Shown: positions 1-64,000 of the stretch, piece by piece
Position numbering within the stretch: the first letter of the stretch is position 1
How the letters are laid out: each line of letters starts with the position of its first letter
IMG/VR virus record: IMGVR_UViG_2061766007_000545
Strand: one strand, 5' to 3'
Source: an uncultured virus (IMG/VR IMGVR_UViG_2061766007_000545)
Taxonomy: Duplodnaviria > Heunggongvirae > Uroviricota > Caudoviricetes
DNA: 64,000 nt
Notes under the pieces: model-generated
Told to the model about the DNA's origin: nothing
Databases searched by the model: none
The model's input: only the letters and a program-made list of their open reading frames with translations
Position numbers and translations under genes: made by a program

Positions 1-1075
1 AAACCTTTACAGAACCAACACTAAGTGCAGTACCACCAATTGAATTAAAATAGAGGTCTTCAATAGAAGACTTGAGACGACAGCAATTAGATAGGCTATT
101 TACAGAACTATCAGTAAAGAAGTTAAATAAATTCCATTTACGAGATGCCTCACATGCCCATTTCGCAAATTCTTCATCAACAAACTTTCCATCCACATAA
201 AGCAGAGAGGCAGTCAAAACCGGAAAAGTAAATACATTTTCTTCTCTAACTTTATTTACAATATCAATAAATCTTTTTTGGAATTCAATAATTTCTTCTT
301 CTTCATCAATCATAAAGGTCCCGTCAGGGAATACTGAACCACCAAAGATAGACTCAAAATATGGGTGGTCAAACACAGAAACATTTGTGAACGCGCATTG
401 ATCAGTTCTAATCCAAGGCTGGTTTAGACGATAAATTAATGATTGAATCTGCTGATCACGATAGATTTCCGGAGACTCTGTATAGTAGTTCTCTGCTATA
501 TCTTTCTTCCAATACCAATAAAGGTAAGGAATTAGATTTGGTAATCCCACAGCGCCCGACTGACGACGGCTAAGCCATGCGATTGCTTCCATTAGAATTT
601 GAATAAAGGAATCTAAGTGGCGCGCAGGTTTTGCATTATAATTCTCAATAAAGAACAATCCTCTTTCTACAATATCTTTGATATCATAAGCATAACAATA
701 AGGATAAAATGTTGCGGTATCAAAATCATGAAGATAAAGTGAATAAGACCATAAATCTTCGATAATCTTATTAGCATCTTTAAAACCATATTTCTTCTGT
801 AGCTCATGGTAAATCTTATTATATGCAAGGAGCTTCCTATGCGGTTTGCTCATTTCACTCATTAGAGTTACAATATCTTTCTGTGAGATATTTGAATTTG
901 CATCAATTGATGCATTAGCTACATTTTCTTTATCAATAAAATTATCAATGAAGTCAGTAAAACTGAGCTGTCCATCTGATAGTCCTTGAAGTTCTGCAAA
1001 CTCTTCGCCGTATTTCTCTTGGAGTTTATTCAGTTGGGTAGTGAAATTTTTACTAAGACGAACATTTATATTCAT
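1..1075 (-). CDS. nrdD: Anaerobic (class III) ribonucleoside-triphosphate reductase, 3' end outside window
   Basis: Not in ORF track (runs off the edge). Manual translation from ATG 1075: MNINVRLSKNF...LYLHDFDTATFYPYCYAYD...AKPARHLDSFIQ...SRRQSGAVGLPN...NCCRL; adjacent to glutaredoxin. Confidence 0.9.
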   Translation of the reverse strand, partial: MNINVRLSKNFTTQLNKLQEKYGEEFAELQGLSDGQLSFTDFIDNFIDKENVANASIDANSNISQKDIVTLMSEMSKPHRKLLAYNKIYHELQKKYGFKDANKIIEDLWSYSLYLHDFDTATFYPYCYAYDIKDIVERGLFFIENYNAKPARHLDSFIQILMEAIAWLSRRQSGAVGLPNLIPYLYWYWKKDIAENYYTESPEIYRDQQIQSLIYRLNQPWIRTDQCAFTNVSVFDHPYFESIFGGSVFPDGTFMIDEEEEIIEFQKRFIDIVNKVREENVFTFPVLTASLLYVDGKFVDEEFAKWACEASRKWNLFNFFTDSSVNSLSNCCRLKSSIEDLYFNSIGGTALSVGSVKV

Positions 1076-1305
1076 ACTTCATAAACCCCCTTCTTCTCTC
1101 GCTTTGGCTCGGCGTTTACCCAAGCTACTGCTTCATTAAACTGCATCGGAGGTAGTCCGTCTACTACTAAAATTGGTACAGTATGAAAACCCATTCTCTG
1201 CACAGCTTCAATATCATTAACTTCTTTGTACTTAATATTTTTCATATCCATTTTGCGCGCGATAACACAGCATTTGGGACACCCCGTTGAATATAAAGTA
1301 ATCAC
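1072..1305 (-). CDS. Glutaredoxin/NrdH-like redoxin
   Basis: MITLYSTGCPKC CxxC motif and TVPIL cis-Pro motif, 77 aa; second copy at 1337-1441 is an assembly duplicate. Confidence 0.85.
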   Translation of the reverse strand: MITLYSTGCPKCCVIARKMDMKNIKYKEVNDIEAVQRMGFHTVPILVVDGLPPMQFNEAVAWVNAEPKREKKGVYEV

Positions 1306-1461
1306 TATTAGTTGCCTCCCTCACGCNNNNNNNNNNTACAGCTTCAATATCATTAACTTCTTTGTACTTAATATTTTTCATGTCCATTTTGCGCGCGATA
1401 ACACAACATTTAGGACACCCCGTTGAATATAAAGTAATCACTATTAGTTGCCTCCCTCACG
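1196..1461. other. Assembly artefact: near-identical duplication either side of an N-gap
   Basis: ~1202-1326 repeated at ~1338-1461 around 10 Ns with a few SNPs. Confidence 0.85.
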
Positions 1462-1641
1462 CTTAAGACAGTACTTACACTTACCATCAACAAATTCGTG
1501 GCTGCACTGTTTCTGATATTGACGAATTTCATCCTTTAATTTCATAACCTCTTTGTTTAATACGAAAATTTCAGGAGTAATTAGCTCTCTAATTTTATTC
1601 ATTCTCGCATCAACCTGTTGAAAAATTTCAAGATTTGTCAT
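1444..1641 (-). CDS. Small hypothetical protein with C-terminal Zn-ribbon-like motif
   Basis: CSHEF...CKYC motif, AGGAGG RBS upstream, in operon. Confidence 0.7.
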   Translation of the reverse strand: MTNLEIFQQVDARMNKIRELITPEIFVLNKEVMKLKDEIRQYQKQCSHEFVDGKCKYCLKREGGN

Positions 1642-1652
1642 ATTATTTCCTC

Positions 1653-2995
1653 CTATAATAATCCTAAACTTCGAGCATTACACTCATAAAAATCATTAAA
1701 TAAAGGATAGTTATTTTCTTTCACAAAAGCAAACACTTCTCTAATTTCATCTTTAGTCATACTTTGACCACCGTAGCGCTTATTTGGTTTTTCATCAGAA
1801 TGACGAGCAAAGTCATAAAGAGTATCATCATTGATTTTTGTTAAATAAGTTTGCGTTGCTACTGTTTGAAAGCTATTATGATAGAAATTAAAGAGTCGTA
1901 TAACTTGTTCCCACATAGGATCTTTAAAATATCCCTTATCATATATAAGTGAAAAATTAAGGTGACAACTTCGCGAAATTATAATCTGCCTATAAATTTT
2001 TGGTAAAATATTTATCACAAAGTCATCTGCCTCGTATCCGTACATGGCTTTATATTCCATCTGCTTGTATGCTGCTCGATCTCGGCATTTTTCATACCAT
2101 TTATAAAATGATTCATCATCAATAAGTCCATTAAATTGTAGGGAAAAGAAAAGACTATCAGTGCGTACAGTTGACCAATTAACTAGGTCTTCTCCTTTAA
2201 AAAGCTGAATTGGAAACTTCATTCCTACGCGGGTTGCCCATCCGTCATTGCGCGCGAGCTTCAGAATTTTTTGAACCTCTTCAAAACTTCCCTCAATTGC
2301 GCCTAGGTCATAATCATGAAAGATTAGGTGGCGCGTATTACGTAGGTTTTTAAATTGCTTACCATACTCTGGCCATATCGTCTTTCCATCTAATGAAAGC
2401 CGACAATGCTCTGCATCTATAAGATTTTTATAGATTGTACTAGTTAAGCTATAAGTTCCNNNNNNNNNNCTCAAAATCTTTAGATAAAACTACTATTTCT
2501 CTCTTTTTTTTATAGTATGAAGAAAGTTTCATAATCTCAAGATTAAAGGGGACTAAGAGATAAGTNNNNNNNNNNCGGCCATATTGTCTTTCCATCTAAT
2601 GAAAGCCGACAGTGTTCTGCATCTATAAGATTTTTATAGATTGTACTAGTTAAGCTATAAGTTCCCGCTTCTTTCATTTGTTTTTCATATCGAGAATAGA
2701 TTGAGGTATCTGGTTTAGATATCTCAATCTCTCTCGGTAGTGGAGTATATATATTATTAGAAAAGGCAAGACCACCATATTCCACATTCTTGGTGGTCAT
2801 TAGCCCTTTCGGAAAAATTTGGTCGATATAATCTTTTCGATATATAAATTTCGTATAATATTCCGGTTCAAAATCTTTGGATAAAACTACTATTTCTCTC
2901 TTTTTTTTGTAATATGAAGAAAGTTTCATAATCTCAAGATTAAAGGGGACTAAGAGATAAGTAGAAAAGTCTCCATCCATTAATCCAATACTCAT
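1653..2995 (-). CDS. Hypothetical protein (~380 aa) broken by two N-gaps; N-terminus resembles phage radical-SAM-associated proteins
   Basis: ORFs 2543-2995 and 1653-2474 share GTYSLTSTIYKNLIDAEHCRLSLDGKTIWP, so they collapse into one gene; starts IGLMDGD..PFNLEIMKLSSYYK. Confidence 0.6.
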
Positions 2996-5900
2996 TATTC
3001 TTCCTCTCTTACTCGCGTTTCAATTAATCCATCATCTGATACATTAGAGATAATTTCAATTCGATGGAATGGAGTTGTTTTATATTTCTTTGCAATAAAA
3101 GCATCTCCTTCTCTAATACCAGTTATGACAAGTTTATTTCCACGTGAGAAACAAGATTTTTCTTTTACGTGCTTCTTCCCATCTGCGCCACGTTCACTAA
3201 GCTGGCGATCATATTGTTGGAAGACTCCGTAGACCTTAACTGTTACTACTCCACTAGTTGTAAGTAAAGTAACAAGTTTTTTTGCTTTATCTCTATCAAG
3301 AACCGTACCAATAATACGATGAAGTTTAAAGATAGGAACTAACTTACCCTTAATCGGAATTGTGCGCTCCACATCTGGTATCTCTGAAAGTCTACTAAAA
3401 TCAGAGAAATCATATCTTTCTATATCAACCTTACTTAACTCATGCTCATGAATATAACAGGAGATACTATCCATTTCCCATTTACTTACAGAGCCAAGAC
3501 AATACTTATTCCACATATCGCTTGTGAGGCGCGCATTCACTGCGTCAAGAAGTTCTTTATTATGCGCTTGGACATAAGGTCTTATCTTATCCATATGCGT
3601 TTGATACATCGTATCCCAATATGTTTGAGGTACTTTAAACATATTATCTTCCGGAACAAGTTTATCTATGTCAAAGTGCGCGCAATAAAAATCATATGCG
3701 TTCTCATCTATATTATAATATGTGCCATTCTTCTGCTTTTTTATATATTTATTAAAGTTAAATACACGACATTGTAAGTCATACTCTTCGGGAATCAACT
3801 TAAAGTCAATAAGCATTTTCATATTTTGAAGTGTAATACGCTTCTTTGTATCGCTTATCGAGTCAATATATTCGTGCATTACTTTAACTCTATCACCAAA
3901 ACCATCAAAAGCACCAGACTTTATCAAATTAACCATTTGAGGCTTATTTACTTTTACTTTTTCTAAGAAGTTATCTAGTGAAGTATAAGGACGATTAGCC
4001 ATAATTGTCTTAACGAGTTCTCCACCAATACGAGTTATACCAGACAATCCATAACGAATCGTATTATTTTGAATATCAGGAGAGAAAGTAAGCGTTGACT
4101 CATTAATATCTGGTGCCGAAACCTTTACACCAGTAGATACGATGCGTCCGATAGCAGAACTAATCTTACCATAGTTTGTTGCTTTAACTTTCTTTTTCTT
4201 TTTCCCATCTTTTGTCTTTACAACTTCAGCTGGAAAACCATCACAATCTTCTTCCTCATATCCTTCTTCATCTTCATCTTCTTCATCGTCTTCACCAAAT
4301 TCTTCCATTTCATTATAATAAGTTTCTTCTACTTTATCTTCTTCAATCGCTTCTTCGTCTTCTTCGTTTTCGTCACTGCCACCCGCATCACTTATAAGAC
4401 ACGCACAATTCCAAAAAAGAATCGGATATTTATATGCAAGATTCATTTCTTGAAGTGCAATCAAAGAATATGCTAAGGTATGCGCACGACAGAAGCTATA
4501 ACCTCTCTGTACTTTAAGAAGTACATCCCATACATAATGAACAAGGCGCATATCACAGCCTTTTTCTTTTGCGGTCTTATAGTAGGCTTCCTCACATTCT
4601 TCAAAAAGTTTACCTTGCTTTTTTGCAATAGCTTTACGACACTTATCTGCAAAGCTCAAATCGTTTCCGCCAAGTCTTTCATCTTGGAGCAGAGACATAA
4701 GTCCCTCTTGTGCTTCACATACACCATTCGTTATAGCATTATTATGACTTAACCAATCAATTTGCTCTTCTGATAAGCCATACTGACGCATTTCTGTATA
4801 CCACTCATTAATATTAGCTCGATAACGCGCCCACATATCAAGTGGTTGTTCTGCGCCTGGCTCAGATGCCATAAGACGAATAACTGAGTTTAATACAGCT
4901 AACTCCGCAACTGACTGCGGCTTTGCTAATGCGATTCCCGTTATACCAGACTGCTTTTCCATCTGAAAGAGAGAGTTAATTTCATGGTTAAGTACCATAT
5001 CCCACATCTTCGGATCTTCTCTTTCAATATTATAAATACCTACGATTGAGTTATAAGTTTCTCGTAATGTAGGTTTGCGCTCTGCATATCCATAATCACA
5101 AAGCAAATCAATACAGATATGAATCTTATCCATCGCTTCTACAGAAAGTAAGTCAATCTTAATAAGAGAAGCTGCTTCTGCATCGTGCAATTCAAAAGCC
5201 GTACATAATGTACCATCAGGTGCGCGCATTAAACCAGTCGACTCAGTGAAAGGTTCATCTACAAAGATAACACCACCCGCATGGAGACCGGAACCATTTA
5301 TTAATCCTTCAATCTTATGTGCAACTTGCCATAACTCAGGATAGTTCTCAGTCATTTCAAAAACAAATTGCTTAATCGGCGCCCAACCATGTTCCTCATC
5401 ACCATTCATACATTGATCGAGACTACGAAGCTGTCCACGATCAGCAGGAATAAGAGATGCCACATATTGTGCTATATCTATATCAATTCCAAGTCCACGA
5501 GCCGCAGTTAAAACCGCAGATTTGGACTTTTCAGTTCTAAATGTTGCTACATTCGCTACTCTATCTTCTCCATACACATTACGCAAATGAGCAAGAACCT
5601 GTGCGCGCTTTCCACCTTCAATATCGGTATCAATATCAAGAACTGACTCTCGCTTCGGGTTAAGAAAACGCCAAGGGAAACAAGGAGTTATTTCTCTTAA
5701 GTTGTTCATCTGAATAATGTCAAGACAATACAACAAAAGGAAACCACCACCAGATCCACGAGAAGGTCCAACAATCGTTCCTGCATTCCAACACTCATCT
5801 ATTGTCTTTTGAAGATTTAAGAAGTAAGCAGACCATTGCGCCTTATTTACAAGAGAAGATTCCCAAGTACGCTGAAGATTATCCTCTAATTCTGCATAAG

Positions 5901-6975
5901 CTTTTTCATTCTGCAAATCAAGATGAGACTTAATTCCTTCAATTACCGCATCTACCAAATTTCTATCTGATACGAACTCAGACTCACTAAAGTTACGAAG
6001 AGTAGGCATCTTAGCAAACCATTCTTCATATTCTTCTTTATAATTCTTAATATCACGCCAAATTAAATTCGGAATCTTTAACGGCTTTGTTAAAGAGAAG
6101 TCTACACACATATCACTAATCTTTTTAATATTTGCATAGGCTTCGCGCATTACTTCTACATCGTCAAAACTATATTTCATATATGATTCAAGTTCTTCTG
6201 TTCCCATCATATATGTAGTTGCATAGAAGTCATCTACCTCTCTATCACCATTTTGAGAGTTAAGGAAAGCCTTATGGATACGTCTATCTTCTTTCTTCAA
6301 ATAGTGAGAGTCAGTAGTTATAATATATCCAAGTTTATGATACCGAGCAAATTCAAGAAGCTTTCTATTTACTTTTATCTGCTCAATATTCTTACTTGGC
6401 TGCATTTCCAAATAGAAGTTTTCTCTTCCAAAAAGTTCTGCTAATTGCTCAATCCATCCATGAAGTTTCTCTTCATCTGTCCCACGCAATATCTGTGTAG
6501 CTAGCGCACCACCAAGACATGCGGTTGATCCAATCACATGACCGGGATTTGCGCCAATTATATCAAATAAATCTTGATAGTATGTTGGAACACGACGCAT
6601 ACCGCGCGCCATATAACTTCTTTTCCATGCGCGAGTTGATATCTCCATTATCTGCTTTGCGCCTTCAAGGTCTTTTGCAATTAAAATAAAGTGATAGTAT
6701 CTATCATAATCTTTATTATAATTTGTCGCATTAAGACCATTACGCACAAGATAAATCTCATTACCCCTAAGAACCTTAAGGTTTGGATGCTTCTTTGCTG
6801 CTTGCTCTATCTTTAACCAGCTACTTACTGTTTCATGGTCTGTGAATGCAAACACAGAATGCCCTAATTCTTCTGCATAAGACATTGCATCATTAATATG
6901 AATAATACAATCTCGTAGACGGATGTTACTGTATTCCGTATGATTATGCAAAGAACCCGGATAAAACTCACCCAT
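2995..6975 (-). CDS. dnaE: DNA polymerase III alpha subunit (family C)
   Basis: PHP domain HNHTEYS/TDH, RGSGGG, DIDTD catalytic motif, GLHAGGV, KIDLL, YSFCRAH, C-terminal OB fold. Confidence 0.97.
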   Translation of the reverse strand: MGEFYPGSLHNHTEYSNIRLRDCIIHINDAMSYAEELGHSVFAFTDHETVSSWLKIEQAAKKHPNLKVLRGNEIYLVRNGLNATNYNKDYDRYYHFILIAKDLEGAKQIMEISTRAWKRSYMARGMRRVPTYYQDLFDIIGANPGHVIGSTACLGGALATQILRGTDEEKLHGWIEQLAELFGRENFYLEMQPSKNIEQIKVNRKLLEFARYHKLGYIITTDSHYLKKEDRRIHKAFLNSQNGDREVDDFYATTYMMGTEELESYMKYSFDDVEVMREAYANIKKISDMCVDFSLTKPLKIPNLIWRDIKNYKEEYEEWFAKMPTLRNFSESEFVSDRNLVDAVIEGIKSHLDLQNEKAYAELEDNLQRTWESSLVNKAQWSAYFLNLQKTIDECWNAGTIVGPSRGSGGGFLLLYCLDIIQMNNLREITPCFPWRFLNPKRESVLDIDTDIEGGKRAQVLAHLRNVYGEDRVANVATFRTEKSKSAVLTAARGLGIDIDIAQYVASLIPADRGQLRSLDQCMNGDEEHGWAPIKQFVFEMTENYPELWQVAHKIEGLINGSGLHAGGVIFVDEPFTESTGLMRAPDGTLCTAFELHDAEAASLIKIDLLSVEAMDKIHICIDLLCDYGYAERKPTLRETYNSIVGIYNIEREDPKMWDMVLNHEINSLFQMEKQSGITGIALAKPQSVAELAVLNSVIRLMASEPGAEQPLDMWARYRANINEWYTEMRQYGLSEEQIDWLSHNNAITNGVCEAQEGLMSLLQDERLGGNDLSFADKCRKAIAKKQGKLFEECEEAYYKTAKEKGCDMRLVHYVWDVLLKVQRGYSFCRAHTLAYSLIALQEMNLAYKYPILFWNCACLISDAGGSDENEEDEEAIEEDKVEETYYNEMEEFGEDDEEDEDEEGYEEEDCDGFPAEVVKTKDGKKKKKVKATNYGKISSAIGRIVSTGVKVSAPDINESTLTFSPDIQNNTIRYGLSGITRIGGELVKTIMANRPYTSLDNFLEKVKVNKPQMVNLIKSGAFDGFGDRVKVMHEYIDSISDTKKRITLQNMKMLIDFKLIPEEYDLQCRVFNFNKYIKKQKNGTYYNIDENAYDFYCAHFDIDKLVPEDNMFKVPQTYWDTMYQTHMDKIRPYVQAHNKELLDAVNARLTSDMWNKYCLGSVSKWEMDSISCYIHEHELSKVDIERYDFSDFSRLSEIPDVERTIPIKGKLVPIFKLHRIIGTVLDRDKAKKLVTLLTTSGVVTVKVYGVFQQYDRQLSERGADGKKHVKEKSCFSRGNKLVITGIREGDAFIAKKYKTTPFHRIEIISNVSDDGLIETRVREEE

Positions 6976-7007
6976 TCTTTTTACTCCTTTTCTTATTTTC
7001 TATAAAT

Positions 7008-7036
7008 ATTATATCACAATTTTCAAAAAAAATCAA
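7008..7036 (-). promoter_or_regulatory. Sigma-A-type promoter (dnaE)
   Basis: TTGATT-17-TATAAT. Confidence 0.8.
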
Positions 7037-7037
7037 A

Positions 7038-8798
7038 TTAAAATTCGTATTTTGGAGTTTTCTTTATATTATAGGCATCAACAAAAATTTGCGGCGTTAT
7101 TACTCCACACCATTCATTTATATTAGCGCGTCCTACGACTTCAAGAATTACATCTTGTCCATCAAAGCCACGCAATTCTTCAATAAAGTCTTTTGCCCTA
7201 AACCACATATAAGCAATACCATTCAATTCTACTTTTACAGTATCTTGGTTCTTACCCATAATTCTAAATTCTTTTGTATTTACTTTAATATTAGTAACAT
7301 AGATAAGAGGTTCGGAGTTGCCTTGACCATAGGTGTAAGTATAGTCAGAAAGTTCTTTAATGAGTCTTGCTAAATCTTTATCAGAAGCAAGGCGTTGAAA
7401 ATTTGCATCATAAATCTTCTCACCTAAGTTAATATTCTTTAACTTCTCATTTGCATATTCATGAAATGCACGCAAGTTTTTATCTGCAATCGAACAACCA
7501 AAAGCATTAGCATGACCTTGAGCATATTCAAAAAATCCGCTTTCATTTAGAAATGCTTTAAAGTCTTTTAATTCACTCTTATCAAGTCCTCGTGCACTTC
7601 CTCTAATATAACCCTCATCATTAAGGCGCGCAACAATAGTCGGACGTTTATAGCGGTCAGAAAGTTGCATAGCGATTAAACCATTTAATTCCGGAGGAAA
7701 GTTATCCGTATCGTCAAGACGAACAAAGAGAATTGTATTTTCCAAAAGGTCGTATTTTGCAATACGCATTTCCATTTTCTCTACAGCTTCATCCTTCATT
7801 TTATTTTGGTGCGTTTTATTGTTCGTACACTCGCGCGCCGCCTCGTTTCCGACCGAATCCATTTGACCCTTACAACCGCGCTTAAGACTCGGTACCTGTT
7901 TATTTACATCTACAAATGCGGTGTAAAGACGCTCTTTTTCTGCCTGAGTACCCATTCGGATTGTTGCATTAATAAGGGGAACAATATAGAAAGCAACAGA
8001 AATTGCGTTAATTTTCCCAATCATACTATCAAGTGTAGTAGTTGAACCACAGATTGAATAAGATTGCTTTTCAAGAAGGAGTTTAAAGAAAGGATTTTTA
8101 ATTCTTCTTAATCCTGTATAGGAGATATAAGCATTTTCCGGTTCAAGAAGAGAACCCATATCACCGATAATTCCCCAAGCCGCAAGGTCAATAAAATCCT
8201 CAGAATAATTAAGGTTAAGCATTTTATCAAGATAGCGACAGAACTGCCACACAACTCCCGCACCAGTTAATTGCTTATTAGAGTAGTTAGGAGAGAGCTG
8301 ATTATTTATGATGATTGCATTTGTACTAAATGGCGGGTCTGCTTCATGGTGGTCAAGCACAAGACAGGGTGCTACATCTTTGAGTGCCTCATGATACTCA
8401 TAGTCATTAGATGAACTATCGGGAAGAATAATGAGGTCAATCTTCTCATTCATATTTAGAATTTCATCACAATGGTCTTCTAGTCCATGTTCTTTATGAT
8501 CATGGAGAAGAGTTGTGATTTTTATATTTGGATTAAGTTTTAAGGTATATTGGTGAATAATCGCGGCTGATGTAAAGCCGTCATTATCACTATCGACAAC
8601 AAGGACAATATGGGTTCCATTATTTACTTTATCGACGTACAGCTGCGCGCCCTCCTCTATGCTCGACAAAAGTTTAGGGTCAAGCAAAGATAAAGCTGAA
8701 GGGTGCTTAATAGTGTCAAGGTCTATTACACCCCTCGCGCGCAAAAGTGAGTCAATATAATTTTCTTGGAAATTTTCATTCACTAACTGACATTTCAT
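7038..8798 (-). CDS. recJ: Single-stranded DNA exonuclease RecJ (DHH/DHHA1)
   Basis: DSDNDG, LDHH, GAGV, GSAR, GHANAFG motifs. Confidence 0.93.
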   Translation of the reverse strand: MKCQLVNENFQENYIDSLLRARGVIDLDTIKHPSALSLLDPKLLSSIEEGAQLYVDKVNNGTHIVLVVDSDNDGFTSAAIIHQYTLKLNPNIKITTLLHDHKEHGLEDHCDEILNMNEKIDLIILPDSSSNDYEYHEALKDVAPCLVLDHHEADPPFSTNAIIINNQLSPNYSNKQLTGAGVVWQFCRYLDKMLNLNYSEDFIDLAAWGIIGDMGSLLEPENAYISYTGLRRIKNPFFKLLLEKQSYSICGSTTTLDSMIGKINAISVAFYIVPLINATIRMGTQAEKERLYTAFVDVNKQVPSLKRGCKGQMDSVGNEAARECTNNKTHQNKMKDEAVEKMEMRIAKYDLLENTILFVRLDDTDNFPPELNGLIAMQLSDRYKRPTIVARLNDEGYIRGSARGLDKSELKDFKAFLNESGFFEYAQGHANAFGCSIADKNLRAFHEYANEKLKNINLGEKIYDANFQRLASDKDLARLIKELSDYTYTYGQGNSEPLIYVTNIKVNTKEFRIMGKNQDTVKVELNGIAYMWFRAKDFIEELRGFDGQDVILEVVGRANINEWCGVITPQIFVDAYNIKKTPKYEF

Positions 8799-9838
8799 TT
8801 AACTTTTACTCTCCTTTCTAAGAGTTTTTCAAATACTTTTTCTCCTTTATCAAAAGGACTATCCTTTAATTCCAAAAGATTATCCCAATCATAAATAAAA
8901 CTAAAATTTGCATAATTCTTATACTTTGTTGCCAATCCTAAAAGTTTATTAAAATACTTATCACCTGTGTCATCTTCTTTATCATAAGCAATAACTATTT
9001 CTTTCGGATGGCATTCTTGAACAAGAATTTTAATAAGAAACTTATTTAACTGACTACCGCATGAGGCAACCGTACAGTTATCTCTATTAAAACTTTCTGC
9101 TTGGAGAACTGATTTTTCTCCTTCTGCAAGAAAGCAAATACCATTCTTTTTTATATTTTCTTTATTCTGATATAACCCGTAAAGATTCATACTAAGTGGA
9201 TGTTTATACCATGTTTGTTCTATCTTAACCGGCATATACTTACCCAACATTTCAACCTCTACTGGATCGAGGGCGCGCCCTCTAATTCCAACAAGACGTC
9301 CTTTAACATCTACATGAGGAATAATTATTTTATTCTGTCCTATTGAGTAGCGTATTCCATACTTATCCATCGCTTCTTTACTTATACCATCATTAAGCCA
9401 TTCAGGTGGATAATATTTAATAAAGCAATCTAAAACCCCTTTATTATACTCCGGTAATTCTACTACTTTTTGCTTTTCATATTTATCTCTGATACTTTTA
9501 TATTTCTGTGGTGCAAAGTTAAATTTGTCATACTTTGAACAATCAAGAATTACTTCATAAATATCAGTAACCCAATCATATTCAATTCCGCGCACTTCAT
9601 AGTAGTTCTTTAAAAACTTAAAGATTGACATCGAGCCGCATTCTGTATAACAGACAAACATATGAGTATTCTTATAGTAATAAAGTTTATCAGAAGCATC
9701 TTCTAAATCGGCATTATGACACGCAGTCTTGCATGCTAAGAAGGCGCCTTTATCTTGGTAAGGGATTTCTAATTTCTCTAAAAGCGCCTTAACTTTATTT
9801 TCATCTAACTGCTCAATTATTTCTTGATAATTAATCAT
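8795..9838 (-). CDS. DNA primase (Zn-binding + TOPRIM)
   Basis: CH...CYTEC zinc motif, GIRGR, AEGEKSV, AYDKE TOPRIM motifs; next to helicase. Confidence 0.88.
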   Translation of the reverse strand: MINYQEIIEQLDENKVKALLEKLEIPYQDKGAFLACKTACHNADLEDASDKLYYYKNTHMFVCYTECGSMSIFKFLKNYYEVRGIEYDWVTDIYEVILDCSKYDKFNFAPQKYKSIRDKYEKQKVVELPEYNKGVLDCFIKYYPPEWLNDGISKEAMDKYGIRYSIGQNKIIIPHVDVKGRLVGIRGRALDPVEVEMLGKYMPVKIEQTWYKHPLSMNLYGLYQNKENIKKNGICFLAEGEKSVLQAESFNRDNCTVASCGSQLNKFLIKILVQECHPKEIVIAYDKEDDTGDKYFNKLLGLATKYKNYANFSFIYDWDNLLELKDSPFDKGEKVFEKLLERRVKVK

Positions 9839-11399
9839 TTCCGTTTAAATCCTTTAAAAATTCCTTACACTCAATATATTTATCATCTTCCCAATTCTGA
9901 ATGTCATAAGCTGCACCGGCAAAGAAATCTTCAATCGCTTCAAGATTTGCATTCGTTACAAACAAATCTTTCTTCTTCATTCTTCCTAAATCAACAATTG
10001 ACCAAATTCTAACTTGGCTCCAACGTCCTTCACGAACTTTAAAGATATCAGTTACGCAATTAGGGACTCCATACTTAGATAACAAACCCGCTTCTTCCAA
10101 TAACTCTAATTCTTCTTTAGAAGGTCGTGCCATGATTGCGCCATTGTCTGCTTTATTAATTGTACTACGTCCGCCAGCTAATGAAGCTTCATTTCTAATT
10201 GTTGTTGTACTATCTGCACTTGCATTAACCTGAGTTGAAGTAAACATTGCAACATTTAATTCAACAGCCAAATCTTTAAGTGCCGTAGCCATCATTAGAA
10301 GGACTTCATCATTTCTTAAACTAAATCCTTGGAACTCGCGCAATACTGCCGGTCCAATAAAGATATAATCAAAGAAAACGCAACTTATATCTTTTGTTAA
10401 GCAATTTTCACGAACCATCAACTTTATTGATTCAATTGTGGGGTTTGGCATCTTTACAATTATAAAGTTCGAAGCATATTGATCAACAACTCTTTTTGCT
10501 TCTAACAATAATGTCATTTCTTCTTCAGAAAAATGACCATACTTAAAGCGTGAATCATCCATATCTGTAAGATAAGCAAGAATCATTTTTCTAATTTGTT
10601 TAAAAGTTTGCTCTGTTATGATAAAAAGAACTTTCTCATTACCACCAGTCATAACCCACTGACTCTTATAACTATCATAACGAATCGGATAAGCAAGATA
10701 GCAGGCGTCTGCTACCGCTTGACGCGTCTTACCTAAACCAGATGCTCCACTTCGGATCGTAAGCACACTTCTGCGCGCCCCACCTATAATTTCGTTATAT
10801 ATTGCACCTTGAACGGCTGGACCAACTTCAATATCATCATTTAACTCATTAATAAAGTCAAGAAAGTTATCTGCCGCGCTTTCCTCTTGGACTTCTTCTG
10901 ATTGCGCGTACTCATTCTCTAATTTTAGAAGTTTCTTTTTAACTAATGCACAAATATCTTGAGTTGTCAGCTCTTCGAAACGCGCATTAATTTCTGTTGC
11001 GCGCTTATCAGTTAAATCCTCGCAATAATAATCAGTGATGTCAAAACCTTGTTTCTTTAAATCCTTTAAAAGATTTAACTTTTTTAACTTACTATAATAG
11101 TAGTTAAAATTATCTTCAGAACTTAGCTCTATAATGTCCTGAAGATACTCTATACCATTTTGATTTTCAAATGTTGCCTTAGCTGCATCATTTGTACTCA
11201 AATAATTTTCAATATCAATAGGGCTTATGTCACTCGCGCCCTGTTCATACAAACCTAAGATTGCAGAGAAGATATACTTTTCAAACTTTGACGAAAAATC
11301 CATTATCGTTAGTTTATACTTATCTACTTCACTTAGGAATTGAGGTCGATGCATAAGTCCGCCTAATACCTGCTGTATAACCGATTTATCCGAAAGCAT
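9831..11399 (-). CDS. dnaB: Replicative DnaB-like helicase
   Basis: Walker A GASGLGKT, FFDYI Walker B, TSTQVN, KADNG. Confidence 0.88.
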   Translation of the reverse strand: MLSDKSVIQQVLGGLMHRPQFLSEVDKYKLTIMDFSSKFEKYIFSAILGLYEQGASDISPIDIENYLSTNDAAKATFENQNGIEYLQDIIELSSEDNFNYYYSKLKKLNLLKDLKKQGFDITDYYCEDLTDKRATEINARFEELTTQDICALVKKKLLKLENEYAQSEEVQEESAADNFLDFINELNDDIEVGPAVQGAIYNEIIGGARRSVLTIRSGASGLGKTRQAVADACYLAYPIRYDSYKSQWVMTGGNEKVLFIITEQTFKQIRKMILAYLTDMDDSRFKYGHFSEEEMTLLLEAKRVVDQYASNFIIVKMPNPTIESIKLMVRENCLTKDISCVFFDYIFIGPAVLREFQGFSLRNDEVLLMMATALKDLAVELNVAMFTSTQVNASADSTTTIRNEASLAGGRSTINKADNGAIMARPSKEELELLEEAGLLSKYGVPNCVTDIFKVREGRWSQVRIWSIVDLGRMKKKDLFVTNANLEAIEDFFAGAAYDIQNWEDDKYIECKEFLKDLNGND

Positions 11400-11944
11400 T
11401 ATTCGTCCTCCATCTCCTCAATTTTACTCAAATCAACTGAATTCTTTTTCTTTTGTTTTCTTGGTCGCATATGAATAATATGCTCCCGGTTCTCTGCTTG
11501 GCGTACTTGGTCTTCTATCTTTTTAACCAAGTCGGCTTCTATTTTATTACGATTAATCCAATACTTACAAGATTCATCATAAATATAAGGAACAATTCCT
11601 ATACCACCCTCCGCGCGCTCGCCGTTGCCTTTTTTCACATTATAAAAATAACGAAGCGCAAAATAAATGCCCTTCGAAGTCATTTTCTTTGTTAAAAAAC
11701 TCTGCCATTGAGCATTAAACTTTAGAAAATCCAAATCTAAACGATGCTCCTTATGCAGAAGGCGCCAACCCGCATCAAACCAAAGGTTATCATCAATTTC
11801 TGATTCAATACTAACCGCTTTTTTACCAAAGTCCTCATAACATTTTTTGTGGTAGTACCAGTTCTTCGATGGCATAACCCATTCTGCAGTAGCGGTATCA
11901 AACTTTTCTCTACACACTCTACAAGTAACAATATGCTGAGCCAT
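11399..11944 (-). CDS. Hypothetical Zn-finger protein, possible helicase loader/partner
   Basis: Start moved to ATG 11944 (AGGAG RBS, promoter upstream); CRVC..HKKC; coupled to dnaB. Confidence 0.6.
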   Translation of the reverse strand: MAQHIVTCRVCREKFDTATAEWVMPSKNWYYHKKCYEDFGKKAVSIESEIDDNLWFDAGWRLLHKEHRLDLDFLKFNAQWQSFLTKKMTSKGIYFALRYFYNVKKGNGERAEGGIGIVPYIYDESCKYWINRNKIEADLVKKIEDQVRQAENREHIIHMRPRKQKKKNSVDLSKIEEMEDE

Positions 11945-11974
11945 TTCAAAACTCCTTTCTACTTTTCTATAATA

Positions 11975-12003
11975 ATTATACCACAATTTTCTTAAAAAAT
12001 CAA
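11975..12003 (-). promoter_or_regulatory. Sigma-A-type promoter (helicase/primase operon)
   Basis: TTGATT-17-TATAAT with TG extension. Confidence 0.8.
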
Positions 12004-12004
12004 A

Positions 12005-12031
12005 TTTGGGGTGTCGCATTGACACCCCAAA
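12005..12031 (-). terminator. Probable intrinsic terminator
   Basis: TTTGGGGTGTC-GCATT-GACACCCCAAA. Confidence 0.65.
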
Positions 12032-12041
12032 CAATTCTACC

Positions 12042-13028
12042 TTATTTAAGTTCGCCTACAAGAGAACGCATTTCACTAATAACCAATTCATAAAGATCAA
12101 CTTGGTTTTCGCTAATTTCTGACAAACGCATCGGCTTACCAAAAATAGTTTCAATTCTCTTTAATACACGACTTTCCATTTCTGCATTTTGTTCTTCATT
12201 ATCAGTTGAAGTAAGTTTCGTCCAAAGTTCACGAGCTTCTTCTCTCAAAGCATTATAATCAAGAGCTTTCTCTTCTTTAACTTCTTGCTTATCTACTACT
12301 TTGATACCATCAATTTTCTCTTGTAGATCAATAGCCTTATTAATAGCTTCTACTAACTCGTCATAGCCAAACTTAATCTTTGGCTCAAGGTACTTAAAAC
12401 GAGAACCAGCGAATATAGTAGGTGTTTCTCTTGTATAGAGCCATCTCTCACATTCTCCGTCTTCGTTAAAAATCTTACCAATATAACCGATAATATCTAC
12501 CAAACCATTACAAATTTCAACGGCGCGCTTTGGAATTTCGGGAGAGTGATATTCAATCTCTCCGTCTTCGCTCTTACGAGTAACATCATGGGCAATAAGT
12601 ACAATACCATAACCCAGTTTCGTAATTTGACGCAAGCAGTTAGCAAATTCTTTCTTACATTCAGAATAACCGCCGCCCCAAGGGATATCTCCAATCTTCT
12701 GAACGTCATGCTGTGAACATATGAACTTTTCACACATATCCCACGCGATCGTTACCGTATCGATAACGATCGTGGAATACATCTGCTTTGCTTCTGCTTT
12801 CTCTAGCTGTTTAATAACGGCTTTAAAATCACTCCATTTATTAATATCTTGGGGACGAATACCACCAATCATATTATATCCTTTTTCAAAGGCACAAAGG
12901 AGTGTTTTCGGAAAAGAACAAGCAGCAGTTGTCTTGCCTACTTTTGGCATTCCGTAAAGCAATACGTATTTACCACGTAGGTCACGCGCGACAACACTAG
13001 GTTGAATACTAAGGATATCTATAGCCAT
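12042..13028 (-). CDS. AAA ATPase (Sak4/AAA_24-like ssDNA annealing protein)
   Basis: YGMPKVGKTT, TIVIDT, LIAH; downstream of SSB-like gene. Confidence 0.8.
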   Translation of the reverse strand: MAIDILSIQPSVVARDLRGKYVLLYGMPKVGKTTAACSFPKTLLCAFEKGYNMIGGIRPQDINKWSDFKAVIKQLEKAEAKQMYSTIVIDTVTIAWDMCEKFICSQHDVQKIGDIPWGGGYSECKKEFANCLRQITKLGYGIVLIAHDVTRKSEDGEIEYHSPEIPKRAVEICNGLVDIIGYIGKIFNEDGECERWLYTRETPTIFAGSRFKYLEPKIKFGYDELVEAINKAIDLQEKIDGIKVVDKQEVKEEKALDYNALREEARELWTKLTSTDNEEQNAEMESRVLKRIETIFGKPMRLSEISENQVDLYELVISEMRSLVGELK

Positions 13029-13053
13029 ACTATGTTACCTCCCTAGTATTAAA

Positions 13054-13944
13054 TTAAAAACCGAAGTCCTTCTTTTCCTGAGGCTTAACTGCCGGTTTAG
13101 CAGAACCCTCATTTTCCTTCATGGCGTTAAGACGAGCCTGACGATCGGCAATTCCCTTAGAAACTTCTGCAGGGTCAAGTCTGTTTTCGTCATCTTCGCT
13201 CAACGAATTACTACCACCAGTAATAATAAGCTCGCTTACAGAAATAGTGCGCTCATACTCTTCGTCATCACCAAAGTCCATCTTACGGACAACAGTCTCA
13301 GTACGGGAACTAAAGTTCAACTTACCCTTAACAGTTACAGTATCGCCATCTTCCCACATACTAACGCCTTCTTTTGCCTTTGCGCTTTCAACAATAAAAG
13401 GAACAACGTCTACAGCGCCGCCGTACTGAACAATAGCGCCATTTACAATAAGACGACCGGTCTCATTCTCTTCCTTGTCAAGCTCTTCCTTACGAGAGCC
13501 AACCATAAATGTAATATTGAAACTTGCCTCAGGCTTGCAATCTTCTTTCTTAATCTTTGTAAAGAAGGAAGCATTAACACGAGGAAATGAAACGAGCTTA
13601 CCATTCTTATAGTAGTCATTCATTCTAATATTACCACTAGTAATACGGATTCTATCGGCGGAAGCCTCGTCAGAAGCCGCAATACTAACGAAATCTGTCA
13701 TAACTTTCTTAGCGGACTCATAAGCCGGATTCGGACTACCAGAGTTAGTATACTGACCAGCGAATACCTGTACCGGTACCTCAAGGACTACGTCCTTACC
13801 ACTAATCTTTGTATCAACACGAACCTTTACGGTACCCTTAATGCAAGGTACATCGGCTCCATTCTTCTTAAAAGTAGCGTCCTGCAAATCAATCTCAGAT
13901 ACAATTCCTTCAACTCTTACATTATTAAGTGTCTGCTTTAACAT
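13054..13944 (-). CDS. Putative single-stranded DNA-binding protein (two OB-like halves)
   Basis: NNVRVEGIV start, GDTVTVKGKL, C-terminal DFGF tail, replication-module context. Confidence 0.65.
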   Translation of the reverse strand: MLKQTLNNVRVEGIVSEIDLQDATFKKNGADVPCIKGTVKVRVDTKISGKDVVLEVPVQVFAGQYTNSGSPNPAYESAKKVMTDFVSIAASDEASADRIRITSGNIRMNDYYKNGKLVSFPRVNASFFTKIKKEDCKPEASFNITFMVGSRKEELDKEENETGRLIVNGAIVQYGGAVDVVPFIVESAKAKEGVSMWEDGDTVTVKGKLNFSSRTETVVRKMDFGDDEEYERTISVSELIITGGSNSLSEDDENRLDPAEVSKGIADRQARLNAMKENEGSAKPAVKPQEKKDFGF

Positions 13945-13990
13945 TTACTTTTTCTCCTATCTACTTTAATCATTTAATTTTGTGTGAATT

Positions 13991-14018
13991 AAAGGGGAGT
14001 TATATTTCAAACTCCCCT
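13991..14018 (-). terminator. Probable intrinsic terminator
   Basis: AGGGGAGTT/AACTCCCCT stem after wHTH gene. Confidence 0.6.
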
Positions 14019-14045
14019 AATTAACACTTGACTTACAACGCTTAA

Positions 14046-14306
14046 TTAAGCAATCTCGTAAGCCTCGCCAGCCTCAGTAAGGAATACATACTTAACCGGC
14101 TTCTCAACGCCCTCAACGGTCTTCTTCTCAGTATTAACGAGACCCTTACCGCGAGCACCACAGCCAAGACCAGTTACAACTGGAGTAAGATGCTTAGAAT
14201 CGTTGTTAAGAGCTGTGCAAAGCTCTTCCATCGTTACCTTGCCGTTTGCCTTAAGATACTCAACTACTGCCTTCTGATTTTCGGTCAACTTCTTGATTTC
14301 TGCCAT
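14046..14306 (-). CDS. Small winged-helix DNA-binding protein
   Basis: LTENQKAVVEYLK...KGLV...YVFLTEAG wHTH pattern; own promoter and terminator. Confidence 0.7.
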   Translation of the reverse strand: MAEIKKLTENQKAVVEYLKANGKVTMEELCTALNNDSKHLTPVVTGLGCGARGKGLVNTEKKTVEGVEKPVKYVFLTEAGEAYEIA

Positions 14307-14424
14307 TTTTGGTTTCTCCTTTTGGTTTAAAAAATTATTTATTATTTATTATTTAGAAAGAGGTTAAAAAGGTTTGGAGCAATAGGGACTCAAAGCAATT
14401 TCTTTCCTAACTTTCTATAATAAT

Positions 14425-14565
14425 ATTATACTAAATTTTTGGATAATTTTCAAATTTTCAGGGCTTATTTTTATGAAATTTGAAAATTCCGCAACTTAAT
14501 TAAAAGAGTTTTCTTCTCTTTTCATTTTCTAATTATATTATACTAAATTTTCTTTAATTTTTCAA
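14425..14565 (-). promoter_or_regulatory. Two tandem sigma-A-type promoters upstream of the wHTH gene
   Basis: TTGAAA-17-TATAAT at 14425-14453 and 14537-14565. Confidence 0.75.
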
Positions 14566-14568
14566 ATT

Positions 14569-16953
14569 TTAGCAGAGTGAGATTTTTATTATATTATCTG
14601 TCGGATTTAGCTTAATCGACTTATTTCCTTTCGCACCTCTTCCCAACTTCGGCACATCATCTGTCGTTAAACGAATGGTCGATCGGGTGGAGGCAATAAT
14701 TAAGTCAGATTTTTTAATAATCGGTACAAAATCTGCTGTCCAATCATTCAGTTCGAATTTTTGGATTTTTAATCCTTTTGTATTCTTTGACTGAATAGTA
14801 AATTCTGAATAATCCGTTTTCTTAAAATAGCCATTACCAGTTATAGAGATAATCTCAGTTACACCATTCGGGATGGCTCGCGCGCTAACAACGTAGTCTT
14901 CTTCGTTCAACTTAATCGCATGAACACCACGCGTTACTCGTCCAGTTTCACGAATATCATCAGAATTAATAAGTAAGAAATTACCTTGAGAGGTAAGAAT
15001 TCCTACTATTTCTTTTTCATTTACTGGAAGGACATTAGCAATTTCATCGCCACCATCTAAAGTTATAGCGCGATTACCGTTACCTCTCTTTATATTATAT
15101 TCAGAAGTTTCACTCTTTTTACCTATTCCTTTCTTTGTTAAGAATAGAAGATATTTCTTTCCATTCTTTTTGCTTAGAGAAGAAATTGTACAAATTTCCT
15201 CTGAATCTTTTATTGAGAAAAGGTTATATGGTGATACTACTTGATTTAGTACGATTTGATTTGCGGGAACGTGATAATAGTTTCCATTATTTGTAAAGAG
15301 AAGAAGTTCTTCATTCGTCTCAATATTTGCAGAAGCAATAACAAACTCATCTGCTGCAAGTTTAATCTTTGTACCTACACCACCGCGCTTCTGCGTATAA
15401 AGAGAAGATACCTCATATGCGAAAAGATTATTCTTATTCGTAAGCATTACTTGGAGAGATTTAGTCTCTACGACTTCATCATCATTCTTCGTATCAAGAT
15501 TAATAACTTTTGTACGGCGCTCATCACCAAACTTTTTAGATATTTCTTCCCAGCCATTAATAAGTTGCTGATTAAAAAGTTCGGTATCATTTAAAATTTT
15601 CTCAATTTTTCCCGCGCTTTTAATGCACTCTTCACGTTCATCTTCTAGCTTCTTTACTTCCAAATGCGATAAGCGCCCTAGCTTCATATCAAGAACGGCA
15701 TTAGCTTGGACTTCATCGAGTAAAAAGTTCTTCTGTAATGCGCTTGCTGCCGCTACTGTAGAAGCAGACTCCTTAATTGTCTTAATTACTTCGTCAATAT
15801 TAGCAAGACAAATAAGTAACCCATCAATAATATGGATTCGCGCTTTAATTTTATTTAAATCAAATTCAAACCCTCTACGATATACTTCTTTCTCATGGTC
15901 GATATGTGCCTGTAGCATTTCTTTCCAAGTAAATACCTTAGGAAAACGCCCTTTATCAAGCATTGTAAAATTAATTCCAAAATAAGATTGAAGTGAGGTA
16001 TTCTTATAAAGATAGCGCAAAACCTTATCAGGATTAGCTGTTTTAGATAAATAAATTTTTATCAATACCGTTTTTCCTGTTAAGTCTACAACTGGCTTTT
16101 CCCCATTCTTTGCATCGGGTCTATCAATACCTGGATTATCATCGCTATTTACTATTTCTTCCAATTGCTTACAAATAGTATTTGTATAAACAGAATAAGG
16201 AATTTCCGTAACTTCAAAGCATCTTTCTTTTGAGTTATATTCAACTACACTTCTTAACTTACAAGCGGCACCATATCCATCACGCATTGAATCCTTTACT
16301 TCTTTTTCATTATATAGAATCGCGCCCGTTGCAAAGTCTGGCGCGCAATAAATATCATCAAAAGAACAATCGGGATTTTTAAGTAAAGTAATAAGAGCGT
16401 TATTTAGTTCCTTTAGATTGTACTGAGGTACAGAAGAAGCCATACCTACTGCAATACCCATTGTGCCATTACAAATATTATAGAATCCTTTTGTAGGAAG
16501 AACAGCGGGGTATTGTTTTGTATTATCGTAGTTATCGCGCCATTCAGAAATAGTATCTTTATTGATGTCATCAAACATATGTCCCATCAATTTTGAAAGA
16601 CGGGACTCCGTATATCGCATAGCTGCCCAGTTGCCGGACTCAATAAGAGAACCCTTATTACCCTTTACTTCAACCAAAGGATAGCGCATCGCAAAAGGCT
16701 GACCAGCGCGCATTATAATTCCTTCGCAAGATGAGTCACCATGGATATAAAAGTCTGCCATCGCCATACCTACAGCATTAGCAGTCTTCTTATGCGGTTT
16801 ATCACTTGTAAGTTTATGTAGAAGCATTGAATAAAAAATCTGACGAGAAGAAGGTTTTAGTCCATCTCTTACATCAACCAGTGCGCGATTTTGAAGCACC
16901 GCACCTGCATATCCAATAAAACTATCTTCAATTACCGGTTTTAAATTACTCAT
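14569..16953 (-). CDS. gyrA: DNA gyrase/type IIA topoisomerase subunit A
   Basis: DVRDGLKP, HGDSS, AAMRYTE catalytic Tyr, GyrA-box-like QKRGGVG, beta-pinwheel repeats. Confidence 0.93.
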   Translation of the reverse strand: MSNLKPVIEDSFIGYAGAVLQNRALVDVRDGLKPSSRQIFYSMLLHKLTSDKPHKKTANAVGMAMADFYIHGDSSCEGIIMRAGQPFAMRYPLVEVKGNKGSLIESGNWAAMRYTESRLSKLMGHMFDDINKDTISEWRDNYDNTKQYPAVLPTKGFYNICNGTMGIAVGMASSVPQYNLKELNNALITLLKNPDCSFDDIYCAPDFATGAILYNEKEVKDSMRDGYGAACKLRSVVEYNSKERCFEVTEIPYSVYTNTICKQLEEIVNSDDNPGIDRPDAKNGEKPVVDLTGKTVLIKIYLSKTANPDKVLRYLYKNTSLQSYFGINFTMLDKGRFPKVFTWKEMLQAHIDHEKEVYRRGFEFDLNKIKARIHIIDGLLICLANIDEVIKTIKESASTVAAASALQKNFLLDEVQANAVLDMKLGRLSHLEVKKLEDEREECIKSAGKIEKILNDTELFNQQLINGWEEISKKFGDERRTKVINLDTKNDDEVVETKSLQVMLTNKNNLFAYEVSSLYTQKRGGVGTKIKLAADEFVIASANIETNEELLLFTNNGNYYHVPANQIVLNQVVSPYNLFSIKDSEEICTISSLSKKNGKKYLLFLTKKGIGKKSETSEYNIKRGNGNRAITLDGGDEIANVLPVNEKEIVGILTSQGNFLLINSDDIRETGRVTRGVHAIKLNEEDYVVSARAIPNGVTEIISITGNGYFKKTDYSEFTIQSKNTKGLKIQKFELNDWTADFVPIIKKSDLIIASTRSTIRLTTDDVPKLGRGAKGNKSIKLNPTDNIIKISLC

Positions 16954-16956
16954 TCT

Positions 16957-17337
16957 TTACTCCCTTACTGTACTAAAGTCAATATTATTCATAATAAAGT
17001 TTTTGCGAGGTTCAACCGCTTCGCCCATTAAATCATAAAGTAGTGTCATTGCTTCTTCAGAATATTCAAGTACTTCAAGACGCTGATATTGTTCGGTAAA
17101 CATTGAAGCATGTGCAGTTTCTTCGGGTAATTCACCTAAACCTTTCGCACGGGTAACTGTTCCCTTAATATCTTTTCTTACTTTATTAAATTCTTCATCA
17201 GTAAAGTAGTAAGACTCAGTTCCTTTATTATCTACGATATAAAGAGGTGAGCGCAACCAACATAAGCGTCCTTCTTTAATAAACTGAGGCGCGACGCGAT
17301 AAAGCAAAGCCATTATAAGTAAACCTATATGACTACC
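16957..17337 (-). CDS. gyrB: DNA gyrase subunit B, exon 2
   Basis: GSHI...SPLY...RAKGLGE; completes TOPRIM motif DADSD|GSHI. Confidence 0.92.
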   Translation of the reverse strand, partial: GSHIGLLIMALLYRVAPQFIKEGRLCWLRSPLYIVDNKGTESYYFTDEEFNKVRKDIKGTVTRAKGLGELPEETAHASMFTEQYQRLEVLEYSEEAMTLLYDLMGEAVEPRKNFIMNNIDFSTVRE

Positions 17338-18370
17338 CACGTTATTCCATTATTTCTAACGGCGCTGACTATATGTTACTCACAAATGTGAGAATACTCT
17401 TTCCACCTACGTACCAATAGTAAGTGTACTTCCCTTCCGGGGAATAGTCGATACAGGCTTCATTTATTAACCCAAACTTTTTGTTTCTTTTTGTATATTG
17501 GGAGGTCTTTATAGGTGCGGCCCCACAATATTTGTTGTAGTGTATTATAACTACATCTATCTTCAAAATCTTTATAAATGGTTCGTGCATCTTCATTTAC
17601 ATAACGCTCTCGTATTTGAAGAACCTCTTCATTTGAAAATTTCGCGTTATCAGAATTGGCACCATCAGTTGCATGATATTTATAGAAGTTTTTATTTTCT
17701 TCTGTATAAACTTCCATTTTAATATCTTTCCAAGTACTGCCATCCCATATAGAGGCAAAACCATAAAAACTTATTTTATTTTGAAACTTTTGATATACAT
17801 CACGTCGGCGCATATGTGCATCATAACATTCTCTGATGTAAGCTACATCTTCATTTGTTAAATTTGTGCGTCCATTATTTTCACCACGATTATTTCCTCC
17901 GCCTTCACTGCAATTATAACCAAAACCTTTATAAGTGTTATAAAAGGCAACCCAATATTTTTCTCGTTCATCAAGTTGTTCTAATGAACATTCTTCAATG
18001 ACTTGAAAATCAAAGGCGTCGGCGCCATACTTTCTAATAGCAATATCAATCGGTATATCAGTTTTTGTTTTATGTTCGGAAAATCTTCGTTCAATATTAT
18101 TACTTTGTCCGATATATGATTTTCCATTTTCTTTTTTTGTTATTTTATATATGCCTATCATCGCGGCACCTCCACAATTTTAGGCTTGGGTTAATTCTGA
18201 TTCCCACGGGATCTGCATGCCCACAAGGGGTTTAGCTTTTCTTACCACCATAACCTTCCGGTTTAGTTGCCCGTTAGCCTTCTAAATATAGTAGAATATG
18301 TAAACCATCACTACATTATTTTGAAGACCCCGCTGGTTAGCGGTAAAGTATTTACAGACAGTTTTTATTT
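17338..18370 (-). mobile_element. Group I intron in gyrB
   Basis: Exon 1 ends in U (CAGAU) and pairs with internal guide GUCUG including a U-G wobble; P7 pair GACUA/UAGUC (17445-17449, 17367-17371) in R- and S-like contexts; terminal G at 17338; removal restores frame. Confidence 0.9.
17460..18161 (-). CDS. Intron-encoded GIY-YIG homing endonuclease
   Basis: MIGIYKIT...SYIGQS..R...H, GYN motif; lies inside the intron. Confidence 0.92.
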   Translation of the reverse strand: MIGIYKITKKENGKSYIGQSNNIERRFSEHKTKTDIPIDIAIRKYGADAFDFQVIEECSLEQLDEREKYWVAFYNTYKGFGYNCSEGGGNNRGENNGRTNLTNEDVAYIRECYDAHMRRRDVYQKFQNKISFYGFASIWDGSTWKDIKMEVYTEENKNFYKYHATDGANSDNAKFSNEEVLQIRERYVNEDARTIYKDFEDRCSYNTLQQILWGRTYKDLPIYKKKQKVWVNK

Positions 18371-19867
18371 ATCTGAATCTGCATCGGTACAGATAGCCAC
18401 TTTTCCATAACGAAGCTTTTTACCATCGTATTTGTCTGGTACAATATTCATCGCACTAAGGAAAAGTTTTACCTCTTCGTTTTGAAAGGTTTTTTCATCA
18501 GGGTTAGATAGCGCATTAATAATTTTACCACGAATTGCAAGCAATCCATACTTCTTATAATCTCTCGCCTGCGCCATTCCTCCAAGAGCGGAATCTCCCT
18601 CTACGATAAGTAGAATTGAATCCTGTCCAAGAAATTCTGCGTCTTTAAGTTTATCAGAAGCAAAAACCTTTTTCTTTTGATTCTTTTCTACTTCTTTTGA
18701 AGCATTCATTATCTGTTCGCGCGCTTTAGCGGCCGCTGCATCAGCTTTAATCTCTTTCTCAAAAGTCTTTAGAATATTTTCAAATTCATTAGGGTATTTT
18801 TTCGTAAATTCCTCGAACATTTTCGTAGTTAAACGCTGACACAACCCGCGCAATTCAGGATTCGTAATCTTACTTTTTGTCTGTCCATCATAAATTGGAT
18901 CCTTAAGGTTTACCGAGCAAATATATTCAAGTCCTCTACGAAGAACATCCGCATCATATTCTCCCTTTGCTTTTACTTGCTTCTTTAGAAAGTTTGTGAT
19001 AGAAGTCTTAATGCCCGTAATTGGTGTGCCACCGTTTGGATTTTCTCCACCATTTGAGAAGAGATAAAAGTTTTCTTTACCAGATGCCGTCCACTGCATT
19101 ATAATCTCTACATCAATATCATTTTCCGAAGCTTTAATATAAAGAGGATGAGCATGGATAGGTTTACTAATTTTTTCTTTTGCAAAGTCGCGCAAACCTT
19201 CTTTACTCATATATTTATTTACTTTTTTCGTATTAGCATCAGTTACGATAAAAGTAATACCGGGATTAAAGTAGGAATATTCCTTCATCAACTCGCAGAT
19301 TTCATCGTAATCAAAGTTAATCGGTTCTGATTTAAAGACTTCCTGAGAGGGCTTATAGATTATATATGTACCCTGCGCCTGACCGTTAAGAGGCTTTTTC
19401 TGACACTCTGTCCATTTCGGTATACCTTTTTCAAACTCCATATACCATTCGGCGCCATCACGATAACTCGAAATCTTAAACCAATCAGAAGAACAGCAAG
19501 TTGCGGCTGAACCAGTACCATTAAGTCCACGGCTCTTTCCACCATACGCGTTATCATTAAATTTTGCACCGGAATGATTTTCAGTAAGAAGGTTAATCAT
19601 TACTTCTTTTGAAAAGCTATTCTGTCCGTGTGGCATTCCACGACCATAGTCACGACAACTTGCCCAATCTTTTCCAACTACTATTTCTATTTTTGTAGCA
19701 TCTTTACAAACCAAACCCTCATCAGTTGCATTATTGACTAACTCAAGAAGTCCAGCAATAACACCGGTATGGTCTGCACTACCCAAATAGATACCAATAC
19801 GAGAGCGTACGCCTTCTCGGAAAGTCAACTGTTGAACCGATGAGGCATCATAAATTTCTTGTGCCAT
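18371..19867 (-). CDS. gyrB: DNA gyrase subunit B, exon 1
   Basis: GHKL ATPase ELVNNATDE, DYGRGMP, GLNGTG; VEGDSA, IRGKIIN, TDADSD then stop. Confidence 0.93.
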
Positions 19868-19894
19868 TTATTCCTCTCCTTTCAATTTTCTTCT

Positions 19895-19923
19895 ATTATA
19901 AAAAATTTTTTAGAAAAGTTCAA
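19895..19923 (-). promoter_or_regulatory. Sigma-A-type promoter (gyrB)
   Basis: TTGAAC-17-TATAAT. Confidence 0.72.
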
Positions 19924-20639
19924 ATTTTCTTTTTCCATCCGTCATATTTTGTCCAAAGTTTATTATGGACACAGTTTTTATCCCAAGCCTTAAAGGGAGT
20001 AGTATGAATTATAGCTCCCATGCCTGGTTCACCACCAGTAAATCGGCAGTTATTAAAGCGATTTGAAATATACTTTACCCTACCTTTGCACGCAATATTT
20101 AATGCGTCTTGGTCAGGATAAGGAAGCTGTCGAGTATTTATAATCTCTAAAACTTCATCATCCATTCCCTCGTCTCTTAATGCCTTTAGATTCAAAAGAC
20201 AAACTCCAGTATTGAAGTATGGATCTGAGTATTCCCGAGTTACATGACGATATGCGCCGCCTCTATTTTTATCCTCTGGAACTACACAAAGTAAATTCCC
20301 TTCAAAGTCAGTATTCCAAAGTTCAGATATATCTCTAATAAAAAGAGTATCTATATCCACATAAAGAACCTTATCTTCTAAGAGATATTTTGACGCATAA
20401 CAGCGCACAAATGACATACGACTAAAGACAGTATTATAATTAGGACTTTCTTTTGAAAGATAGGGCGTCATTTTATCTAAATTTACTACTCTGACGCGTG
20501 GATCTAATTCATAAGGAAATTCATCATCCTCAATAAATAAATAGACGCGCTCTACATTTTGATTTGTCTGAAATAGACTCTCCAATGTTGCTGGCGCGAC
20601 ATCATATAAATTTCTTGTGATACAAAACATTAAAGTCAT
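19920..20639 (-). CDS. Glycosyltransferase family 8
   Basis: KVLYVDIDT, YFNTGV, DQDALN; start moved to ATG 20639 downstream of promoter. Confidence 0.88.
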   Translation of the reverse strand: MTLMFCITRNLYDVAPATLESLFQTNQNVERVYLFIEDDEFPYELDPRVRVVNLDKMTPYLSKESPNYNTVFSRMSFVRCYASKYLLEDKVLYVDIDTLFIRDISELWNTDFEGNLLCVVPEDKNRGGAYRHVTREYSDPYFNTGVCLLNLKALRDEGMDDEVLEIINTRQLPYPDQDALNIACKGRVKYISNRFNNCRFTGGEPGMGAIIHTTPFKAWDKNCVHNKLWTKYDGWKKKI

Positions 20640-20670
20640 AGAACTGTCTCCTATTCCATTTTCTATATAA

Positions 20671-20699
20671 ATTATACCATAATTTCGATAAAAAGTCAA
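20671..20699 (-). promoter_or_regulatory. Sigma-A-type promoter (GT8)
   Basis: TTGACT-17-TATAAT. Confidence 0.8.
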
Positions 20700-20728
20700 A
20701 TTTAGAAAGTAAAGGAGTAGACTTATGT

Positions 20729-21790
20729 CTACTCCCAATCTTTAACTTTTGTACCCCTAAAAGAATTACGCTTAGGTGGAACTCGTGTCCATACCAAGAG
20801 GTCGCGCGCACGAGTAGCCGCAACATAACTAACGCACTTTTCTTCAAGATTATAGAAACGGGCGCCAATTACAACTACTTTATTTGCTTCCAAGCCTTTT
20901 GCGGCATGGATAGTAAGAACTTTTACTGTAGGCTCTTTAAGCTTTTGGTTTAGCTCTTTTGTATTAAGCTGAGAGCGTTTAAAGGTATCGTAAGGTACTC
21001 CGTACTTACTTAGCGCGCGTGCCATTACATCTATCTCATCATTTGTACGACTTAAAACAAACCACTCTCCATAGTTACCGTAGGATTTAATTGTTTCTGC
21101 GATTCGTTCAGGATTATATTCACGCTCAATTACTCGACCATCTGTTTCTCTCATAGGAATTGATTCATCTCTATATCCAAGTCCGGCAAGACGAATTATT
21201 CCTTTTGCATAATCGAGAATTTTACGACCATTACGATAGTTTTCATCTAATTCGTAAAGTTTTACATCATCGCGTTTTGAAAGGTCAATAAGTATATCGG
21301 GGCGCGCGTCTAAGAATCCGTAAATGGATTGTCTCCAGTCTCCCACCAGGAACCAGTTCTTCGGATTCACATACTCAAGCAAAACTTTAAACTGTTCTTC
21401 TGTTGAGTCTTGCGCTTCATCAAGCAAAAGATAATCTACTTCTTGAATACACTCACGATGGTCAGATATTCTTTGAAAGAGTTTATCAAATTCTTCGTTT
21501 TCGAGAATATCGCTTGTACTAATACCGCCGCACATTAGAAGAAAATTTACATAGGAGTGAATTGTGCCAATAAAAATTCCTTGTGCATTTGTGAGGCGGT
21601 CATAAATATTTTCTGCTGCTGCATTTGTGAAAGTTAAAGCAACAATTCTTTTTGGATCTACCCCTTCATTAATTAAGCGCTGAATGCGCTCCACGAGAAC
21701 TGCGCTCTTCCCAGAGGCAGCAGAGGCGCAAACAACAATATGGGGTTCTTTTGCGTCTACTATTTTTTGTTGGTTTCTACTTAAATTCAT
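20729..21790 (-). CDS. Compact UvrD/Rep-like SF1 helicase
   Basis: ASAASGKS, LTFTNAAA, LDEAQD, VGDWRQSIYGF, ENYR, TIHAAKGLE, YVAATRA. Confidence 0.9.
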   Translation of the reverse strand: MNLSRNQQKIVDAKEPHIVVCASAASGKSAVLVERIQRLINEGVDPKRIVALTFTNAAAENIYDRLTNAQGIFIGTIHSYVNFLLMCGGISTSDILENEEFDKLFQRISDHRECIQEVDYLLLDEAQDSTEEQFKVLLEYVNPKNWFLVGDWRQSIYGFLDARPDILIDLSKRDDVKLYELDENYRNGRKILDYAKGIIRLAGLGYRDESIPMRETDGRVIEREYNPERIAETIKSYGNYGEWFVLSRTNDEIDVMARALSKYGVPYDTFKRSQLNTKELNQKLKEPTVKVLTIHAAKGLEANKVVVIGARFYNLEEKCVSYVAATRARDLLVWTRVPPKRNSFRGTKVKDWE

Positions 21791-21836
21791 TTTTCTCTCC
21801 GACCTGTTCAGATTAGCCTGCTCAGGATTTACTAGT

Positions 21837-22493
21837 TTATTGTCTTTGAGGTCCTTTTTCATATTTTCTCTTCCAAATATAATGATATGCAGTTTTCATT
21901 TCACCTCTACAACAGGACCTAATATTAGATGAACTCCATCCATTAATTCTTCCCGCCTCTGAAGCAGAACTATATTCTCTTATAAAGTTCCCATCTAAAT
22001 CAAATTGTAGAACTGGATCTGCATTTTTCTTTTTACTAAATTCACTAACCCTTTTGGCAATATCTTCATCGGTTATTAAGCCAGCACCTTTAAGTCTATT
22101 TAATACTAAATTTGTGCGCCCTATTCCCATTTTTCTTTCTATTTCTTTTCCTGTATATCCTTCTTGCCAAAGAGCGTACATGGTTTCGATATCATATTTT
22201 ATCATTCCTTCTCCGCCTAAACTTACATTATATCCATTTTCTTCAGTAAGACTTTTATATTTTTGTATATAGCAAATTTCTTTTTCATTTATCAGTTCTG
22301 AGGGAATATTATTCTCTATTACTTCTATAGAAAAGTTTTCCAATCCATATTTTCGCATAGCTAAATATAGTGGATAATTTACAGTATAAATATGGCGTTT
22401 ATGCTCTTCCCACCTTTCTTGGAGAGACCGCTCAGTTTTTCCTACATATTTTTTATTATTAATTTTATTGGTTATTAAGTAAATTAATCCCAT
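21837..22493 (-). CDS. Free-standing GIY-YIG homing endonuclease with NUMOD1-like C-terminus
   Basis: LIYLITN..KYVGKT, GYN, VLQFDLDGNFIREYSSASEA..IRSCCRG. Confidence 0.88.
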   Translation of the reverse strand: MGLIYLITNKINNKKYVGKTERSLQERWEEHKRHIYTVNYPLYLAMRKYGLENFSIEVIENNIPSELINEKEICYIQKYKSLTEENGYNVSLGGEGMIKYDIETMYALWQEGYTGKEIERKMGIGRTNLVLNRLKGAGLITDEDIAKRVSEFSKKKNADPVLQFDLDGNFIREYSSASEAGRINGWSSSNIRSCCRGEMKTAYHYIWKRKYEKGPQRQ

Positions 22494-22498
22494 AATTA

Positions 22499-23521
22499 CT
22501 ACCCCTGTCTTTCGTTAAGTCCGTATTCTTTCGAGCCGTAGAAGTTAATCCAATATTTTTCTCTTTCTCCAAGTTTATCCTTTGGTACTTCTTCAAGCAC
22601 TTCAAAGGTAAATTGGTCAACTCCATCTTTTTCCATAGTAGTATGGAGCATTGAATGAGCGATAGTGCCAACACCAAATGCGGTTTTAATGTGCTGTCCC
22701 CATCTATCACGAATATTAGTTGATTTACCGACATAGATTTCTTTAGTTTTAAGTCGAGTTATCTTATAGATACCAGATGGTGCAGAACCATTAAGTACAC
22801 GCTTAATCATTTCTTGCGCGGGTTTTGCTATGTAAGTATCATAGATAATCTTATCAAGAAAAGAACGATTAGAAAGACGAGGCGCAATAGAACGTAGGAC
22901 TTCAATATCTTGTTTAGCAGTATCACTAAGGCAAACTCGATAGAAGTCTTGTTTTTCTTCGATAGCGCGCTGACGAAGTATTTCTTGGTTGATGACTTCG
23001 CGCTTCTCTTTAAAGTCATTAATTATGAAGTCTAATTCAGTAATTTCTATCCGCTTCTTCTGTGCAAGTTCCTCGTTAGTGGCGAGGTACCCTTCGAGTT
23101 CTTTCCGTGCGTCTTCTTTTATTGATTCGAGAAGACGAGCAGTAGTATTACGGTAGTCATTTACTTCGTTGTCGAAATGACGATGGATTTCTTCATTATT
23201 TTTCTCCGTAGAAGTTCTTACGTATTCTGCGCCCGCTCGCTCCTGCGCGTCTCGCATCCGCTGGAATTCCTCAGTGGACTTCTTAGCATCATCTCGCGCA
23301 GAAGTAAGCCGCGCGCCTTGTGCATAGACCTCTGCTTCCAAATCCGAAATTTTCTTCTGTGCTTCCGCATCTAATTCAGCAAAACGACTTTCTAATTCTA
23401 TTCTATATTTATCTACTATTTTATCTCTAAGTTTATTTTCTTCTTTTTTTAATTTACTTCTATATACTATATCTATTATTAATATTACTATTATAATACT
23501 ACTTATAATATATATATACAT
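22499..23521 (-). CDS. Membrane-anchored coiled-coil protein with C-terminal GIY-YIG domain
   Basis: Hydrophobic N-terminus, charged helical middle, SGIYKIT..IYVGKS..RW..H..EREKYWI. Confidence 0.8.
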   Translation of the reverse strand: MYIYIISSIIIVILIIDIVYRSKLKKEENKLRDKIVDKYRIELESRFAELDAEAQKKISDLEAEVYAQGARLTSARDDAKKSTEEFQRMRDAQERAGAEYVRTSTEKNNEEIHRHFDNEVNDYRNTTARLLESIKEDARKELEGYLATNEELAQKKRIEITELDFIINDFKEKREVINQEILRQRAIEEKQDFYRVCLSDTAKQDIEVLRSIAPRLSNRSFLDKIIYDTYIAKPAQEMIKRVLNGSAPSGIYKITRLKTKEIYVGKSTNIRDRWGQHIKTAFGVGTIAHSMLHTTMEKDGVDQFTFEVLEEVPKDKLGEREKYWINFYGSKEYGLNERQG

Positions 23522-23548
23522 AAAATTTACCTCCCGTTTTATAAGTAG

Positions 23549-23577
23549 ATTATACCACAAAACGAGAGGTAAGTCAA
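23549..23577 (-). promoter_or_regulatory. Sigma-A-type promoter
   Basis: TTGACT-17-TATAAT. Confidence 0.78.
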
Positions 23578-23583
23578 ATTTTC

Positions 23584-24045
23584 TTAATTATCGTTTAGAG
23601 TAAGAAATCCAGTATCCTCACTAATGATTTCCCAATCTAAGGTTCTGTTGTACGCGCGCTCTACCGTTCCATTTCCACTTTCATTTTTATAATCTTGGAA
23701 AAGTTGGTCGAGAATTTCTCTATCGCGTTCAGTAATTTTCTTATATGGTTTATACTTATCTATAATGCGCACAATATTTGCACGAAGCATATCTTTTGAA
23801 CTTCCGATAAGTAAATCCATCTTTTTATTTTGTTCTTCATTTATTTTATAAATTTCTTTTACTGTTGGCGCAAAATCTTCTTTAACCTTATCTTGGATAT
23901 ATTGTGTTAGCTCTTTTGTTTTTCGCTCCTGATTCTTTTTAAATATATTGATTGGAACGTCGAAATATTTTAGTAATGCTACAATCGATCCAAGAATTGT
24001 AAGAATTAAAGTAAGAAAGGCACTAATGGTTTGTAAAGTCTGCAT
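23584..24045 (-). CDS. Single-TM phage membrane protein (holin-like)
   Basis: N-terminal TM helix, C-terminal YKNESGNG motif typical of Firmicute phage lysis-region proteins. Confidence 0.55.
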   Translation of the reverse strand: MQTLQTISAFLTLILTILGSIVALLKYFDVPINIFKKNQERKTKELTQYIQDKVKEDFAPTVKEIYKINEEQNKKMDLLIGSSKDMLRANIVRIIDKYKPYKKITERDREILDQLFQDYKNESGNGTVERAYNRTLDWEIISEDTGFLTLNDN

Positions 24046-24176
24046 GATTTCTCCCTCCTTTCGTTATGAAAGTAAGATTCTGCACGGACAATTAAAATTT
24101 TTTGTGTTCACGCAGAAATTAGAGTCTTTAAAAGAGAATTTTACTTCTATTTAGAATAATGAAGGAGGATACCGGT

Positions 24177-24497
24177 ATGTTCAAAATTAATAAGTCTGAA
24201 ATCCATATGACACGCGGAGATAGCGCGCAGTTTACGGTTAATCTCGTGTTTAGTAATGGAATTCAGTACACAATGGAGGATACTGATCAGCTACGTTTTA
24301 GTATGAAGCAAGAGCGTGCGGACGAATTATCTCTCCAAAAAACGATAACTGGTACAGCCACCTTTAACTTAGTTCCAGCGGATACGAATCAACTTGAATA
24401 TGGACGTTATAAGTATGATATTCAGTTGCTTCGTGGGGAAGAAGTTTATACAGTTGTACCATATGCAGATTTATTCTTAGAAAAGGAAGTCGGTTAG
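24177..24497 (+). CDS. BppU-like baseplate/Ig-fold structural protein
   Basis: TRGDS..F.V, LVPADT..L.YG.Y.YDIQL pattern; GGAGG RBS. Confidence 0.65.
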   Translation: MFKINKSEIHMTRGDSAQFTVNLVFSNGIQYTMEDTDQLRFSMKQERADELSLQKTITGTATFNLVPADTNQLEYGRYKYDIQLLRGEEVYTVVPYADLFLEKEVG

Positions 24498-24552
24498 ACT
24501 CTAGATAGAGTTTCGATTTTCTCTACCACACACTTAAGGAGGAAAAAGAAAT

Positions 24553-24735
24553 ATGTTTTTAATTAAGGATGGGGCGGCTTATGATACGCCTATTAAGACT
24601 TACTACGTTGAGTCAGAAGCAGAGCTTACGGATATTCCGGCTGAAGCACCTGCGGGTACTATTGTAGAAGTTAATGCGAGTACTGGCTTTAAAGTATTTA
24701 TGAAGAATAGTCAGGGCGAGTTTAATGAGCTATAA
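24553..24735 (+). CDS. Small hypothetical (tail-associated) protein
   Basis: AAGGAGG RBS, 60 aa, operon position. Confidence 0.6.
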   Translation: MFLIKDGAAYDTPIKTYYVESEAELTDIPAEAPAGTIVEVNASTGFKVFMKNSQGEFNEL

Positions 24736-24747
24736 GGAGGCGAGAAT

Positions 24748-26430
24748 ATGGATGGATTAATTGCGCTTGCTTTAGCGAAAAAGTATACAGATGAGCACGG
24801 CGGTGGAGGCGGCGAAGGCGTTAAGTATCATTCTGGTAGTGGCGCGCCAACTAGTTCCGTTGTTGCTAGTGCAGGTGATTTGTATACGGATACGACAAAT
24901 AATAAGTTATATCAATGTACGCAGTATATCGACCCATCAACAACATCTGATTTATCGGGTATGACTGTTACTTTTAATTCAGTTTTAGATTTAACAAAAT
25001 ATGGTGGCGGAGATACTACAATTCCAGTAACTTTTGTTTTTTCTACATCCACCTATTCTTATTCTTTTTTTAGGGTTATGTATAATTCTAAGTGGAATTA
25101 TAATCAACTTAGATATGGGGACGGCTTATTGGTTTATACAGAGCAGAATGGAAAAGGATGGGAGGAAGAAGATTATAGAACCATTACTATAACTGGAGGA
25201 ACAGGAGCCACAGATAGAGAAGTAATTACATGGTTACTTTCTAATACATCATCTGCAGGTTCTACCTGGGTTGAAGTATCAGCTAATGATATTCGTATTC
25301 CCTCAGTTACTTCATCTGATGAGAATAAAGTAATGACAGTTAACTCCTCAGGTAGCTGGGTAGCGGCTAATGTTCCTACTGAACTACCGGTCGTAACTGG
25401 TGCTGATAATGGAAAGGTACTTGGTGTAGATAATGGGGGATGGGCGAAGATTGATGTGCCTAGTGAATTGCCTCCTATCTCTACTGGTGATGCGGGTAAG
25501 GTTCTTACTGTAAACTCGGGAGAAACTGGGGTTGAGTGGACGACTCCGTCAAGTGGAGATAGTGGAATTGTGGCTCATAGTGGTAGTGGAGCACCTACAT
25601 CAATCATCGTTGCTAGTGTGGGTGATTTGTATAGAGATACCGCTACGAATAAAATCTATCAATGTAGTAATTATGCTGATCCAAGTATGATTACAAATTT
25701 AACAAATTTGACTATCACATTTAACGACACAATACCTACAGATCAGTTTAACACTACTGGAACATATAGTATAAATTTTGGTAATGAAAGTGGTAGTTCA
25801 ACAGGAATAGCTATACAAAAAGGTTCAACTGGTGGCTCTTTAAGGACTCAATCTGGTACGGGTGCTATGGGATTTAATTTCTGTAATATCTATCAGACAT
25901 GGACTGGATGGGATTATCCAGTAGTTAAGACGGTCACAATAACCGGTGGTAACGATGTAACAAATGCAAATCTTATAGGTTTTATATCAAGAAATGCTTC
26001 TATTTCAGGAGTAGGTTCTTCTTGGGTTGAACTCGTAGCGAAAGATAATAGACTTCCTGACGTAGCAGTTGCTGACGAAGGAAAAGTCCTACAGGTTAAC
26101 TCGAGTGGAAGTTGGGTAGCAGGCGTGGCAGGCGGTATGACTGTTACTGAATGTTGGAGCGGAGGAGCTACCGATTCCTACACGAATTTCACGACAGCAT
26201 TAACCGATTTTACGTTCGCGCTGATTTCTGCATCGACGGCAGCGCAGGGCGATGTTTATTATCAAGATTTCGTTCTTGTTCCGGTAGCTATTTTGGCTGC
26301 AGAAACGCCTGGAAATGCCGTAAGACTAGTCAATAATACCAACGTGGCTTACTTTACTTTATCAAAAATAAAAGGAAGAGCCTCAAGTGCAACCGGTTTT
26401 ACCACATTCAAAGTTTACGGCATTAAATAA
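24748..26430 (+). CDS. Modular tail fibre/virion surface protein
   Basis: Two GSGAPTS..GDLY.DT..NK.YQC modules and repeated LP.V...D.GKVL.V...G.W linkers. Confidence 0.7.
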   Translation: MDGLIALALAKKYTDEHGGGGGEGVKYHSGSGAPTSSVVASAGDLYTDTTNNKLYQCTQYIDPSTTSDLSGMTVTFNSVLDLTKYGGGDTTIPVTFVFSTSTYSYSFFRVMYNSKWNYNQLRYGDGLLVYTEQNGKGWEEEDYRTITITGGTGATDREVITWLLSNTSSAGSTWVEVSANDIRIPSVTSSDENKVMTVNSSGSWVAANVPTELPVVTGADNGKVLGVDNGGWAKIDVPSELPPISTGDAGKVLTVNSGETGVEWTTPSSGDSGIVAHSGSGAPTSIIVASVGDLYRDTATNKIYQCSNYADPSMITNLTNLTITFNDTIPTDQFNTTGTYSINFGNESGSSTGIAIQKGSTGGSLRTQSGTGAMGFNFCNIYQTWTGWDYPVVKTVTITGGNDVTNANLIGFISRNASISGVGSSWVELVAKDNRLPDVAVADEGKVLQVNSSGSWVAGVAGGMTVTECWSGGATDSYTNFTTALTDFTFALISASTAAQGDVYYQDFVLVPVAILAAETPGNAVRLVNNTNVAYFTLSKIKGRASSATGFTTFKVYGIK

Positions 26431-26448
26431 TTAAAAGAAAGGAACCAA

Positions 26449-26484
26449 AAGAGGTAGGCGCCTAACTACGTCTACCTCTTCTTT
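26449..26484 (+). terminator. Intrinsic terminator
   Basis: AAGAGGTAGGCG/CGTCTACCTCTT then T-rich. Confidence 0.7.
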
Positions 26485-26517
26485 AAAATTTACGGAGAGA
26501 AAAGGAGAATTACGAAA

Positions 26518-29500
26518 ATGATGTATTCAAATCCCGGTTTTGCAATGGGTACGAGTATAGGAGCGACGCTTGAAACAGCGGCCTCTGGTAGCGGGATTAC
26601 TGATCATAACAGATACCAGTACACAATGGAAGATAACGGATACTTCCTTATTACCCAGGCGCGCACTATACCTAATGGTGAAACCGATCCTCAACTTCCT
26701 ACTCCTACTGGATTTACGAAATTAAACGAGAGAGTAATCGTTAATGGGAGTGAATACTCTGGCTATAAGACTACCGCTCTCGGTGTATATATAAAACAAT
26801 GTAGTCAAGGAGAAGTTATATCTGCTTCTCTCGCACCCGATTCTAGAATTACTTTAGATCCGGTTGAAGTAGTTAGTTCAGTTTATCCAAATAGATATAC
26901 TCAATTACAAGACTTAATTTTTAACTATATTACTGATACTAATGCTGCGCGCAGTAGTCTAGGTATTAGTGAATCAAATGTATATGGTTTTGATATTGAG
27001 TTTCGCGCTGACTATCAAAATGATAGTACTCATGGAGTAATCTTAGCCGGACACGCCGATGGTTTTAGAATGTTACGCTCAGGTGCGCAACTCACTCTTT
27101 TTGTGCGTAATACTCTAGTTTATCAAGATGATGTATTAAATATGTACGAATGGAATACCGTTTCATTAAAGAATAATACATTAACTGTTAATGGAGTAGA
27201 CGTACATACAATAGATACAAGTTTTGCGGTAGGAACTAATTCTACTACAATCTATGTATTTGGTTATGGCGCAGGAGTAAGTGATTGGCGCTATACCGCA
27301 GGAGTTGGCGCGGTTAGAAAGGTAGTTCTATATCGTGCTAATGATTCCTATACCTATTATCCTACTTTTGATACTAGATATAATAATAGTTATGGAATGT
27401 TCAATGTAAATACAGAAAACTTTTATAGTACTGAAGTTAGTTATACTGCTTTTACAACAGGATATAATTATCAACAACAAGATTATCCATTATTTACTTC
27501 TGGTCCAATAAATCAAGGAGTTTATGGAGATATAATTGGTGTTCCAATATATGGCGCGCTAAGATATGAATATAGTACAGATTGGAATGATTTAGGTGTA
27601 TATACAAAAGATGGCAGATATGCTTCTATATATTTTGCATTATCAAATCCAACAAGTGGTAATATAGTTAAAGATGGTAATAATTATTGCTATTTTACTA
27701 GACCTCCTAAAGTTGATAGTACTAATAACTGGTATAATGGAGAAGGCGCAACTGGTTTGATCGGTGGTTTTTCTCCTGATATGGCTTCGGGAGTTAATTT
27801 TTTTAACGATATTTATAGTAATTATACTAGTGATGGAATAACCACTTTTGAAGTACGCTTTTTTGATGAAAATAGTAAACAAGATGAGACTTTTGGTACT
27901 ATTATTCGTAACGGTATTAGATATACTCCAGATATTAAAAAAATAATTCCTACTTATAATGGAACTTTTATAAATGATTTTAAGGTACTTCATAACTATG
28001 ATTACAAATTTGAAGGAGAAACTATTCACGATTCTATTGAATCAATAAAGTTTATAGTGCCTTCTGCTGTTTCAAATGTTTCTAGTTATCCATATACTAC
28101 ATTGCAATTTAAATATATAAATATGCAATTTTGTTCTAGTACTTGGAATATATTTAGTGATCAACTTGGAAGTATAAGTCCATTAGATTATCATAATATA
28201 GTGCTTGGTGGAAGACTTGTTGCAAATACAAATTATAATCATTCAACATCTATAACCAAACCTATAACTGGTGCTACTGATGCACAAAACTATTCTTCTA
28301 GTTATGGTAATGTAATTCTTGGAGAGTATAACTATGGTTATACTTCTAGTACTTATTTTGGTGGAAGAGTAATTATTGGTAGAAATAACAAATCTTATAC
28401 TTCAAGTGGTGACACTCATTGGATTATAGGTGAGTCTAATGATATCATATCACAGGATTATTTATTCTGTGGTGGATATGGTAATAAAGTACATTTACGC
28501 TATGATTATCCAGGAACCGGTATAATTGGCGCATACAACGTTTTAATTGACTCTTCTTCGGACGCTGGTGCATATGCCCCATTTGTAGCAGGCGCGCATA
28601 ACACTCTTCAAACCCATTATGGTTCACAGAATATAATTGGATATGAAAATTCAGTATATGACAATAAAGATGTATCATATAGTTGGAATGTTAATGGTAA
28701 CACATATAGCGGTAGTTATGATGATGACATAGGGCGCTATGGAGTATTTGTTTCTGGTCGACTTAATAATGTTTATGGCGGTACAACTGCTTGTATTGGT
28801 TTTAGTAATGCGATTAATGATGATATTGGATATAATGATACCACTACAGTTCTTGATTCCAATAAGAATGGAATGGTATATATATCTCGTGGTGTTATTG
28901 GCTCACAAAATACGGTTGCAGGTGTTTTATTTACGGCAGGCGCAAATAACGTTGTACAAGCTATATCTACCGTACTCGGTGAAAGAAACCGGTGTAATCA
29001 AATTGAAACATATGGCACCTACGTAACACCTGGAATCGTCGTAAATACGGACTACCTTATTCGTAGAGGACAAATTCTCGGTTCCTTTAACCAAGTAAAT
29101 GGTAGTGGTACTATTGTTGGTTTTGCAAATAGAGCAAATCGTGTTAAAGCGATTTTTGGTTCTGATAACTATGTAGATTTAGATACTCAGCCTACTATTA
29201 GTAGTATGATTTTCGGTGATCGAAATAGACTTGTTACTTCACCGAATAGCCACATCTTTGGTTCTCTTAATGATGTGAGTAGATATAATCAGACCAATGC
29301 AGGTGTACAAATCTACGGTAGTGAAAATAGTGGAACTATTGGTTATGCAATATATGGTATAAATAACTATAGTGGTGCTGGTACCGGTTTTATATATGGT
29401 TCATATAATAGTTTATCTGATAGCCAAGAAAGTATATATGGTAGTTACAACACAATATCTGGTCATATTAGCTACGCATTAGTTGGTGATTGGAATACTG

Positions 29501-30654
29501 TAACGGGTGGTTGCAATAGTTTATTTGGTAACTCTAACCAATTAACTAATGCAAATAATTGCTTTGGTAGTTATAATACCTTGGATAGTGGTTCTAGCGC
29601 AATTGGCTTTAGTAATACAGTTAATAGTAGTTCATATGTAGTAGGAGATAATAATAGTGTTAACTCTGGTTCTACCGTATTTGGTACTAGTAATACAATT
29701 ACAGGTGGAAGTTACTGCGTTGGATTTAAGAATACTATAGAATCTGGTGGCGCGCGAATCTTTGGATATAATAATATCTATAATGGTGGTGGCGGATATA
29801 CATTTGGTGAATCTAATGAAGTAAGATATGGCGCGGTTGCCTTTGGCGCCAATAACTATGTAATGAATGGAAGTATTGCATATGGTTCCTATAATAGAAG
29901 TGGTAATCGTGGCAGTTGTAACTTTATTGGTTTTAGTAACAATTGTGAACAAGGTAACTATCATGCAAGTTCTAGTAGTTGTAATATAATTGGACTTAAT
30001 AATGTTGTTACGAATAGTGCGTATTCTGATTTAGTAATTGGTAATCATAATACTCTTATTAGTAATGATGATTATATTTCTAGATTTGCAAATATAATTC
30101 TTGGTTATAGTAATACTATAGAAAGATCTGTTGACCTTACTTTGGGTATTTACCTAAAGCATATAGAAGACAATACTTTAAGTAATCCAAGAGTTATTTT
30201 AGGCGCATATAACGATGAAATAAGTGTGCAACATGATGCAAACATTATATTTGGTGATGGTACTGCAGATAATGCACGTCATAATTTATTCTATGCCGAT
30301 ACTAATCATAATACTTACTTCTCTGGTAATGTTTATGGTGAAAATATTCCTCCTGTACCGAGCGCGCAGGGAACATATACACTTCAATGTACTGTCAATG
30401 TTGATGGTCAAGGTAATATTACTAAAGTATATGAATGGGTAACTACAAATGCAAGAGTCGCGCAAATTAGTATAGATGATGCAAATTCATTTGAAGTAGA
30501 AAATGGAGTATTTGCAACAGATGATGGTAATATAGTTCCAAAAGATACTATTACTAATTATAGTAGTGTTAAATCCGTTGCTCAATTTGGAACATTAACG
30601 AAGCTTGTATTCCCGTTTGATGAATTTGAAAGTATAACGGAGGTAACACCATAA
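26518..30654 (+). CDS. Large adhesin-like protein with YadA-head-like G-x-x-N beta-solenoid repeats
   Basis: Dozens of hydrophobic-G-x-x-N repeats at ~14-aa spacing; ends IFGDGTADNARHNLF. Confidence 0.7.
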   Translation: MMYSNPGFAMGTSIGATLETAASGSGITDHNRYQYTMEDNGYFLITQARTIPNGETDPQLPTPTGFTKLNERVIVNGSEYSGYKTTALGVYIKQCSQGEVISASLAPDSRITLDPVEVVSSVYPNRYTQLQDLIFNYITDTNAARSSLGISESNVYGFDIEFRADYQNDSTHGVILAGHADGFRMLRSGAQLTLFVRNTLVYQDDVLNMYEWNTVSLKNNTLTVNGVDVHTIDTSFAVGTNSTTIYVFGYGAGVSDWRYTAGVGAVRKVVLYRANDSYTYYPTFDTRYNNSYGMFNVNTENFYSTEVSYTAFTTGYNYQQQDYPLFTSGPINQGVYGDIIGVPIYGALRYEYSTDWNDLGVYTKDGRYASIYFALSNPTSGNIVKDGNNYCYFTRPPKVDSTNNWYNGEGATGLIGGFSPDMASGVNFFNDIYSNYTSDGITTFEVRFFDENSKQDETFGTIIRNGIRYTPDIKKIIPTYNGTFINDFKVLHNYDYKFEGETIHDSIESIKFIVPSAVSNVSSYPYTTLQFKYINMQFCSSTWNIFSDQLGSISPLDYHNIVLGGRLVANTNYNHSTSITKPITGATDAQNYSSSYGNVILGEYNYGYTSSTYFGGRVIIGRNNKSYTSSGDTHWIIGESNDIISQDYLFCGGYGNKVHLRYDYPGTGIIGAYNVLIDSSSDAGAYAPFVAGAHNTLQTHYGSQNIIGYENSVYDNKDVSYSWNVNGNTYSGSYDDDIGRYGVFVSGRLNNVYGGTTACIGFSNAINDDIGYNDTTTVLDSNKNGMVYISRGVIGSQNTVAGVLFTAGANNVVQAISTVLGERNRCNQIETYGTYVTPGIVVNTDYLIRRGQILGSFNQVNGSGTIVGFANRANRVKAIFGSDNYVDLDTQPTISSMIFGDRNRLVTSPNSHIFGSLNDVSRYNQTNAGVQIYGSENSGTIGYAIYGINNYSGAGTGFIYGSYNSLSDSQESIYGSYNTISGHISYALVGDWNTVTGGCNSLFGNSNQLTNANNCFGSYNTLDSGSSAIGFSNTVNSSSYVVGDNNSVNSGSTVFGTSNTITGGSYCVGFKNTIESGGARIFGYNNIYNGGGGYTFGESNEVRYGAVAFGANNYVMNGSIAYGSYNRSGNRGSCNFIGFSNNCEQGNYHASSSSCNIIGLNNVVTNSAYSDLVIGNHNTLISNDDYISRFANIILGYSNTIERSVDLTLGIYLKHIEDNTLSNPRVILGAYNDEISVQHDANIIFGDGTADNARHNLFYADTNHNTYFSGNVYGENIPPVPSAQGTYTLQCTVNVDGQGNITKVYEWVTTNARVAQISIDDANSFEVENGVFATDDGNIVPKDTITNYSSVKSVAQFGTLTKLVFPFDEFESITEVTP

Positions 30655-31832
30655 TGAGTATAGTAATTAAAAATAAGACTTATAAATATGTTAGTAGTAG
30701 TAGATCACCATATGTTTCTTTTACGGGATGTAGTAAAGGAGACCTTGTTTTAAACATTATAAAAACGACAGCAGAGATTAGTTCAATTGGTACAAATACA
30801 GTTTTAGCTCATACTTTTTCAAGTGGTGCTGAAAGACTTTATTTTGTATACATAGTAGCTACAGAAGATTATGGTACATATTCTTCACTTTATCCAAGCA
30901 TTACTCTTAATGCTACGGGTTACCATTATTGTGTTGGCTTTCAAATTAGCGGTGCAATGGGATTAAAGTACGATCCTTCAATGGATTATAGTGGAACTTA
31001 TGGTGGAAATTTTTCAGTAACAGTAACAAAACCTTCGGTTGATACCCCTGTAATATGGGGTATCGGCTGCGGCTATAGTTTAAATAATACAACAACAAAT
31101 TATTCTGCTTCTCCTGATGATATGGAATATATAAGATGTCGTCAATCAGGATATGCTTTACGTTGTAGTGCTTGGGCAGATATTCAGACAAATGAAGTAT
31201 CTCATACTATTACTTATCCATTATCTACAAGTAGTTATGATGCTACCGTTGGTGGTATGATTCTTGTTCCTTATGGGCATAAATATGTAGTTATTGATAA
31301 TGGAACTGGATATGTTATAAAAAATAATCAATTGGTATCTCTTGGATCACTTCAAGAATCTGATCTTAATGCAAATTATATGATTCAAAATGGTGTAGAT
31401 AGTTTATCAGGTATTGATGCTTATTATTCAAGTCTTACTAAACCTGTAGAATATAGTTGGTGTGATAATGTTTTTTCTTATTCTCCAATTCTCACAACTA
31501 CAGTAAAAGGAGTACCAAAACCATTGATTTTAACTTCAAAAAATTATATTCTCGATAATATAGTTGGCGTATCGAGTATTGCTGCAACATATACTGGTTC
31601 ACCACTTATCTCTTTTAAGATAGATAATAATGACTTTAAGTATTATGATTCAGCGCAGAGTGCATGGGTAGCAGTTGATTCAACCCATAATGGAATGAGC
31701 ATTACAGATGCGCAGGCGCTAACTACAGAGTGGAATAGTTTATTAAATGGTGGAGATAAAGTTAAATTTAGAGTTGTAATACCAAGTGGAAGTTCACTTA
31801 AATCAATTGTGGTAAACTTTAGTTTCGTTTAG
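30654..31832 (+). CDS. Hypothetical structural protein
   Basis: 392 aa Ser/Thr/Tyr-rich, translationally coupled (TAATG). Confidence 0.6.
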   Translation: MSIVIKNKTYKYVSSSRSPYVSFTGCSKGDLVLNIIKTTAEISSIGTNTVLAHTFSSGAERLYFVYIVATEDYGTYSSLYPSITLNATGYHYCVGFQISGAMGLKYDPSMDYSGTYGGNFSVTVTKPSVDTPVIWGIGCGYSLNNTTTNYSASPDDMEYIRCRQSGYALRCSAWADIQTNEVSHTITYPLSTSSYDATVGGMILVPYGHKYVVIDNGTGYVIKNNQLVSLGSLQESDLNANYMIQNGVDSLSGIDAYYSSLTKPVEYSWCDNVFSYSPILTTTVKGVPKPLILTSKNYILDNIVGVSSIAATYTGSPLISFKIDNNDFKYYDSAQSAWVAVDSTHNGMSITDAQALTTEWNSLLNGGDKVKFRVVIPSGSSLKSIVVNFSFV

Positions 31833-31998
31833 ATTAATATTGGTGTAAGAAATAAGGAATAAGTTGACTTAATAAATAGAGAAAAGACTTATTTTCCTAC
31901 GTACTTCTGCGCGCCCCTGCTTCTGCGCATACCGACCCGGTCGTAGAACGGAGGCGCGCTTTCAACATATAAACTTCTGATTCAAAGAGGAAATACAA

Positions 31999-32763
31999 AT
32001 GAATGATATTCTTCAATTCTCTGGCTCACTCGTAGAATCGCCAGACCTTTCCTCTTCTCCCGTAACCGATTCTCTTGTTGGAGAAGAGACAACTCTCACA
32101 ACCGAAGGCTCTCTTACGGGAACAATTCCTTTTTCTTCTGCTGAGATTGAGGGTGGTAGTATCTCAGTTGATTCGACGCAGAATTTTTCTACTTCTTTGG
32201 TAGAGGGAGTTTTGGGAGCAGAAGTCATAGACTCGGTAAATTCCGGTGAAATGACAGCACTTATCCCTCAACTCTTCTCTATTGCAGAAGGACAAGCGAT
32301 TGTTTCTGATGAAATTAAAGTTGCCACTATTATTGGCTTTATTGATCGTGGAGAGTTCAATCATGGTGGTAGTGGATACAATACAAATACTCGTTATAAA
32401 ATTGTTCAGAGTCAAGAGAATCCATTTAGCTTTTCACTTTATTCTAAAGAGATTGATTCTGATCTTTGGGTTCTTCGAGATACAATCACTATTCCAACAA
32501 CCAATACGATTCCGGATACAACTGAAGTAGATACGAGCGCACCAACAGTTGGCGCGGTAAAAGATTACGTTCAACGTAGACGCGCTTTTCGTCAATACCC
32601 TTCAGTTTCAGAGTTCCCGCTTATTGGCGACCCCGGTTGTATCTATGTTGATGAGACGACAAGTATAGCATACTATTTTGACGAAGACCTTACGATATAT
32701 AAGAAATTCGCAATAGATGCTTCTTCACTATATATTGACTATATAAATGCTAATTTTGAGTAA
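31999..32763 (+). CDS. Hypothetical structural protein
   Basis: 254 aa, C-terminal FPLIGDPGCIYVD motif seen in tail-associated proteins. Confidence 0.6.
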   Translation: MNDILQFSGSLVESPDLSSSPVTDSLVGEETTLTTEGSLTGTIPFSSAEIEGGSISVDSTQNFSTSLVEGVLGAEVIDSVNSGEMTALIPQLFSIAEGQAIVSDEIKVATIIGFIDRGEFNHGGSGYNTNTRYKIVQSQENPFSFSLYSKEIDSDLWVLRDTITIPTTNTIPDTTEVDTSAPTVGAVKDYVQRRRAFRQYPSVSEFPLIGDPGCIYVDETTSIAYYFDEDLTIYKKFAIDASSLYIDYINANFE

Positions 32764-32775
32764 GGAGGAAAAGAA

Positions 32776-33597
32776 ATGCCGGATAATGTTGCTAATTTAA
32801 GATTAGTTAGCGCCCATCATACTGCTGCTGTTTGGGCGACAATTCAAACCGTTCCAAAAGCCGGTGAAATCTGCTTAGAAACAGATACCTCTAAATTTAA
32901 AGTAGGTGATGGCACGCATACATATGCAGAACTTCCTTACTTTAATGAGAGTGGAACTGGTTCAGTTACTACTGTAGAAGATGGTACTTCTACTGGTGGT
33001 TTAGGCTCGTTAAAAGTTACTACTGATGGAGTTGTGACCTATCCTAAGGCTTATGGTTTAGGTACAATGGCAGGAGAGGACGCAGGAGACTACTTACCGA
33101 AATCTGGCGGTACAATGACCGGTGCTCTTACATTAAGTGGCGCGCCGAGTACGGACAATCAAGCAGCTACGAAGAAATATGTAGATGATTCGGTTTCTGC
33201 TTTGCCTACTCCAATGCAGTTCAAAGGTACAGTAGGTACGAATGGTACAATAGAGTGGTCTGCATTACCTAGCGCTTCTTCTTCGAATGAAGGTTTTACT
33301 TATAAGGTAATTACTGATCATGCTACAGCGCCGGTATGTCAGGAAGGTGATACTATTGTATCCAATGGTACGAGTTGGGTAGTAATTCCTTCCGGTGATG
33401 AACCTGGTGGTACTGTTACAAATATCGCAACTGGCGCAGGGTTGACTGGTGGGCCGATTACTACAACTGGCACTATTTCCCATAGTAATTCAGTTACTCC
33501 AGTAAGTACGGAAACTTTTGCTACATTTACATACGATAATACTGGTCATATTACCGGTTCAACTCCGGTTACGATTATAGATGGGAATTTTAGTTAA
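32776..33597 (+). CDS. Tail fibre protein with Mtd/hyaluronidase-like N-terminal domain
   Basis: GEICLETDTSKFKVGDG; YLPKSGGTMTG; AATKKYVD. Confidence 0.75.
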   Translation: MPDNVANLRLVSAHHTAAVWATIQTVPKAGEICLETDTSKFKVGDGTHTYAELPYFNESGTGSVTTVEDGTSTGGLGSLKVTTDGVVTYPKAYGLGTMAGEDAGDYLPKSGGTMTGALTLSGAPSTDNQAATKKYVDDSVSALPTPMQFKGTVGTNGTIEWSALPSASSSNEGFTYKVITDHATAPVCQEGDTIVSNGTSWVVIPSGDEPGGTVTNIATGAGLTGGPITTTGTISHSNSVTPVSTETFATFTYDNTGHITGSTPVTIIDGNFS

Positions 33598-33619
33598 ATC
33601 ATAAAAAGGAGAAAGGGAT

Positions 33620-36600
33620 ATGTCAGATAATATTGTAAATACAAGAATTAAGCTGGCAATCAAAAGCGCCTCTGATTGGAGTACGGCTAATCCCGTACTC
33701 CTTCAGGGTGAGGTTGGACTTGATTCGACAAATAAGATTATTAAAGTTGGAGATGGGGTTACCGCTTGGAATAGCTTAGACGAGTGGAACCCCGCTTTAC
33801 CCACTAATCATGTTACGACTGATACTACTCAGGATATTACAGGTGAAAAGACATTCGTAGGTCAAAAAAGAATTAAGTTTAAGCAGAGTAGTTCGAATGA
33901 TAAACTTGGGTTTACTTTATATACGAGCAGTAATGTAGAGCAAGGATACTTAGAGTATAACCCAACAAATAAAATTGATGGCGCGCCGCTATTTACTTTA
34001 GGTAATTATGCGACATCTGCCGGTGGAATCGCGCAAGTAGGTTTTAGAAGATATTCGAGTATAAGCGGTGCAAGTGGTGCGTATAACTTACTTACTCCTT
34101 TAATTGCGGATGCAAAAACTCCATTTAGTTTAACAACTACTTATACGAATTTTTATCTTCCTTTAGGATTTACTGATGGAACTAATACGGTATTAGCTGC
34201 TAAGTCTGGAGTGGTTGACCTTAGCTCGTTAATACCTACGCTACCCACTCTGGCTACTGTAGCAACTACAGGTGATTATGGGGATTTAATAAATACTCCT
34301 ACGATACCTGCGGCTCAGATTCAGTCTGATTGGGATCAGTCAGATAGCTCTGCAAAGGATTTTATTAAGAATAAACCGGTCATACCTGATGTGAGTAATT
34401 ATCTGCCTCTGTCAGGTGGAACGATGACAGGGGATATTAATTTAGTTAGTAGTGATTCAACTTTAAATAATAATGGGTTTACTTTAAGAGATAGGGTTTT
34501 TGGTACAGTAAACTTAATTGACATAAAATCTTTGAAGCAAGGCGGTGTCAACAATGGTGTTGATTATGATGCTACAAATAGAGTAGTAAGTGGATTTGCA
34601 AAAGTTAGTCCGAATACAACTTATATTGCATCGAAGCCAAGTGGTATTTTATTATATTCATTTGTTTATTATGATGCTACTAAAAATTTTGTTCGTCAGA
34701 TAACTCCAGGTGCCTCTCTTTCTTATCAAATTACAACAGGAAGCACAGAGCACTATGTGAGAATTGTATTAAGTAAATCTACAACAACAGATACAATAAC
34801 ACCTAGTGAAGTAAGTTTTCTGCAGCTAGAGAAAGGTACGGTTGCTTCTGCAAGTAGTCCATATTCTCTTGATGTGGTAGAGTTAACGAATCGTCATTAT
34901 GTAACTGATTGGAGTAGCAAAAATCTTGCAGACATCAACAGATTAGAGCAAGGCACTATTGAGACTTATGGAAATAGTCCGACATTATCTTATGTAAGAA
35001 CTATGGATTATATTTCTGTAGAACCATACACAAAATACACTTTTTACTCAAATATAGATGGTGCTAAAGTATGGTTTTGGGAATATGACAAACAACAAAA
35101 CTATCTCCGATATAGTGGTGGAGATATTGATACTGGTGTTTATACTACTGAGATTACAACTGGCTCCGATACGAAATACATAAGATTTAATATAGGATTT
35201 CACGGACTGTCATCAAACATAAGTTTAGCAGATATAACTTCATTAACTTTTTCTAAAGATAGCTGTGATATACAAACAAAATCTGCTTTGGATAATGTTG
35301 AATTAACAAACCGCAGGTTCGTACAAAATTGGGAGAGCAAAAATTTACTTGACATCTCAATACTACAACAAGGCGGTTTAAATCAAGATGGTTCTACATT
35401 TGCATCTAACCAAAGAGTAAGAACAGATTTTGTAAAAGTAACAGGATTAACCACATATACAGTATCAGCAAATAATGGAGTATCACCATCGGCAGTAAGA
35501 TATTATAGTGATACGAGTACAGTATTAAGTTCATATAATAATCCAGTTGACCATTCTACTTCATTTTCATTCACTACACCAAATAACACTAATTATGTAA
35601 GATTTGTTTTTGTAAACTCAACATCTTCTAGTACTGATTTATTAGTAAGTGATGTTAAGACAGTACAGCTAGAGAAGGGAATAATCCCTACATCTTTTGT
35701 TCCATATGCATTAGACAATATCGAACTCACAAAACGCGTAGTTCCTGAATTTTCTGCGAGTCAGAATGGAAAGGTATTAGGAGTATCAAGTGGAAAACTT
35801 GCATGGGTTAATAACTCTGGTGGTGGCGGAACTTATTATGCTGGTGATGGACTTGCATTAAGTGATAATACATTTAGAACGACTGTAACAAGAGTTACTA
35901 CTGATGCTAATGCTTTACCTAGTATAAATACTTTCCGTATAAGAGAATATAATAGCACTTCTTCCAACCTACCTAGTGCTCATTGGTATCATATCTATGA
36001 GGCTAAAGGAGCAGATGGTAACTATGGTACTCAACTTGCTCTTGGTATGACCACTAATCAAGTATACTATAGGTCATATCAGGGTAGTTGGCAACCTTGG
36101 AGAAAGTTAGATAATAATATGTATGGTACTAACTTCTACTCTGGTGGGAAAGATGACCAGACACATGACTGTAATGCCGCCACCTATAATGGTCATTGGT
36201 ACTATTCTTCTAACGGTCCTTCTACTGCACTTGGTATGGTTTCAACTGATGGTGGTTTGTACACGCAATTTCATACCACTTCTTGGGGTGGACAGATTGC
36301 TCAAGATTATCGCTCAGGCAAGTTATGCGTGAGGGGTAAAGATAATGGTAACTGGAAGGCTTGGCAACCAGTAATGGTGGCTGGCGATTCAATGCAACTT
36401 ACAACCTCAAGCGATATTTATATAAGTCCCGCAGAGAAGAGAATAAGAAAGATTAATAGTTCTGCAGGTTGGGGTACGCAAGCATATTCAAATAATGGAT
36501 ATGTATCAAATTGTTATGTCTCTTTTAAACCTAATCAAGCAAATAAAGCAATTATGGCAGGTTTGGATAGCAATCCATCTCAAGACGCCGGATATTCTAA

Positions 36601-38089
36601 TATTGACTATGCTTGGTATTTTAGACAAGATGGTAAAGCAGATATATACGAGAGTGGTACTTCAGTCTCTCTTAATCGCTCATATTCAGCGGGAAACGAT
36701 TTTAGAATTGAGTATGATGGAACTTTAGTAAATTATTATCATAATGGATATTTAGTAAGAAGCGTTAGTAGAGCTGTAGGCGGAACTCTATACTTTGACT
36801 CTTGCTTCTATGATACAGATTGTTCAATTTATGATTATAACTTTGGTACTACTACAATTGCTACAAACACACTTACAAACGCTATTAAAGCAGTAAGAGG
36901 TGCCTCAATATCTACAGCCACATCAGGATGCTGGACGGCTATGTGTAACTCATCATCTACGGGTTCTCCAGTACTTCCATCTGCAAATGAATGGTGGCAT
37001 GTATTATCATTAGATTGGTCTGGTAATGACACAAGTAGCTGGGTATCTCAGTTAGCACTTCCGACTCAACAGAACTTGAGTATATATTACAGAAGAAATG
37101 CTTCAGGTGGAAGCGGTATAGATAATGCCGACTGGGTTAAGGTACTTGATGATAGAAATTACAGTAGTTATGCTCTTCCATTGACAGGTGGTAGTTTGTC
37201 AAATACATTAAGTATCAATTCTGGCAGTGGTAACTATGGTGAAGGACTTCGTATAAATCAAGGAAATGCGTCCTATTCGACATTCCTTATAGGTGGTACT
37301 ACAAATTCAACAAGTGGTACTAACGATGGTGCTTTCTGGATTGGAACTCATGGAACCGATAGAAAATTATGGATTGCTCATAACGGCTCTACTAATTCTG
37401 ATACCTATTTCTATGCAAGTGGTACTTCGGCAAGATCACCCGCCCTTCATCTTGGTGTGAGTGGTTCAATTGCTAGTGGAGACGGAAATGCAATAACTGG
37501 TGGTACAGTATATAATTGGTTGGTAAATAATATAACTGTCGCCGCTACTGGTAGTAAAATAGTACAAAGAAGTGCTGAAGGTTATATTTATGGTGTGTAC
37601 TATAACCAAAGTAGTAATGTTGAAAATAATCTTTTTAGCGGAACATGTAATATTATGTTCAGTGGCTCGGATAGCTGGGTTAGAAAAGTAGAATGGATGC
37701 ATTTAATGCAAAACTATTTATTCCCAGTATTCACAAGAGGAGATGGACCTGGCTCAGTTACCTCTAATGATAGTAGAGTTATAATTGATGAAGGCTCATA
37801 TATGGTACATAAATTTGGGTGGGCTAGTAATGCAACCGGTGTTGTAACAGTAACAATTAGACTCCATAGTACAGCAGATACTGGTACTCGTATCTATTTC
37901 GCAACACTACCAAAACCTGCCGCTCCTGTAGGAATTCTTCCGTTCAGTTATAACACAGGTAAAGTAGCAAATGCGGCTTGGTACTATCTTTCAACAGATG
38001 GTAGATTATCAAATACTGGTGCTATATATGCTGGTGAGCCACATTGTTTGACTTTTTCATATGTATCAGCAACAAATGAGTTTGCATAA
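33620..38089 (+). CDS. Long tail fibre/receptor-binding protein
   Basis: NPVLLQGEVG..KVGDG..WNSL N-terminus, three CBM-like repeats (KNL.DI..L.QG...YVR...QLEKG), knob-like QLA...YYR....W..W repeats. Confidence 0.8.
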   Translation: MSDNIVNTRIKLAIKSASDWSTANPVLLQGEVGLDSTNKIIKVGDGVTAWNSLDEWNPALPTNHVTTDTTQDITGEKTFVGQKRIKFKQSSSNDKLGFTLYTSSNVEQGYLEYNPTNKIDGAPLFTLGNYATSAGGIAQVGFRRYSSISGASGAYNLLTPLIADAKTPFSLTTTYTNFYLPLGFTDGTNTVLAAKSGVVDLSSLIPTLPTLATVATTGDYGDLINTPTIPAAQIQSDWDQSDSSAKDFIKNKPVIPDVSNYLPLSGGTMTGDINLVSSDSTLNNNGFTLRDRVFGTVNLIDIKSLKQGGVNNGVDYDATNRVVSGFAKVSPNTTYIASKPSGILLYSFVYYDATKNFVRQITPGASLSYQITTGSTEHYVRIVLSKSTTTDTITPSEVSFLQLEKGTVASASSPYSLDVVELTNRHYVTDWSSKNLADINRLEQGTIETYGNSPTLSYVRTMDYISVEPYTKYTFYSNIDGAKVWFWEYDKQQNYLRYSGGDIDTGVYTTEITTGSDTKYIRFNIGFHGLSSNISLADITSLTFSKDSCDIQTKSALDNVELTNRRFVQNWESKNLLDISILQQGGLNQDGSTFASNQRVRTDFVKVTGLTTYTVSANNGVSPSAVRYYSDTSTVLSSYNNPVDHSTSFSFTTPNNTNYVRFVFVNSTSSSTDLLVSDVKTVQLEKGIIPTSFVPYALDNIELTKRVVPEFSASQNGKVLGVSSGKLAWVNNSGGGGTYYAGDGLALSDNTFRTTVTRVTTDANALPSINTFRIREYNSTSSNLPSAHWYHIYEAKGADGNYGTQLALGMTTNQVYYRSYQGSWQPWRKLDNNMYGTNFYSGGKDDQTHDCNAATYNGHWYYSSNGPSTALGMVSTDGGLYTQFHTTSWGGQIAQDYRSGKLCVRGKDNGNWKAWQPVMVAGDSMQLTTSSDIYISPAEKRIRKINSSAGWGTQAYSNNGYVSNCYVSFKPNQANKAIMAGLDSNPSQDAGYSNIDYAWYFRQDGKADIYESGTSVSLNRSYSAGNDFRIEYDGTLVNYYHNGYLVRSVSRAVGGTLYFDSCFYDTDCSIYDYNFGTTTIATNTLTNAIKAVRGASISTATSGCWTAMCNSSSTGSPVLPSANEWWHVLSLDWSGNDTSSWVSQLALPTQQNLSIYYRRNASGGSGIDNADWVKVLDDRNYSSYALPLTGGSLSNTLSINSGSGNYGEGLRINQGNASYSTFLIGGTTNSTSGTNDGAFWIGTHGTDRKLWIAHNGSTNSDTYFYASGTSARSPALHLGVSGSIASGDGNAITGGTVYNWLVNNITVAATGSKIVQRSAEGYIYGVYYNQSSNVENNLFSGTCNIMFSGSDSWVRKVEWMHLMQNYLFPVFTRGDGPGSVTSNDSRVIIDEGSYMVHKFGWASNATGVVTVTIRLHSTADTGTRIYFATLPKPAAPVGILPFSYNTGKVANAAWYYLSTDGRLSNTGAIYAGEPHCLTFSYVSATNEFA

Positions 38090-38100
38090 AAGAGGCAAAA

Positions 38101-38523
38101 ATGAAGTATTACTTATCTGTAATTCAAAATCCTGATTCAGAGTCAGAGACAACTGTATTTTATGCATACAACACATTTAATGATGCTCTTGCTCTGTATC
38201 ATACAGAACTTGCCTATCGTGGCGAAGGAAGAAATGCAACAATTGCATACATTAATGACACGAATGGTATGACACTCGCGCAAGAAATATGGACTCGTCA
38301 AGAGAATCCAGCAACAGATATTTACTATGTACTGCTTATTCAAAACCAAGGAGAGAATGAGTCAGACACAGTATTTAAGTACACAACTTATGATGAGGCA
38401 CTTTCAAAATTCCATAGTGAATTAGGTTATCGCGCAGAAGGAAGAGATTCAACAATCGCGGCAATCCTATCATCAAATGGAAATCAAGTTAGAGATGGCA
38501 AATATATAAAAGAAGTAGAATAA
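38101..38523 (+). CDS. Hypothetical protein made of two tandem ~70-aa repeats (possible fibre chaperone)
   Basis: YY...IQN...ES.TVF.Y.T...AL..(Y/F)H.EL.YR.EGR..TIA occurs twice; directly follows fibre gene. Confidence 0.65.
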   Translation: MKYYLSVIQNPDSESETTVFYAYNTFNDALALYHTELAYRGEGRNATIAYINDTNGMTLAQEIWTRQENPATDIYYVLLIQNQGENESDTVFKYTTYDEALSKFHSELGYRAEGRDSTIAAILSSNGNQVRDGKYIKEVE

Positions 38524-38528
38524 ATACG

Positions 38529-38562
38529 AAAGAACGTAGGTTTAACCTACGTTCTTTTTTTT
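38529..38562 (+). terminator. Intrinsic terminator
   Basis: AAAGAACGTAGGT/ACCTACGTTCTTT + T run. Confidence 0.85.
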
Positions 38563-38702
38563 ATGCAATTTATACAAAACGTACTTAGCGCGCCACTGTG
38601 TTTTTGTGCAAAACCACGAACTTCTAACGCGCGTACCGACTCTAATGGATTTTTTATTTGTTTTTCCCACTTATAAATAGAACAATAAAGGAGAAAATAA
38701 AA

Positions 38703-39080
38703 ATGTACGAAGAATATAATCCAAATCCGATTTCTAGACGAGTTGGTGATTGTGCAGTTCGCGCACTAGCAAAAGCACTCGATCTAACATGGGAGCAAGT
38801 TTACTCCCTTCTTACAGTAAATGGTTTTTTAATGGGCGATATGCCTTCTTCAGATAGTGTGTGGGGCGCGGTTTTACGTCAAAATGGTTTCTATCGAGAA
38901 GTTATTCCAAACAAGTGTCCTGAGTGTTATACTGCGGAAGACTTCTGTATAGATAACCCTAAAGGCATATTTATACTCTGTTTTGGAGGTCATGTTGCTA
39001 CAGTAGTAGATGGAGTTCTCTACGATACTTGGGACAGCTCAAACTTAGTTCCTCAATTTTATTGGCATAAGGAGGTTTAA
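38703..39080 (+). CDS. Hypothetical protein with Cys/His/Asp peptidase-like motif (cassette gene 1)
   Basis: NPNP..GDCAVRA...GHVATV.DG..YDTWDS. Confidence 0.7.
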   Translation: MYEEYNPNPISRRVGDCAVRALAKALDLTWEQVYSLLTVNGFLMGDMPSSDSVWGAVLRQNGFYREVIPNKCPECYTAEDFCIDNPKGIFILCFGGHVATVVDGVLYDTWDSSNLVPQFYWHKEV

Positions 39081-39083
39081 TTA

Positions 39084-39467
39084 ATGAATCAATTTTATAA
39101 AAATTATGGATATACTTATGATTCTACGCTGAAGGCGCGCGATGCCCTTGCATGGTATTGGGTTCAGGGTGGTAAGGAGGCCGCGCAGAATGCCTACGTA
39201 GCACCTGGACAGATTGTTGCTTTTTGGGAATCAAATGAACAGATTATTTACCTTAAATATACCGATCAACTTGGTCGTCCAACAATACTTAAACTTCGCT
39301 ATACAATAGATAATGAGGAAGAATCTACTCAGACTTCTAACTATATTACAAAAGAAGAATTTGCATCTCTTCTAAAATCAGTAGAAGAGCTTCAAAAATC
39401 TCTAAAGGAGGTAAAACTAAATGAATCAACTTTATCAAATGCTGATGCAAAACTCTCCAGCATATAA
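39084..39467 (+). CDS. Hypothetical protein (cassette gene 2)
   Basis: WVQGG.EAA..AYVAPG...FWES...IYLK.TD..G.P, YITKEEF. Confidence 0.7.
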   Translation: MNQFYKNYGYTYDSTLKARDALAWYWVQGGKEAAQNAYVAPGQIVAFWESNEQIIYLKYTDQLGRPTILKLRYTIDNEEESTQTSNYITKEEFASLLKSVEELQKSLKEVKLNESTLSNADAKLSSI

Positions 39468-39630
39468 TGCACTTAGCTTACTCCAACAGTTTAGCCAATT
39501 TCGCTCAAACTTTAGAGGTAACGCACAAGAGCAAATTCAGCAAATGCTTCAGTCTGGTCAAATAACTCAAGACCAGTACAATATGGCGGTGCAGAAAGCA
39601 CAGCAACTTTCTCAATTTTTACCGAAGTAA
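39421..39630 (+). CDS. Gln-rich small protein (cassette gene 3)
   Basis: AGGAGG RBS; QFRSNFRGN..EQIQQMLQSGQITQDQYN. Confidence 0.7.
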   Translation: MNQLYQMLMQNSPAYNALSLLQQFSQFRSNFRGNAQEQIQQMLQSGQITQDQYNMAVQKAQQLSQFLPK

Positions 39631-39720
39631 ATTCTTTCGTGCGCACGATAGATTTACTATAAACCGCACTAACACCTGAGTTAGTGCGCTACCCTTACAA
39701 AATTAAAGGAGGACATTAAA

Positions 39721-40440
39721 ATGGCTTTAACAGACAGCGAAGGAATGGGCACAACAATGCTCGTTCAACCTACCGGCGCCATGAATGGTTTCGGTAATGG
39801 TTTCGGTGGAGATGGATGGTGGATTCTTCTGCTCTTTATCCTTCTTGGCGGAAACAATGGATTTGGTGGAAATGGATTCGGGGGCAATGGTCTTTATCCA
39901 TGGATGAACCAGTCTAATCAGATTGCAGATGGTTTCTATGACCAAATGCTTAACAACAATATTAGTGGAATTAGAAGTGATATTAATTCACTTCAAAATG
40001 CAATTACTGATGCTCAGTTTGCTGCTCTTTCTCAGAACTATGGTATTCAAAGCGCACTTCAGAATTGTTGTTGCGAGAATCGCGCATCTATTGCAGACCT
40101 TAAGTATACGGTTGCAACCGAGAATTGTGCAGACCGTGCCGCACTTTCAGATGCGCTCCGCGATGTATTAACTGCGCAGACAGCTTCAACACAGAGAATT
40201 CTTGACCAGATGTGCGCAGATAAGATTGATGCGAAGAATGAAAAGATTGCTGATCTTGAGCGTCAGTTGACTCTTGCTAATCTTGCTGCTTCTCAGAGAA
40301 CTCAGACTCAAACTCTTCTTGCTGATAATGCGGCGCAGACTACTGCTCTTGAGCAGTACTTAGCTCCGGTGCCTCGTCCTGCATATATCGTGCAGAATCC
40401 GAATTGTTGCTATAATAGCGGCTGTGGTTGCGGAGTTTAA
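39721..40440 (+). CDS. Gly-rich/TM/coiled-coil protein with CCC and CGCG motifs (cassette gene 4)
   Basis: GFGGDGWWILLLFILLGG, QNCCCEN, C-terminal NPNCC..GCGCG; strong RBS. Confidence 0.75.
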   Translation: MALTDSEGMGTTMLVQPTGAMNGFGNGFGGDGWWILLLFILLGGNNGFGGNGFGGNGLYPWMNQSNQIADGFYDQMLNNNISGIRSDINSLQNAITDAQFAALSQNYGIQSALQNCCCENRASIADLKYTVATENCADRAALSDALRDVLTAQTASTQRILDQMCADKIDAKNEKIADLERQLTLANLAASQRTQTQTLLADNAAQTTALEQYLAPVPRPAYIVQNPNCCYNSGCGCGV

Positions 40441-40451
40441 GGAGGTTTACG

Positions 40452-40913
40452 ATGGCGGCAGAATATCTTGCGAATGCAGTGCAGGCGGTTAACTTAAATG
40501 CACCAATTATCTTTACCGCATCTATTCCTTGTACAAAGGGGTATATCTACCATGAGGACGAAACAGGAATTTTTATAATGCGCGGTATCGTAAATAATCC
40601 ATGTAATAATTTTGCAACTTACCAAGTGACTTTTAATGGAAATATTTCCATTCCTACCGATGGAACTGTAGGACCTATTGCAGTTGCAATCACCTTGAAT
40701 GGTGAACCACGTCCTACAAGTCGCGCTATCTATACGCCAGCTGCGGTAGATGAGTATGGAAATGTAACAAGTACAACTATCATTAAGGTTCCGAGAGGAT
40801 GCTGTTTCTCACTTTCAGTAGAGAACGTAGCTGCTAGTACAGATACTACCGTAGTTCCAGCACCTGTAATTAATGTACAAAACGCCAATCTAGTCATTTC
40901 GAGAATTGCATAA
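40452..40913 (+). CDS. All-beta protein, BclA-CTD/jelly-roll-like (cassette gene 5)
   Basis: ATYQVTFNGNI, VAITLNGE, NVTS...VPRGCC..LSVEN, NANLVISRIA. Confidence 0.65.
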   Translation: MAAEYLANAVQAVNLNAPIIFTASIPCTKGYIYHEDETGIFIMRGIVNNPCNNFATYQVTFNGNISIPTDGTVGPIAVAITLNGEPRPTSRAIYTPAAVDEYGNVTSTTIIKVPRGCCFSLSVENVAASTDTTVVPAPVINVQNANLVISRIA

Positions 40914-40926
40914 GGAGGAAGAGAAG

Positions 40927-41289
40927 ATGCATAAGCTCTATGAATTAAAGAAAACTCTTTGTGCTGAACTCGAAGAGTATGCAAAAAGAGGGAATAATCT
41001 AGACCTTCAAAGTCTAGAAACTATTGATATACTGGCTCATGCGGTCAAAAACTTAGATAAAGTAATTAAGGCAGAAGATGAAGAGCTTGGTTACTCTGGT
41101 CGTAGTTATGCTAATAATTCTTATAACTCTTATGAGGGCGGATGGTCAAATATGAGAAGTCGTATGTCGAATGCGAGAGATCGTTATAGCTATACCGACA
41201 CAATGGAGAGTTTTAAAAAGTTAATAGATAGCGCACCTGATGAGCAGACTAGAGTTGAATTAAGTCGAATGATGCAAAAGTTTGAATAA
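40927..41289 (+). CDS. Helical hypothetical protein (cassette gene 6)
   Basis: AAGGAGG RBS; LC.ELEEY...L..ID.L.HA.KNLDK; followed by terminator. Confidence 0.7.
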   Translation: MHKLYELKKTLCAELEEYAKRGNNLDLQSLETIDILAHAVKNLDKVIKAEDEELGYSGRSYANNSYNSYEGGWSNMRSRMSNARDRYSYTDTMESFKKLIDSAPDEQTRVELSRMMQKFE

Positions 41290-41314
41290 GGAGTAAGAGC
41301 CATATCATAAAAGT

Positions 41315-41341
41315 AAAGACGCTTCGGCGTCTTTTCTTTTT
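41315..41341 (+). terminator. Intrinsic terminator
   Basis: AAAGACGC-TTCG-GCGTCTTT + T run. Confidence 0.85.
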
Positions 41342-41428
41342 GGAGAAAAATAGACTAATTAGAAAAAAACTTTACTTCTATTTAGTGAAATAGAAAATCT
41401 ATTTTAAAATAAAATGAGGTGATGTATA

Positions 41429-42298
41429 ATGATGACTGGTAATGAAGTAGCTTTGAGAGCTGAAGAGTTCGCAAATGCGCTTACAAAGTATGAAAAAGGT
41501 TGGTGGGGACAATATCCAAGTCAGGCTGAGTGGAATCGTATCCTTAGAATGTATCCGGAAAATTCTACGTATGGTAATGAGAGATATATTGGAAACAGCT
41601 CTTGCTTTTTCTTTGATTGCGTTTGTTTAGTTAAAGCAATCCTTGGTGGAGCAACTGTAGTACATAGAATTCAATACGCTGCACTTGCTAACAATCCTAT
41701 GGGCGATTGTGATAATAAATCTTTCTTAAGACAGATTAAAGCAAATGGTGGTTGCGCGCCAAAAGATGCGAAACGTGGTTATGGACTTGCTACGGAAAAT
41801 CATGCAGCTATTGCGCTTGGTAATGGTAGATGGCTTGATTGTAACTTTATTAGAAAGAATGGTAAGGTAGTTCAAGATGGTATTCTTATCCACGATACAG
41901 GTATTGAGCAATTCATTATGGCTGGACCTTTGACTGGTGTTGATTATTCTAGTGTTACTCCTACACCTGCTCCTGTTGTGGGTGATGTAATTCCAATGGT
42001 TATCACAAAGATTGAAGGAAATATTGCATATGGACAGGCAGAAATTACACCTGCGCCCGCTCCTACTCCAACTCCTACACCTGAGATTAAGGTTGGTTCG
42101 AAGGTAACAATTGCACCTGGTGCAGTATCTGGTGGTGGAAATCCTACTTATGCAAATAAGCCAATCGATCCTAAATATGCGAATGGAACGTATGTAGATA
42201 CAGTGGCACAGATTAACACGTTTGCCGGAGAAAAGCAAGCGCTTCTAAAGAACCTTTATACTTGGGTGGCATTTAAGTATCTAACCGTAGTTGGTTAA
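41429..42298 (+). CDS. Endolysin/peptidoglycan hydrolase (NlpC/P60-like Cys-His) with Pro-Thr linkers and SH3-like C-terminus
   Basis: FDCVCLVKAIL...HAAIALG; TPAPAPTPTP linker; IKVGSKVTI cell-wall-binding pattern. Confidence 0.7.
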   Translation: MMTGNEVALRAEEFANALTKYEKGWWGQYPSQAEWNRILRMYPENSTYGNERYIGNSSCFFFDCVCLVKAILGGATVVHRIQYAALANNPMGDCDNKSFLRQIKANGGCAPKDAKRGYGLATENHAAIALGNGRWLDCNFIRKNGKVVQDGILIHDTGIEQFIMAGPLTGVDYSSVTPTPAPVVGDVIPMVITKIEGNIAYGQAEITPAPAPTPTPTPEIKVGSKVTIAPGAVSGGGNPTYANKPIDPKYANGTYVDTVAQINTFAGEKQALLKNLYTWVAFKYLTVVG

Positions 42299-42303
42299 AA
42301 AAG

Positions 42304-42336
42304 AAAAGACATAGGTCAAAAGCCTATGTCTTTTTT
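42304..42336. terminator. Bidirectional terminator between convergent genes
   Basis: AAAAGACATAGG/CCTATGTCTTTT. Confidence 0.8.
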
Positions 42337-42731
42337 GTTACGTTGTGGGCGCGCCAGTCGTTGTCGTTCTTCCATCGGTCGCGCGCTAAGTACATATCAT
42401 CGAGTAATTCATTTAATGAACTTATATTGTCTAAATCCCAATAAGGCACACAATAAATTTTAATTCCATTAGCCAAGCAGTATGAGATTTTACGCCGGTC
42501 ACGTTCTTGTGCAGCGAGAAATTCTTCTCTCGTTTTATGGAATTGCTTAACTTGCGTATAGTGTTGCGGACCGTTAATCTCGATCACGATAGGGGCTTCC
42601 TTATAGTCTGGTAGATAAAAGTCAAATCGGTACAACCCATGTCGCAAATCCGTAAATGTTTTTTCCATTTCATAGTAAACTCTTTCTCTATTTAAAAGAA
42701 AGATTACTTTTCCTTCTCCTTTGCTCTTCAT
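42324..42731 (-). CDS. PD-(D/E)xK/Vsr-like endonuclease domain protein
   Basis: SKGE, YRFDFYL, IEINGPQHY, RD..K..YC. Confidence 0.75.
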   Translation of the reverse strand: MKSKGEGKVIFLLNRERVYYEMEKTFTDLRHGLYRFDFYLPDYKEAPIVIEINGPQHYTQVKQFHKTREEFLAAQERDRRKISYCLANGIKIYCVPYWDLDNISSLNELLDDMYLARDRWKNDNDWRAHNVTKKT

Positions 42732-42830
42732 AGTACTCTTTTCCTCCTATAAAAAAGTAGAGTTTTTATATTGAAAGTCTACTTATTTTAGAAGGAGAAA
42801 AAGGTTTCTTTATAAAGGAGATAAAAGGAT

Positions 42831-45800
42831 ATGAGAGAAGAAAAATCTAAATATGTCTTACGTCATAATACTGAACAGACGTGGCAATTATATAATCCAG
42901 TTCTTCTAAGTGGTGAGATTGGTCTATCGGAATATACGCATGAGGATAATACTGTCCAATGTCTCTTTAAGATTGGAGATGGTATAACTCCTTGGAATGA
43001 ACTTCCTTTCGCGCAACCGAAGACAGATACTACTCTTACCTTGCCTTATGTTGCAGCGGATGCCGCAGCAGTTGGCGCAAGACTTGGATATATTGATAAT
43101 GAGCTTCAAACATTAAAACAAACTTGCGTAGAAATTGAAAGTTTTACTATAGTACCTAAATATACCGAGGCCGGTGTTTCTCTTGGAATGATTACACTTA
43201 GTTGGGTTTATGGGAATTATAGTACAATCGCAAGTCAAACTATTAATGGAGTTACAATTAGTCCTGAAATACGAAGCCTTACAATGACAGGTGAGTTTAC
43301 GCAGAGTACGACTTTTAACTTAGTTGTTACTGATGGACTAGGCAATACGAAGACAGCGCAAACAAAACTTGAGGTTCTTTACCCAGTATTCTATGGAGTT
43401 AGAGAAATTCCGGAAACCTACACGGAAGGATTTGTTTATGGCTTAACAAAAGTAATTCCGACAAAAGAAGAATTTGAATTCTCTACTTCTTCTGCAGAGT
43501 CAGAGTATATTTACTTTTGCGCGCCCGATAGCTATGGTACATGCGCATTCTTCCATAGAGGATTTGAAGGTGGAGTACAGTTTGTAGATTCAATATCGCT
43601 TCATTTGAGCGAGACACTTACTGAAACATATAATATTTATCGATCTGACTATCCAGGGTTGGGGAATACGAGATTGCGTGTTACTTTCTCTACCGGTCCT
43701 CATACTGATTTAACGATTGAGCCTACTTTACCTAGTGGTGGTACTGAAGGACAAATCTTAATGAAAGCTTCTAATCAAGATTATGATACTTATTGGGTAA
43801 ATTTACCTAAAGAGATTCCGAACGGTGGAACTACTGGTCAAGTACTTTCAAAGAGAAGTGATGCCACTGGTGACTTAGAATGGAAGGATTTTGAAGGCGC
43901 GCTACCAAATGTTTCAACTCGAGATAATGGGAAAATTCTTAAAGTTACAAATGGATATTGGGGAGTAGGTAGTGAATCTACGGAACTTCCAAATATTTTT
44001 CCTGAAGATACTGGGAAGGTTTTAACTGCTGAAGAAGGCGTTGTTTCTTGGAAAGAAATTCCATCTCAGCTCCCTGCAACTAGTGCGGCGGATGAAGGAG
44101 ATGTACTAGTTGTTGACGGTAATGGTAGATGGATTAAGAAGCCAGTTATATATGAAGGTGCTGTTGTTTACGAAGGAGCTGGCGCCCCTACTTATCAGGT
44201 AATATGTAAGAAGGGTGACTTCTATAGAGATACAACAAATAATAAACTTTATTTTTGTTGGAGATATATTTCACCTGATCCATCAACCGCTACAGAACTT
44301 ACGGGAGTTACGCTTACACTTAGATCGACTGCGTACTATCCGGAAGAAGGATTAGAGGATTATAGTGCTAGTTATAACTATTTTGGTCTTATTAATGGTT
44401 TAAAAATTGATAGGCTTTGGGTAGAAAATAATGTAATTAAATTACAAGCTTATGAACGCAATAGTTTCGGTCAGGCAGTATATTCTACCTATACGATCTG
44501 CGATGGAAATGTAGAAGATCGTTCAAGTATTCCTATCACAGCAAGAACAATCGCATTTAACGAAAATGCAAGTGTAGTAACTGACGTACCTCTTGTAAGT
44601 TGGTTTATTGGTAATGCTGCCTCAATGAGTGGTACTGGTTCTTACTGGGTTGAGATAGTGGCAAAACCCGATTCCGGTTTCCCAACCGTTACTACAGATG
44701 ATAATGGAAAAGTTGCAATTGTACGAAGCGGTGCGTGGGACAAGGAATATCCTGAGTGGACCGCTACGTATCATGGGACTGGAGCACCGGTTGGAAGTAT
44801 TATGGCAACACCGGGTGATTTTTATAGAGATGATTCAAGTAATGAATTGTACCAGTGTACTGAATATATTGATCCATACCATATTACTGATTTAACAGGC
44901 ATTACGTTTTATTTTAATCCTACGGTAAATAATTCAAATTATAACTCAGGTTCTTCTTTACAAATTAATTTTACCATAGGCTCAGATTATTACACTGCTA
45001 TGACAGTAGGGTATAATTCCTATAGTAGTCGTAATACACTTAGCTACTTTAATAATAGTACGGGATGGATAAATCTAGTTTATGATAGCTATCTTAATAG
45101 AGGCTGGTTAGATGAGTCATATAGAACTATAACTATTACTGGTGGTTCAGAAGCTACAAATACAGATTTTATCAATTGGATTTTTTCTAATGCAGTTGCA
45201 TTTGGACTTGGTTCTCAATGGGTTAAACTTTGTCCTCAAGAATCAGTACTTCCTGAACCTCAACTCGCAGACGAAGGCAAGGTGGTCTCTGTCTCAAATG
45301 CCCAATATGCGCTTACTACCCCTGTAACCTACGAGAATCTCGAGGGAGCGGGCGCGCCAACAGCGTCAACTACTGCGTCCATGGGACAGATTTATATCGA
45401 CATATCAAGTGGTGAGGCTTACTATTGCACAAACTACCAAGACCCCACAAGCATAACTTCTCTCGAAGACCTACAATATACCTTTGATTCAGATATTATA
45501 TTCCCTGCTACAATCCCATCTTCTTACCCCGAAACTCTTTTCGAGTATGAAGCAGACTTTACCTACTCTTATGAAACAGTTGATGCAAATGATAATTCAA
45601 TCACAGTTTTAAGAGATGGACTTAAGGTAAAGGGTGTAGTAGATCAAATTACAGTTCAAGTAGAAACTGAAGAAGAAGGTGTCTACGATAGTGAAGATGT
45701 AACTATATATAAGCTAATCTATATTTACGATGACGAAGGCACACCAACCGAAGAAGTTGCGTATAATACCGGTAATCTTTATGAACAGGTAGAAACTCCT

Positions 45801-46046
45801 CTATGGACTCATGAGAGAATGCGCGAGATTCTATTTGGGAATTCCGGTAATGATTTAGAGAATGGCTTCTATATCGACTTCTTAAACACTAATGGTAACT
45901 TCTATGGTTACGGTTCGACTTGGCTTCGTCTATCTACTTTTAACCGTCTACCCGTAGTTACCATTGCAGACAATGGGAAGATTCCGATTGTAGATAATGG
46001 TGAATGGACTTTGGTTCTACTTAGTAGTTTATTAGGAGGTAATTAA
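42831..46046 (+). CDS. Modular tail fibre/virion surface protein with Mtd-like N-terminus
   Basis: NPVLLSGEIG..KIGDG..WNELP; GGT.GQ.L.K repeats; three G.GAP..GD(F)Y.D...Y.C modules shared with 24748-26430. Confidence 0.75.
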   Translation: MREEKSKYVLRHNTEQTWQLYNPVLLSGEIGLSEYTHEDNTVQCLFKIGDGITPWNELPFAQPKTDTTLTLPYVAADAAAVGARLGYIDNELQTLKQTCVEIESFTIVPKYTEAGVSLGMITLSWVYGNYSTIASQTINGVTISPEIRSLTMTGEFTQSTTFNLVVTDGLGNTKTAQTKLEVLYPVFYGVREIPETYTEGFVYGLTKVIPTKEEFEFSTSSAESEYIYFCAPDSYGTCAFFHRGFEGGVQFVDSISLHLSETLTETYNIYRSDYPGLGNTRLRVTFSTGPHTDLTIEPTLPSGGTEGQILMKASNQDYDTYWVNLPKEIPNGGTTGQVLSKRSDATGDLEWKDFEGALPNVSTRDNGKILKVTNGYWGVGSESTELPNIFPEDTGKVLTAEEGVVSWKEIPSQLPATSAADEGDVLVVDGNGRWIKKPVIYEGAVVYEGAGAPTYQVICKKGDFYRDTTNNKLYFCWRYISPDPSTATELTGVTLTLRSTAYYPEEGLEDYSASYNYFGLINGLKIDRLWVENNVIKLQAYERNSFGQAVYSTYTICDGNVEDRSSIPITARTIAFNENASVVTDVPLVSWFIGNAASMSGTGSYWVEIVAKPDSGFPTVTTDDNGKVAIVRSGAWDKEYPEWTATYHGTGAPVGSIMATPGDFYRDDSSNELYQCTEYIDPYHITDLTGITFYFNPTVNNSNYNSGSSLQINFTIGSDYYTAMTVGYNSYSSRNTLSYFNNSTGWINLVYDSYLNRGWLDESYRTITITGGSEATNTDFINWIFSNAVAFGLGSQWVKLCPQESVLPEPQLADEGKVVSVSNAQYALTTPVTYENLEGAGAPTASTTASMGQIYIDISSGEAYYCTNYQDPTSITSLEDLQYTFDSDIIFPATIPSSYPETLFEYEADFTYSYETVDANDNSITVLRDGLKVKGVVDQITVQVETEEEGVYDSEDVTIYKLIYIYDDEGTPTEEVAYNTGNLYEQVETPLWTHERMREILFGNSGNDLENGFYIDFLNTNGNFYGYGSTWLRLSTFNRLPVVTIADNGKIPIVDNGEWTLVLLSSLLGGN

Positions 46047-46048
46047 AG

Positions 46049-46549
46049 ATGTCTATTTATTCTATTGAAATGATATCTGGATTGACTCCTAAAAATAATA
46101 GTGACTTTCCATTGGTGCGCGCTCACGACGTAGAAGTTGAAGAAGGAGTTCGTCTAGATGATAGATTACAGTTTTACTGTACCGCTCTTCCAACTCCTTC
46201 TTCTGCCTACTTTATGCGCTCAGCTATACATTATAATAATGGAGTAAGTACTCCGTATATCTGCTTATATAGAGAACGAAATGGGGTTGGAGAGTACTAT
46301 TGGGCGCAATATAATGATGTAGCACCAATTCCAGCAGAGTCACTTCGTGATTTAGGAGATGTACAGTTACAAAATCTTCAAGATGGAGATACTCTCCAAT
46401 ATTCTTCTCGTGATAATAAGTGGAAGAATGTTCAGGGCGGAGAATTTATTTGTTTAACAAAAGCAGATTATGATGCTCTGCCCGCCTCAAAACTTACTAA
46501 TGGTGTTGTCTATTTTATTTCTGATATGGAAGAAGGATTTAATTTCTAA
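46049..46549 (+). CDS. Hypothetical tail-associated protein
   Basis: L.DL.DV....LQDGD.L.Y....KW.N and LTKADYDAL...VYFI motifs. Confidence 0.6.
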   Translation: MSIYSIEMISGLTPKNNSDFPLVRAHDVEVEEGVRLDDRLQFYCTALPTPSSAYFMRSAIHYNNGVSTPYICLYRERNGVGEYYWAQYNDVAPIPAESLRDLGDVQLQNLQDGDTLQYSSRDNKWKNVQGGEFICLTKADYDALPASKLTNGVVYFISDMEEGFNF

Positions 46550-46566
46550 GAAAAAGGAGGAACAAA

Positions 46567-46830
46567 ATGGCAAAGAACACAAAAAAGACTCCCACCCCTA
46601 TTGTAGAAGAGGTAAAGGAGCCAATTTCCGAACTTATCCTCGATAAAGAGGAGCCGCTCAATCAGAAAGTCATTAATACCTATTTACTAAATGTGCGTGA
46701 AGCACCGAGTACGAAGGCAAAAATTAAGTACGAAATTAAGGAAGGCGAAAGAGTTAGAGTACTTGAAGAAGTAGGTGATTGGACGAAGATTGGTGATAAT
46801 GAGTGGGTTATGACAAAATATTTAAAGTAA
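46567..46830 (+). CDS. SH3b domain protein
   Basis: LNVREAPST...GE.V.VLEE.GDW.KI...WV...YL. Confidence 0.8.
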   Translation: MAKNTKKTPTPIVEEVKEPISELILDKEEPLNQKVINTYLLNVREAPSTKAKIKYEIKEGERVRVLEEVGDWTKIGDNEWVMTKYLK

Positions 46831-46834
46831 AAAG

Positions 46835-46861
46835 AAAGAGAGGTCAATGACCTCTCTTTTT
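46835..46861. terminator. Bidirectional terminator between convergent genes
   Basis: AAAGAGAGGTCA/TGACCTCTCTTT. Confidence 0.82.
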
Positions 46862-46862
46862 A

Positions 46863-47975
46863 TTACATTTTCTCAACTTGTTCCCAAGTACAATCGGTTG
46901 GCTTTTTATCATCTCTCCAACCAATCATGCGCGGGTGGCGAATATGGTGGGATTCTTCATCAATCTGCATTCCACCAACTTCTACAACGCGCCCAATCAG
47001 CGCTTCCCAGTTTGTTAGGATTTCTTCTGTAAGACCAGACAAATCACCAAAGTAAATCATCTGTCCATCTTTATAGAGTCCTAACTTAAGTGAGCCAGCC
47101 ATTCCATAGTAGAAGTTCTTTGTGACCGGAAGATATGGCGCACCCTTCTCGTAGTCATTAAACCACTCACGAATATCAAGTTTATCACCACTCAGCGCAT
47201 GAACCCAGTACTTCCATGTTTGAATACTCTTCCCATTATACTCACGGGTAGGCGGATTTGCACCAATTACGACACAATCAATCGTCTCCTTCAGCTCCTG
47301 CTTAACCTTCAGGGTCGTCTTCGACGGTCTCTTACCCGGCTCGTAGTATGAGTCTCCCTTAGTAATAACCATACCCTCAAAGCCATCAAGCAAAAGTTCC
47401 TGAAGCGTATCCCACAGTGCGCTACCATTTACATACTCTGCATACTCTACATATTTTGAAGGATAAGCGCGCCATAATGTAATCAAAAAATCAAATCTAT
47501 CAATCGCTTTCTTCTTAAGGAAGGACTCCCCATCCCAAGCAAGAACATCAAATACATAGTAGTGCATTTTCTGTGATTCTTCTTTTTGACGCTCGATAGC
47601 TTTATCAGTTAAACACCCCATAATCGTAGTTGTGACTTTTGAACCTTCATCGCCCGGTCTATATACTTCACCAAGAAGACAACTACCATTAGGGATTTCT
47701 GATGCCCAATCCTCTAACTGAGGTAAGTGATCCCATTTATCTAAGTACTCACCATTAACGCTTTTTGAGCGTCCGCGCAGTGTAATATTTCCATCTTCAT
47801 CTTTGAGGAATACGTACAAGGCGCCGTCTACCTTGCGCGCCCCATACCAATCACCCGAGAAGATTCGATTACGCGTCTCTGCCTTCTTTTTCTCATCTGA
47901 CCATGAAGCAGGTGGCGCATAATACTTCATAACATCAAGCTCTGCAAAATTATATCCGTCAATATAACCTTTCAT
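46863..47975 (-). CDS. ATP-dependent DNA ligase
   Basis: RKVDG motif I, LGEVY, VFDVL, EGMV, LKVK, IRHPR. Confidence 0.85.
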   Translation of the reverse strand: MKGYIDGYNFAELDVMKYYAPPASWSDEKKKAETRNRIFSGDWYGARKVDGALYVFLKDEDGNITLRGRSKSVNGEYLDKWDHLPQLEDWASEIPNGSCLLGEVYRPGDEGSKVTTTIMGCLTDKAIERQKEESQKMHYYVFDVLAWDGESFLKKKAIDRFDFLITLWRAYPSKYVEYAEYVNGSALWDTLQELLLDGFEGMVITKGDSYYEPGKRPSKTTLKVKQELKETIDCVVIGANPPTREYNGKSIQTWKYWVHALSGDKLDIREWFNDYEKGAPYLPVTKNFYYGMAGSLKLGLYKDGQMIYFGDLSGLTEEILTNWEALIGRVVEVGGMQIDEESHHIRHPRMIGWRDDKKPTDCTWEQVEKM

Positions 47976-48244
47976 TCGTCCTCTTCTCCATTCTTCATTT
48001 TTGCATAACAGTGTGGACATCTTAATTTAGGACTTAAACTAATCATACTACAATTCATACATTTGTATCCATAGCCATAAAATTTATCATCTATTTTAAG
48101 TCCAGCAATAACTTTCCATCGTGAATCTGTAAGTTCCATATAAAGCGGACAAGTTTCTGCTCTTGTATTACTTTTTTCTCTACCAAATTTGCTACATGGC
48201 ACAGGTCCATGTTCATACCCTACACAAGTTCCACAAGTTTTCAT
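47972..48244 (-). CDS. Cys-rich Zn-finger protein
   Basis: CxxC pairs at both termini. Confidence 0.65.
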   Translation of the reverse strand: MKTCGTCVGYEHGPVPCSKFGREKSNTRAETCPLYMELTDSRWKVIAGLKIDDKFYGYGYKCMNCSMISLSPKLRCPHCYAKMKNGEEDE

Positions 48245-48771
48245 TCATCCACTCTCTCCAATTCCTCAATAAGTAACTCAGCGCTTTCTTTTAACTGCGC
48301 CAAATCTCCATTATTATCAATAATATAATCATACGCAAAGTCAAAAACTTCTTCATCCGCATGATTCGAGGCAAGCGCGTCCTCTGCGTTATCTCGTCTA
48401 ACTAAAACACACATTGCCCCAAGTCTTTTTCTAACTTTCTCTAATTCATTTGGTTCTCTAATACATACGAATAAAAACCCTTCATCTTCAATTTGATGTC
48501 TTTCATTCCATAATTCCCAAACTTTAAGAGCTTTTTCAATTTCTTTGTAGGGAATATCACCCCATTCAGTCAGAATATCTTTCATATCAGAGAGAAACTT
48601 TCGATTCTTTAAATCTTTTTCTCCGTTCCAGCCGCAATAAAATGCAATTTTCTTTACGAAATCAATAGAAGAAGTCTTTCTTCCTTTTTCGCCTAACTTC
48701 TCATTACAAATATCAATAAATGTATCCTTGCCACTACGAGGCGCCCCATTTACCGCAACAACTTTAATCAT
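48241..48771 (-). CDS. P-loop (deoxy)nucleoside monophosphate kinase-like protein
   Basis: NGAPRSGKDT, IREPNE, DYIIDNNG. Confidence 0.75.
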   Translation of the reverse strand: MIKVVAVNGAPRSGKDTFIDICNEKLGEKGRKTSSIDFVKKIAFYCGWNGEKDLKNRKFLSDMKDILTEWGDIPYKEIEKALKVWELWNERHQIEDEGFLFVCIREPNELEKVRKRLGAMCVLVRRDNAEDALASNHADEEVFDFAYDYIIDNNGDLAQLKESAELLIEELERVDE

Positions 48772-49732
48772 CTTCTTCCCTCCAACCATGGAAATCTAAC
48801 CACTCAAAAAAAGTTTGTGGGAACTTATATAATTTCTTATCAAGTACAGTATACTGAAGTATCTTATCCTTTAGCTCATTCATACTATCCATATCCTTAA
48901 GTTCTTTTTGAAAAACTTCTATATGAAGTAAATCATAAATCATATTTTCAATTTCACTCGGAATAGGCATCTCTTTAGCCAAAGCGGTCTGATAGTAGTT
49001 ATAAATAAAGAAAATACGCGGGAATAGTTGTACAAGCTTTTGCGGAAATTTTTCTTGCACATACTTAATCGCATCATAAGAAGCTCTAATATAATCCAAA
49101 CTTAACACATTATCACGCGCCTCACCTTTCATTCGAGTTATTGAACTCTTTTCATCACGCCAAAGATAAACTGGTTGTTCGAGAATCGATTTCTTCTGAG
49201 TAGAAAAGAAGCACTTTACACAAAAAGCAATATCCTCATTTCCTCTTAATCCCTCAGGAAATCTAATTCCATTCTCTATAAGAAAAGAAGTGCGAAAAAT
49301 TTTCCCATGAAGCCATACCTTACTTGCTTCTTCTCCATTTAATACAAATCCTGTAGAATGTTTCTGCTCAACAGAAATCGGAGATACAACATAATCATCA
49401 TTTCTATGCGCGATTTCATATTTCAATCGCTCTAGCGCATGAGGCATCAACAAGTCATCTGAGTCTAAAAAGGTAATAAACTCAATATGCGCACGAGCTG
49501 CCGCCTCAATACCGCGCTGTCTTGCCATCCCTGGGCCTCCATTAATGGGCTGGCGCAGATAAGTAAGTTTTAACTTCTGCGTAAATTCATCGCATACACT
49601 CTTCAAATCTTCTTGACTACAATCATCAACAACAATTGTCATAAACATCTTCATTGTCTGCATTGTTAAAGAGTTGAGTGCTTCTCTTAAACACTCAGGT
49701 CTATTATACGCAGGAATAATTACTGCCAACAT
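48764..49732 (-). CDS. Glycosyltransferase family 2
   Basis: VIIPAYN, VVDDCS, GPGMARQ.G, FLDSDD, NED. Confidence 0.88.
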   Translation of the reverse strand: MLAVIIPAYNRPECLREALNSLTMQTMKMFMTIVVDDCSQEDLKSVCDEFTQKLKLTYLRQPINGGPGMARQRGIEAAARAHIEFITFLDSDDLLMPHALERLKYEIAHRNDDYVVSPISVEQKHSTGFVLNGEEASKVWLHGKIFRTSFLIENGIRFPEGLRGNEDIAFCVKCFFSTQKKSILEQPVYLWRDEKSSITRMKGEARDNVLSLDYIRASYDAIKYVQEKFPQKLVQLFPRIFFIYNYYQTALAKEMPIPSEIENMIYDLLHIEVFQKELKDMDSMNELKDKILQYTVLDKKLYKFPQTFFEWLDFHGWREEDD

Positions 49733-50204
49733 AAATAACTGTTTCCTCCTTTTGCGCGCCGACTTTAGCAAGGGAATCACAGATTTCATTACCCATTACT
49801 CCCACATGACCTTTAACTTTTTCAAAAGTATAATTCTCTTTCTCAAAATATGGAATTAAGTCAACCCACAAATCTTTATTTTCAACGGGTGTTTTTTTAC
49901 TTGTAATCCACCCATTATTTTCCCAACTCTTATACCATTTCTGCTTTCTGCAATTAATCATATAAGCAGAGTCACTATAAAGTATCACCTCTTTCTCTTC
50001 CATATCTAACTTTTTTAAAGTAGATAGCGCCATAGAGGCAGCGGTCAGTTCCATACGATTATTAGTCGTATGGTCCTGATGTCCTCTACCATATGCCAAG
50101 GTTTCTTTCTTTTCATTATAAATTACAAAAGCCCAGCCACCTTGTGCGTTCTCCTTTCCATTCCCTAAACAGCAACCATCCGTATAAATAATATATTTAT
50201 CCAA
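49704..50204 (-). CDS. rnhA: Ribonuclease HI
   Basis: IYTDG, TTNNRMEL, SDSAY, N.DLW, KVKGH, NE.CD.LA; probable TTG start. Confidence 0.92.
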   Translation of the reverse strand: MDKYIIYTDGCCLGNGKENAQGGWAFVIYNEKKETLAYGRGHQDHTTNNRMELTAASMALSTLKKLDMEEKEVILYSDSAYMINCRKQKWYKSWENNGWITSKKTPVENKDLWVDLIPYFEKENYTFEKVKGHVGVMGNEICDSLAKVGAQKEETVIYVGSNYSCV

Positions 50205-50217
50205 AACGGTCTCCTTT

Positions 50218-50781
50218 CTATTCTTCATCATTAATTACATGAATTTGACAACTCTTCATAACATCAAGCGCGGCACGATGCATTCGCGGTGTAGTACCGG
50301 CGCAGCACGAAGCATCAACCGTAACTCTAACTCCGGGGCAACTTAGCTTAATGGCAAGTGCATTCGAGATAATACAAATATCTGTACATACCCCTACGAG
50401 TTCTACCTCTTGGACGAAATGAGGATGCGCGATTGTATTCCAATGTTCAAAAGCAAATCTCTCTTTCGGAAGAATCGTAACTTGCGCCTTACGCTTAAAC
50501 TCTGGATCGTAAAGCTCTTCCTCAATTTTAATTCCTTCTGTACCAAGAATACAATGAGAAACCGGAAGATTTCTTCCTTCTTCTGTATTCAGATAGTTAT
50601 CTCGATGAGTATCTTGAGTAAAGAAGATTTGACCAGAACAAACGCCATTAGAAGTTGTATCCTCAATATACCGCATAATCTTTTCACGAATTTTCGGAAT
50701 AACTGCTACAGCTTCGTTAGTGCCGAGAGGACCAGTTGTAAAGTCTTTCTGCATATCAACTACAACTAAAATCTTATTCAT
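50218..50781 (-). CDS. pncA: Isochorismatase-family cysteine hydrolase (nicotinamidase-like)
   Basis: VVDMQKDF, TQDTH, HC, GVCTDIC. Confidence 0.82.
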   Translation of the reverse strand: MNKILVVVDMQKDFTTGPLGTNEAVAVIPKIREKIMRYIEDTTSNGVCSGQIFFTQDTHRDNYLNTEEGRNLPVSHCILGTEGIKIEEELYDPEFKRKAQVTILPKERFAFEHWNTIAHPHFVQEVELVGVCTDICIISNALAIKLSCPGVRVTVDASCCAGTTPRMHRAALDVMKSCQIHVINDEE

Positions 50782-50804
50782 AATTTTTACTCCATTTTTC
50801 TTTT

Positions 50805-50833
50805 ATTATATCAAAAATTAGAGAAAAAATCAA
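50805..50833 (-). promoter_or_regulatory. Sigma-A-type promoter (pncA-ligase operon)
   Basis: TTGATT-17-TATAAT. Confidence 0.78.
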
Positions 50834-51001
50834 ATTTCCGTAGTATACGAGATAAAAGTCTACTTATATTAAAGAGAAAAATAGCTTTTTAGAAAATTTG
50901 AATTTTTCTTTAAATTTTGGTATATCGCGCGTGCGCGTGCATGTGTGCGCGCGTTATTTAATAAGGAAGCAATTCAAAAAATAGATGAGAGGAAAGGAGT
51001 A

Positions 51002-52060
51002 ATGGCAGAGGATAGAGATTTTATTGGTTTTTCCTTTAACGGATACTCAAGTATCGACGATTTAGGAATATATCGAGTTAGTGATGGTTCGCGCTATGAA
51101 GAGTCATTACTACCTCAGGTTAAAGATTTAACTACAGATATCGAAGGAAGAGATGGTACACTCTTCTTTAAATCAAACTATAAAGCGAAAGTATTAAATC
51201 TAAATTTTTCTTATGAAGGAGTAACGGAAGTTCAGATTCGAAAAATACGTAAGGCTTTTGATGCGCGAGTCCCTCATGACTTAATTTTCGAAGAGCGCCC
51301 ATACAAAGTTTATAATGCAAAGGTAACTACAGTACCAAATCTAAAGTATGTCCCCTTCTTAGAGAAGCCACGCACTGCAGGTACTCAATATATCCTAGAT
51401 GCAAATGATCCAATCGTTCAGGCGCAGACTTCTCTTAATGCAGCTTTTGGTCGTGCTGCTGATGATGGGAAACGAATCCCTATAGTAGATGGTGCGGATC
51501 AGCGTATTTATAAAGGAGAGGGAACTGTAGGTCTTACTGCATTTTATCCTTTCGCGCATACACCAGCTGGCAAAAAGTTTAAAGAAAATTATCCTCTAAC
51601 GGATTATCCAAGTAGAGACGAATGGTGGGTTTCAACTGGAATGATAGATGAGCAAGGTAGCTTCGATATTTTTGATGATGGGATTATTCCAGTTATGAAT
51701 CCAGGCGATCTAATCGCGCCATTTATATTAGATTTTGAAGCTGTAGCAACTGGTCAAATTGCGATTACTTTAGGGGTAGAGAACGAGCCACCCGCTTCAG
51801 CACTTATCCTAACGGCAGTAGCTGGCGAGAAGTTTCATATTGATAGTCAACAAGGTCTTATTTACTTAATAAATCAAACAGGTGGTATCTATGATGGTAC
51901 TATCTATGATAATAATGGGAATCCTCAGGTAGCAAATAATCGTATCCTTGGAGGAAGCGCGCTATTTGGAATTCCACTTTGTACCGAAACAGACGGTATG
52001 CGTTTTACCTTAACAAACGTAACCGATGTTGCAATAAATTATAACTACTGGTATTACTAA
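51002..52060 (+). CDS. Distal tail (Dit)-like siphophage tail component
   Basis: GFSFNG, IEGRDG, DLIFEE.PYKVY.A, F.A..PFA, NPGD pattern. Confidence 0.7.
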   Translation: MAEDRDFIGFSFNGYSSIDDLGIYRVSDGSRYEESLLPQVKDLTTDIEGRDGTLFFKSNYKAKVLNLNFSYEGVTEVQIRKIRKAFDARVPHDLIFEERPYKVYNAKVTTVPNLKYVPFLEKPRTAGTQYILDANDPIVQAQTSLNAAFGRAADDGKRIPIVDGADQRIYKGEGTVGLTAFYPFAHTPAGKKFKENYPLTDYPSRDEWWVSTGMIDEQGSFDIFDDGIIPVMNPGDLIAPFILDFEAVATGQIAITLGVENEPPASALILTAVAGEKFHIDSQQGLIYLINQTGGIYDGTIYDNNGNPQVANNRILGGSALFGIPLCTETDGMRFTLTNVTDVAINYNYWYY

Positions 52061-52074
52061 AAGGAGGAAAAGAT

Positions 52075-52305
52075 ATGAGTAATAAAGTCTATAATATTTT
52101 GAAGTATCTTTCTACTATTGCATTGCCCGCGTTGGCCACATTACTTATTGGTATTGGTGAAATTTGGAATATTTCTATTATGACACCAATTGCTGGAACC
52201 GTTACTCTTATTGCTGCTTTTCTTGGAGCATTGATTGTTAAGTCAAGTCTTAGCTATTTCAAGGATAAGGAGATTATTCCAATAGAAGACGGGGAAGAGA
52301 AGTAA
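52075..52305 (+). CDS. Holin (Dp-1-like)
   Basis: MSNKVYNILKY...ALPA..TL, two TM helices. Confidence 0.8.
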   Translation: MSNKVYNILKYLSTIALPALATLLIGIGEIWNISIMTPIAGTVTLIAAFLGALIVKSSLSYFKDKEIIPIEDGEEK

Positions 52306-52313
52306 ATAAAGCG

Positions 52314-52341
52314 AGTCGGGTACCTTGGTACCCGACTTTTT
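52314..52341 (+). terminator. Intrinsic terminator
   Basis: AGTCGGGTACC/GGTACCCGACT + T run. Confidence 0.82.
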
Positions 52342-52356
52342 CTATTCATAAGAAAT

Positions 52357-52385
52357 TTGAAAAATTAAAAAAAATATGATATAAT
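52357..52385 (+). promoter_or_regulatory. Sigma-A-type promoter
   Basis: TTGAAA-17-TATAAT. Confidence 0.78.
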
Positions 52386-52420
52386 TTATTTAGAATAGAA
52401 AAAAAGGAGATTTTTTTGAA

Positions 52421-52723
52421 ATGGCTAATAAGGTTACGAATAACGATATTCAGAAGTTCAACGAGCTTTACTATAAAGTTAAGTCTTATGCAGAAGTCGC
52501 GCGCCAGACAGGTTTTACTGCGGCTACTGTAAAGAAATATATTATAAAGGATTGGGCGCCGATTCAAGAAGAGAATATTAGGAGATTTGATCCACAGAAA
52601 GATATGCCTCCTATTTTTGGAACATTTCTTTTTAGAGGAGTAGATAATTATGGGGATTTGTGTGTACTTAGCGATGAAGAAAAAGCAGAAATTTATGAAC
52701 TTCAAAAAGAGGTTAGTATTTAG
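52421..52723 (+). CDS. HTH-containing hypothetical protein
   Basis: SYAEVARQTGFTAATVKKY; own promoter. Confidence 0.65.
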   Translation: MANKVTNNDIQKFNELYYKVKSYAEVARQTGFTAATVKKYIIKDWAPIQEENIRRFDPQKDMPPIFGTFLFRGVDNYGDLCVLSDEEKAEIYELQKEVSI

Positions 52724-52805
52724 TTGAAGATTATATTTGTTGTTTTTCTTTTATGCACGACAATCCCTGAAATAATTATTTTAATAAAAGATAGGAGAAA
52801 TAAAG

Positions 52806-53237
52806 ATGAATGAGAAAAAGACATATTTTTCTTTTGGCGAATCCCCTTTCCATCCTGGGAAGTACCTTATTAATATAGATGACTATGAAGGTTTTCATTG
52901 CGGGGGTACGCTGGGTAGTTATAATGTATTGTTCGCGCGCCTTATGAATTTATCGTATGCACAGTTCTTGAGGTTTTGTAGAGACGTAGGTGGCGCAGAG
53001 TTGTGTGGTAAGAATTCGCTTTATATAATTCCTGTGTTTCCTCATAAAACCGGAACAGCAGCACAAATACTTAAGCTTTTAAATAACTTGGCTAATGTAG
53101 TTATTTGGGAAAGAAATCACCCTGATTGGGAAGACCATCAGAGAGAAGTGCTTGAAAAAGAACTTAAGGTATTTAATATTGTAAAGGAGAATCTTGATGT
53201 ACTTAACAAAGGAATTGTTGGAGAAGAAAAAGGTTAA
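52806..53237 (+). CDS. Hypothetical protein
   Basis: 143 aa, AGGAG RBS. Confidence 0.6.
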   Translation: MNEKKTYFSFGESPFHPGKYLINIDDYEGFHCGGTLGSYNVLFARLMNLSYAQFLRFCRDVGGAELCGKNSLYIIPVFPHKTGTAAQILKLLNNLANVVIWERNHPDWEDHQREVLEKELKVFNIVKENLDVLNKGIVGEEKG

Positions 53238-54048
53238 TATTTATTGCCCTACTATTTATGAAGAGGTTTCAAAAAAGCCTCAAGAGTTAATGGATATTTT
53301 GGATAAGATTCAAAAGAAGAAATTAGATTCGAATGAATTACTTACTCTTCCTTATTTTATTCTTTTTGATTTGGAAGAAGAAAAGAAGATGGAAGAAATT
53401 CTTAATCTTATTAACTGTAAGGCAGTAATTTATTCAAAAAATATTAAGAATAGTGAATTAGTTAGTGAATCTTCAGAAGTTAAAGATTCGGATTGTATTT
53501 GGAAAAGCAATAACGTAACTAATTCTAGCCATGTAACGGATAGTAATGTTATTTCAAATAGTCAGCATATTAAAGATTCAAGATATGTAATTGATAGTTA
53601 TGAAGTTACAGAAAGTACTGATGTAGATAATAGCTGTGCGGTATATCAGTCTAACCATGTTTTGAATAGTTTTTTAGTATCCTTAGGAATAGAAATTAGT
53701 GATAGTATTGGAATTATTGCTAGTGACGAAATTAAGAATTGCTATTTCTGCAAAGGATGCTGCGACATAGCAAATGGAATTTTTTGTTATAGTTTTGATT
53801 GGGTAGACAAGGATAAATATTGGTTTTGTAATGAGGAAATCTCTAAAGAGAAATTCGAAGGTTATGTAAAGATGATAAAGAGAATCCTCGAAAGTTCTTA
53901 TCTTGGACATAAAGATAGATTAAGTGATTATGAGATAGAAAATCTGCGTGATTGGGCAAATTCGCTTCCAAAAGCAGATAAAGATTTTATTAAAGTTATA
54001 CTTGATTCTATTACTAAGGTAGGAAATAAATCTTATGACAACGAGTAA
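53197..54048 (+). CDS. Hexapeptide-periodicity beta-helix protein
   Basis: S..(V/I)..S..(V/I) six-residue repeats ending in C..C..C. Confidence 0.65.
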   Translation: MYLTKELLEKKKVNIYCPTIYEEVSKKPQELMDILDKIQKKKLDSNELLTLPYFILFDLEEEKKMEEILNLINCKAVIYSKNIKNSELVSESSEVKDSDCIWKSNNVTNSSHVTDSNVISNSQHIKDSRYVIDSYEVTESTDVDNSCAVYQSNHVLNSFLVSLGIEISDSIGIIASDEIKNCYFCKGCCDIANGIFCYSFDWVDKDKYWFCNEEISKEKFEGYVKMIKRILESSYLGHKDRLSDYEIENLRDWANSLPKADKDFIKVILDSITKVGNKSYDNE

Positions 54049-54532
54049 AAGAAATTACTATAAATATCCCGAAAGAAGTAATTGTGGCGGATACGCCCTT
54101 GGATTGGAAGAATGGTATAAACCTTATATTGGTTCTGATGTATTTAGAGAGCGCGCCATCAAACAACGATTGCGTGAGGGTAAAACGATAGAAGAAATAG
54201 AAAAAGAAATTTTGGAGCAAGACACCAAATTTATCCTACAAGATTTCGGTCGCGCGCTGAGTACGACCGAAAATCCACATACAATACCAAATTCCAAAAA
54301 AGTTATTGCTTATCGAATTTGCGTGGATGAAAATTTTGAAGGGATTTATACAGATTACCACTTTAAAGTACGAACCAATGGAGTTTGGTCACACAAACAA
54401 GGTTCAATGAAACCGGAAGAATGCGAGTTAGATGAAGATAAACCTTGGGGATTACTTGAGAATGATGATGAAACCATTCTTCATTATTACGATAGTCCGA
54501 TTGTGTATTTCGTGGTAGAAGAAGAAATTTGA
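54035..54532 (+). CDS. Hypothetical protein with papain-like Cys/His motif
   Basis: NCGGYALG...DYHF...G.WSHK.G. Confidence 0.6.
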   Translation: MTTSKRNYYKYPERSNCGGYALGLEEWYKPYIGSDVFRERAIKQRLREGKTIEEIEKEILEQDTKFILQDFGRALSTTENPHTIPNSKKVIAYRICVDENFEGIYTDYHFKVRTNGVWSHKQGSMKPEECELDEDKPWGLLENDDETILHYYDSPIVYFVVEEEI

Positions 54533-54557
54533 AATTTTTCTGAATTTTTTATATAAT
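54529..54557 (+). promoter_or_regulatory. Sigma-A-type promoter (tRNA array 1)
   Basis: TTGAAA-17-TATAAT. Confidence 0.75.
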
Positions 54558-54598
54558 TTAGTTACAAAAAGTTAAGGAAAGAACGAGGGAAAAGAGAT

Positions 54599-54877
54599 AT
54601 GAAAAGATTTATTGGAATTTTTGATAATGGGTATCCTAGTTGCGAAAATAGATTATATTTTGTTGCAGATAATGAAGAGCAAGTAAATAAATATATGGAC
54701 GAAAGACTTTATGATTATGCCCTAGACTACGCATATTGCTGTATCAATACTGAAGACGATGAAGGCGAAGAGTGGCAGGCTTATTATGAAGATTGCGATT
54801 ATTATGTAACGGAAATTGAAGAAGATTGCGAAGATTATGATGATATTGAAGAACTTTGGATTGATCTTCGTAATTAA
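54599..54877 (+). CDS. Acidic hypothetical protein
   Basis: 92 aa, Asp/Glu/Tyr-rich, first gene after promoter at 54529. Confidence 0.65.
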   Translation: MKRFIGIFDNGYPSCENRLYFVADNEEQVNKYMDERLYDYALDYAYCCINTEDDEGEEWQAYYEDCDYYVTEIEEDCEDYDDIEELWIDLRN

Positions 54878-54879
54878 AT

Positions 54880-54950
54880 TACGGGTTGGTGTAAGGGCAG
54901 CATTGTAGATTCTGACTCTACCGATAATGGTTCAATTCCATTACCCGTAG
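54880..54950 (+). tRNA. tRNA-Gln(CTG)
   Basis: Cloverleaf; GTAGA-TT-CTG-AC-TCTAC. Confidence 0.85.
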
Positions 54951-54953
54951 TCT

Positions 54954-55026
54954 TGGGGCGTAGCCAAGTTGGTAAGGCACGGGGTTTTGATCCCCGGATG
55001 CGTAGGTTCGAGTCCTACCGCCCTAG
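54954..55026 (+). tRNA. tRNA-Gln(TTG)
   Basis: CGGGG-TT-TTG-AT-CCCCG, GTTCGAGTC. Confidence 0.92.
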
Positions 55027-55030
55027 CTTT

Positions 55031-55102
55031 GTCTGTATGGTCTAATGGATATGACATCTGCCCTCCAAGCAGAAGATGTGGGTTCAATTCCCACTATGGA
55101 CT
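55031..55102 (+). tRNA. tRNA-Gly(TCC)
   Basis: TCTGC-CC-TCC-AA-GCAGA (C33). Confidence 0.85.
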
Positions 55103-55106
55103 TTTT

Positions 55107-55179
55107 GTCGAGTTCGTCTAGTTGGAAAGGATAGGAGACTCTCAATCTCCAGACACGAGTTCAAATCTCGTACTCGGTA
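55107..55179 (+). tRNA. tRNA-Glu(CTC)
   Basis: GGAGA-CT-CTC-AA-TCTCC. Confidence 0.88.
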
Positions 55180-55187
55180 TTCAGTTT

Positions 55188-55270
55188 GCGCGCGTGGCGG
55201 AATTGGCAGACGCAGGGGACTTAAAATCCCCTTCCCTTTGGGAGTGTGGGTTCGAGTCCCACCGTGCGCA
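55188..55270 (+). tRNA. tRNA-Leu(TAA)
   Basis: GGGGA-CT-TAA-AA-TCCCC, long variable arm. Confidence 0.93.
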
Positions 55271-55537
55271 GTTGCCACAAAGCTAGTGGCATAGGCGGTG
55301 TAGCTAATCGCTTTAAAACCTACCTCAAACAAATAAACAAAATGAGGGTACTTTCGAGAGAAAGAGAAAAGGTAATAGAATTCATAGGTAGACAACTGTA
55401 CGATAGTTTAAAAGATGAGCATAAGAAAACATGCCTATGCAGAAGTAAGGCTGCTTGGACGCAGAAAGGCTTCAAATTTTATTAGGTAAGATAGGAAATA
55501 AGTATAGCGCTGTATTTATTTCTGACTTTTGCCTTAG

Positions 55538-55608
55538 GCCGATATGGTCTAGTGGTACGATTTCTCCTTGCCAAGGAGAGGACGTGGGTTCGATCCCCAC
55601 TATCGGCT
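55538..55608 (+). tRNA. tRNA-Gly(GCC)
   Basis: TCTCC-TT-GCC-AA-GGAGA. Confidence 0.92.
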
Positions 55609-55612
55609 TTAT

Positions 55613-55686
55613 GGGGCCGTGGCGCAATTGGCGAGCGCAGGTGCTTTGCAAGCACAAGGTTGAGGGTTCAACTCCCTTCGGCTCCA
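55613..55686 (+). tRNA. tRNA-Ala(TGC)
   Basis: GTGC-TT-TGC-AA-GCAC, G3-U70 pair. Confidence 0.92.
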
Positions 55687-55692
55687 TTTTAT

Positions 55693-55776
55693 CCGCAGAT
55701 AACCCGTAATTGGCAGCGGTCCTGACTGTAAATCAGGTGTCTTCGGATTCTGGTGGTTCAAGTCCATCTCTGCGGA
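55693..55776 (+). tRNA. tRNA-Tyr(GTA)
   Basis: CCTGA-CT-GTA-AA-TCAGG, long variable arm, C1-G72. Confidence 0.88.
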
Positions 55777-55796
55777 TTTTATTGAAAGGAGAAATC

Positions 55797-56108
55797 ATGA
55801 TAATAGGAAAACTTATTCGTCCTCAAACTTGTGACATGGGTTCTAATTATGTAGAATATGAAATGACAGAAGATATGACTTTAGACCAAGTTCTTGAATG
55901 GATTAAAGAAAATAATATTTGTGCATTTGGAACCATTACTATTAGTTTTAGAGATGGAGACATTCTTCGTAAGTTTGATTATGATTTATTTCACAAAAAT
56001 GAAAGGTCTTTTTATTATAATTTTGGTTGGGAAGGCAAAAAGATTGTAAATAAAATGACTTCTCAAGCTTGTTTTATGTATTGCGATTTTGAGATTCAAT
56101 TAAGATAA
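55797..56108 (+). CDS. Hypothetical protein within tRNA array
   Basis: AAAGGAG RBS, ATG 55797. Confidence 0.65.
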   Translation: MIIGKLIRPQTCDMGSNYVEYEMTEDMTLDQVLEWIKENNICAFGTITISFRDGDILRKFDYDLFHKNERSFYYNFGWEGKKIVNKMTSQACFMYCDFEIQLR

Positions 56109-56112
56109 AGTT

Positions 56113-56186
56113 TGGGGCGTAGCTCAGTCGGTTAGAGCAGTACTCTTATAAAGTAAAGGTCAAGGGTTCAATTCCCTTCGCCCCGA
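56113..56186 (+). tRNA. tRNA-Ile(TAT)
   Basis: TACT-CT-TAT-AA-AGTA, canonical D and T arms. Confidence 0.85.
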
Positions 56187-56303
56187 TTTGTGCGGTGTGT
56201 ACGAGCTTCGCGCCGTATGCGTTGTACAGTATAATAAAAAGGTGGTAAATTTTATGAAGAAACGATTTACTATGGATAAAGTAGAAGATTATGACTTTAT
56301 CCA

Positions 56304-56376
56304 GCCTCGGTAGCTCAACTGGTAGAGCGCAGGCTTGAAGGACCTGGCGTAGTTGGTTCAACTCCAACCCGAGGCA
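56304..56376 (+). tRNA. tRNA-Phe(GAA)
   Basis: CAGGC-TT-GAA-GG-ACCTG. Confidence 0.87.
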
Positions 56377-56468
56377 CTCATGGGTTTGTTGGTTTCCCAA
56401 ATTACACCAAATGAGGCGGGCATAGCGCCAAGAGCGAAAATGGAGTCAAATCTACTATGCGTAAACGC

Positions 56469-56542
56469 GGGCGATTGATGCAACTGGCAGACATACTCGA
56501 TTCAAAATCGAGGTTTTATGGGTTCGATTCCCTTATTGCCCA
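56469..56542 (+). tRNA. tRNA-Leu(CAA), short variable loop
   Basis: CTCGA-TT-CAA-AA-TCGAG. Confidence 0.85.
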
Positions 56543-56551
56543 TTATACTAT

Positions 56552-56624
56552 GCTCGCATAGCTCAGCTGGGAGAGCGCGTGGTCTACACCCACGAGGTCG
56601 GGAGTTCGATCCTCTCTGTGAGTA
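56552..56624 (+). tRNA. tRNA-Val(TAC)
   Basis: CGTGG-TC-TAC-AC-CCACG (C33). Confidence 0.87.
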
Positions 56625-56628
56625 CTTT

Positions 56629-56702
56629 GTTCCGTTAGGCTAATGGAAAAAGACTAAGCGACTTCTAATCGTTTGATATAGGTTCGAATCCTATACGGAA
56701 CA
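56629..56702 (+). tRNA. tRNA-Arg(TCT)
   Basis: AGCGA-CT-TCT-AA-TCGTT. Confidence 0.88.
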
Positions 56703-56719
56703 TCGAAGGGAGAAAAGAA

Positions 56720-57289
56720 ATGTATAAAGGTTTATATGATAAATTTAAAGATTGGTTTCATAATGATAGAGGTAATGTATGGTTTTATTCCGATCCTCAC
56801 TTTAGTGATGAAGAAATGATTTATTTGCGCGCTAACTATATTGGCGATTTAGAGCAAGTAAAACGAATTAACTCTAAAGTAGGTAAATATGATACGATTA
56901 TCTTTCTTGGTGATATTGGAAACCCTGAATACATTTCTAATATTCGTGGATATAAAGTACTTATAAAAGGAAACCACGATAGCGGAAATGCAAATTATGA
57001 AAAGTACTTTGATGAAATTTACGAAGGCGCGCTTTGTGTGTCAGAAAAAATTATACTCAGTCACGAACCAATTTACTTTCCTTTTGCCCTAAATATTCAT
57101 GGACATGACCATTCTAATTGGGAATTCCAAGACGAAATGCATTGGAATGTTTGTGCAGAGTATATTAACTATACTCCTATTAGTTTAAATGATATAATTA
57201 AGTCTGGTAGGTTAAAGAAAATTGATAGTATCCATAGAGTTACGATAGATAAAGCCACGGAAAGAAAGGGAGAGAAAAATGGTGTATAA
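56720..57289 (+). CDS. Calcineurin-like metallophosphoesterase
   Basis: SDPHF, LGDI, KGNHD, LSHEP, HGHDH. Confidence 0.9.
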   Translation: MYKGLYDKFKDWFHNDRGNVWFYSDPHFSDEEMIYLRANYIGDLEQVKRINSKVGKYDTIIFLGDIGNPEYISNIRGYKVLIKGNHDSGNANYEKYFDEIYEGALCVSEKIILSHEPIYFPFALNIHGHDHSNWEFQDEMHWNVCAEYINYTPISLNDIIKSGRLKKIDSIHRVTIDKATERKGEKNGV

Positions 57290-57467
57290 ATTAATATTAG
57301 ATGAAAAAGATATTAGTAAAATTCTATCACAGGTTTTTGTAACAGATGGCGGTAAGCTTGAAGCTTTTTGGAAGGTATATGACGAAGCTGGCATAATGGG
57401 TGATGAGACAAGACTTGAGATTACCTTAACGTCTAGTTCTCCTATTACTCCAATAGAAGATTTTTGA
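57279..57467 (+). CDS. Small hypothetical protein
   Basis: 62 aa, overlaps upstream stop, GGAG RBS. Confidence 0.55.
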   Translation: MVYKLILDEKDISKILSQVFVTDGGKLEAFWKVYDEAGIMGDETRLEITLTSSSPITPIEDF

Positions 57468-57492
57468 TTTTTCTTAAAATTTTTGATATAAT
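57464..57492 (+). promoter_or_regulatory. Sigma-A-type promoter (ncRNA/tRNA array 2)
   Basis: TTGATT-17-TATAAT. Confidence 0.8.
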
Positions 57493-57651
57493 ATATATAG
57501 AAAAGTTGAGAGAGAAATAAAAAAGTTTATAAAAGTTATAGCCTCTGTGACAATTTAGGGTGCTTACGCTATAACTTCTTAAGCGCAAACCTCAAGTTAT
57601 GCCTAATCTGCTGCTATCGCGCTATATAAACTGAGCAGGAAAAGGCAATTC

Positions 57652-57724
57652 GGTTCTATAGTTTAGTTGGTTAAAATACGGCGCTGTCAACGCCGAGTCA
57701 TGGGTTCAATCCCCATTGGAACCG
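57652..57724 (+). tRNA. tRNA-Asp(GTC)
   Basis: CGGCG-CT-GTC-AA-CGCCG. Confidence 0.92.
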
Positions 57725-57951
57725 CGCCCATAGTGGATAGACGGGTTCAGAGATGCCTTAAGGTGTAACTCTATAAAAATACCTTTATTGCAAGGATAAC
57801 TAGTGCCACCTAGGAAACCTTAGCCGGAGTCAAAACAGGGTTTTTCTCCTTATTAATTCAAGGGCGTACGACGCTGAGAGTGAATTAAGTTAAAGGAGGT
57901 TTTCTGATGGCAGCGACTTACGACAACAAAAACAGGCAGAGAAAACTTTTG

Positions 57952-58025
57952 GGGGGTTTAGCTCAGTTGGTTAGAGCGCTTGACTGTTAATCAAGATGTC
58001 CTAGGTTCGAGTCCTAGAATCCCCG
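57952..58025 (+). tRNA. tRNA-Asn(GTT)
   Basis: CTTGA-CT-GTT-AA-TCAAG. Confidence 0.93.
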
Positions 58026-58086
58026 TTGAACAAAAACCTCCTAAAGGTTTTTACTAGTAATGTGCTTGCACTACCCTAGGTTTTTT

Positions 58087-58281
58087 GTGAAGGTTGGCGG
58101 AGTATGTAGGTGTACGCAGTATAAATTCATAGTAATTGGATTCTAAAAAGAATTGGGCGCCACGTGGGTGGCTCGGAGAAAGTTAGGACTTCTCTCAATC
58201 AACTCTACGGGACTATGATACCTCTCTATAATGAATACCCGAACCAAGAGGGAGTCGATTAACTCCAACTCTTGCCTTCAC
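58087..58281 (+). ncRNA. Candidate ~195-nt structured ncRNA (unclassified)
   Basis: Ends pair (GTGAAGGT/GCCTTCAC), internal TCATAGT/ACTATGA and GAGAAAGT/ACTTCTC; no ORF. Confidence 0.45.
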
Positions 58282-58284
58282 TAT

Positions 58285-58356
58285 GCACCCATCGTCGAAT
58301 AGGCAAGACTACTGACTTGTAATCAGTGTATGGCGGTTCGAGTCCGTCTGGGTGCT
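58285..58356 (+). tRNA. tRNA-Thr(TGT)
   Basis: ACTGA-CT-TGT-AA-TCAGT. Confidence 0.9.
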
Positions 58357-58359
58357 CTC

Positions 58360-59165
58360 CCACCACTCGATACTAGTAGGAAAACCGAAGCTTTATTTCG
58401 AGTTAATGTGACTCTAGTGGAATCTTAGGAAAGTCGAGGAACTCGAGGGATATACCCTCCAAGAAGGGTTGAGCCTTCAGCACAGGGGTTTAAGGTCGAA
58501 GTGACAATAGTCATATGGTAAGAACCAGGCATGTAAATGTGCGTTAGTGCGAAAAACCTTAAAGAACCTAACACGCCTCTCAACGATGCGGACCACGTTA
58601 GGTCTGGGAATACTGAAAAACGAGAGCAGTGAGCACACACAGGAATCTCACGCCGTACTAGTCTCCGGTACACGACTATGAGGTGGTAATAGTCCCTCGT
58701 CACGATGTGTAGGTATTCCCGTAATTTGTCGCCTTCGTCTAATTGGCTAGGACAGCGCCCTTTCACGGCGCAAACGTGGGTTCAAACCCCATAGGCGGTA
58801 TATTGGGTAGAAAGATAAACTACCCCTCCCTTCCGAGGGAAAAGGTCCCTGACATCTTTAAGAGTCGACACTTGAAAGGTGCATACCAAACTTCTTATAA
58901 TGGGCAAGCGATAGTCCCATATCGTTAACGCTTCTAACACGGAAGTAAAAATAGGTAGTTGCTCGTAAGGCAAGCTTCGACAGAAAGGCTGACATGAGGA
59001 CTCCGCGGATGTCGTGCCGCGGTATAGAAATGGTTGGACAGTTCTACTAGGGATGACAACTAAAGTAGCAGTATGGAGCATTCTATGTAATGCGGTTGAA
59101 ATGCTGAAGTAGTTTGCGGTGGTTTTGGGGCGACATTTATCCACTTGTCAAAAAGAAAGAGCGTT
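58360..59165 (+). ncRNA. Large ornate ncRNA candidate (one ~800-nt GOLLD-like RNA with embedded tRNA-Glu, or two ~360-nt RNAs)
   Basis: GC-richer, no credible CDS, more than 15 hairpins plus several loop-loop complementarities; family assignment unverified. Confidence 0.6.
58728..58800 (+). tRNA. tRNA-Glu(TTC)
   Basis: GCGCC-CT-TTC-AC-GGCGC. Confidence 0.92.
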
Positions 59166-59170
59166 CATCA

Positions 59171-59244
59171 CGAGGGATACGTCAATTGGCTAGACGGCGT
59201 GCGTTGGATGCACGAGGTTGCGGGTTCGAATCCTGCTCCTTCGA
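59171..59244 (+). tRNA. tRNA-Pro(TGG)
   Basis: CGTGC-GT-TGG-AT-GCACG. Confidence 0.9.
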
Positions 59245-59253
59245 CTCGAAAAT

Positions 59254-59282
59254 TTGAAAATTTTCGGAATTTTTGGTATACT
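59254..59282 (+). promoter_or_regulatory. Sigma-A-type promoter (tRNA array 3)
   Basis: TTGAAA-17-TATACT. Confidence 0.75.
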
Positions 59283-59306
59283 ATATTTACAAAAGTTAAG
59301 AAATAT

Positions 59307-59377
59307 CGCGCTGTGATGTAATGGAAGCATACTAGCCTCATACACTAGAAATACGGGTTCAAGTCCCGTTGGCGCAA
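59307..59377 (+). tRNA. tRNA-Met(CAT), initiator-like
   Basis: CTAGC-CT-CAT-AC-ACTAG, C1:A72 mismatch. Confidence 0.83.
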
Positions 59378-59424
59378 GTCCATTATCTATAGGTGGCGCT
59401 GAATACATAAGAAAGGAAAAAGAA

Positions 59425-59781
59425 ATGGGATATTATACTGATTATTCACTTAAGGTTTATAATGAGAAAGGTCAGTTAATCGATTCAGAAGATAAGGAAT
59501 TCGAAGAAGTACGTAGAGTCTTTTCTGAAAAGGTTGAATGGATAGATTCTGATGACCTTAATGCTCTTAATACTGAACACGGAGTTAATTGGAAGTGGTA
59601 TTCTGCGCGAAGAGATATTGAAGAAATCGCAAAAGAACTTCCTTCTTATTACTTTATTCTCGAAGGACAGGGAGAAGAGAATGGAGATTGGTGGACTCTT
59701 GCTCTTCATGGAACACAAATTTATGAAGACGAAGTAGTTGCACCCGCAAATCATTTTGATGATTTTTGGGTTGCTTATTAA
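59425..59781 (+). CDS. Acidic hypothetical protein
   Basis: MGYYTDYSL...KWY...L.G.GEE..D.W; AAAGGA RBS. Confidence 0.7.
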   Translation: MGYYTDYSLKVYNEKGQLIDSEDKEFEEVRRVFSEKVEWIDSDDLNALNTEHGVNWKWYSARRDIEEIAKELPSYYFILEGQGEENGDWWTLALHGTQIYEDEVVAPANHFDDFWVAY

Positions 59782-59858
59782 GTCCTCGTACGCCAATAGG
59801 AACCAGACGGCTTGACTACGAATCAACGCAGATGTGGGTTCGAATCCCTCCGAGGACA
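59782..59858 (+). tRNA. tRNA-Arg(ACG)
   Basis: TTGA-CT-ACG-AA-TCAA. Confidence 0.85.
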
Positions 59859-59861
59859 TAT

Positions 59862-59947
59862 GCCGCAGTACCTTAGTGGGGAGGAGGGACGGTCTTGAAA
59901 ACCGTTGACCTTCACGGGTCTGTTAGGTTCGAATCCTACCTGCGGCG
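59862..59947 (+). tRNA. tRNA-Ser(TGA)
   Basis: ACGGT-CT-TGA-AA-ACCGT, long variable arm. Confidence 0.9.
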
Positions 59948-59951
59948 CTCT

Positions 59952-60040
59952 GTTTGGGTGGCAGAGTCTGGTCGAATGCGGTGGATTGCTAATCCATTGA
60001 ACATTAAATTGTTCCGAAGGTTCGAATCCTTTCCCAAACG
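59952..60040 (+). tRNA. tRNA-Ser(GCT)
   Basis: GTGGA-TT-GCT-AA-TCCAT, long variable arm. Confidence 0.9.
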
Positions 60041-60112
60041 TTTAAACTAATTTAAAGGAGAACTATGATGAAGCGAAAACATATTCACAAATTAAAATCG
60101 AAGAAAATTTAC

Positions 60113-60184
60113 GCGTCCGTGGCAGACAAGTAATGCACACGACTTTTAATCGTGGATATGTGGGGGCAGTACCCATCGGGCGCA
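60113..60184 (+). tRNA. tRNA-Lys(TTT), non-canonical T-loop
   Basis: CACGA-CT-TTT-AA-TCGTG; T-arm GTGGG-GGCAGTA-CCCAT. Confidence 0.8.
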
Positions 60185-60188
60185 CTAT

Positions 60189-60262
60189 ACCGATGTAGTT
60201 TAACTGGCAAAATAGCTGACTCTTAATCAGTAAGACTGTGGGTTCAACTCCCACCATCGGTA
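60189..60262 (+). tRNA. tRNA-Lys(CTT)
   Basis: GCTGA-CT-CTT-AA-TCAGT. Confidence 0.9.
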
Positions 60263-60264
60263 CT

Positions 60265-60336
60265 GTGGGAGTGGCAGATAGGTAATGCGCTAGATTGTGG
60301 CTCTAGTTTATGCGGGTTCAAATCCCGTCTCTCACC
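60265..60336 (+). tRNA. tRNA-His(GTG)
   Basis: CTAGA-TT-GTG-GC-TCTAG, C73. Confidence 0.9.
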
Positions 60337-60339
60337 TAT

Positions 60340-60414
60340 ACGAGCATAACTCAGTAGGTAGAGTGTCCGTCTGATACGCGGGAAGTCGGTTGGGTTCAAA
60401 TCCCCCTGCTCGTA
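60340..60414 (+). tRNA. tRNA-Ile(GAT)
   Basis: TCCGT-CT-GAT-AC-GCGGG. Confidence 0.85.
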
Positions 60415-60426
60415 CTTACCGAAAAT

Positions 60427-60455
60427 TTGATTTTTTCTTAAATTTTTGGTATAAT
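60427..60455 (+). promoter_or_regulatory. Sigma-A-type promoter (ROOL-like RNA)
   Basis: TTGATT-17-TATAAT. Confidence 0.8.
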
Positions 60456-60480
60456 ATATGTATAGAAAATAAGAAAAGAA

Positions 60481-61085
60481 CTTTGAAAACTTTATAAAAA
60501 GCGTGTTGCAACCTTGTGAAGAGCGTCTAACCAACGCTGCAAGGGCGCCTCGGAACAGCTGAGGAGTCGTCAGAAGGATACTTCAAAACGGCTCAACTTT
60601 CACAGAAATCGAAAGACGAAGTGAGAAGGAGTAAAACTCCAACAGAGAAGAGGTGGCGCAAGGGCAATATGATTATAAGACACGATTCCGGTTTTCCCAA
60701 CAATAGACGCCTCGGTGAGGAATAACCCTATAGACCACATCCGCAAGATGTGAGCCAATGTAGGGAATGCAAAAGCAATGGGAATGCCTCGACACTACGT
60801 CAGAAATGGCGTAGAACCGGTTTGCGGTACGAGTAGCCTAAGAGGCGTAATATTTCTAAAATAGTTGACATTAATTATTGGGCAAATGTTATTAATCTGA
60901 ATGGTTGGTGAAAGTTAGGGGTACATGAATCCCCTTCGAGACAGTGGTTCCGAAAGGAACTGGGGTAAGAAGTTATACGGCGACGGCTGTATGGCTCAGA
61001 CTTATCTCCTCGGTGGTCGAATAATAAAGGTTATTGAGGGAGTATAGCGAAGGCTAGCAATATACTTTTTATAAAGTTTTTAAAG
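60481..61085 (+). ncRNA. Large structured ncRNA, probable ROOL RNA
   Basis: ~605 nt with no CDS, 29-nt terminal complementary arms, many short-loop hairpins, own sigma-A promoter, tRNA neighbourhood; family assigned from recalled size/context/motifs, not from a search. Confidence 0.72.
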
Positions 61086-61147
61086 AAAAGAAAAGGAGTT
61101 AAGTTATGATGAGACGATGGTGTATGGAGCAGCACATTAAGTAATAT

Positions 61148-61218
61148 GCGGCTCTAGTGTAATGGTAACATGGCGGTCTCCAAAACCGCAGATTAGGGTT
61201 CAACTCCCTAGAGTCGTG
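61148..61218 (+). tRNA. tRNA-Trp(CCA)
   Basis: GCGGT-CT-CCA-AA-ACCGC. Confidence 0.92.
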
Positions 61219-61222
61219 CTTC

Positions 61223-61296
61223 GGCATTGTACTCAAGTGGATTAAGAGGCGGGGCTGCAACCTCCGTAGTCGTTGGTTCGAATCCAACCAATGCCT
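61223..61296 (+). tRNA. tRNA-Cys(GCA)
   Basis: CGGGG-CT-GCA-AC-CTCCG, U73. Confidence 0.92.
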
Positions 61297-61310
61297 CTTT
61301 AATAATATAT

Positions 61311-61383
61311 GCCCCGATAGTCGAACGGCATAGACGCTTGTCTTAGGAACAAGTATTTGGGGGTTCAAATCCCTCTCGGGGTA
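61311..61383 (+). tRNA. tRNA-Leu(TAG), short variable loop
   Basis: CTTGT-CT-TAG-GA-ACAAG. Confidence 0.85.
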
Positions 61384-61550
61384 CGCCGCGGTAACAAAGG
61401 TATATACCTAGGGGTAAAGAGAATAGAGATAGTATGGGACGCTCGAGGGACTAACCTCGTTCTGCGCTTTGCCAGAGAATTTAAAGTGCGCAACCCATGC
61501 CCCGGCGTTTTTGTAGTGGCGCTCGAAGTAATACACTACGATAGAAGGTT

Positions 61551-61617
61551 AGTCTTATGGTCTAATTGGACAAGGACGCGCAAAAGCGAGGTAGGGGTTC
61601 GATTCCCTTTAAGACAA
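61551..61617 (+). ncRNA. tRNA-like RNA lacking a normal anticodon arm
   Basis: Acceptor GTCTTA/TAAGAC, D arm, T arm AGGGG-TTCGATT-CCCTT; anticodon arm reduced to CGC-AAAA-GCG. Confidence 0.75.
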
Positions 61618-61643
61618 TTTATTTTATTTTGGAGGAAAAGAAA

Positions 61644-61979
61644 ATGCCGTTTTCATTTACTACTACAAATTTACTAGATGATATCTTTCTTTCTGCTGAT
61701 TGTAGACTTGTTGTTCGATCTCAATCTCGTGTTGAACGATTTAAAAATCTTGTAAAGGTTGTGTTTAAGAATAAGGATAAAAGAATTTTTGGAGTAAAGC
61801 TTTCTAATGGCGAAGTAATTACTGTTAAGTGTGCCGAGAATGATACTTGGGATGAAGAGAAGGCATTGCTTGCATGCTTCGCAAAGTGGGAAGCCGGTAA
61901 TAATGGTACATTCAATAAGCTCTTTAGCTTACTTGATAATGTAGTAGATACTTCGAAAGGACAAAAGAAAAATGACTAA
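61644..61979 (+). CDS. Hypothetical protein
   Basis: GGAGG RBS; V.C...D.WDEEKA motif. Confidence 0.65.
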   Translation: MPFSFTTTNLLDDIFLSADCRLVVRSQSRVERFKNLVKVVFKNKDKRIFGVKLSNGEVITVKCAENDTWDEEKALLACFAKWEAGNNGTFNKLFSLLDNVVDTSKGQKKND

Positions 61980-62106
61980 TAAAGATAAATATAATCTGAT
62001 GTTCGCGCGCTATGTAACTTTGAGCGAAAAGCCGAAAAACATTAAGTCAGGTGGAGTACTACGGAAGCTGCGCCGTAAGCTGCGCGCAATGAAAAAAGAC
62101 AATTAA
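61972..62106 (+). CDS. Small basic protein (44 aa)
   Basis: MTNKDKYNLMFARY...KNIKSGGVLRKLRRKLRAMKKDN; overlaps upstream stop; below ORF-track cutoff. Confidence 0.55.
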   Translation: MTNKDKYNLMFARYVTLSEKPKNIKSGGVLRKLRRKLRAMKKDN

Positions 62107-62139
62107 CTAATTTTTGTTTCCTGTTTTTCTTTTCTTATC

Positions 62140-62173
62140 GGGGTTACTCGATAGAGTAACCCCACCTCTTTTT
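62140..62173 (+). terminator. Probable terminator hairpin
   Basis: GGGGTTACTC-GATA-GAGTAACCCC. Confidence 0.6.
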
Positions 62174-62191
62174 CTTAGAAAGGATTCGCTT

Positions 62192-62401
62192 ATGTATAAA
62201 ATGACAAAAGTAAACTCAAGTGCGATTGCAGAAATTGGTTATGATAAAGATACGGGTACTTTGAAAATTACTTTTAATAGTGGTTTAGAGTATGAATATC
62301 CAAACTTTGAAGAAGCGCAATATAAAGAATTTCTTCATGCGCCTTCAATAGGAAAATATTATAATAAGAATATACGCTCAAGCTTCTCAATAAAAAGATA
62401 G
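62192..62401 (+). CDS. KTSC domain protein
   Basis: VNSSAIAEIGYD...L.I.F.SG..Y.Y...APSIGKYYN..IR. Confidence 0.9.
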   Translation: MYKMTKVNSSAIAEIGYDKDTGTLKITFNSGLEYEYPNFEEAQYKEFLHAPSIGKYYNKNIRSSFSIKR

Positions 62402-62466
62402 AACAAATAATAAAAACTCCCACTTATAAATGTAGGGAGTTTTTTTAATATGGAGGATTATAAAGA

Positions 62467-63093
62467 ATGGCGAAGAATGACTTGACCATTAGAATTCCAA
62501 ATTTGGCAAAGGAAACAATGCCACTTCCCGATCCAGAGCTACTTCAGTTTTATAGGGAATATGAAAATAGAATTATTTGGCTTATAGATGAGATTGGAGA
62601 TGAAGTCTATAGTGTGATGCAAATGATTCTACAATTTAATAGAGAAGATGAGGAGATTGCCCCTGAAGATAGAAAACCTATCCGATTAATTATCGCTTCA
62701 CCCGGCGGTACGCTTGATTGCGCGCGCTCATTGGTTTCTATTATGAGACTTTCAATAACCCCAATTTATACAATTGCTGTTGGAAGCGTAGCTAGCGCAG
62801 CTTCTATGATTTATCTCGCAAGTAATCGTAAATTTGCAATCCAAGGTGCGTCCTTCCTTTTCCATCAAGGGAGTTGCGATAATGTAAGCGGTAGCTATGC
62901 AGAAGTTACTGCTTTTGCAGATAATTATAAGAAAATTATTTCTGATATGACAGAATTTTATAAAACACATACAAAGTTTCCAAGTGAAGTTATTGAAGAA
63001 AAAATTCAAAAAGATTGGTATATTGGTCTTGATGAAGCACTTGAAAATGGAGTAGTAGATGAAATTATAGAAGATATTAGTATACTTCTGTAA
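62467..63093 (+). CDS. clpP: ClpP-like protease subunit
   Basis: IASPGG, ASAAS catalytic Ser, FHQ, EALENGVVD. Confidence 0.88.
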   Translation: MAKNDLTIRIPNLAKETMPLPDPELLQFYREYENRIIWLIDEIGDEVYSVMQMILQFNREDEEIAPEDRKPIRLIIASPGGTLDCARSLVSIMRLSITPIYTIAVGSVASAASMIYLASNRKFAIQGASFLFHQGSCDNVSGSYAEVTAFADNYKKIISDMTEFYKTHTKFPSEVIEEKIQKDWYIGLDEALENGVVDEIIEDISILL

Positions 63094-63105
63094 TGAAGGA
63101 GGAAT

Positions 63106-63942
63106 ATGAACGAACTCAATTATACGGGTTACATTGAAGCAGACTTGAATGATGAAAGTCTTGCTGAACTCATAGAAAAGGGAACGTCTAAAATACTTAG
63201 TACAACTACGGAGAATCAGTACGTAATCGCGCACGATGAACATGGAAAAGAAGTTTATTTTAAGTGTAAAAATGGGAAATATGAATTAGTTAAATATCCT
63301 TTTATAAATTCGATACTTACTGGTCAGTTGAAGCCGAGAAACCCTCAGCAGTATTGCGCGATGGATATGTTACTTGATGAAAGTATTCCGGTTAAATTGA
63401 TTACGGGTAAGTTTGGTAGTGGTAAGACATTGGCTTGTATTGACTTTGCAATACAGGCAATTGAAGCAGGAAAATTTGAGAAGATTGTATTTGTAAGGAA
63501 TAATGTACAGGTGGCTAACACAGATAGTTTGGGTGCGCTTCCCGGTGACGAGTTGGAGAAGACGCTGCCTTATGTGATGCCTTTTGCTGACCACTGCGGT
63601 GGAAAGGATGGGTTGATGCGCTTGATTCATGATGAAAAGTTGGAAGTTATTCCACTTGCTTTTCTGCGCGGGCGCAGTATACGTAATGCCATCATTTACT
63701 CTATGGAGTCGGAGAACCTTACAAAGGAGCAGATTCAGTTAATTATGGGGCGCGTAGACGAGGGTTCTATCTTGGTTATGGACGGTGATATAAAGCAGAG
63801 AGATAAAGCTGCTTTTGAGAAGTCGATGGGACTTGAGAGAATGGTGAGCGCGCTTAAGGGGAATAAATTATTTGGATATATTCATTTAGTAAAATCAGAA
63901 AGAAGTGAGGTTAGCGCGCTTGCGGATTTACTTGATGAATAA
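63106..63942 (+). CDS. phoH: PhoH-like ATPase
   Basis: GKFGSGKT, LGALPG, FLRGRS, GD..Q.D, RS..S.LA. Confidence 0.9.
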   Translation: MNELNYTGYIEADLNDESLAELIEKGTSKILSTTTENQYVIAHDEHGKEVYFKCKNGKYELVKYPFINSILTGQLKPRNPQQYCAMDMLLDESIPVKLITGKFGSGKTLACIDFAIQAIEAGKFEKIVFVRNNVQVANTDSLGALPGDELEKTLPYVMPFADHCGGKDGLMRLIHDEKLEVIPLAFLRGRSIRNAIIYSMESENLTKEQIQLIMGRVDEGSILVMDGDIKQRDKAAFEKSMGLERMVSALKGNKLFGYIHLVKSERSEVSALADLLDE

Positions 63943-64000
63943 GGAGACGCAATGGGAAGAAAAGGGATTGGACATATTACGAGTTTTACCGGCGCCGGCG

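Follow-up and report, generated by a model that had tools for sequence, protein, structure and literature searches.

GCGCGC is an iterated palindrome in a lineage of uncultured rumen phages and may reflect a host methylation or repair specificity

The cyanobacterial HIP1 (GCGATCGC) and alternate cyanobacterial palindromes are short, GC-rich words described as many-fold over-represented (Elhai, 2015, PMC4390886; Xu et al., 2018, PMC5861425). HIP-type words are reported to occur about once per 1000 nt, to have one-off variants biased to outer positions, and to co-occur with methyltransferases of matching specificity (PMC4390886). Here, we analyzed 64,000 bases of a large uncultured cattle-gut phage (hereafter the window, the whole stretch of DNA analyzed), in which GCGCGC shows a pattern that resembles HIP1: a short GC-rich palindrome that occurs many times more often than expected regardless of reading frame, roughly once per kb, with lineage-specific words and outer-position variants. 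The HIP1-like signal proposed in the initial annotation stands as a description, in that the word was hyper-abundant, frame-independent, present in coding and non-coding DNA and lineage-wide, with variants at outer positions only. The two systems differ in that HIP1 has eight bases and occurs in cells, whereas GCGCGC has six and occurs in phages. Moreover, the phage genomes contained no methyltransferase of any tested family, the extra conservation of GCGCGC sites was only marginal, and no regular spacing was found at window scale.

An overlapping count gave 67 GCGCGC in the window (1,047 per Mb, or approximately one per kb), against 2.63 expected from composition. These values agree with the approximately 60 sites counted by hand in the initial annotation and its expectation of about 2. 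Its GC content of approximately 35% was slightly low (measured, 37.1%), and 18 of its 19 example coordinates were exact, the other (24222) lying one base before the true start at 24223. Markov models, a check suggested there, predicted 3.7, 19.9, 50.4, and 69.5 occurrences at orders 1, 2, 3, and 4, respectively; the closeness of the high-order expectations to the observed count shows that the sub-words GCGC, GCGCG, and CGCGC already carry the excess. Dinucleotide odds were modest (GpC 1.14; CpG 0.97). The excess, which might have vanished after control for codon and dipeptide usage, persisted. Crude ORFs contained 61 coding GCGCGC. Shuffling synonymous codons left 8.0 ± 2.8 (never more than 17 in 300 shuffles), and permuting codons left 4.5 ± 2.1. 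In a cleaned gene set of mechanical ORF calls (52 kb, without the tRNA region), 57 GCGCGC were observed versus 7.1 expected from shuffles that kept proteins and per-gene codon usage and left codon-junction dinucleotides unpreserved. This deviation (z 21.5) was the largest among all 64 palindromic hexamers, and that of GCGC (289 vs 111.5; z 21.1) was the largest among all 256 tetramers. The iterated palindrome GCGCGC of this phage lineage is genuine.

The sites were spread throughout the window. Five were located in the Pol III alpha gene (3529..3534, 3678..3683, 5222..5227, 5603..5608, and 6604..6609) and three in gyrA (14880..14885, 16341..16346, and 16706..16711). The site at 1255..1260 lies within a 46-mer repeated nearly identically at 1391 (site 1391..1396), with an N run between the copies. 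An intergenic terminator-like hairpin (31909/31954) carries GCGCGC in its 5' arm (31909..31914) and its 3' arm (31954..31959), the latter followed by TTTC. Further intergenic sites were found at 38588..38593, 62005..62010, and 62082..62087; the site at 50947..50952 adjoins GCGCGTGCGCGTG at 50926. The remaining sites outside the tail-fibre gene, the tRNA array, and the single longer run described below were located at 620..625, 2250..2255, 7626..7631, 7833..7838, 8645..8650, 8737..8742, 9273..9278, 10773..10778, 10999..11004, 11613..11618, 12523..12528, 18719..18724, 20804..20809, 21013..21018, 21302..21307, 22965..22970, 23311..23316, 23654..23659, 24223..24228, 24842..24847, 26659..26664, 26947..26952, 27554..27559, 28592..28597, 29750..29755, 30362..30367, 33140..33145, 39135..39140, 41754..41759, 42349..42354, 42381..42386, 43519..43524, 43897..43902, 45352..45357, 46117..46122, 47467..47472, 47835..47840, 49754..49759, 51957..51962, 52499..52504, 52935..52940, 54151..54156, 54252..54257, 63848..63853, and 63914..63919.

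Coding sites occupied all three reading frames (19/23/15) and were even along genes (14/12/14/6/11 by quintile). As stated in the initial annotation, sites occurred in both genes and intergenic DNA; approximately six were intergenic, in agreement with the ~9% non-coding share of the window, and density was equal in coding and non-coding DNA. Spacing was Poisson-like (CV 0.94), with two long gaps of 4.6 and 5.0 kb. Flanks were varied, with weak preferences, indicating that the word is not part of a longer repeat. An array of 28 tRNA genes (54879..61384, + strand) was poor in GCGCGC, with three sites (55188..55193, at the 5' end of tRNA-Leu(taa); 56827..56832; and 57027..57032), and 4,978 bases without the word separate 57027 from 62005. 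The 4.5-kb tail-fibre gene (33620..38089, + strand), which holds a sole GCGCGC (33981..33986), was without bias (GCGC 4 vs 5.1 expected from its own composition), an exception among genes of at least 600 bases expecting at least one GCGC, all others being 1.9- to 9.9-fold enriched. Homology of this gene in relatives was limited to a 55-residue stretch.

GCGCGC acts as a discrete unit of six bases with two-fold symmetry, in which an outer G...C encloses a CGCG core. Exact runs of GCGCGC numbered 42 (1.7 expected) and those of CGCGCG 3 (1.7 expected), and run growth stopped at six bases, C following GCGCG in 67/107 cases and GCGCGCG in 1/10. GCGC with A/T flanks was unenriched (AGCGCT 6 vs 6.8 expected; TGCGCA 8 vs 12.2), and CGCG without G...C flanks was depleted (TCGCGA 1 vs 11.0; CCGCGG 0 vs 2.9; ACGCGA 6 vs 14.7); this flank dependence indicates that five to six bases must be recognized cooperatively. 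One-off variants were tolerated at outer positions only, where G/C transversions (GGGCGC, 4.3-fold) were richer than transitions (ACGCGC, 1.5-fold), a halo that argues against simple decay of methylated sites. Known restriction-modification specificities include BssHII-type GCGCGC, SacII/Eco29kI-type CCGCGG, and BstUI/FnuDII-type CGCG. Phages are expected to avoid restriction sites, whereas GCGCGC was enriched while GATC (66 vs 162), GGCC (9 vs 34.6), ACGT (59 vs 113), CATG, and CTAG were avoided; restriction pressure is thus evident on other palindromes, and the sparing of GCGCGC is specific.

Comparison with related phages, likewise suggested at the outset, showed that the excess is a clade trait, found in uncultured phages whose replication module is of the SPbeta type. 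Pol III identity reached at least 50% in 14 IMG/VR loci, of which 13 (L001–L008, L010, L017, L018, L021, and L031) were enriched 14- to 50-fold, and the 5.8-kb L009 contained zero GCGCGC. Eight loci at 46–48% identity showed 0- to 2.2-fold values, and the word was absent from 12 loci at 32–37%; sister clades either showed no such enrichment or avoided these words. Whole genomes of relatives carried 42, 56, and 88 GCGCGC versus 2.9–4.7 expected, and the trait tracked phage phylogeny across Pol III identities of 54–72% and median protein identities of 37–48%. The sublineage of G001 peaked instead at CCGCGG (145; 21-fold) and CGCGCG (122; 18-fold), such that the preferred word changes between sublineages as a methyltransferase specificity might, and the enriched words are exactly the recognition sequences of BssHII-, SacII-, and BstUI-type systems. 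Avoidance also varied within the clade (observed/expected, 0.04 to 0.96 for GATC and 0.16 to 1.9 for GGCC); these strong differences suggest that the hosts differ, in which case each host would need the same process. Individual sites turned over between relatives. At ~82% nucleotide identity, 12/21 GCGCGC sites were kept versus 58/173 for other GC-only hexamers, an apparent extra conservation that is only marginal, and sites were no better conserved than GC-rich controls at ~45% protein identity or at 96–97% nucleotide identity.

We tentatively favor, at a probability of roughly one in three, a footprint left by a methylation or repair specificity of the host, of the restriction-modification type; the methylation, the host origin, and the biased repair are parts of this reading that we infer. 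The initial annotation had suggested the target of a phage methyltransferase, and this was not supported: in five complete relatives, neither cytosine-5 methyltransferase (PF00145) nor Vsr was found and PF01555 (N4/N6 methyltransferase) gave nothing above the family cut-off, and none of the 127 scanned ORFs of relative G004 matched any methyltransferase family. The failure to find a phage-encoded writer in these relatives suggests that the writer is cellular. A low-GC genome with a GCGCGC density approaching that of the window was absent from the 401 Clostridia genomes sampled. Two candidates (G031 and G187) had 57% GC and observed/expected ratios of approximately 1, and the best GCGCGC:GCCGGC ratios among 62 genomes from this sample were 1073:298 and 268:102, versus 67:1 in the window.

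In E. coli, Dcm/Vsr very-short-patch repair raises CCWGG and lowers CTWGG, with an effect far below 8-fold, and such repair acts on phage lambda DNA. The likeness is that repair linked to methylation and specific for a sequence makes a palindrome more frequent, also in phage DNA in the cell. The differences are the absence of Vsr from the relatives, the far larger effect here, and T-containing neighbours that were not clearly depleted. The signature of T:G-to-C:G repair was accordingly weak, as GTGCGC/GCGCAC numbered 27 versus 11.6 expected, GCGTGC/GCACGC 5 versus 9.7, GTGC 113 versus 133, and GCAC 104 versus 128.

The main rival, possible at a lower probability, is a phage-intrinsic functional site, in which a dimeric phage protein would read S-CGCG-S to mark the phage's own DNA, nick it, direct repair or recombination, or condense or package DNA, with selection acting on site density rather than on single sites. 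Such a reader would suit the cooperative, phase-specific, length-limited pattern, the persistence of the trait through deep divergence and differing restriction-avoidance profiles, and the lack of a matching host genome among sampled bacteria. The phage also encodes a full set of DNA-transaction proteins (Pol III alpha, RecJ, primase, DnaB, Sak4, UvrD-like helicase, ligase, RNase H, and gyrase), together with a conserved protein, encoded next to the helicase, whose C-terminal domain is a GIY-YIG nuclease. Phage T5 likewise specifies a DNA transaction at a word containing GCGC, its site-specific nicks being described in R/GCGCRGG (PMC3517423), although these sites are few, strand-specific, asymmetrically extended, and not enriched genome-wide, whereas the flanks of GCGCGC are weakly biased. 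However, the GIY-YIG protein is shared with the unenriched sister clade. Genes found in 5/5 enriched genomes and not in that clade encode YorF-like, ATP ligase, dNMP kinase, PhoH, and dUTPase-like proteins, and no evident sequence-specific DNA binder was found among such exclusive genes. The Poisson-like spacing, the tolerated long gaps, and the turnover of single sites also argue against a phage reader.

Neutral context-dependent mutation bias, by which G and C would survive better in stable runs under strong GC-to-AT pressure and GCGCGC would merely be the commonest spelling of a GC run, is doubtful. Between close relatives (96% identity), G/C-rich hexamers were kept less often (0.70–0.74) than A/T-rich ones (0.82), the differences being mostly transitions, and in G004, GC-only hexamers lacking both GCGC and CGCG were raised as well (446 vs 290; z 7.3). 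In the window, however, such hexamers were at expectation (85 vs 78.2), in contrast to GC-only hexamers containing GCGC (154 vs 41.1). GCCGGC, CGGCCG, GGGCCC, and CCCGGG share the base composition of GCGCGC and have similar duplex stability by nearest-neighbour energies, yet they occurred 1, 1, 0, and 0 times, versus 67 for GCGCGC. Phase also mattered and differed by sublineage.

An unlikely alternative is a Chi-like signal attenuating a host AddAB/RexAB-type helicase-nuclease, in which a palindrome would guard a linear genome with terminal redundancy from either end. Chi words described in low-GC Firmicutes (AGCGG, GAAGCGG, and GCGCGTG; PMC5959072) are likewise short, GC-rich, GCG-containing, strongly over-represented in AT-rich genomes, and variable by host lineage, as is the phage word. 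Dp-1 holin, SH3_3, Dit, and Tal domains give the lysis and tail genes a Firmicute-like appearance, and GCGCGTG occurred five times versus 0.84 expected (two overlapping at 50926). Nevertheless, all Chi words known to us are asymmetric, and Chi is orientation-dependent, whereas GCGCGC is palindromic. Furthermore, GCGCGTG, even with two reverse-complement copies, is minor beside 67 GCGCGC, and the GCGCGC excess appeared in no sampled host genome.

Z-DNA classically forms in alternating GC, and Z-DNA-prone or supercoil-buffering tracts tied to the phage gyrase are a very unlikely, already disfavored explanation. Gyrase was present in all enriched genomes (gyrase A, 5/5) and missing (gyrase A) in a 96%-complete genome of the GCGC-avoiding clade, but it also occurred in both complete genomes of the weakly enriched sister clade, which lack the hexamer excess, and thus does not discriminate. 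CGCGCG should work equally well, yet as an exact run it was near expectation in the window, and longer, more readily Z-forming runs were rare, with one (GC)4 (62720..62727, two overlapping GCGCGC at 62720 and 62722) and no (CG)4. That codon, dipeptide, or amino-acid usage (such as Ala-Arg codon pairs) created the excess, as the ~1.7-fold excess of GCG and CGC trinucleotides over composition might have suggested, is refuted by the synonymous shuffling, the spread over all frames, and the equal density of non-coding sites.

Under the host methylation or repair explanation, a genome-wide, sequence-specific, protein-mediated process indifferent to gene, strand, and reading frame would hold GCGCGC at about one per kb in long-resident phage DNA; the unbiased tail-fibre gene is expected if the process is slow and acts on resident DNA. 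The host cell would supply a cytosine methyltransferase of the restriction-modification type that recognizes the word, with a specificity of the BssHII type (GCGCGC) for the phage analyzed here and of the SacII/BstUI type (CCGCGG or CGCGCG) for the G001 sublineage. Methylated sites may be preferentially retained or regenerated, as proposed for cyanobacterial HIP1, through methyl-linked or T:G-directed repair or through methylation shielding the CGCG core, such that CGCG would persist only as S-CGCG-S and vanish as W-CGCG-W.

The hexamer GCGCGC occurred 67 times in the window (37.1% GC), against a composition expectation of 2.63. The initial annotation had counted approximately 60 copies, and 18 of its 19 example coordinates were exact, the remaining one being wrong by one base. 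Comparison of the flanks of the 67 sites showed that they were unrelated, save for one duplicated 46-mer at 1255/1391, indicating that GCGCGC is scattered as a hexamer in its own right rather than carried by some longer repeat. Markov models predicted 50.4 copies at order 3 and 69.5 at order 4; the excess is absorbed in this way because the sub-words GCGC (350 vs. 76 expected in the window), GCGCG, and CGCGC are themselves enriched, and no more is implied. Synonymous codons were therefore shuffled within each gene, a procedure preserving protein sequences, dipeptides, and per-gene codon usage. Under this null, coding GCGCGC numbered 61 vs. 8.0 ± 2.8 with crude open reading frames (ORFs) and 57 vs. 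7.1 (z = 21.5) with a cleaned gene set. The word showed the largest deviation among all 64 palindromic hexamers, as did GCGC among all 256 tetramers (289 vs. 111.5 in coding DNA). Coding sites were distributed over the three frames as 19, 23, and 15 and were evenly placed along genes, and about six of the 67 sites were intergenic, a share proportional to the ~9% of non-coding DNA. The excess thus persisted under the codon and dipeptide control that the initial annotation had itself proposed as a refutation test, in all frames and in non-coding DNA, and a coding artefact is excluded as its cause. Three short N runs were present in the assembly (1327–1336, 2460–2469, and 2566–2575); a near-identical 46-mer at 1235 and 1371 flanks a 10-N run (region 1235–1436), and this arrangement, located at a thioredoxin-like gene, may have arisen artificially during scaffolding or masking.

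The excess depended on both the phase and the length of the word. Among maximal alternating runs, exact GCGCGC was found 42 times and exact CGCGCG three times, where 1.7 of each were expected. C followed GCGCG in 67 of 107 cases and GCGCGCG in one of 10, showing that the run ends at six bases, and longer alternating tracts comprised a single (GC)4 and no (CG)4. As isolated tetramers, GCGC numbered 142 and CGCG 29, against 50 expected in either case. With synonymous shuffling as the null, GCGC placed between two A/T bases was not enriched (AGCGCT, 6 vs. 6.8; TGCGCA, 8 vs. 12.2), and CGCG lacking the 5′ G or the 3′ C was depleted (TCGCGA, 1 vs. 11.0–11.3; CCGCGG, 0 vs. 2.9; ACGCGA, 6 vs. 14.7; TCGCGG, 4 vs. 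10.5). Words containing CGCGC were up ~4-fold and GCGCGC 8.2-fold, and one-off variants stood at 0.5 to 1.2 times the null when one of the two inner positions was changed and at 1.5 to 4.3 times when an outer one was. GC-only hexamers without GCGC or CGCG were at expectation in the window (85 vs. 78.2), and those with GCGC numbered 154 vs. 41.1. The same-composition hexamers GCCGGC, CGGCCG, GGGCCC, and CCCGGG, whose duplex stability is nearly equal to that of GCGCGC according to nearest-neighbour energies, were present in 1, 1, 0, and 0 copies, respectively. The signal in the window is neither generic alternating GC nor generic G/C clustering. Since CGCG alone is disfavoured, GCGC alone is neutral, and both together are strongly favoured, tetramers acting independently in a multiplicative model could not yield the pattern, and the recognised unit must be two-fold symmetric and five to six bases long. 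Flank preferences were weak and symmetric (G at −1 and −4, T at −6), with codon periodicity as a possible source; an extended motif around GCGCGC was accordingly rejected.

The window comes from a large tailed phage, and its genes specify an SPbeta-type replication module (Pol III alpha, a RecJ-like exonuclease, primase, a DnaB-like helicase, and Sak4-like and YorF-like proteins), further proteins of DNA and nucleotide metabolism (gyrase A, a split gyrase B, a UvrD-like helicase, ATP ligase, RNase H, dNMP kinase, and the N-terminal part of NrdD), two glycosyltransferases, ClpP, PhoH, and Firmicute-like tail and lysis proteins, among them Dit, a number of fibre proteins, a Dp-1-type holin, and a protein with an SH3_3 domain. 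On the plus strand, 28 tRNA genes form an array (54879–61384) that covers most amino acids, and the short mechanical ORFs within it are spurious. Protein searches placed SPbeta-like Bacillus phages as the nearest named phages (Pol III, 38% identity; GyrA, at most 35%), a near-identity DNA search of a phage collection gave no match to the window, and the public runs holding its DNA were labelled bovine gut or gut metagenome.

Nearly all genes carried GCGC at 1.9- to 9.9-fold over their own composition. The genes without an excess were a 4.5-kb tail-fibre gene at 33620–38089 (4 vs. 5.1) and one short ORF in which just 0.3 was expected. Homology of the tail-fibre gene to relatives was limited to 55 residues, which suggests a probable recent import, and the lack of bias in this probably imported gene suggests in turn that the enriching process is slow and acts on resident DNA. 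Other palindromes were avoided relative to the synonymous-shuffle null, namely GATC (66 vs. 162), GGCC (9 vs. 34.6), ACGT (59 vs. 113), CATG (84 vs. 116), CTAG (63 vs. 94), and AGATCT (1 vs. 19.9). Restriction-site avoidance thus held for other palindromes, including TCGCGA, and was reversed for GCGCGC, suggesting that the phage is exposed to restriction and that GCGCGC is specifically spared.

Just after a gene ending at 31832, two GCGCGC copies (31909 and 31954) form the arms of a 51-nt hairpin (31909–31959) followed by TTTC; with a predicted energy of −31.2 kcal/mol (z = −4.8 vs. shuffles), it is probably an intrinsic terminator and represents an ordinary use of the word. Between divergent genes, the region 50915–50965 contains GCGCGTGCGCGTG, in which a Chi word overlaps a second copy of itself; GCGCGCG comes next, and the fold of the region is unremarkable (z = −1.6). 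The doubled word is listed as Chi of Lactococcus and streptococci (PMC5959072). Elsewhere, gyrase B is split into an N-terminal part (18365–19867) and a C-terminal part (16957–17340), with a GIY-YIG homing endonuclease gene (17460–18161) between them. A second GIY-YIG/NUMOD endonuclease gene (21837–22493) lies between the genes for the UvrD-like helicase and a conserved C-terminal-GIY-YIG protein (22499–23560); a related-strain contig from run X7 joins 21831 to 22512 via 32 other letters and looks like an allele without this insert.

A Pol III scan of IMG/VR supplied 33 loci of relatives. Relative to composition, 13 of the 14 loci with at least 50% Pol III identity to the window were enriched 14- to 50-fold in GCGCGC and 2.8- to 5.4-fold in GCGC; one 5.8-kb locus (L009) had no GCGCGC. 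In the eight loci at 46–48% identity, GCGC was ~2-fold over composition, like any GC tetramer, and GCGCGC was 0- to 2.2-fold. The 12 loci at 32–37% identity had no GCGCGC and GCGC at 0.1- to 1.4-fold, and most of them also avoided CGCG, GGCC, and CCGG. The nearest relative of the window in contig collections had 74% Pol III identity; median protein identity to the window was 37–48% for members of the enriched clade and ~33% for a sister clade that lacks the hexamer excess. Three relatives with whole genomes contained 42, 56, and 88 GCGCGC vs. 2.9–4.7 expected. The context matrix of the word was common to relatives G002–G005, whereas the peak words of G001 were CCGCGG (145, 21-fold) and CGCGCG (122, 18-fold), with isolated CGCG at 531 vs. 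135. This comparison suggests that the family trait is S-CGCG-S, i.e. CGCG with G or C outside both ends, and that the outer base is lineage-dependent. In G004, GC-only hexamers without GCGC or CGCG showed a milder general excess (446 vs. 290), and those with GCGC numbered 318 vs. 96. Avoidance of GATC and GGCC varied greatly among relatives. Six of seven related genomes (G001, G002, G003, G005, and the further phage genomes G411 and G412; loci L034–L046 and L101–L134) look recoded at TAG: ORFs of at least 150 aa occupied 0.39–0.49 of these genomes under the standard code and 0.71–0.81 with TAG as sense, and gyrA of G002 contains one in-frame TAG. The window and G004, in contrast, follow the standard code.

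Conservation of individual sites depended on the distance compared. Distant enriched relatives (~45% protein identity) kept 3/35, 3/34, 5/36, and 7/28 sites, with controls at 8–17%; GCGCGC was thus kept no more than other GC-only hexamers, and the unenriched clade kept 0/16. At ~82% nucleotide identity, GCGCGC was kept in 12 of 21 cases, GC-only hexamers in 58 of 173, and five-GC hexamers in 136 of 611; at 96–97% the counts were 28 of 39 for GCGCGC and 152 of 209 for GC-only controls. Differences at sites between close relatives were C/T or G/A transitions almost throughout, and transitions also predominated in general among the differences listed, which were 40 out of 1,363 in reads from four runs with relatives. 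Between the relatives' loci L149/L021 and L148 (96–99% identity), G/C-rich hexamers were kept less than A/T-rich ones (e.g. 0.70–0.74 vs. 0.82), and balanced transitions dominated. The data fit a rapid turnover of G/C positions in such AT-rich genomes. The conservation counts suggest that density is maintained while individual sites turn over, the changes being unpolarised; extra persistence of individual GCGCGC sites is at most weak.

A phage methyltransferase had been among the causes initially proposed. Cytosine-5 methyltransferases (PF00145) and Vsr (PF03852) were found in none of five complete relatives, PF01555 gave no match above cut-off in these genomes, and methyltransferase families were absent from the 127 scanned ORFs of G004, a scan that left out four ORFs spanning piece boundaries, and from the 71 ORFs of the window, so that the proposal gained no support. 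The genes shared by the five enriched genomes and missing from the sister clade encode the YorF-like protein, ATP ligase, dNMP kinase, PhoH, and a dUTPase-like protein of 319 aa, and none of these five is an evident sequence-specific DNA binder. ORF 13054–13944, which had no sequence match among solved structures, was discarded as a candidate reader because a protein atlas identified it as YorF-like and part of the SPbeta replication module; the atlas added nothing new on the conserved GIY-YIG protein. Gyrase was discarded as a discriminating factor, since gyrase A was present in 5/5 enriched genomes and also in 2/2 complete sister-clade genomes. A modified-base lead was dropped: a divergent thymidylate-synthase-like gene was confined to G004, and the clade-specific dNMP kinase and dUTPase-like genes showed no link to the word. 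Regarding nucleotide chemistry, a GT8 glycosyltransferase gene (19920–20738) sits within the replication module and has no counterpart in any of the relatives, and a GT2 glycosyltransferase gene adjoins that for dNMP kinase (48241–49789). These enzymes, together with the dUTPase-like protein of the clade and the thymidylate-synthase-like protein of G004, could hint at glycosylated DNA or at non-canonical nucleotides; the region concerned in G004 is L050:12401–14691. Two proteins in public assemblies matched the GT8 product at 99% and 84% identity, the latter on a 93.7-kb contig, indicating that much closer relatives of the phage are on record than those compared here.

A Pol III scan of genome contigs recovered cellular DnaE alone (22–27% identity) and gave no prophage or host clue. 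A host sample of 401 Clostridia was centred on one genome from the DnaE matches. In this sample, G031 and G187 alone had a density and phase bias near those of the window, and both were rejected as host-like genomes, having 57% GC and an observed/expected ratio for GCGCGC of ~1. The ratio of GCGCGC to GCCGGC, a composition-matched control, was 3.6 and 2.6 in the best of 62 chosen genomes vs. 67 in the window. None of the 401 Clostridia matched the GCGCGC habit of the window.

We tentatively favour, at a probability of roughly 0.35, a putative host-supplied methylation specificity of the restriction-modification type as the source of the excess. Sites carrying the methyl mark would be kept or re-created, with the mark protecting the CGCG core. 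Such a specificity would explain why the unit is a palindrome of six bases, why the word differs from one sublineage to another, why unprotected CGCG is depleted, and why no phage writer was found; the word variants of the sublineages are all known methyltransferase specificities. However, depletion of transition neighbours was weak or absent (GTGCGC/GCGCAC, 27 vs. 11.6; GCGTGC/GCACGC, 5 vs. 9.7; GTGC, 113 vs. 133; GCAC, 104 vs. 128), the halo of variants was G/C-rich and not of the transition type, the 401 Clostridia included no matching host, and restriction-avoidance profiles differed within the clade.

The symmetric five- to six-base unit speaks for recognition by a protein and against a physical or mutational effect of the bases themselves. 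A phage-encoded reader of the word is somewhat less likely than the host-supplied specificity; the clade-specific genes offer no evident binder for that part. A bolder and rather doubtful proposal is that the phage lineage marks its own genome independently of methyltransferases, with S-CGCG-S as the mark and its outer base switched between lineages (GCGCGC here, CCGCGG/CGCGCG in G001). A putative dimeric phage protein would read the word, for example to discriminate phage from host DNA during host-DNA degradation; alternatively, the word could supply sites of nicking to a phage pathway of excision or recombination made up of the conserved GIY-YIG nuclease, the UvrD-like helicase, RecJ, Pol III, and ligase. 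A neutral context effect, being a property of the bases of the kind that the symmetric unit speaks against, is unlikely. A Chi-like role appears still less plausible because GCGCGC is its own reverse complement and its flanks add only weak, symmetric preferences, leaving no asymmetry or orientation bias. Z-DNA formation is very improbable, given the phase dependence of the excess (42 exact GCGCGC vs. three exact CGCGCG) and the rarity of longer runs.

Phages are a textbook case of palindrome avoidance, and our literature search returned nothing relevant to an excess of GCGCGC or GCGC in a phage. The initial annotation had likened the signal to cyanobacterial HIP1. The likeness holds in description: the phage word is also short, GC-rich, hyper-abundant, frame-independent, and present in non-coding DNA, with one-off variants biased towards the outer positions. 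HIP-type words are accompanied by a methyltransferase of matching specificity in the same genome (Elhai, 2015; PMC4390886), and HIP sites are described as more conserved between genomes than controls (Xu et al., 2018; PMC5861425). In contrast, no methyltransferase was detected in the window or in the relatives scanned, and site spacing was Poisson-like over 64 kb (CV 0.94), without the quasi-periodic distribution of HIP1. We do not class the word as a HIP1-type member because the matching methyltransferase, a defining correlate, was looked for in the phage and not found. The system also differs from Dcm/Vsr (VSP) repair, as none of the five complete relatives carries a Vsr gene.

An 8-fold excess of a restriction-type hexamer over a codon-preserving null (25-fold over composition), clade-wide and with switching of the word, is unexpected for a palindrome-avoiding phage. 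These phages provide a second system, far smaller and evolving faster, for asking what iterated palindromes such as HIP1 do. With genomes of 116–180 kb, ~100 sites, no methyltransferase of their own, and natural word variants, models of methylation-linked repair and of selected binding sites would be directly testable given virion DNA or a host. The GCGCGC excess could also mark the lineage or predict the host of these uncultured rumen phages.

Follow-up and report, generated by a model that had tools for sequence, protein, structure and literature searches.

A near-exact abiF-type hairpin, a ROOL RNA and an uncatalogued structured RNA in the tRNA island of a rumen phage

Introduction

Phage tRNA regions are known to harbour other RNAs: GOLLD RNA has nested or adjacent tRNAs, and the tRNA cluster of phage T4 encodes stable small RNAs. 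ROOL RNAs are reported to occur near tRNA islands in both phages and prophages (PMC5737381; bioRxiv 10.1101/2024.12.08.627333), and the latter source describes them by cryo-EM as an RNA cage, or nanocage. Phage tRNA arrays as such have been described as a counter-defence (eLife 2023, PMC10264068; Nat Commun 2024, PMC11555353). A separate group of small RNAs acts within abortive-infection toxin-antitoxin systems. The abiF motif is reported to be an RNA antitoxin element that silences the HEPN ribonuclease AbiF, and the abiF-motif RNA RCd22 to bind AbiF directly, neutralising it in trans (bioRxiv 10.1101/2025.04.15.648962). Phage PhiTE is described (Blower et al. 2012, PMC3475682) as carrying a pseudo-ToxI, a repeat array that was selected for in its escape mutants.

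Here we describe a tRNA island in 64 kb of DNA from a rumen phage. The phage is large and probably lytic, with Bacillota-type hosts. The analysed stretch as a whole, hereafter the window, is part of the phage genome.

Organization of the island

The island is surrounded by phage genes. ARAGORN identifies 28 tRNAs, all on the + strand, across 54879-61384; the island tRNAs serve 20 of 20 amino acids. Two further elements are matched by Rfam. The first (60113-60184, 43.4 bits) adopts a cloverleaf fold in which the anticodon loop reads CUUUUAA (Lys, UUU) and the T-loop, GGCAGUA, is unusual; the second (61551-61617, 37.6 bits) is a tRNA-like element whose anticodon arm is shortened and lacks the normal form. 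The island thus comprises 29 tRNAs and one tRNA-like element, and none of these 30 has an encoded CCA 3' of the discriminator base. A 49-nt promoter box occurs four times (54528, 57463, 59253 and 60426; mutual likeness 67-80%), each copy containing a sigma-70-type match (10-11 of 12 positions). The features are, in order:

54529-54557, +, promoter box P1 (TTGAAA-17-TATAAT)
54879-55271, +, tRNAs Gln(ctg), Gln(ttg), Gly(tcc), Glu(ctc) and Leu(taa), gaps of 1-6 nt (ARAGORN)
55272-55536, +, spacer 1, non-coding
55537-55777, +, tRNAs Gly(gcc), Ala(tgc) and Tyr(gta) (ARAGORN)
55797-56108, +, 103-aa ORF, no family matched
56112-56187, +, tRNA-Ile(tat) (ARAGORN)
56188-56313, +, spacer 2: 17-bp hairpin, Shine-Dalgarno site and 19-aa mini-ORF (56254-56313)
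56304-56704, +, tRNAs Phe(gaa), Leu(caa), Val(tac) and Arg(tct) (ARAGORN), containing a 91-nt spacer (56378-56468)
56720-57289, +, metallophosphoesterase (PF00149, phrog_547)
57464-57492, +, promoter box P2, extended -10
57493-57651, +, spacer 4
57652-58025, +, tRNA-Asp(gtc), spacer 5 (57726-57951) and tRNA-Asn(gtt) (ARAGORN)
58087-58281, +, conserved structured RNA with five helices (nhmmer, pattern scans, alignment A6)
58285-58357, +, tRNA-Thr(tgt) (ARAGORN)
58358-58726, +, spacer 7, 369 nt, carrying the abiF hairpin
58567-58603, +, orphan abiF-motif hairpin, an AbiF antitoxin-type RNA element (Rfam RF03085)
58727-59245, +, tRNA-Glu(ttc), spacer 8 (58802-59170) and tRNA-Pro(tgg) (ARAGORN)
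59254-59282, +, promoter box P3, sigma-70-type match
within 59306-60415, +, tRNA-Met(cat), a 118-aa ORF, then tRNAs Arg(acg), Ser(tga) and Ser(gct)
59425-59781, +, the 118-aa ORF (phrog_6306)
within 59306-60415, +, the Lys(UUU)-like tRNA (60113-60184), then Lys(ctt), His(gtg) and Ile(gat)
60427-60455, +, promoter box P4, sigma-70-type match
60488-61075, +, ROOL RNA
61148-61384, +, tRNAs Trp(cca), Cys(gca) and Leu(tag) (ARAGORN)
61385-61617, +, 166-nt spacer, then the tRNA-like element (Rfam, folding)
61644-62163, +, 111-aa ORF, 44-aa basic ORF (61972-62106) and terminator-like hairpin (62140-62163)
62192-62401, +, KTSC-domain protein (1e-20)

The metallophosphoesterase matches PF00149 with 24.6 bits and phrog_547 with 8e-26. 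The inventory agrees with the first-pass annotation of this DNA, which had listed 29 CCA-less tRNAs for all 20 amino acids in four promoter-driven blocks, a tRNA mimic and a metallophosphoesterase, followed by a basic peptide and a KTSC gene. The annotation had also assumed co-transcription. Given that all genes lie on one strand, with four promoter boxes and the hairpin at 62140 as the sole strong terminator-like site, co-transcription of the island genes from these boxes is plausible. In related phage records that bear ROOL, the P4 box is found again in many copies.

Structured RNAs of the island

The large non-coding RNA at 60488-61075 is, judged by its sequence, a full-length ROOL (RF03087, 292.4 bits against a gathering score of 99.1), a known family already linked to phage tRNA islands. 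The match spans positions 1-574 of the 574 model positions, the minimum free energy is far below that of shuffled sequences (z = -6.17), and the neighbouring tRNA-Ile and tRNA-Trp lie 72 nt upstream and 72 nt downstream, respectively. Contigs from two RNA libraries of one study match ROOL at 60575-61042 (1 mismatch) as well as at 60528-60691 and 60892-61042 (0 mismatches each), and one RNA-library contig each spans 55383-55535 of spacer 1 and 58457-58671 of spacer 7; all of these are assembled contigs, and transcript ends and relative abundance lie beyond what such contigs report.

The segment at 58087-58281 has no match in Rfam 15 and belongs to a new family of conserved structured RNAs, found here exclusively in phage tRNA islands. 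With nhmmer and pattern scans, 8 distinct sequences of this family were collected. Their alignment (A6) contains conserved sequence blocks and five covarying helices, with double changes in 15 of 26 pairs. Paired cells amount to 90.9% (72.6% in shuffles), and the covariation of 0.571 compares with 0.194 in shuffled alignments (0 of 500 as high) and with 0.06-0.23 in slid controls. All members except L301/L361 have a same-strand tRNA 13-530 nt off in the same locus; in the window the closing helix stops 3 nt before tRNA-Thr.

An orphan abiF-type hairpin

Within spacer 7, positions 58567-58603 form what we newly recognize, by sequence comparison, as a near-exact copy of the abiF motif (RF03085, 34.7 bits, E = 1e-4; below the gathering score of 37) without an adjoining AbiF gene. 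The loop is identical to the 15-nt consensus block GCCUCUCAACGAUGC and is closed by stems of 3 bp and 6 bp, in which 9 of 9 pairs are standard. The hairpin shares 41 of 43 nt with the hairpins of two Lachnospiraceae genomes (MAGs; L196 and L235) that directly precede Abi_2 ORFs (E = 1.6e-51 and 1e-30, respectively). The window RNA is thus very similar to the antitoxin RNA found in a toxin-antitoxin system of the presumed host clade. Both changes sit in a single pair, C-G to U-A, with pairing kept. The hairpin of a further locus, L145, has the same string as these two, yet yields no gathering-level report for RF03085; true members of this subtype thus go undetected at this cut-off. The window hairpin lies mid-spacer, 209 nt past the preceding tRNA and 123 nt ahead of tRNA-Glu. 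Since no Abi_2 gene follows before this tRNA, and none occurs among the 55 scanned ORFs of the window, the copy is an orphan.

Orphan abiF hairpins are common in viral contigs, among the matches listed. We note that the viral set was obtained by an exact 15-mer scan, which builds the invariance of the loop into the set. The stems covary across at least 79 distinct hairpins (0.438 against 0.161 in shuffled alignments, reached by 0 of 500). Compared within a single pipeline and for well-formed hairpins, Abi_2 is found downstream in 2 of the 64 viral copies listed (L082, L100) and in 16 of 35 bacterial copies (Fisher p = 3e-7). In 13 of the 80 viral loci listed, the hairpin has a tRNA on the same strand no more than 30 nt away; with a limit of 300 nt the figure is 21 of 80, and in bacteria the count is 0 of 81. 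In the 13 tRNA-flush cases the distance is 3-8 nt; 8 of them share one arrangement, before tRNA-Arg(tct), and are hence not independent. Of five whole viral records with a hairpin, three of them 100% complete, none contains Abi_2.

We consider it slightly better than an even chance (about 0.55) that the island represents tRNA-punctuated operons from which RNA cargo is released, one item being an AbiF antitoxin mimic. Four phage promoters would drive same-strand units in which small ORFs and RNA cargo are interspersed with tRNA genes lacking CCA; three cargos are identifiable, namely ROOL, the ~195-nt five-helix RNA and the abiF-type hairpin. Host RNase P and RNase Z would excise the tRNAs and so free the RNAs between them. 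The freed abiF-type RNA would then hold the host AbiF toxin inactive during infection, allowing the phage to escape abortive infection, and the full tRNA set would sustain translation when host tRNAs are depleted or cleaved. The first-pass annotation had already proposed that tRNAs serve as punctuation that releases the ncRNAs; the 3 nt that separate the 195-nt RNA from tRNA-Thr and the positions of the tRNA-flush viral hairpins fit such processing. Its general guess of an anti-defence role gains specific support from the orphan antitoxin-type hairpin, which may act in counter-defence. The occurrence of ROOL, an uncatalogued RNA and a near-exact abiF antidote beside a full tRNA set suggests that the tRNA operons of this phage serve to deliver RNA counter-defences.

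Remaining spacers and alternative explanations

The remaining spacers differ in character. Spacer 2 folds better than shuffled sequences (z = -4.3), and in the closest relative found, L015, its hairpin has undergone 2 double and 4 single changes, and 17 of 17 pairs are kept; the mini-ORF, which overlaps tRNA-Phe by 10 nt, is also present there, altered by a 3-nt indel that preserves the frame. L015 also shares the cassette of tRNA-Arg(tct) and metallophosphoesterase (96% protein identity), which recurs there in a different context. L015 otherwise has different flanks and spacers; in spacer 4, ~36 nt (57542-57577) are 84% alike. Spacer 1 folds well (z = -3.8) but has no homologues, including among 69 ROOL loci and 5 related whole records. 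Five spacers show no more folding stability than shuffled sequences (z from -0.1 to -0.9, and +0.44; ROOL z = -6.17), and for 4 of these 5 no full-length homologues were found. Among the five, there is no fold signal in spacer 4 (0 matches in a pattern scan of viral contigs), spacer 5 (z = -0.12), spacer 7 (z = +0.44) and spacer 8 (369 nt, z = -0.10). The 91-nt spacer gives z = +0.31. Spacers 5 and 8, and spacer 7 outside the abiF hairpin, lack homologues among the 69 ROOL loci and 5 related records. Most spacers other than ROOL, the 195-nt RNA, the abiF hairpin and spacer 2 are without support as ncRNAs. Of the structured segments in the first-pass annotation, two large and four or more smaller, there remain one large RNA, ROOL, and two smaller segments, 58087-58281 and 56188-56303, with spacer 1 as described above; the two 369-nt spacers have neither a fold signal nor full-length homologues.

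Such spacers could be mostly evolutionary debris of a recombination-prone tRNA region, with the abiF hairpin as a dead relic of host AbiF exchange and only the tRNAs, ROOL and the 195-nt RNA as functional parts. The missing fold signals and homologues fit this explanation, the differences to L015 are those expected of turnover-prone filler, and L145, where the hairpin is followed only by a 38-aa stub ORF, has the look of a capture relic. However, the sole two differences from the Lachnospiraceae hairpin are the two sides of one pair and still pair, and among the matches listed orphan hairpins occur in many phage lineages, at a fixed 3-8 nt from a tRNA and with covarying stems. The G+C content of the spacers (42-47%) also departs from that of the whole window (~37%). 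We therefore regard the debris explanation as unlikely.

It is less probable still that the hairpin is functional but not a decoy, and instead serves tRNA operons as a signal for processing, stability or attenuation, or is bound by a phage protein. The copies flush with tRNA 5' or 3' ends (13 of the 80 viral loci listed) would suit such a signal, as would the terminator-like U-run after many copies; RCd22 of C. difficile is reported to act also in cis, via premature termination (bioRxiv 10.1101/2025.04.15.648962). The window copy, however, is located mid-spacer and has no U-run, and the copies before tRNA-Arg(tct) also lack one. Moreover, its loop is identical to that of AbiF-linked copies of unrelated bacteria, which points to the same protein partner. 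Finally, prophages are reported to carry AbiF systems (10.1101/2025.04.15.648962), the window covers part of the genome and Abi_2 does follow the hairpins of L082 and L100, but an antitoxin of a phage-borne AbiF outside the 64-kb window, for superinfection exclusion or addiction, is very improbable, as the toxin gene starts at most ~500 nt downstream of the hairpin in all AbiF-linked loci examined, where the window has a tRNA, and Abi_2 is absent from both the five whole viral records and the 55 window ORFs.

Comparison with known systems

The antitoxin-mimic reading of the hairpin can be placed beside several described systems. The island shares with GOLLD and the T4 small RNAs the presence of non-tRNA RNAs beside phage tRNAs, probably co-processed; the 195-nt RNA differs in having a fold of its own, and the window contains no GOLLD match at E up to 1. 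The ROOL copy resembles the family as described (Weinberg et al. 2017, PMC5737381) in its cow rumen source, phage setting, adjoining tRNAs and own promoter; without essential difference, it is a further member, known here from its sequence. With the phage tRNA arrays (PMC10264068, PMC11555353) the island has in common a large set that could replace nuclease-cut host tRNAs. Those reports deal with the tRNAs themselves, whereas in this island the operons also contain ncRNAs, one of them of antitoxin type.

Compared with abiF RNA (AbiFr/RCd22, RF03085; the antitoxin of AbiF, Abi_2, HEPN, in a type III-like system), the window hairpin shows an identical loop and the same two-stem architecture. It differs in that no AbiF gene adjoins and that it is located inside a phage tRNA operon, in its single copy (RCd22: two), in its score (34.7 against 37 bits) and in lacking the U-rich tail of hairpins at bona fide AbiF loci. 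The pseudo-ToxI of PhiTE, as reported, is likewise a phage-borne, type III antitoxin-like RNA that could neutralise an abortive-infection toxin. It relates to ToxN, the window hairpin to AbiF, a different toxin family; and whereas pseudo-ToxI is a repeat array, the type described here consists of one hairpin that wild phages carry as a resident element linked to tRNA genes.

Organization of the tRNA island

The island consists of the following elements:

54879-61384, plus strand: 28 tRNA genes (ARAGORN), every one on this strand
60113-60184: extra tRNA found with the Rfam tRNA model (43.4 bits); cloverleaf fold, anticodon loop CUUUUAA (Lys, UUU), non-standard T-loop GGCAGUA
61551-61617: extra element found with the same model (37.6 bits); acceptor and T arms present, anticodon arm reduced to a stub
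54528, 57463, 59253 and 60426: four copies, mutually 67-80% alike, of a 49-nt box with a sigma-70-type promoter
56720-57289: metallophosphoesterase (MPE) gene, inside the island
within or next to the island: small ORFs with no family assignment and a 44-aa basic ORF; genes for a KTSC protein, a ClpP-like protease and PhoH
62140-62163: the sole strong terminator-like hairpin

Taken together, the tRNAs called by ARAGORN and Rfam cover 20 of 20 amino acids, and none of the 30 tRNA elements carries CCA after the discriminator base, both as described in the first-pass annotation. A plain promoter-consensus scan is weak by itself (34 sites versus 20.6 +/- 4.2 in shuffled sequences). The promoter box (57452-57527, 59247-59303, 60422-60497) is repeated at many places in five other phage records (G006-G010, 73-94% alike) and looks like a promoter type common to a single group of phages, in which the cage-forming RNA ROOL is found too. 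The anatomy fits tRNA-punctuated operons in which the non-tRNA segments (hereafter spacers) are the cargo. The cargo identified is one known RNA, one new conserved RNA and one antitoxin look-alike.

Elsewhere the window carries genes for a PolIII alpha subunit, DnaB, gyrase, UvrD, ligase, RNase H and tail proteins, and it is therefore part of a large phage. The gyrase B gene is apparently split (minus strand, 16957-19867) into N-terminal (18365-19867) and C-terminal (16957-17340) portions, with a GIY-YIG endonuclease ORF between them (17460-18161) and two more GIY-YIG ORFs nearby (21837-23560). Public sequencing runs containing the stretch are labelled as bovine gut or animal gut metagenomes, runs that share few words with it being left out of this habitat reading, and contigs from two further studies cover the island in part at ~94-97% identity.

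ROOL and a new structured RNA

The known RNA is ROOL. The segment 60488-61075 is a full-length match to RF03087 (Rfam, 292 bits) and folds much better than shuffled sequences (z = -6.17). ROOL was originally discovered in the cow rumen and is reported as a phage and prophage RNA, often near tRNA islands, that builds RNA-only cages of unknown function (PMC5737381; bioRxiv 10.1101/2024.12.08.627333). The island copy is a new member of this known family in its known setting. One study contributes two RNA libraries with contigs that match it at 60575-61042 (1 mismatch) and at 60528-60691 and 60892-61042 (0 mismatches each); these contigs establish presence in RNA libraries and say nothing on RNA ends or rank. 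The depths of these contigs (75-79, other pieces 3.5-6.2) are per-contig figures unfit for ranking expression, and island parts without cover in the RNA runs are uninformative.

The new RNA emerged from 69 loci retrieved from viral contigs with a conserved 16-mer of ROOL. When every spacer was compared with these loci (nhmmer), 58026-58284 alone gave matches, and these fell in 3 loci. The conserved blocks were then turned into two pattern scans, which returned 7 and 8 loci; the distinct sequences, that of the window included, number 8. For the 195-nt RNA, RNAalifold predicts a structure of five helices, with double compensatory changes at 15 of 26 pairs; one helix has covariation at 5 of 5 pairs and 100% pairing. 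Within the alignment (A6), 90.9% of cells are paired versus 72.6% in shuffles, and covariation is 0.571 versus 0.194 in shuffles (0 of 500 as high; partner-slid controls 0.06-0.23), values that are somewhat favoured because the structure was taken from the alignment that is scored. The window member extends over ~58087-58281, and its closing helix stops 3 nt short of tRNA-Thr. Seven of the 8 members have tRNAs on the same strand of the same locus; the exception (L301/L361) has no tRNA inside its flanks. The RNA has no match in Rfam 15 and constitutes a well-supported new family among the phage RNAs that accompany ROOL and have no known function. Its minimum free energy z-score is just -0.8, so that a poor z-score is no proof against function of the other spacers.

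An abiF-like hairpin in the island

The antitoxin look-alike is a hairpin at 58567-58603, within the 369-nt spacer 58358-58726. It matches the abiF motif (RF03085), the RNA antitoxin element of the HEPN toxin AbiF (Abi_2), with 34.7 bits against a gathering score of 37 (E = 1e-4 within the spacer). In the 15-nt loop block it agrees with the consensus at every position, and its two stems consist of different, complementary letters. The hairpin and its flanks differ by a single C-G to U-A pair, and are otherwise identical, when compared with two bacterial loci, L196 (uncultured Lachnobacterium MAG) and L235 (Lachnospiraceae MAG), where the hairpin lies directly 5' of an Abi_2 ORF (E = 1.6e-51 and 1e-30, respectively). 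In one main alternative, the window hairpin may be a dead relic of a capture. A viral contig, L145, bears the same hairpin string as L196 and L235 and is yet unreported at Rfam gathering level; true members of this subtype thus escape the Rfam cut-off. In L145 (269-469) this hairpin precedes a stub ORF of only ~38 aa, counted from the second ATG. By eye the first residues of the stub look like AbiF N-termini, and the locus may be a truncated AbiF locus.

No Abi_2 domain was detected among the 55 window ORFs scanned. A search of the window with a model termed R1 (filters off) gave no second abiF hairpin, and no tandem antitoxin-like repeats were found; the R1 score of 53 bits for the known hairpin is circular, as the same hairpin is inside the model. 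A second main alternative is that the hairpin belongs to a phage-borne AbiF encoded outside the window. In five whole viral records bearing abiF hairpins, three of them 100% complete according to CheckV, Abi_2 is found in none. ROOL is likewise found in none of five abiF-bearing phage records, but control genomes also gave nothing.

Comparison of viral and bacterial abiF hairpins

Scanning viral contigs for the 15-mer loop yielded at least 117 stretches; the match is exact, and the loop is hence invariant by construction. Among the matches listed, at least 5 of the 6 outer pairs are formed in 91 of 117 stretches, and the stems covary across 79 distinct hairpins including that of the window (0.438 versus 0.161 in shuffles, 0 of 500 as high). 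The same 15-mer, searched in species-representative bacterial and archaeal genomes, gave 81 hairpins in 80 loci with flanks, 35 of them well formed in a fixed register. Both sets were processed with an identical pipeline, in which the nearest downstream ORF that has 120 aa or more and begins within 500 nt was scanned against Pfam. Downstream of well-formed hairpins, Abi_2 is found in 2 of 64 viral cases (among the matches listed) versus 16 of 35 bacterial cases (Fisher p = 3e-7); downstream of hairpins in a shifted register the counts are 0 of 16 viral cases, again among those listed, versus 8 of 46.

The genomic neighborhood differs as well. Among the viral matches listed, 13 of 80 loci have a tRNA on the same strand within 30 nt, with gaps of 3-8 nt, and 21 of 80 within 300 nt; the bacterial count is 0 of 81 at either distance. 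Eight of these 13 listed tRNA-flush cases have one layout, with the hairpin just 5' of tRNA-Arg(tct), and probably derive from one phage clade. In the third main alternative, the window hairpin may be a cis-acting signal for processing or termination. In 14 of 20 submitted loci Rfam reports abiF at gathering level, including 12 tRNA-flanked orphans (hairpins without an AbiF gene beside them) and both AbiF-linked controls. Among 28 downstream ORFs, PADLOC calls AbiD for the two AbiF-linked controls only.

A diverged copy with two changes in the loop occurs in 18 phage records of the Bacillus subtilis group; phiNIT1 and SBSphiJ are among the carriers. In phage phiNIT1 (L168) the abiF-like hairpin (2501-2539, locus coordinates) lies in a 1.2-kb non-coding gap (2337-3574) within the tRNA region, with 44% G+C. 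For this gap Rfam gives no abiF call on the diverged hairpin and reports a skipping-rope RNA (RF02924, 46.8 bits) immediately 5' of tRNA-Gln.

Two side observations concern the viral loci. At L078 the abiF hairpin is directly followed by a 407-aa Metallophos_2 protein. CTA-anticodon tRNAs (amber suppressors, labelled "Pyl" by ARAGORN) are found in the phage tRNA arrays L001, L086, L097, L103 and L126, and in four of these loci they lie 185-405 nt upstream of an abiF hairpin.

Other spacers and the mosaic nature of the island

The segment 56188-56303 contains a 17-bp hairpin; in L015, the contig with the closest MPE, all 17 pairs persist, and the changes comprise 2 double and 4 single ones. A 19-aa mini-ORF with a Shine-Dalgarno site (56254-56313, MKKRFTMDKVE...) lies 3' of this hairpin, overlaps the first 10 nt of tRNA-Phe and is kept in L015 (271-386) with an in-frame 3-nt indel. 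Three more tiny ORFs, at 57907-57990 (27 aa), 60065-60133 (22 aa) and 61106-61144 (12 aa), have strong AGGAGG-type ribosome sites on their 5' side, and each stops at, or extends into, the tRNA that follows (Asn, Lys(UUU)-like and Trp, respectively); they could be real micro-proteins or chance. The segment 55272-55536 folds well (z = -3.8), with no homologue found.

Five spacers (57493-57651, 57726-57951, the remainder of 58358-58726, 58802-59170 and 61385-61550) give no fold signal and have no full-length homologue in 14 + 36 MPE loci, 69 ROOL loci and 5 whole related records. Only ~36 nt of 57493-57651 recur in L015, and the motif common to 57542-57577 and L015 has 0 matches in viral contigs. 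The G+C content of the four spacers in 57726-59170 is 42-47%, versus ~37% for the window. Comparison of the spacers with one another reveals no paralogy, and Rfam reports in them neither GOLLD nor, abiF excepted, any other family at E values up to 1-10. In the 369-nt spacers, the ORFs on the minus strand (113 and 120 aa) match no PHROG family.

Searched against 50,697 phage records (megablast, blastn), the island gives tRNA matches only, and scans with the ClpP-like protein or with a 118-aa protein of the island (59425-59781) return no relatives. MPE relatives of at most 53% identity (L001-L014, L016-L050) have no spacer in common with it. The MPE protein of L015 is 96% identical; flanks, spacers and tRNA order differ, and we therefore regard the island as a fast-shuffling mosaic of cassettes. 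One such cassette consists of tRNA-Arg(tct) and the MPE gene (56628-57289 versus L015:1237-1877, 90% identical over 645 nt), in otherwise different contexts. The MPE has one solved relative only, an uncharacterised Aquifex protein, and a role in healing cut tRNA ends is therefore speculation. A rumen phage contig related via its MPE, L005, has an HDV-like ribozyme match (CPEB3 model, 40.3 bits versus a gathering score of 35) at 7741-7828, between tRNA-Asp and tRNA-Glu.

A possible counter-defence function

A mimic of the AbiF antitoxin is the most specific function that we would infer for the window hairpin. AbiF is a widespread abortive-infection nuclease with an RNA antidote and a proposed ancestor of Cas13. 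The Clostridioides difficile RNA RCd22, which has two abiF motifs, is reported to bind the AbiF toxin and to neutralise it in trans (bioRxiv 10.1101/2025.04.15.648962), and a review reports that the AbiF-RNA complex has been solved and that Cas13 descends from AbiF (PMC12737573). In a cyanophage paper, an abiF sRNA is listed without interpretation (PMC9964418). In the open literature we found no description of a phage-borne orphan abiF RNA as counter-defence, or of any phage counter-measure to AbiF.

We propose, with a probability of roughly one in three, that phage tRNA operons serve as RNA-only counter-defence platforms. RNase P and RNase Z, presumably acting at the tRNA borders, would excise the mimic RNA from the operon; the mimic would then bind and disarm the suicide nuclease AbiF of the host, and the phage's own tRNAs may substitute for damaged ones, to the putative benefit of the phage. 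Such a device would be common to phages of the rumen, of Bacillus and of cyanobacteria, and the new 195-nt RNA, perhaps also ROOL, may be additional RNA components of this toolkit. If the hairpins are mimics, part of the puzzling non-tRNA content of phage tRNA islands would acquire a concrete, testable function, with the Bacillus phages phiNIT1 and SBSphiJ5-7 and the cyanophage S-CREM1 as cultured test systems, and a second route would connect tRNA arrays to defence evasion.

The proposed mimic has an analogue in the pseudo-ToxI of phage PhiTE, as reported in PMC3475682. Its proposed partner activity corresponds to the reported offsetting of tRNA-cutting defences by phage tRNAs (PMC10264068; PMC11555353).

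Follow-up and report, generated by a model that had tools for sequence, protein, structure and literature searches.

The region at 58358-59170 consists of two independent spacers of a same-strand tRNA array, and is not a single large RNA. The first of these, spacer A, contains a hairpin almost identical to the abiF antitoxin of bacteria, and therefore the phage probably makes an RNA decoy against AbiF abortive infection (probability roughly 0.6), a function that is proposed here from comparison of sequences. The window (the whole 64-kb stretch of DNA that was analysed) comes from an uncultured low-GC rumen phage, and its array is composed of 30 tRNA genes and one ROOL RNA. The two spacers, 58358-58726 and 58802-59170, are 369 nt each and mutually dissimilar. 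The features to which the text refers are as follows.

58285-58357, + strand: tRNA-Thr(tgt), found by ARAGORN and scoring 59.2 bits as an Rfam tRNA; 97.3% identity with the relative L146; upstream border of spacer A
58358-58415, + strand: variable 5' part of spacer A; 64% identity to L146, which has an 8-nt deletion here
58416-58726, + strand: conserved non-coding block of spacer A; 95.2% identity to L146 besides a 53-nt insert in L146; MFE z-score -0.11
58489-58563, + strand: multi-hairpin module A2, with closing helix UUUAAGGU/ACCUUAAA enclosing small hairpins
58567-58603, + strand: orphan abiF-motif hairpin, 37 nt; RF03085 at 34.7 bits, E 3e-4 over 1.1 kb
58606-58720, + strand: 3' domain of spacer A, closed by GGGAAUAC/GUAUUCCC and holding hairpin GUGAG/CUCAC (58629-58633 with 58647-58651)
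58727-58801, + strand: tRNA-Glu(ttc), between spacers A and B
58802-59170, + strand: spacer B, non-coding, with no recognisable element; MFE z-score -0.10
58872-58901, + strand: promoter-like site TTGAAA-18-TATAAT in spacer B, 11 of 12 consensus letters, a consensus match only
59171-59245, + strand: tRNA-Pro(tgg), downstream border
60488-61075: ROOL RNA (RF03087), 1.3 kb downstream of the region

The GC content of the spacer region is 0.47-0.49, compared with approximately 0.32 in the coding parts. The first-pass annotation had described the region as approximately 800 nt of non-coding sequence wrapped around a tRNA-Glu, with no credible coding sequence, and both the tRNA and the lack of coding were borne out: neither the overlapping minus-strand open reading frames (58782-59144 and 58425-58766) nor the small plus-strand ones matched PHROGs or Pfam. 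No similarity was found between either spacer and other parts of the window. Since the two spacers share no similarity, and since spacer B and tRNA-Glu are absent from L146, the stretch is not one unit.

The abiF hairpin and its structure-preserving evolution

In bacteria, the abiF hairpin acts as an RNA antitoxin: it binds the abortive-infection toxin AbiF, an Abi_2 family HEPN RNase which is the proposed ancestor of Cas13, and keeps it silent. A cmscan of the region against Rfam, the check put forward by the first-pass annotation, returned this motif below its curated cut-off and neither GOLLD nor any other family, the remaining matches at E<=10 being noise. The score of 34.7 bits against a gathering cut-off of 37 counts against the decoy, and the deficit arises from an A-U-rich outer stem. 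The hairpin is made up of a 6-bp outer stem, a 3-bp inner stem, the loop CUCUCAACGAU, and a 6-nt 3' bulge, GACCAC. The outer stem, CCUAAC/GUUAGG, is fully paired, the bulge is asymmetric, and in isolation the canonical fold is the minimum free energy structure. The 15-base core of inner stem and loop, GCCUCUCAACGAUGC, is identical to the RF03085 consensus, and the 25-mer at 58572-58596, covering inner stem, loop and bulge, matches hairpins located upstream of bacterial Abi_2 genes. At least 120 genomes of gut and rumen bacteria contain this 25-mer, and of 71 loci tested, 40 have Abi_2 as the next gene. From AGAACC to GGUCU, the window hairpin differs from the Lachnospiraceae-type copy in L153 at a single base pair, with both sides changed. 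The hairpin GGACC/GGTCT listed earlier is a mis-pairing within this element, as the fold supported by covariation pairs those bases otherwise.

Evolution of the hairpin has preserved its structure. Between the window and L146, one pair of the outer stem changes from U-A to C-G, a compensatory substitution. Across the family, 89.6% of cells are paired in 78 distinct hairpins, which show 131 changes on both sides of a pair versus 43 in shuffles (none of 500 reaching the observed value) and 20-48 in slid controls. The relative L146 carries two tandem abiF-type hairpins, scoring 54.2 and 25.3 bits, and the same insert of approximately 60 nt is also seen in the X5 and X17 contigs; the variant loop of the additional L146 hairpin gave 0 matches in IMG/VR. 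The aligned loop of the X5 relative has insertions, CCG after 58581 and T after 58584, which means that not every relative retains the canonical loop.

Orphan hairpins in phage tRNA arrays and the proposed decoy

The hairpin is an orphan in this window, as it is in most viral contigs, and it recurs in phage tRNA arrays. Downstream of the window copy are tRNA-Glu and further tRNAs rather than an Abi_2/HEPN toxin gene, and no Abi_2 gene was found among the window ORFs tested. Cognate bacterial loci have a TATAAT 7-9 nt upstream of the hairpin and a UCUUUUAAUUU tail after it; the window hairpin is neither preceded by a promoter of its own nor followed by a T-rich tail. In viral contigs, as judged from stop-to-stop frames, Abi_2 follows the hairpin at 2 of 96 testable loci (L033 and L051), versus the 40 of 71 in bacteria, a comparison in which hairpin subfamilies are mixed. 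Within the subfamily of the window's hairpin, Abi_2 is found in those same two viral contigs and not in L029, L055 or L096, the last of which has the hairpin and a 37-aa stump of AbiF. The viral set was gathered by the exact 15-base loop, and conservation of the loop within it is therefore built in.

Of 117 viral loci, 35 have tRNAs close by. Dereplication leaves 51 lineages: tRNAs on the strand of the hairpin occur in 12, a tRNA lies no more than 15 nt away in 8, and tRNAs on the opposite strand occur in none. Several orphan copies score above the RF03085 cut-off: L038 (42.4 bits), L029 (39.6 bits), L080 (37.9 bits) and that of the cultured Synechococcus phage S-SRM01 (49.3 bits), in which a tRNA begins 5 nt past the hairpin. 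In the cultured Bacillus phage phiNIT1, the hairpin lies within the tRNA cluster. Several viral copies adjoin terminase or HNH genes, and the 390-410-aa proteins encoded behind one hairpin lineage had no sequence match in PADLOC, Pfam or PDB.

The decoy is supported by the identity of the hairpin, the covariation of its stem, its orphan state, the tRNA-array context, the tandem hairpins in relatives, the RNA-library contigs described below, and precedents in other phages. We infer that the hairpin is transcribed and processed, binds AbiF, and acts against host defence. Transcription would proceed along with the abundant tRNA precursor, after which the hairpin would be released or would be retained within a stable fragment. 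It would then add to the antitoxin pool of a putative AbiF-bearing host, and AbiF would remain inhibited when infection collapses host transcription, a transfer of the pseudo-ToxI principle to AbiF. No tRNA abuts the window hairpin, which has other structured modules 3-4 nt away, and for this reason it is harder to see than in other phages how tRNA-processing enzymes would free it. Extending the proposal, orphan abiF hairpins on the tRNA strand of phage arrays could be a widespread RNA counter-defence against AbiF/HEPN, arising from tRNA-precursor processing in phages from cyanophages to those of Bacillus and the rumen; we offer this generalisation tentatively, at somewhat less than even odds. 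A literature search, the scope of which stopped short of the 2025 Cell paper on AbiF/Cas13 and the supplement of the 2017 motif paper (PMC5737381), found no statement of orphan abiF hairpins as phage counter-defence.

It is also possible, though rather unlikely, that the hairpin has no function and derives from a host AbiF locus, a fragment of which was acquired through illegitimate recombination, the spacers being filler or hairpins for tRNA-precursor processing or stability. The mosaic block structure of the region, the decaying AbiF locus in the viral contig L096, the unremarkable folding energy, the score below the Rfam cut-off and the altered loop in X5 would all be in keeping with such an origin. 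An inert fragment would not be expected to keep its stem by compensatory change, as seen between the window and L146. Nor would it be expected to turn up again and again, as the hairpin does independently in 12 of 51 viral lineages, on the tRNA strand in every case and often immediately next to a tRNA. The retention of two tandem hairpins in relatives also argues against it, as does the representation of spacer A, and not spacer B, in RNA libraries (B is also partly uncovered in some DNA runs).

Less probable still is that the hairpin serves as the working antitoxin of the phage's own AbiF, encoded outside the window as part of a phage-borne exclusion system. A distant abiF gene is conceivable because the phage genome is probably larger than the 64 kb of the window; AbiF systems occur on prophages according to the available portion of PMC12373285, and the viral contigs L033 and L051 do have the hairpin followed by Abi_2. 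Against this, cognate hairpins have their own promoter and directly precede abiF, neither of which applies to the window copy. A search of the 64-kb window for Abi_2 was negative, and its gene content suggests a strictly lytic phage, the tested ORFs including replication genes but no integrase.

Other modules of the two spacers

The block at 58416-58726 is a mosaic of small structured modules, and those of spacer A other than the abiF hairpin are conserved and partly covarying. The core of A2 (58516-58559) is found within other flanks, at 100% identity in X17 record 6 and approximately 90% in X6 record 14; in those contexts the letters of its flanking helix differ while pairing is kept (UUUGUG..AGGU / ACCU..CACAAA). 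Changes in A2 of L146 fall within a hairpin loop. Searches with A2 patterns gave 0 matches in IMG/VR and 13 in metagenomes, one of them genuine (L146) and the other 12 due to chance, and an A2 covariance model found no further copy across 49 sources. In the 3' domain, the closing helix GGGAAUAC/GUAUUCCC is invariant in L146, and hairpin GUGAG/CUCAC shows a compensatory pair in the X5 relative (58630 U>A with 58650 A>U), in which the interior of the domain, 58630-58694, is hypervariable. Identity to L146 goes by blocks, reaching 95% in these and only 70% in a neighbouring tRNA-Asn. This pattern resembles recombinational mosaicism, and high identity is thus no proof of constraint.

Other routes to relatives were less productive. 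A neighbouring 118-aa ORF led to none in IMG/VR. The phosphoesterase and PhoH genes led to 18 loci with proteins 37-63% identical, arrays that are not syntenic and DNA that does not resemble the spacers, and R1 searched over those loci gave only a weak match, in L133 (16.5 bits, E 0.085).

Contigs from RNA libraries of two studies, for which DNA carry-over is possible and which do not give strand or ends, lie on the block: X16 record 3 (58457-58671) and X17 record 5 (58403-58724). That a single 420-nt RNA-library contig spans the block, that identity to L146 is 95.2% within it versus 64% just upstream, and that there is some covariation in A2 and in the hairpin at 58629-58651 would suit one new structured RNA of 311 nt with the abiF hairpin as a domain, for example a scaffold for the decoy. 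We consider a single RNA of this kind improbable, to about the same degree as a cognate antitoxin: the MFE z-score of the block is -0.11, both A2 and the abiF hairpin are found singly elsewhere (X6 records 14 and 15; X17 record 6), and an insert of 53-60 nt is tolerated between the two, while the long-range helix GGGAAUAC/GUAUUCCC never varies and so offers no covariation to judge by.

Spacer B has no signal beyond chance. Together with tRNA-Glu it forms an insertion/deletion cassette, absent from L146 and X17 record 5, in both of which spacer A runs directly into tRNA-Pro, and it is probably a plain spacer or a leader travelling with the tRNA. At E<=10, Rfam gave nothing meaningful on it, the sole match being v-snoRNA-1 at 18.6 bits. 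In the X5 relative, a different stretch of 107 letters takes the place of 58811-58916, and a pattern anchored on tRNA-Glu gave 0 matches in IMG/VR and 0 in JGI metagenomes. Two RNA runs yielded no contigs on spacer B, and some DNA runs also leave parts of it uncovered; we do not count this as evidence.

The region holds no new giant RNA. The first-pass annotation had proposed a divergent GOLLD or one or two undescribed pseudoknot-rich RNAs, possibly ribozymes, and all 15 of the arm pairs that it named are present where it placed them. Taken together, the hairpins of the region are not above chance: z-scores of minimum free energy relative to dinucleotide shuffles were +0.44 for 58358-58726, -0.10 for 58802-59170 and -0.11 for 58416-58726, whereas the window's own ROOL RNA, used as a positive control, gave -6.17 with 0 of 100 shuffles as good. 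The pseudoknot and kissing loops are complementarities of 6-7 bases without comparative support, and the sole change at their sites, 59013 C>T in two relatives, results in a G-U pair and is uninformative; the ribozyme suggestion is likewise unsupported. The listed hairpin GAGGG/CCCUC is broken by one uncompensated substitution in L146. Kinship with GOLLD (RF01998) is unsupported, its model giving no match at gathering score, nor when stretches of 7.5 kb and 1.1 kb were searched at E<=10 under permissive filters; a phage and tRNA neighbourhood, as in GOLLD, is present here but is not specific to it. What stands of the earlier RNA assignment is a non-coding stretch in a phage tRNA array whose 5' half has conserved RNA-level elements represented in RNA libraries, and what falls is GOLLD and the single unit. 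A divergent GOLLD or other ornate RNA of approximately 800 nt embedding tRNA-Glu is thus scarcely credible, the raised GC, the lack of coding, the phage tRNA array, the true ROOL nearby and the many hairpin arms being outweighed by the unmatched RF01998, the z-scores of +0.44 and -0.10 versus -6.17, the unrelated halves, the absence of tRNA-Glu and the 3' half from L146 and X17 record 5, the exchange of 58811-58916 in X5 and the uncompensated GAGGG/CCCUC.

Significance and comparison with known systems

To our knowledge, RNA-based anti-defence is rare, the known cases being pseudo-ToxI, RNA anti-CRISPRs and the sk1 hairpin. If the decoy reading is true, an AbiF antitoxin borne on a tRNA array could be tested in cultured phages (Bacillus phages of the phiNIT1/SBSphiJ type and the cyanophages S-SRM01 and S-CREM1), and a reason would be suggested for the long non-coding stretches within phage tRNA clusters. 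The hairpin would also be a marker predicting the hosts of a phage and the defences it faces, the window copy being of the Lachnospiraceae/Clostridia type. If orphan hairpins of this kind are indeed a widespread counter-defence, the tRNA arrays of phages would bring several anti-defence functions together in one locus: spare tRNAs, antitoxin decoys, large RNAs (ROOL, for example) and perhaps phosphoesterases that heal RNA ends.

The spacers resemble GOLLD (RF01998) and ROOL (RF03087) in their phage and tRNA-array neighbourhood, but differ from them in that they do not match the models, have folding energies no better than chance and do not hold together as a unit. With the bacterial abiF RNA/AbiF system, the window hairpin shares its architecture and 25 contiguous identical bases. 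It differs in its score (34.7 versus 37 bits), in having no adjacent Abi_2, promoter of its own or T-tract, and in its position between structured modules of a phage tRNA array. In the text available from PMC12373285, abiF RNA neutralises AbiF in trans, and the antitoxin RCd22 contains two abiF motifs, as do the relatives with tandem hairpins.

Pseudo-ToxI of Pectobacterium phage TE, an RNA antitoxin mimic acting against ToxIN as described in the accessible part of PMC3475682, likewise imitates a type III RNA antitoxin and is encoded by a phage that lacks the toxin, and the same action is proposed here. The toxin in that case is ToxN and not the HEPN protein AbiF, the RNA consists of repeat units and not a single hairpin, and the action was demonstrated experimentally, whereas that of the window hairpin is deduced. 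According to the available portions of PMC13064643 and PMC12184496, lactococcal phage sk1 has at its cos site a protective hairpin that inhibits AbiF, a phage RNA hairpin with the action proposed here for that of the window. The sk1 hairpin is reportedly unlike the AbiF ncRNA in those portions, whereas the window hairpin is a bona fide abiF motif.

The tRNA array and its two spacers

The window encodes a DNA polymerase, topoisomerase II subunits, RecJ, a DnaB-type helicase, ligase and PhoH, together with a Clp-type head protease, tail proteins and several GIY-YIG endonucleases, and DNA near-identical to it was found in bovine gut metagenome runs. Three GIY-YIG ORFs on the - strand (17460-18161, 21837-22493 and 22499-23560) lie amid the topoisomerase II and helicase genes (14569-23560), and a gyrB-like gene appears to lie in two parts, 18365-19867 and 16957-17340, on either side of one of these ORFs. 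A total of 30 tRNA genes, all on the + strand, occupy approximately 54.9-61.6 kb; 28 were called by ARAGORN and two by Rfam only, and these two may be unusual or degenerate tRNAs. A calcineurin-like metallophosphoesterase gene (56720-57289, +; Pfam Metallophos, phrog_547) also lies within the array.

Features of the array
58358-58726, +, spacer A (369 nt)
58727-58801, +, tRNA-Glu(ttc), separating spacer A from spacer B
58802-59170, +, spacer B (369 nt)
58872-58901, +, promoter-like TTGAAA-18-TATAAT within spacer B
60113-60184 and 61551-61617, +, tRNA-model matches from Rfam without an ARAGORN call (43.4 and 37.6 bits)
60488-61075, +, full-length ROOL RNA (RF03087; 292 bits)

A promoter-like TTGATT-17-TATAAT with a TG extension (60427-60455) lies ahead of the ROOL RNA, and a second ROOL (305.8 bits) is present in the PhoH-linked relative L133.

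The first-pass annotation had proposed one GOLLD-like or new RNA of about 800 nt around tRNA-Glu. All of the hairpin arm pairs that it listed are present, and its description of the region as non-coding was borne out, as the ORFs there match no PHROGs or Pfam family; GC content is 0.47-0.49, versus approximately 0.32 in coding parts. Taken as a set, these hairpins are not beyond chance, with MFE z-scores of +0.44 (spacer A), -0.10 (spacer B) and -0.11 (the conserved block 58416-58726), compared with -6.17 for the window's own ROOL RNA as positive control. No GOLLD match was obtained at the gathering score or at E<=10, and a single RNA of this length is contradicted by L146, a relative in which 444 nt (tRNA-Glu and spacer B) are missing. 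In this 1380-nt metagenome contig, tRNA-Asn is followed by a homologue of the gap before tRNA-Thr, by tRNA-Thr itself and by a spacer A homologue that adjoins tRNA-Pro and tRNA-Met directly. The same spacer A/tRNA-Pro junction is found in X17 record 5, a 420-nt contig from a size-fractionated RNA library, whose loose end past 58724 continues into L146-type tRNA-Pro. X5 record 7, a 20.8-kb DNA contig of a relative, retains tRNA-Glu and spacer B, with 58811-58916 swapped for 107 other letters. Since L146 and X17 are without them and X5 has them, tRNA-Glu and spacer B behave as a cassette separate from spacer A. No similarity of the two spacers to each other or to the rest of the window was found. 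Spacer B gave no family match and no excess folding, and no comparative support was found for the pseudoknot and kissing loops proposed in it. Because of its promoter-like site, our guess is that its 3' part may serve tRNA-Pro and tRNA-Met as a leader.

An abiF-type hairpin and its cognate and orphan copies

Within spacer A, nucleotides 58567-58603 match the full length of the abiF motif (RF03085), the RNA antitoxin of the AbiF (Abi_2, HEPN) toxin, with 34.7 bits, below the gathering score of 37 (E 3e-4; cmscan, 1.1 kb), and we read this hairpin as a putative phage decoy against AbiF. Its 15-base core GCCUCUCAACGAUGC does not differ from the consensus, every base of the outer stem CCUAAC/GUUAGG is paired, and the canonical abiF fold is the MFE structure of the isolated hairpin; the same holds for a cognate bacterial copy. 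From AGAACC to GGUCU, the window copy matches the Lachnospiraceae-type copy of L153 apart from a single base pair, which is changed on both sides. The core was found at no fewer than 117 IMG/VR loci; among the matches listed, 104 credible loci were kept, and 13 (L031, L035, L043, L044, L049, L066, L078, L095, L104, L108, L109, L112 and L118) were removed by eye because they lack a convincing stem and probably match by chance. When 77 distinct viral hairpins were aligned with the window copy, 89.6% of cells paired, and 131 cells were changed on both sides compared with 43 in shuffles (none of 500 as high); in controls with the 3' partner shifted by 1-3 columns, only 20-48 such cells were counted. 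In the window, a model built from this alignment detected a single copy; its score of 53.3 bits is circular because the window copy is a row of the model.

At least 120 species-representative genomes contain a 25-base pattern that spans the inner stem, loop and bulge of the window's hairpin and includes one K. The carriers among the matches listed are nearly all from gut or rumen: Lachnospiraceae, Ruminococcus, Oscillospiraceae, other Clostridia and Prevotella/Segatella/Bacteroidales. Abi_2 (PF07751) was sought in the 71 of 101 downstream open frames with long flanks, the 30 with only 300-nt flanks being left out, and was found downstream of the hairpin in 40 of these 71 bacterial loci. In the cognate layout, TATAAT is followed after 7-9 nt by the hairpin, a T-rich tail, an AGGAG box and the abiF gene. 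Among the listed IMG/VR loci, 96 of 117 were testable, with an open reading frame of 60 codons or more beginning no further than 450 nt past the hairpin. Only two of these 96 (L033 and L051) had Abi_2 downstream, a count over a set that mixes hairpin subfamilies. The remaining viral neighbours were terminase subunits, HNH endonucleases, integrases, a porin, ferritin and phosphoesterases.

The hairpin might instead be the cognate antitoxin of a phage abiF gene lying unseen, a reading that we rate below the decoy. Viral contigs of the window's own subfamily are mixed, with Abi_2 in L033 and L051 and not in L029, L055 and L096; around the window copy, the promoter, T-rich tail and abiF gene of cognate loci are missing, and no Abi_2 was found among the window ORFs tested. 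In L096 (301-466), after the hairpin come a 37-aa stump, with 41% identity to the L033 AbiF N-terminus (E 2e-8), and then an unrelated gene; this locus looks like a toxin-deleted intermediate.

Terminase or HNH endonuclease genes come immediately after many of the orphan viral hairpins, which places these in the packaging/cos region (L026, L040, L060, L017, L002, L009, L034, L042, L066, L072, L073 and L092). L030 and L097 each have a tandem pair of abiF-like hairpins, and no Abi_2 was detected in either.

Phage tRNA arrays and relatives of spacer A

tRNAs were present within the examined flank in 35 of the 117 listed viral loci. The 104 credible loci among the matches listed collapse to 51 lineages, 12 of which have same-strand tRNAs; in eight, no more than 15 nt separate hairpin and tRNA. 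An opposite-strand tRNA near the hairpin was found at none of the 104. Commonly, a tRNA-Arg starts 4-9 nt past the hairpin or a tRNA ends 7 nt ahead of it. Synechococcus phage S-SRM01 (49.3 bits) has a tRNA 5 nt downstream, and the same pattern was found in Synechococcus phage S-CREM1, whose abiF match was already annotated with no anti-defence reading given (PMC9964418), in Mycobacterium phages LittleE and Redno2, and in Aeromonas phage PZL-Ah8. A divergent copy (loop CUCUUAACAAU; 22.4 bits with R1, a covariance model for abiF-type hairpins) occurs in 18 Bacillus phage records, including phiNIT1, Grass, SBSphiJ5-7, Goe24 and the BSP series; in phiNIT1 (L150) it lies at 2501-2545, inside a 1.2-kb GC-rich non-coding gap (2337-3574) of the tRNA cluster. 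The same gap of this cultured lytic phage holds a skipping-rope RNA (RF02924, 46.8 bits) ending 3 nt ahead of tRNA-Gln. Phage tRNA arrays in L037, L048, L054, L077, L135 and L136 include a CTA-anticodon tRNA (tRNA-Pyl by ARAGORN); these are probably amber suppressors, a hint of stop-codon recoding in those gut phages. Orphan abiF hairpins are also followed by Metallophos genes in L029, in L078 and in the bacterial locus L171, and by RlaP RNA-repair genes in L159 and L170; such neighbours may point to a partner that heals RNA ends for the tRNAs and decoys.

Block by block, identity to L146 is 94.9% over 58026-58125, 70% in tRNA-Asn, 97.3% in tRNA-Thr, 64% over 58358-58415 and 95.2% over 58416-58726. 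This pattern looks like recombinational mosaicism, and identity alone is therefore no proof of constraint. The gap between tRNA-Asn and tRNA-Thr (58026-58284) is likewise mosaic and structured, with 58126-58175 missing in L146, and a two-tier hairpin near 58244-58275 keeps its pairing despite both-side changes (CAAGAG/CUCUUG to AAAAG/CUUUU; GGAGU/ACUCC to GCGG/CCGC).

The window-type hairpin of L146 scores 54.2 bits and has an outer-stem pair changed from U-A to C-G. Just upstream, a 53-nt insert contains another abiF-type hairpin (25.3 bits, E 1.8e-5), which has a variant loop and adopts the same architecture when folded; X5 record 7 and X17 record 5 have approximately 60 extra letters at this spot. 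The aligned hairpin loop of X5 contains insertions, which counts against strict conservation. An inert captured fragment, set against the outer-stem change from U-A to C-G and the recurrence near tRNAs in 12 of 51 lineages, seems to us less probable than a decoy.

Elsewhere in spacer A, the core (58516-58559) of the multi-hairpin module A2 was found again in two other contexts from rumen samples (X17 record 6 and X6 record 14), where the closing-helix letters beside it are changed yet still pair and the first inner hairpin is missing or swapped for another; no further copies were found in IMG/VR or in 49 sources scanned with an A2 covariance model. One compensatory change in X5 falls in the hairpin 58629-58633/58647-58651, G>A at 58447 in L146 breaks the GAGGG/CCCUC hairpin of the first-pass annotation, and the predicted long-range helix GGGAAUAC/GUAUUCCC shows no variation between the window and L146. 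A single 311-nt composite RNA, set against the A2 core recurring in other contexts, also ranked below the decoy. RNA-library contigs from two studies span 58457-58671 and 58403-58724; as evidence for transcription of spacer A they are weak because they show neither strand nor ends, and DNA carry-over is possible.

The proposed decoy and known RNA antitoxins

abiF-motif RNA has been shown to bind and neutralise AbiF, also in trans (PMC12373285). Passages of PMC12737573 and PMC13064643, citing a 2025 Cell paper, describe it as a HEPN active-site blocker that inhibits through bulge nucleotides, and a hairpin of phage sk1 is described in parts of PMC13064643 and PMC12184496 as giving protection from AbiF. 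As a decoy, the hairpin would be transcribed by the window phage together with the tRNA precursor, and the phage-made RNA would keep host AbiF inhibited throughout infection; in other phages, it could be freed by RNase P or by 3'-end processing of the abutting tRNA. The window hairpin has structured modules on both sides, and its release would be less obvious. The hairpin type suggests a host of the Lachnospiraceae/Clostridia type.

No literature on orphan abiF motifs in phage tRNA arrays, or on a counter-defence reading of them, was found, although an earlier mention may exist in the 2025 Cell paper or in the supplement to the 2017 motif paper. The tandem abiF-type hairpins of L146 are like the design of RCd22, a C. 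difficile AbiF antitoxin with two motifs in one RNA as described in part of PMC12373285. A pseudo-antitoxin RNA is described in part of PMC3475682 as letting phage TE escape ToxIN, and conceptually the orphan-hairpin decoy is a variation on RNA antitoxin mimicry, which is already known.
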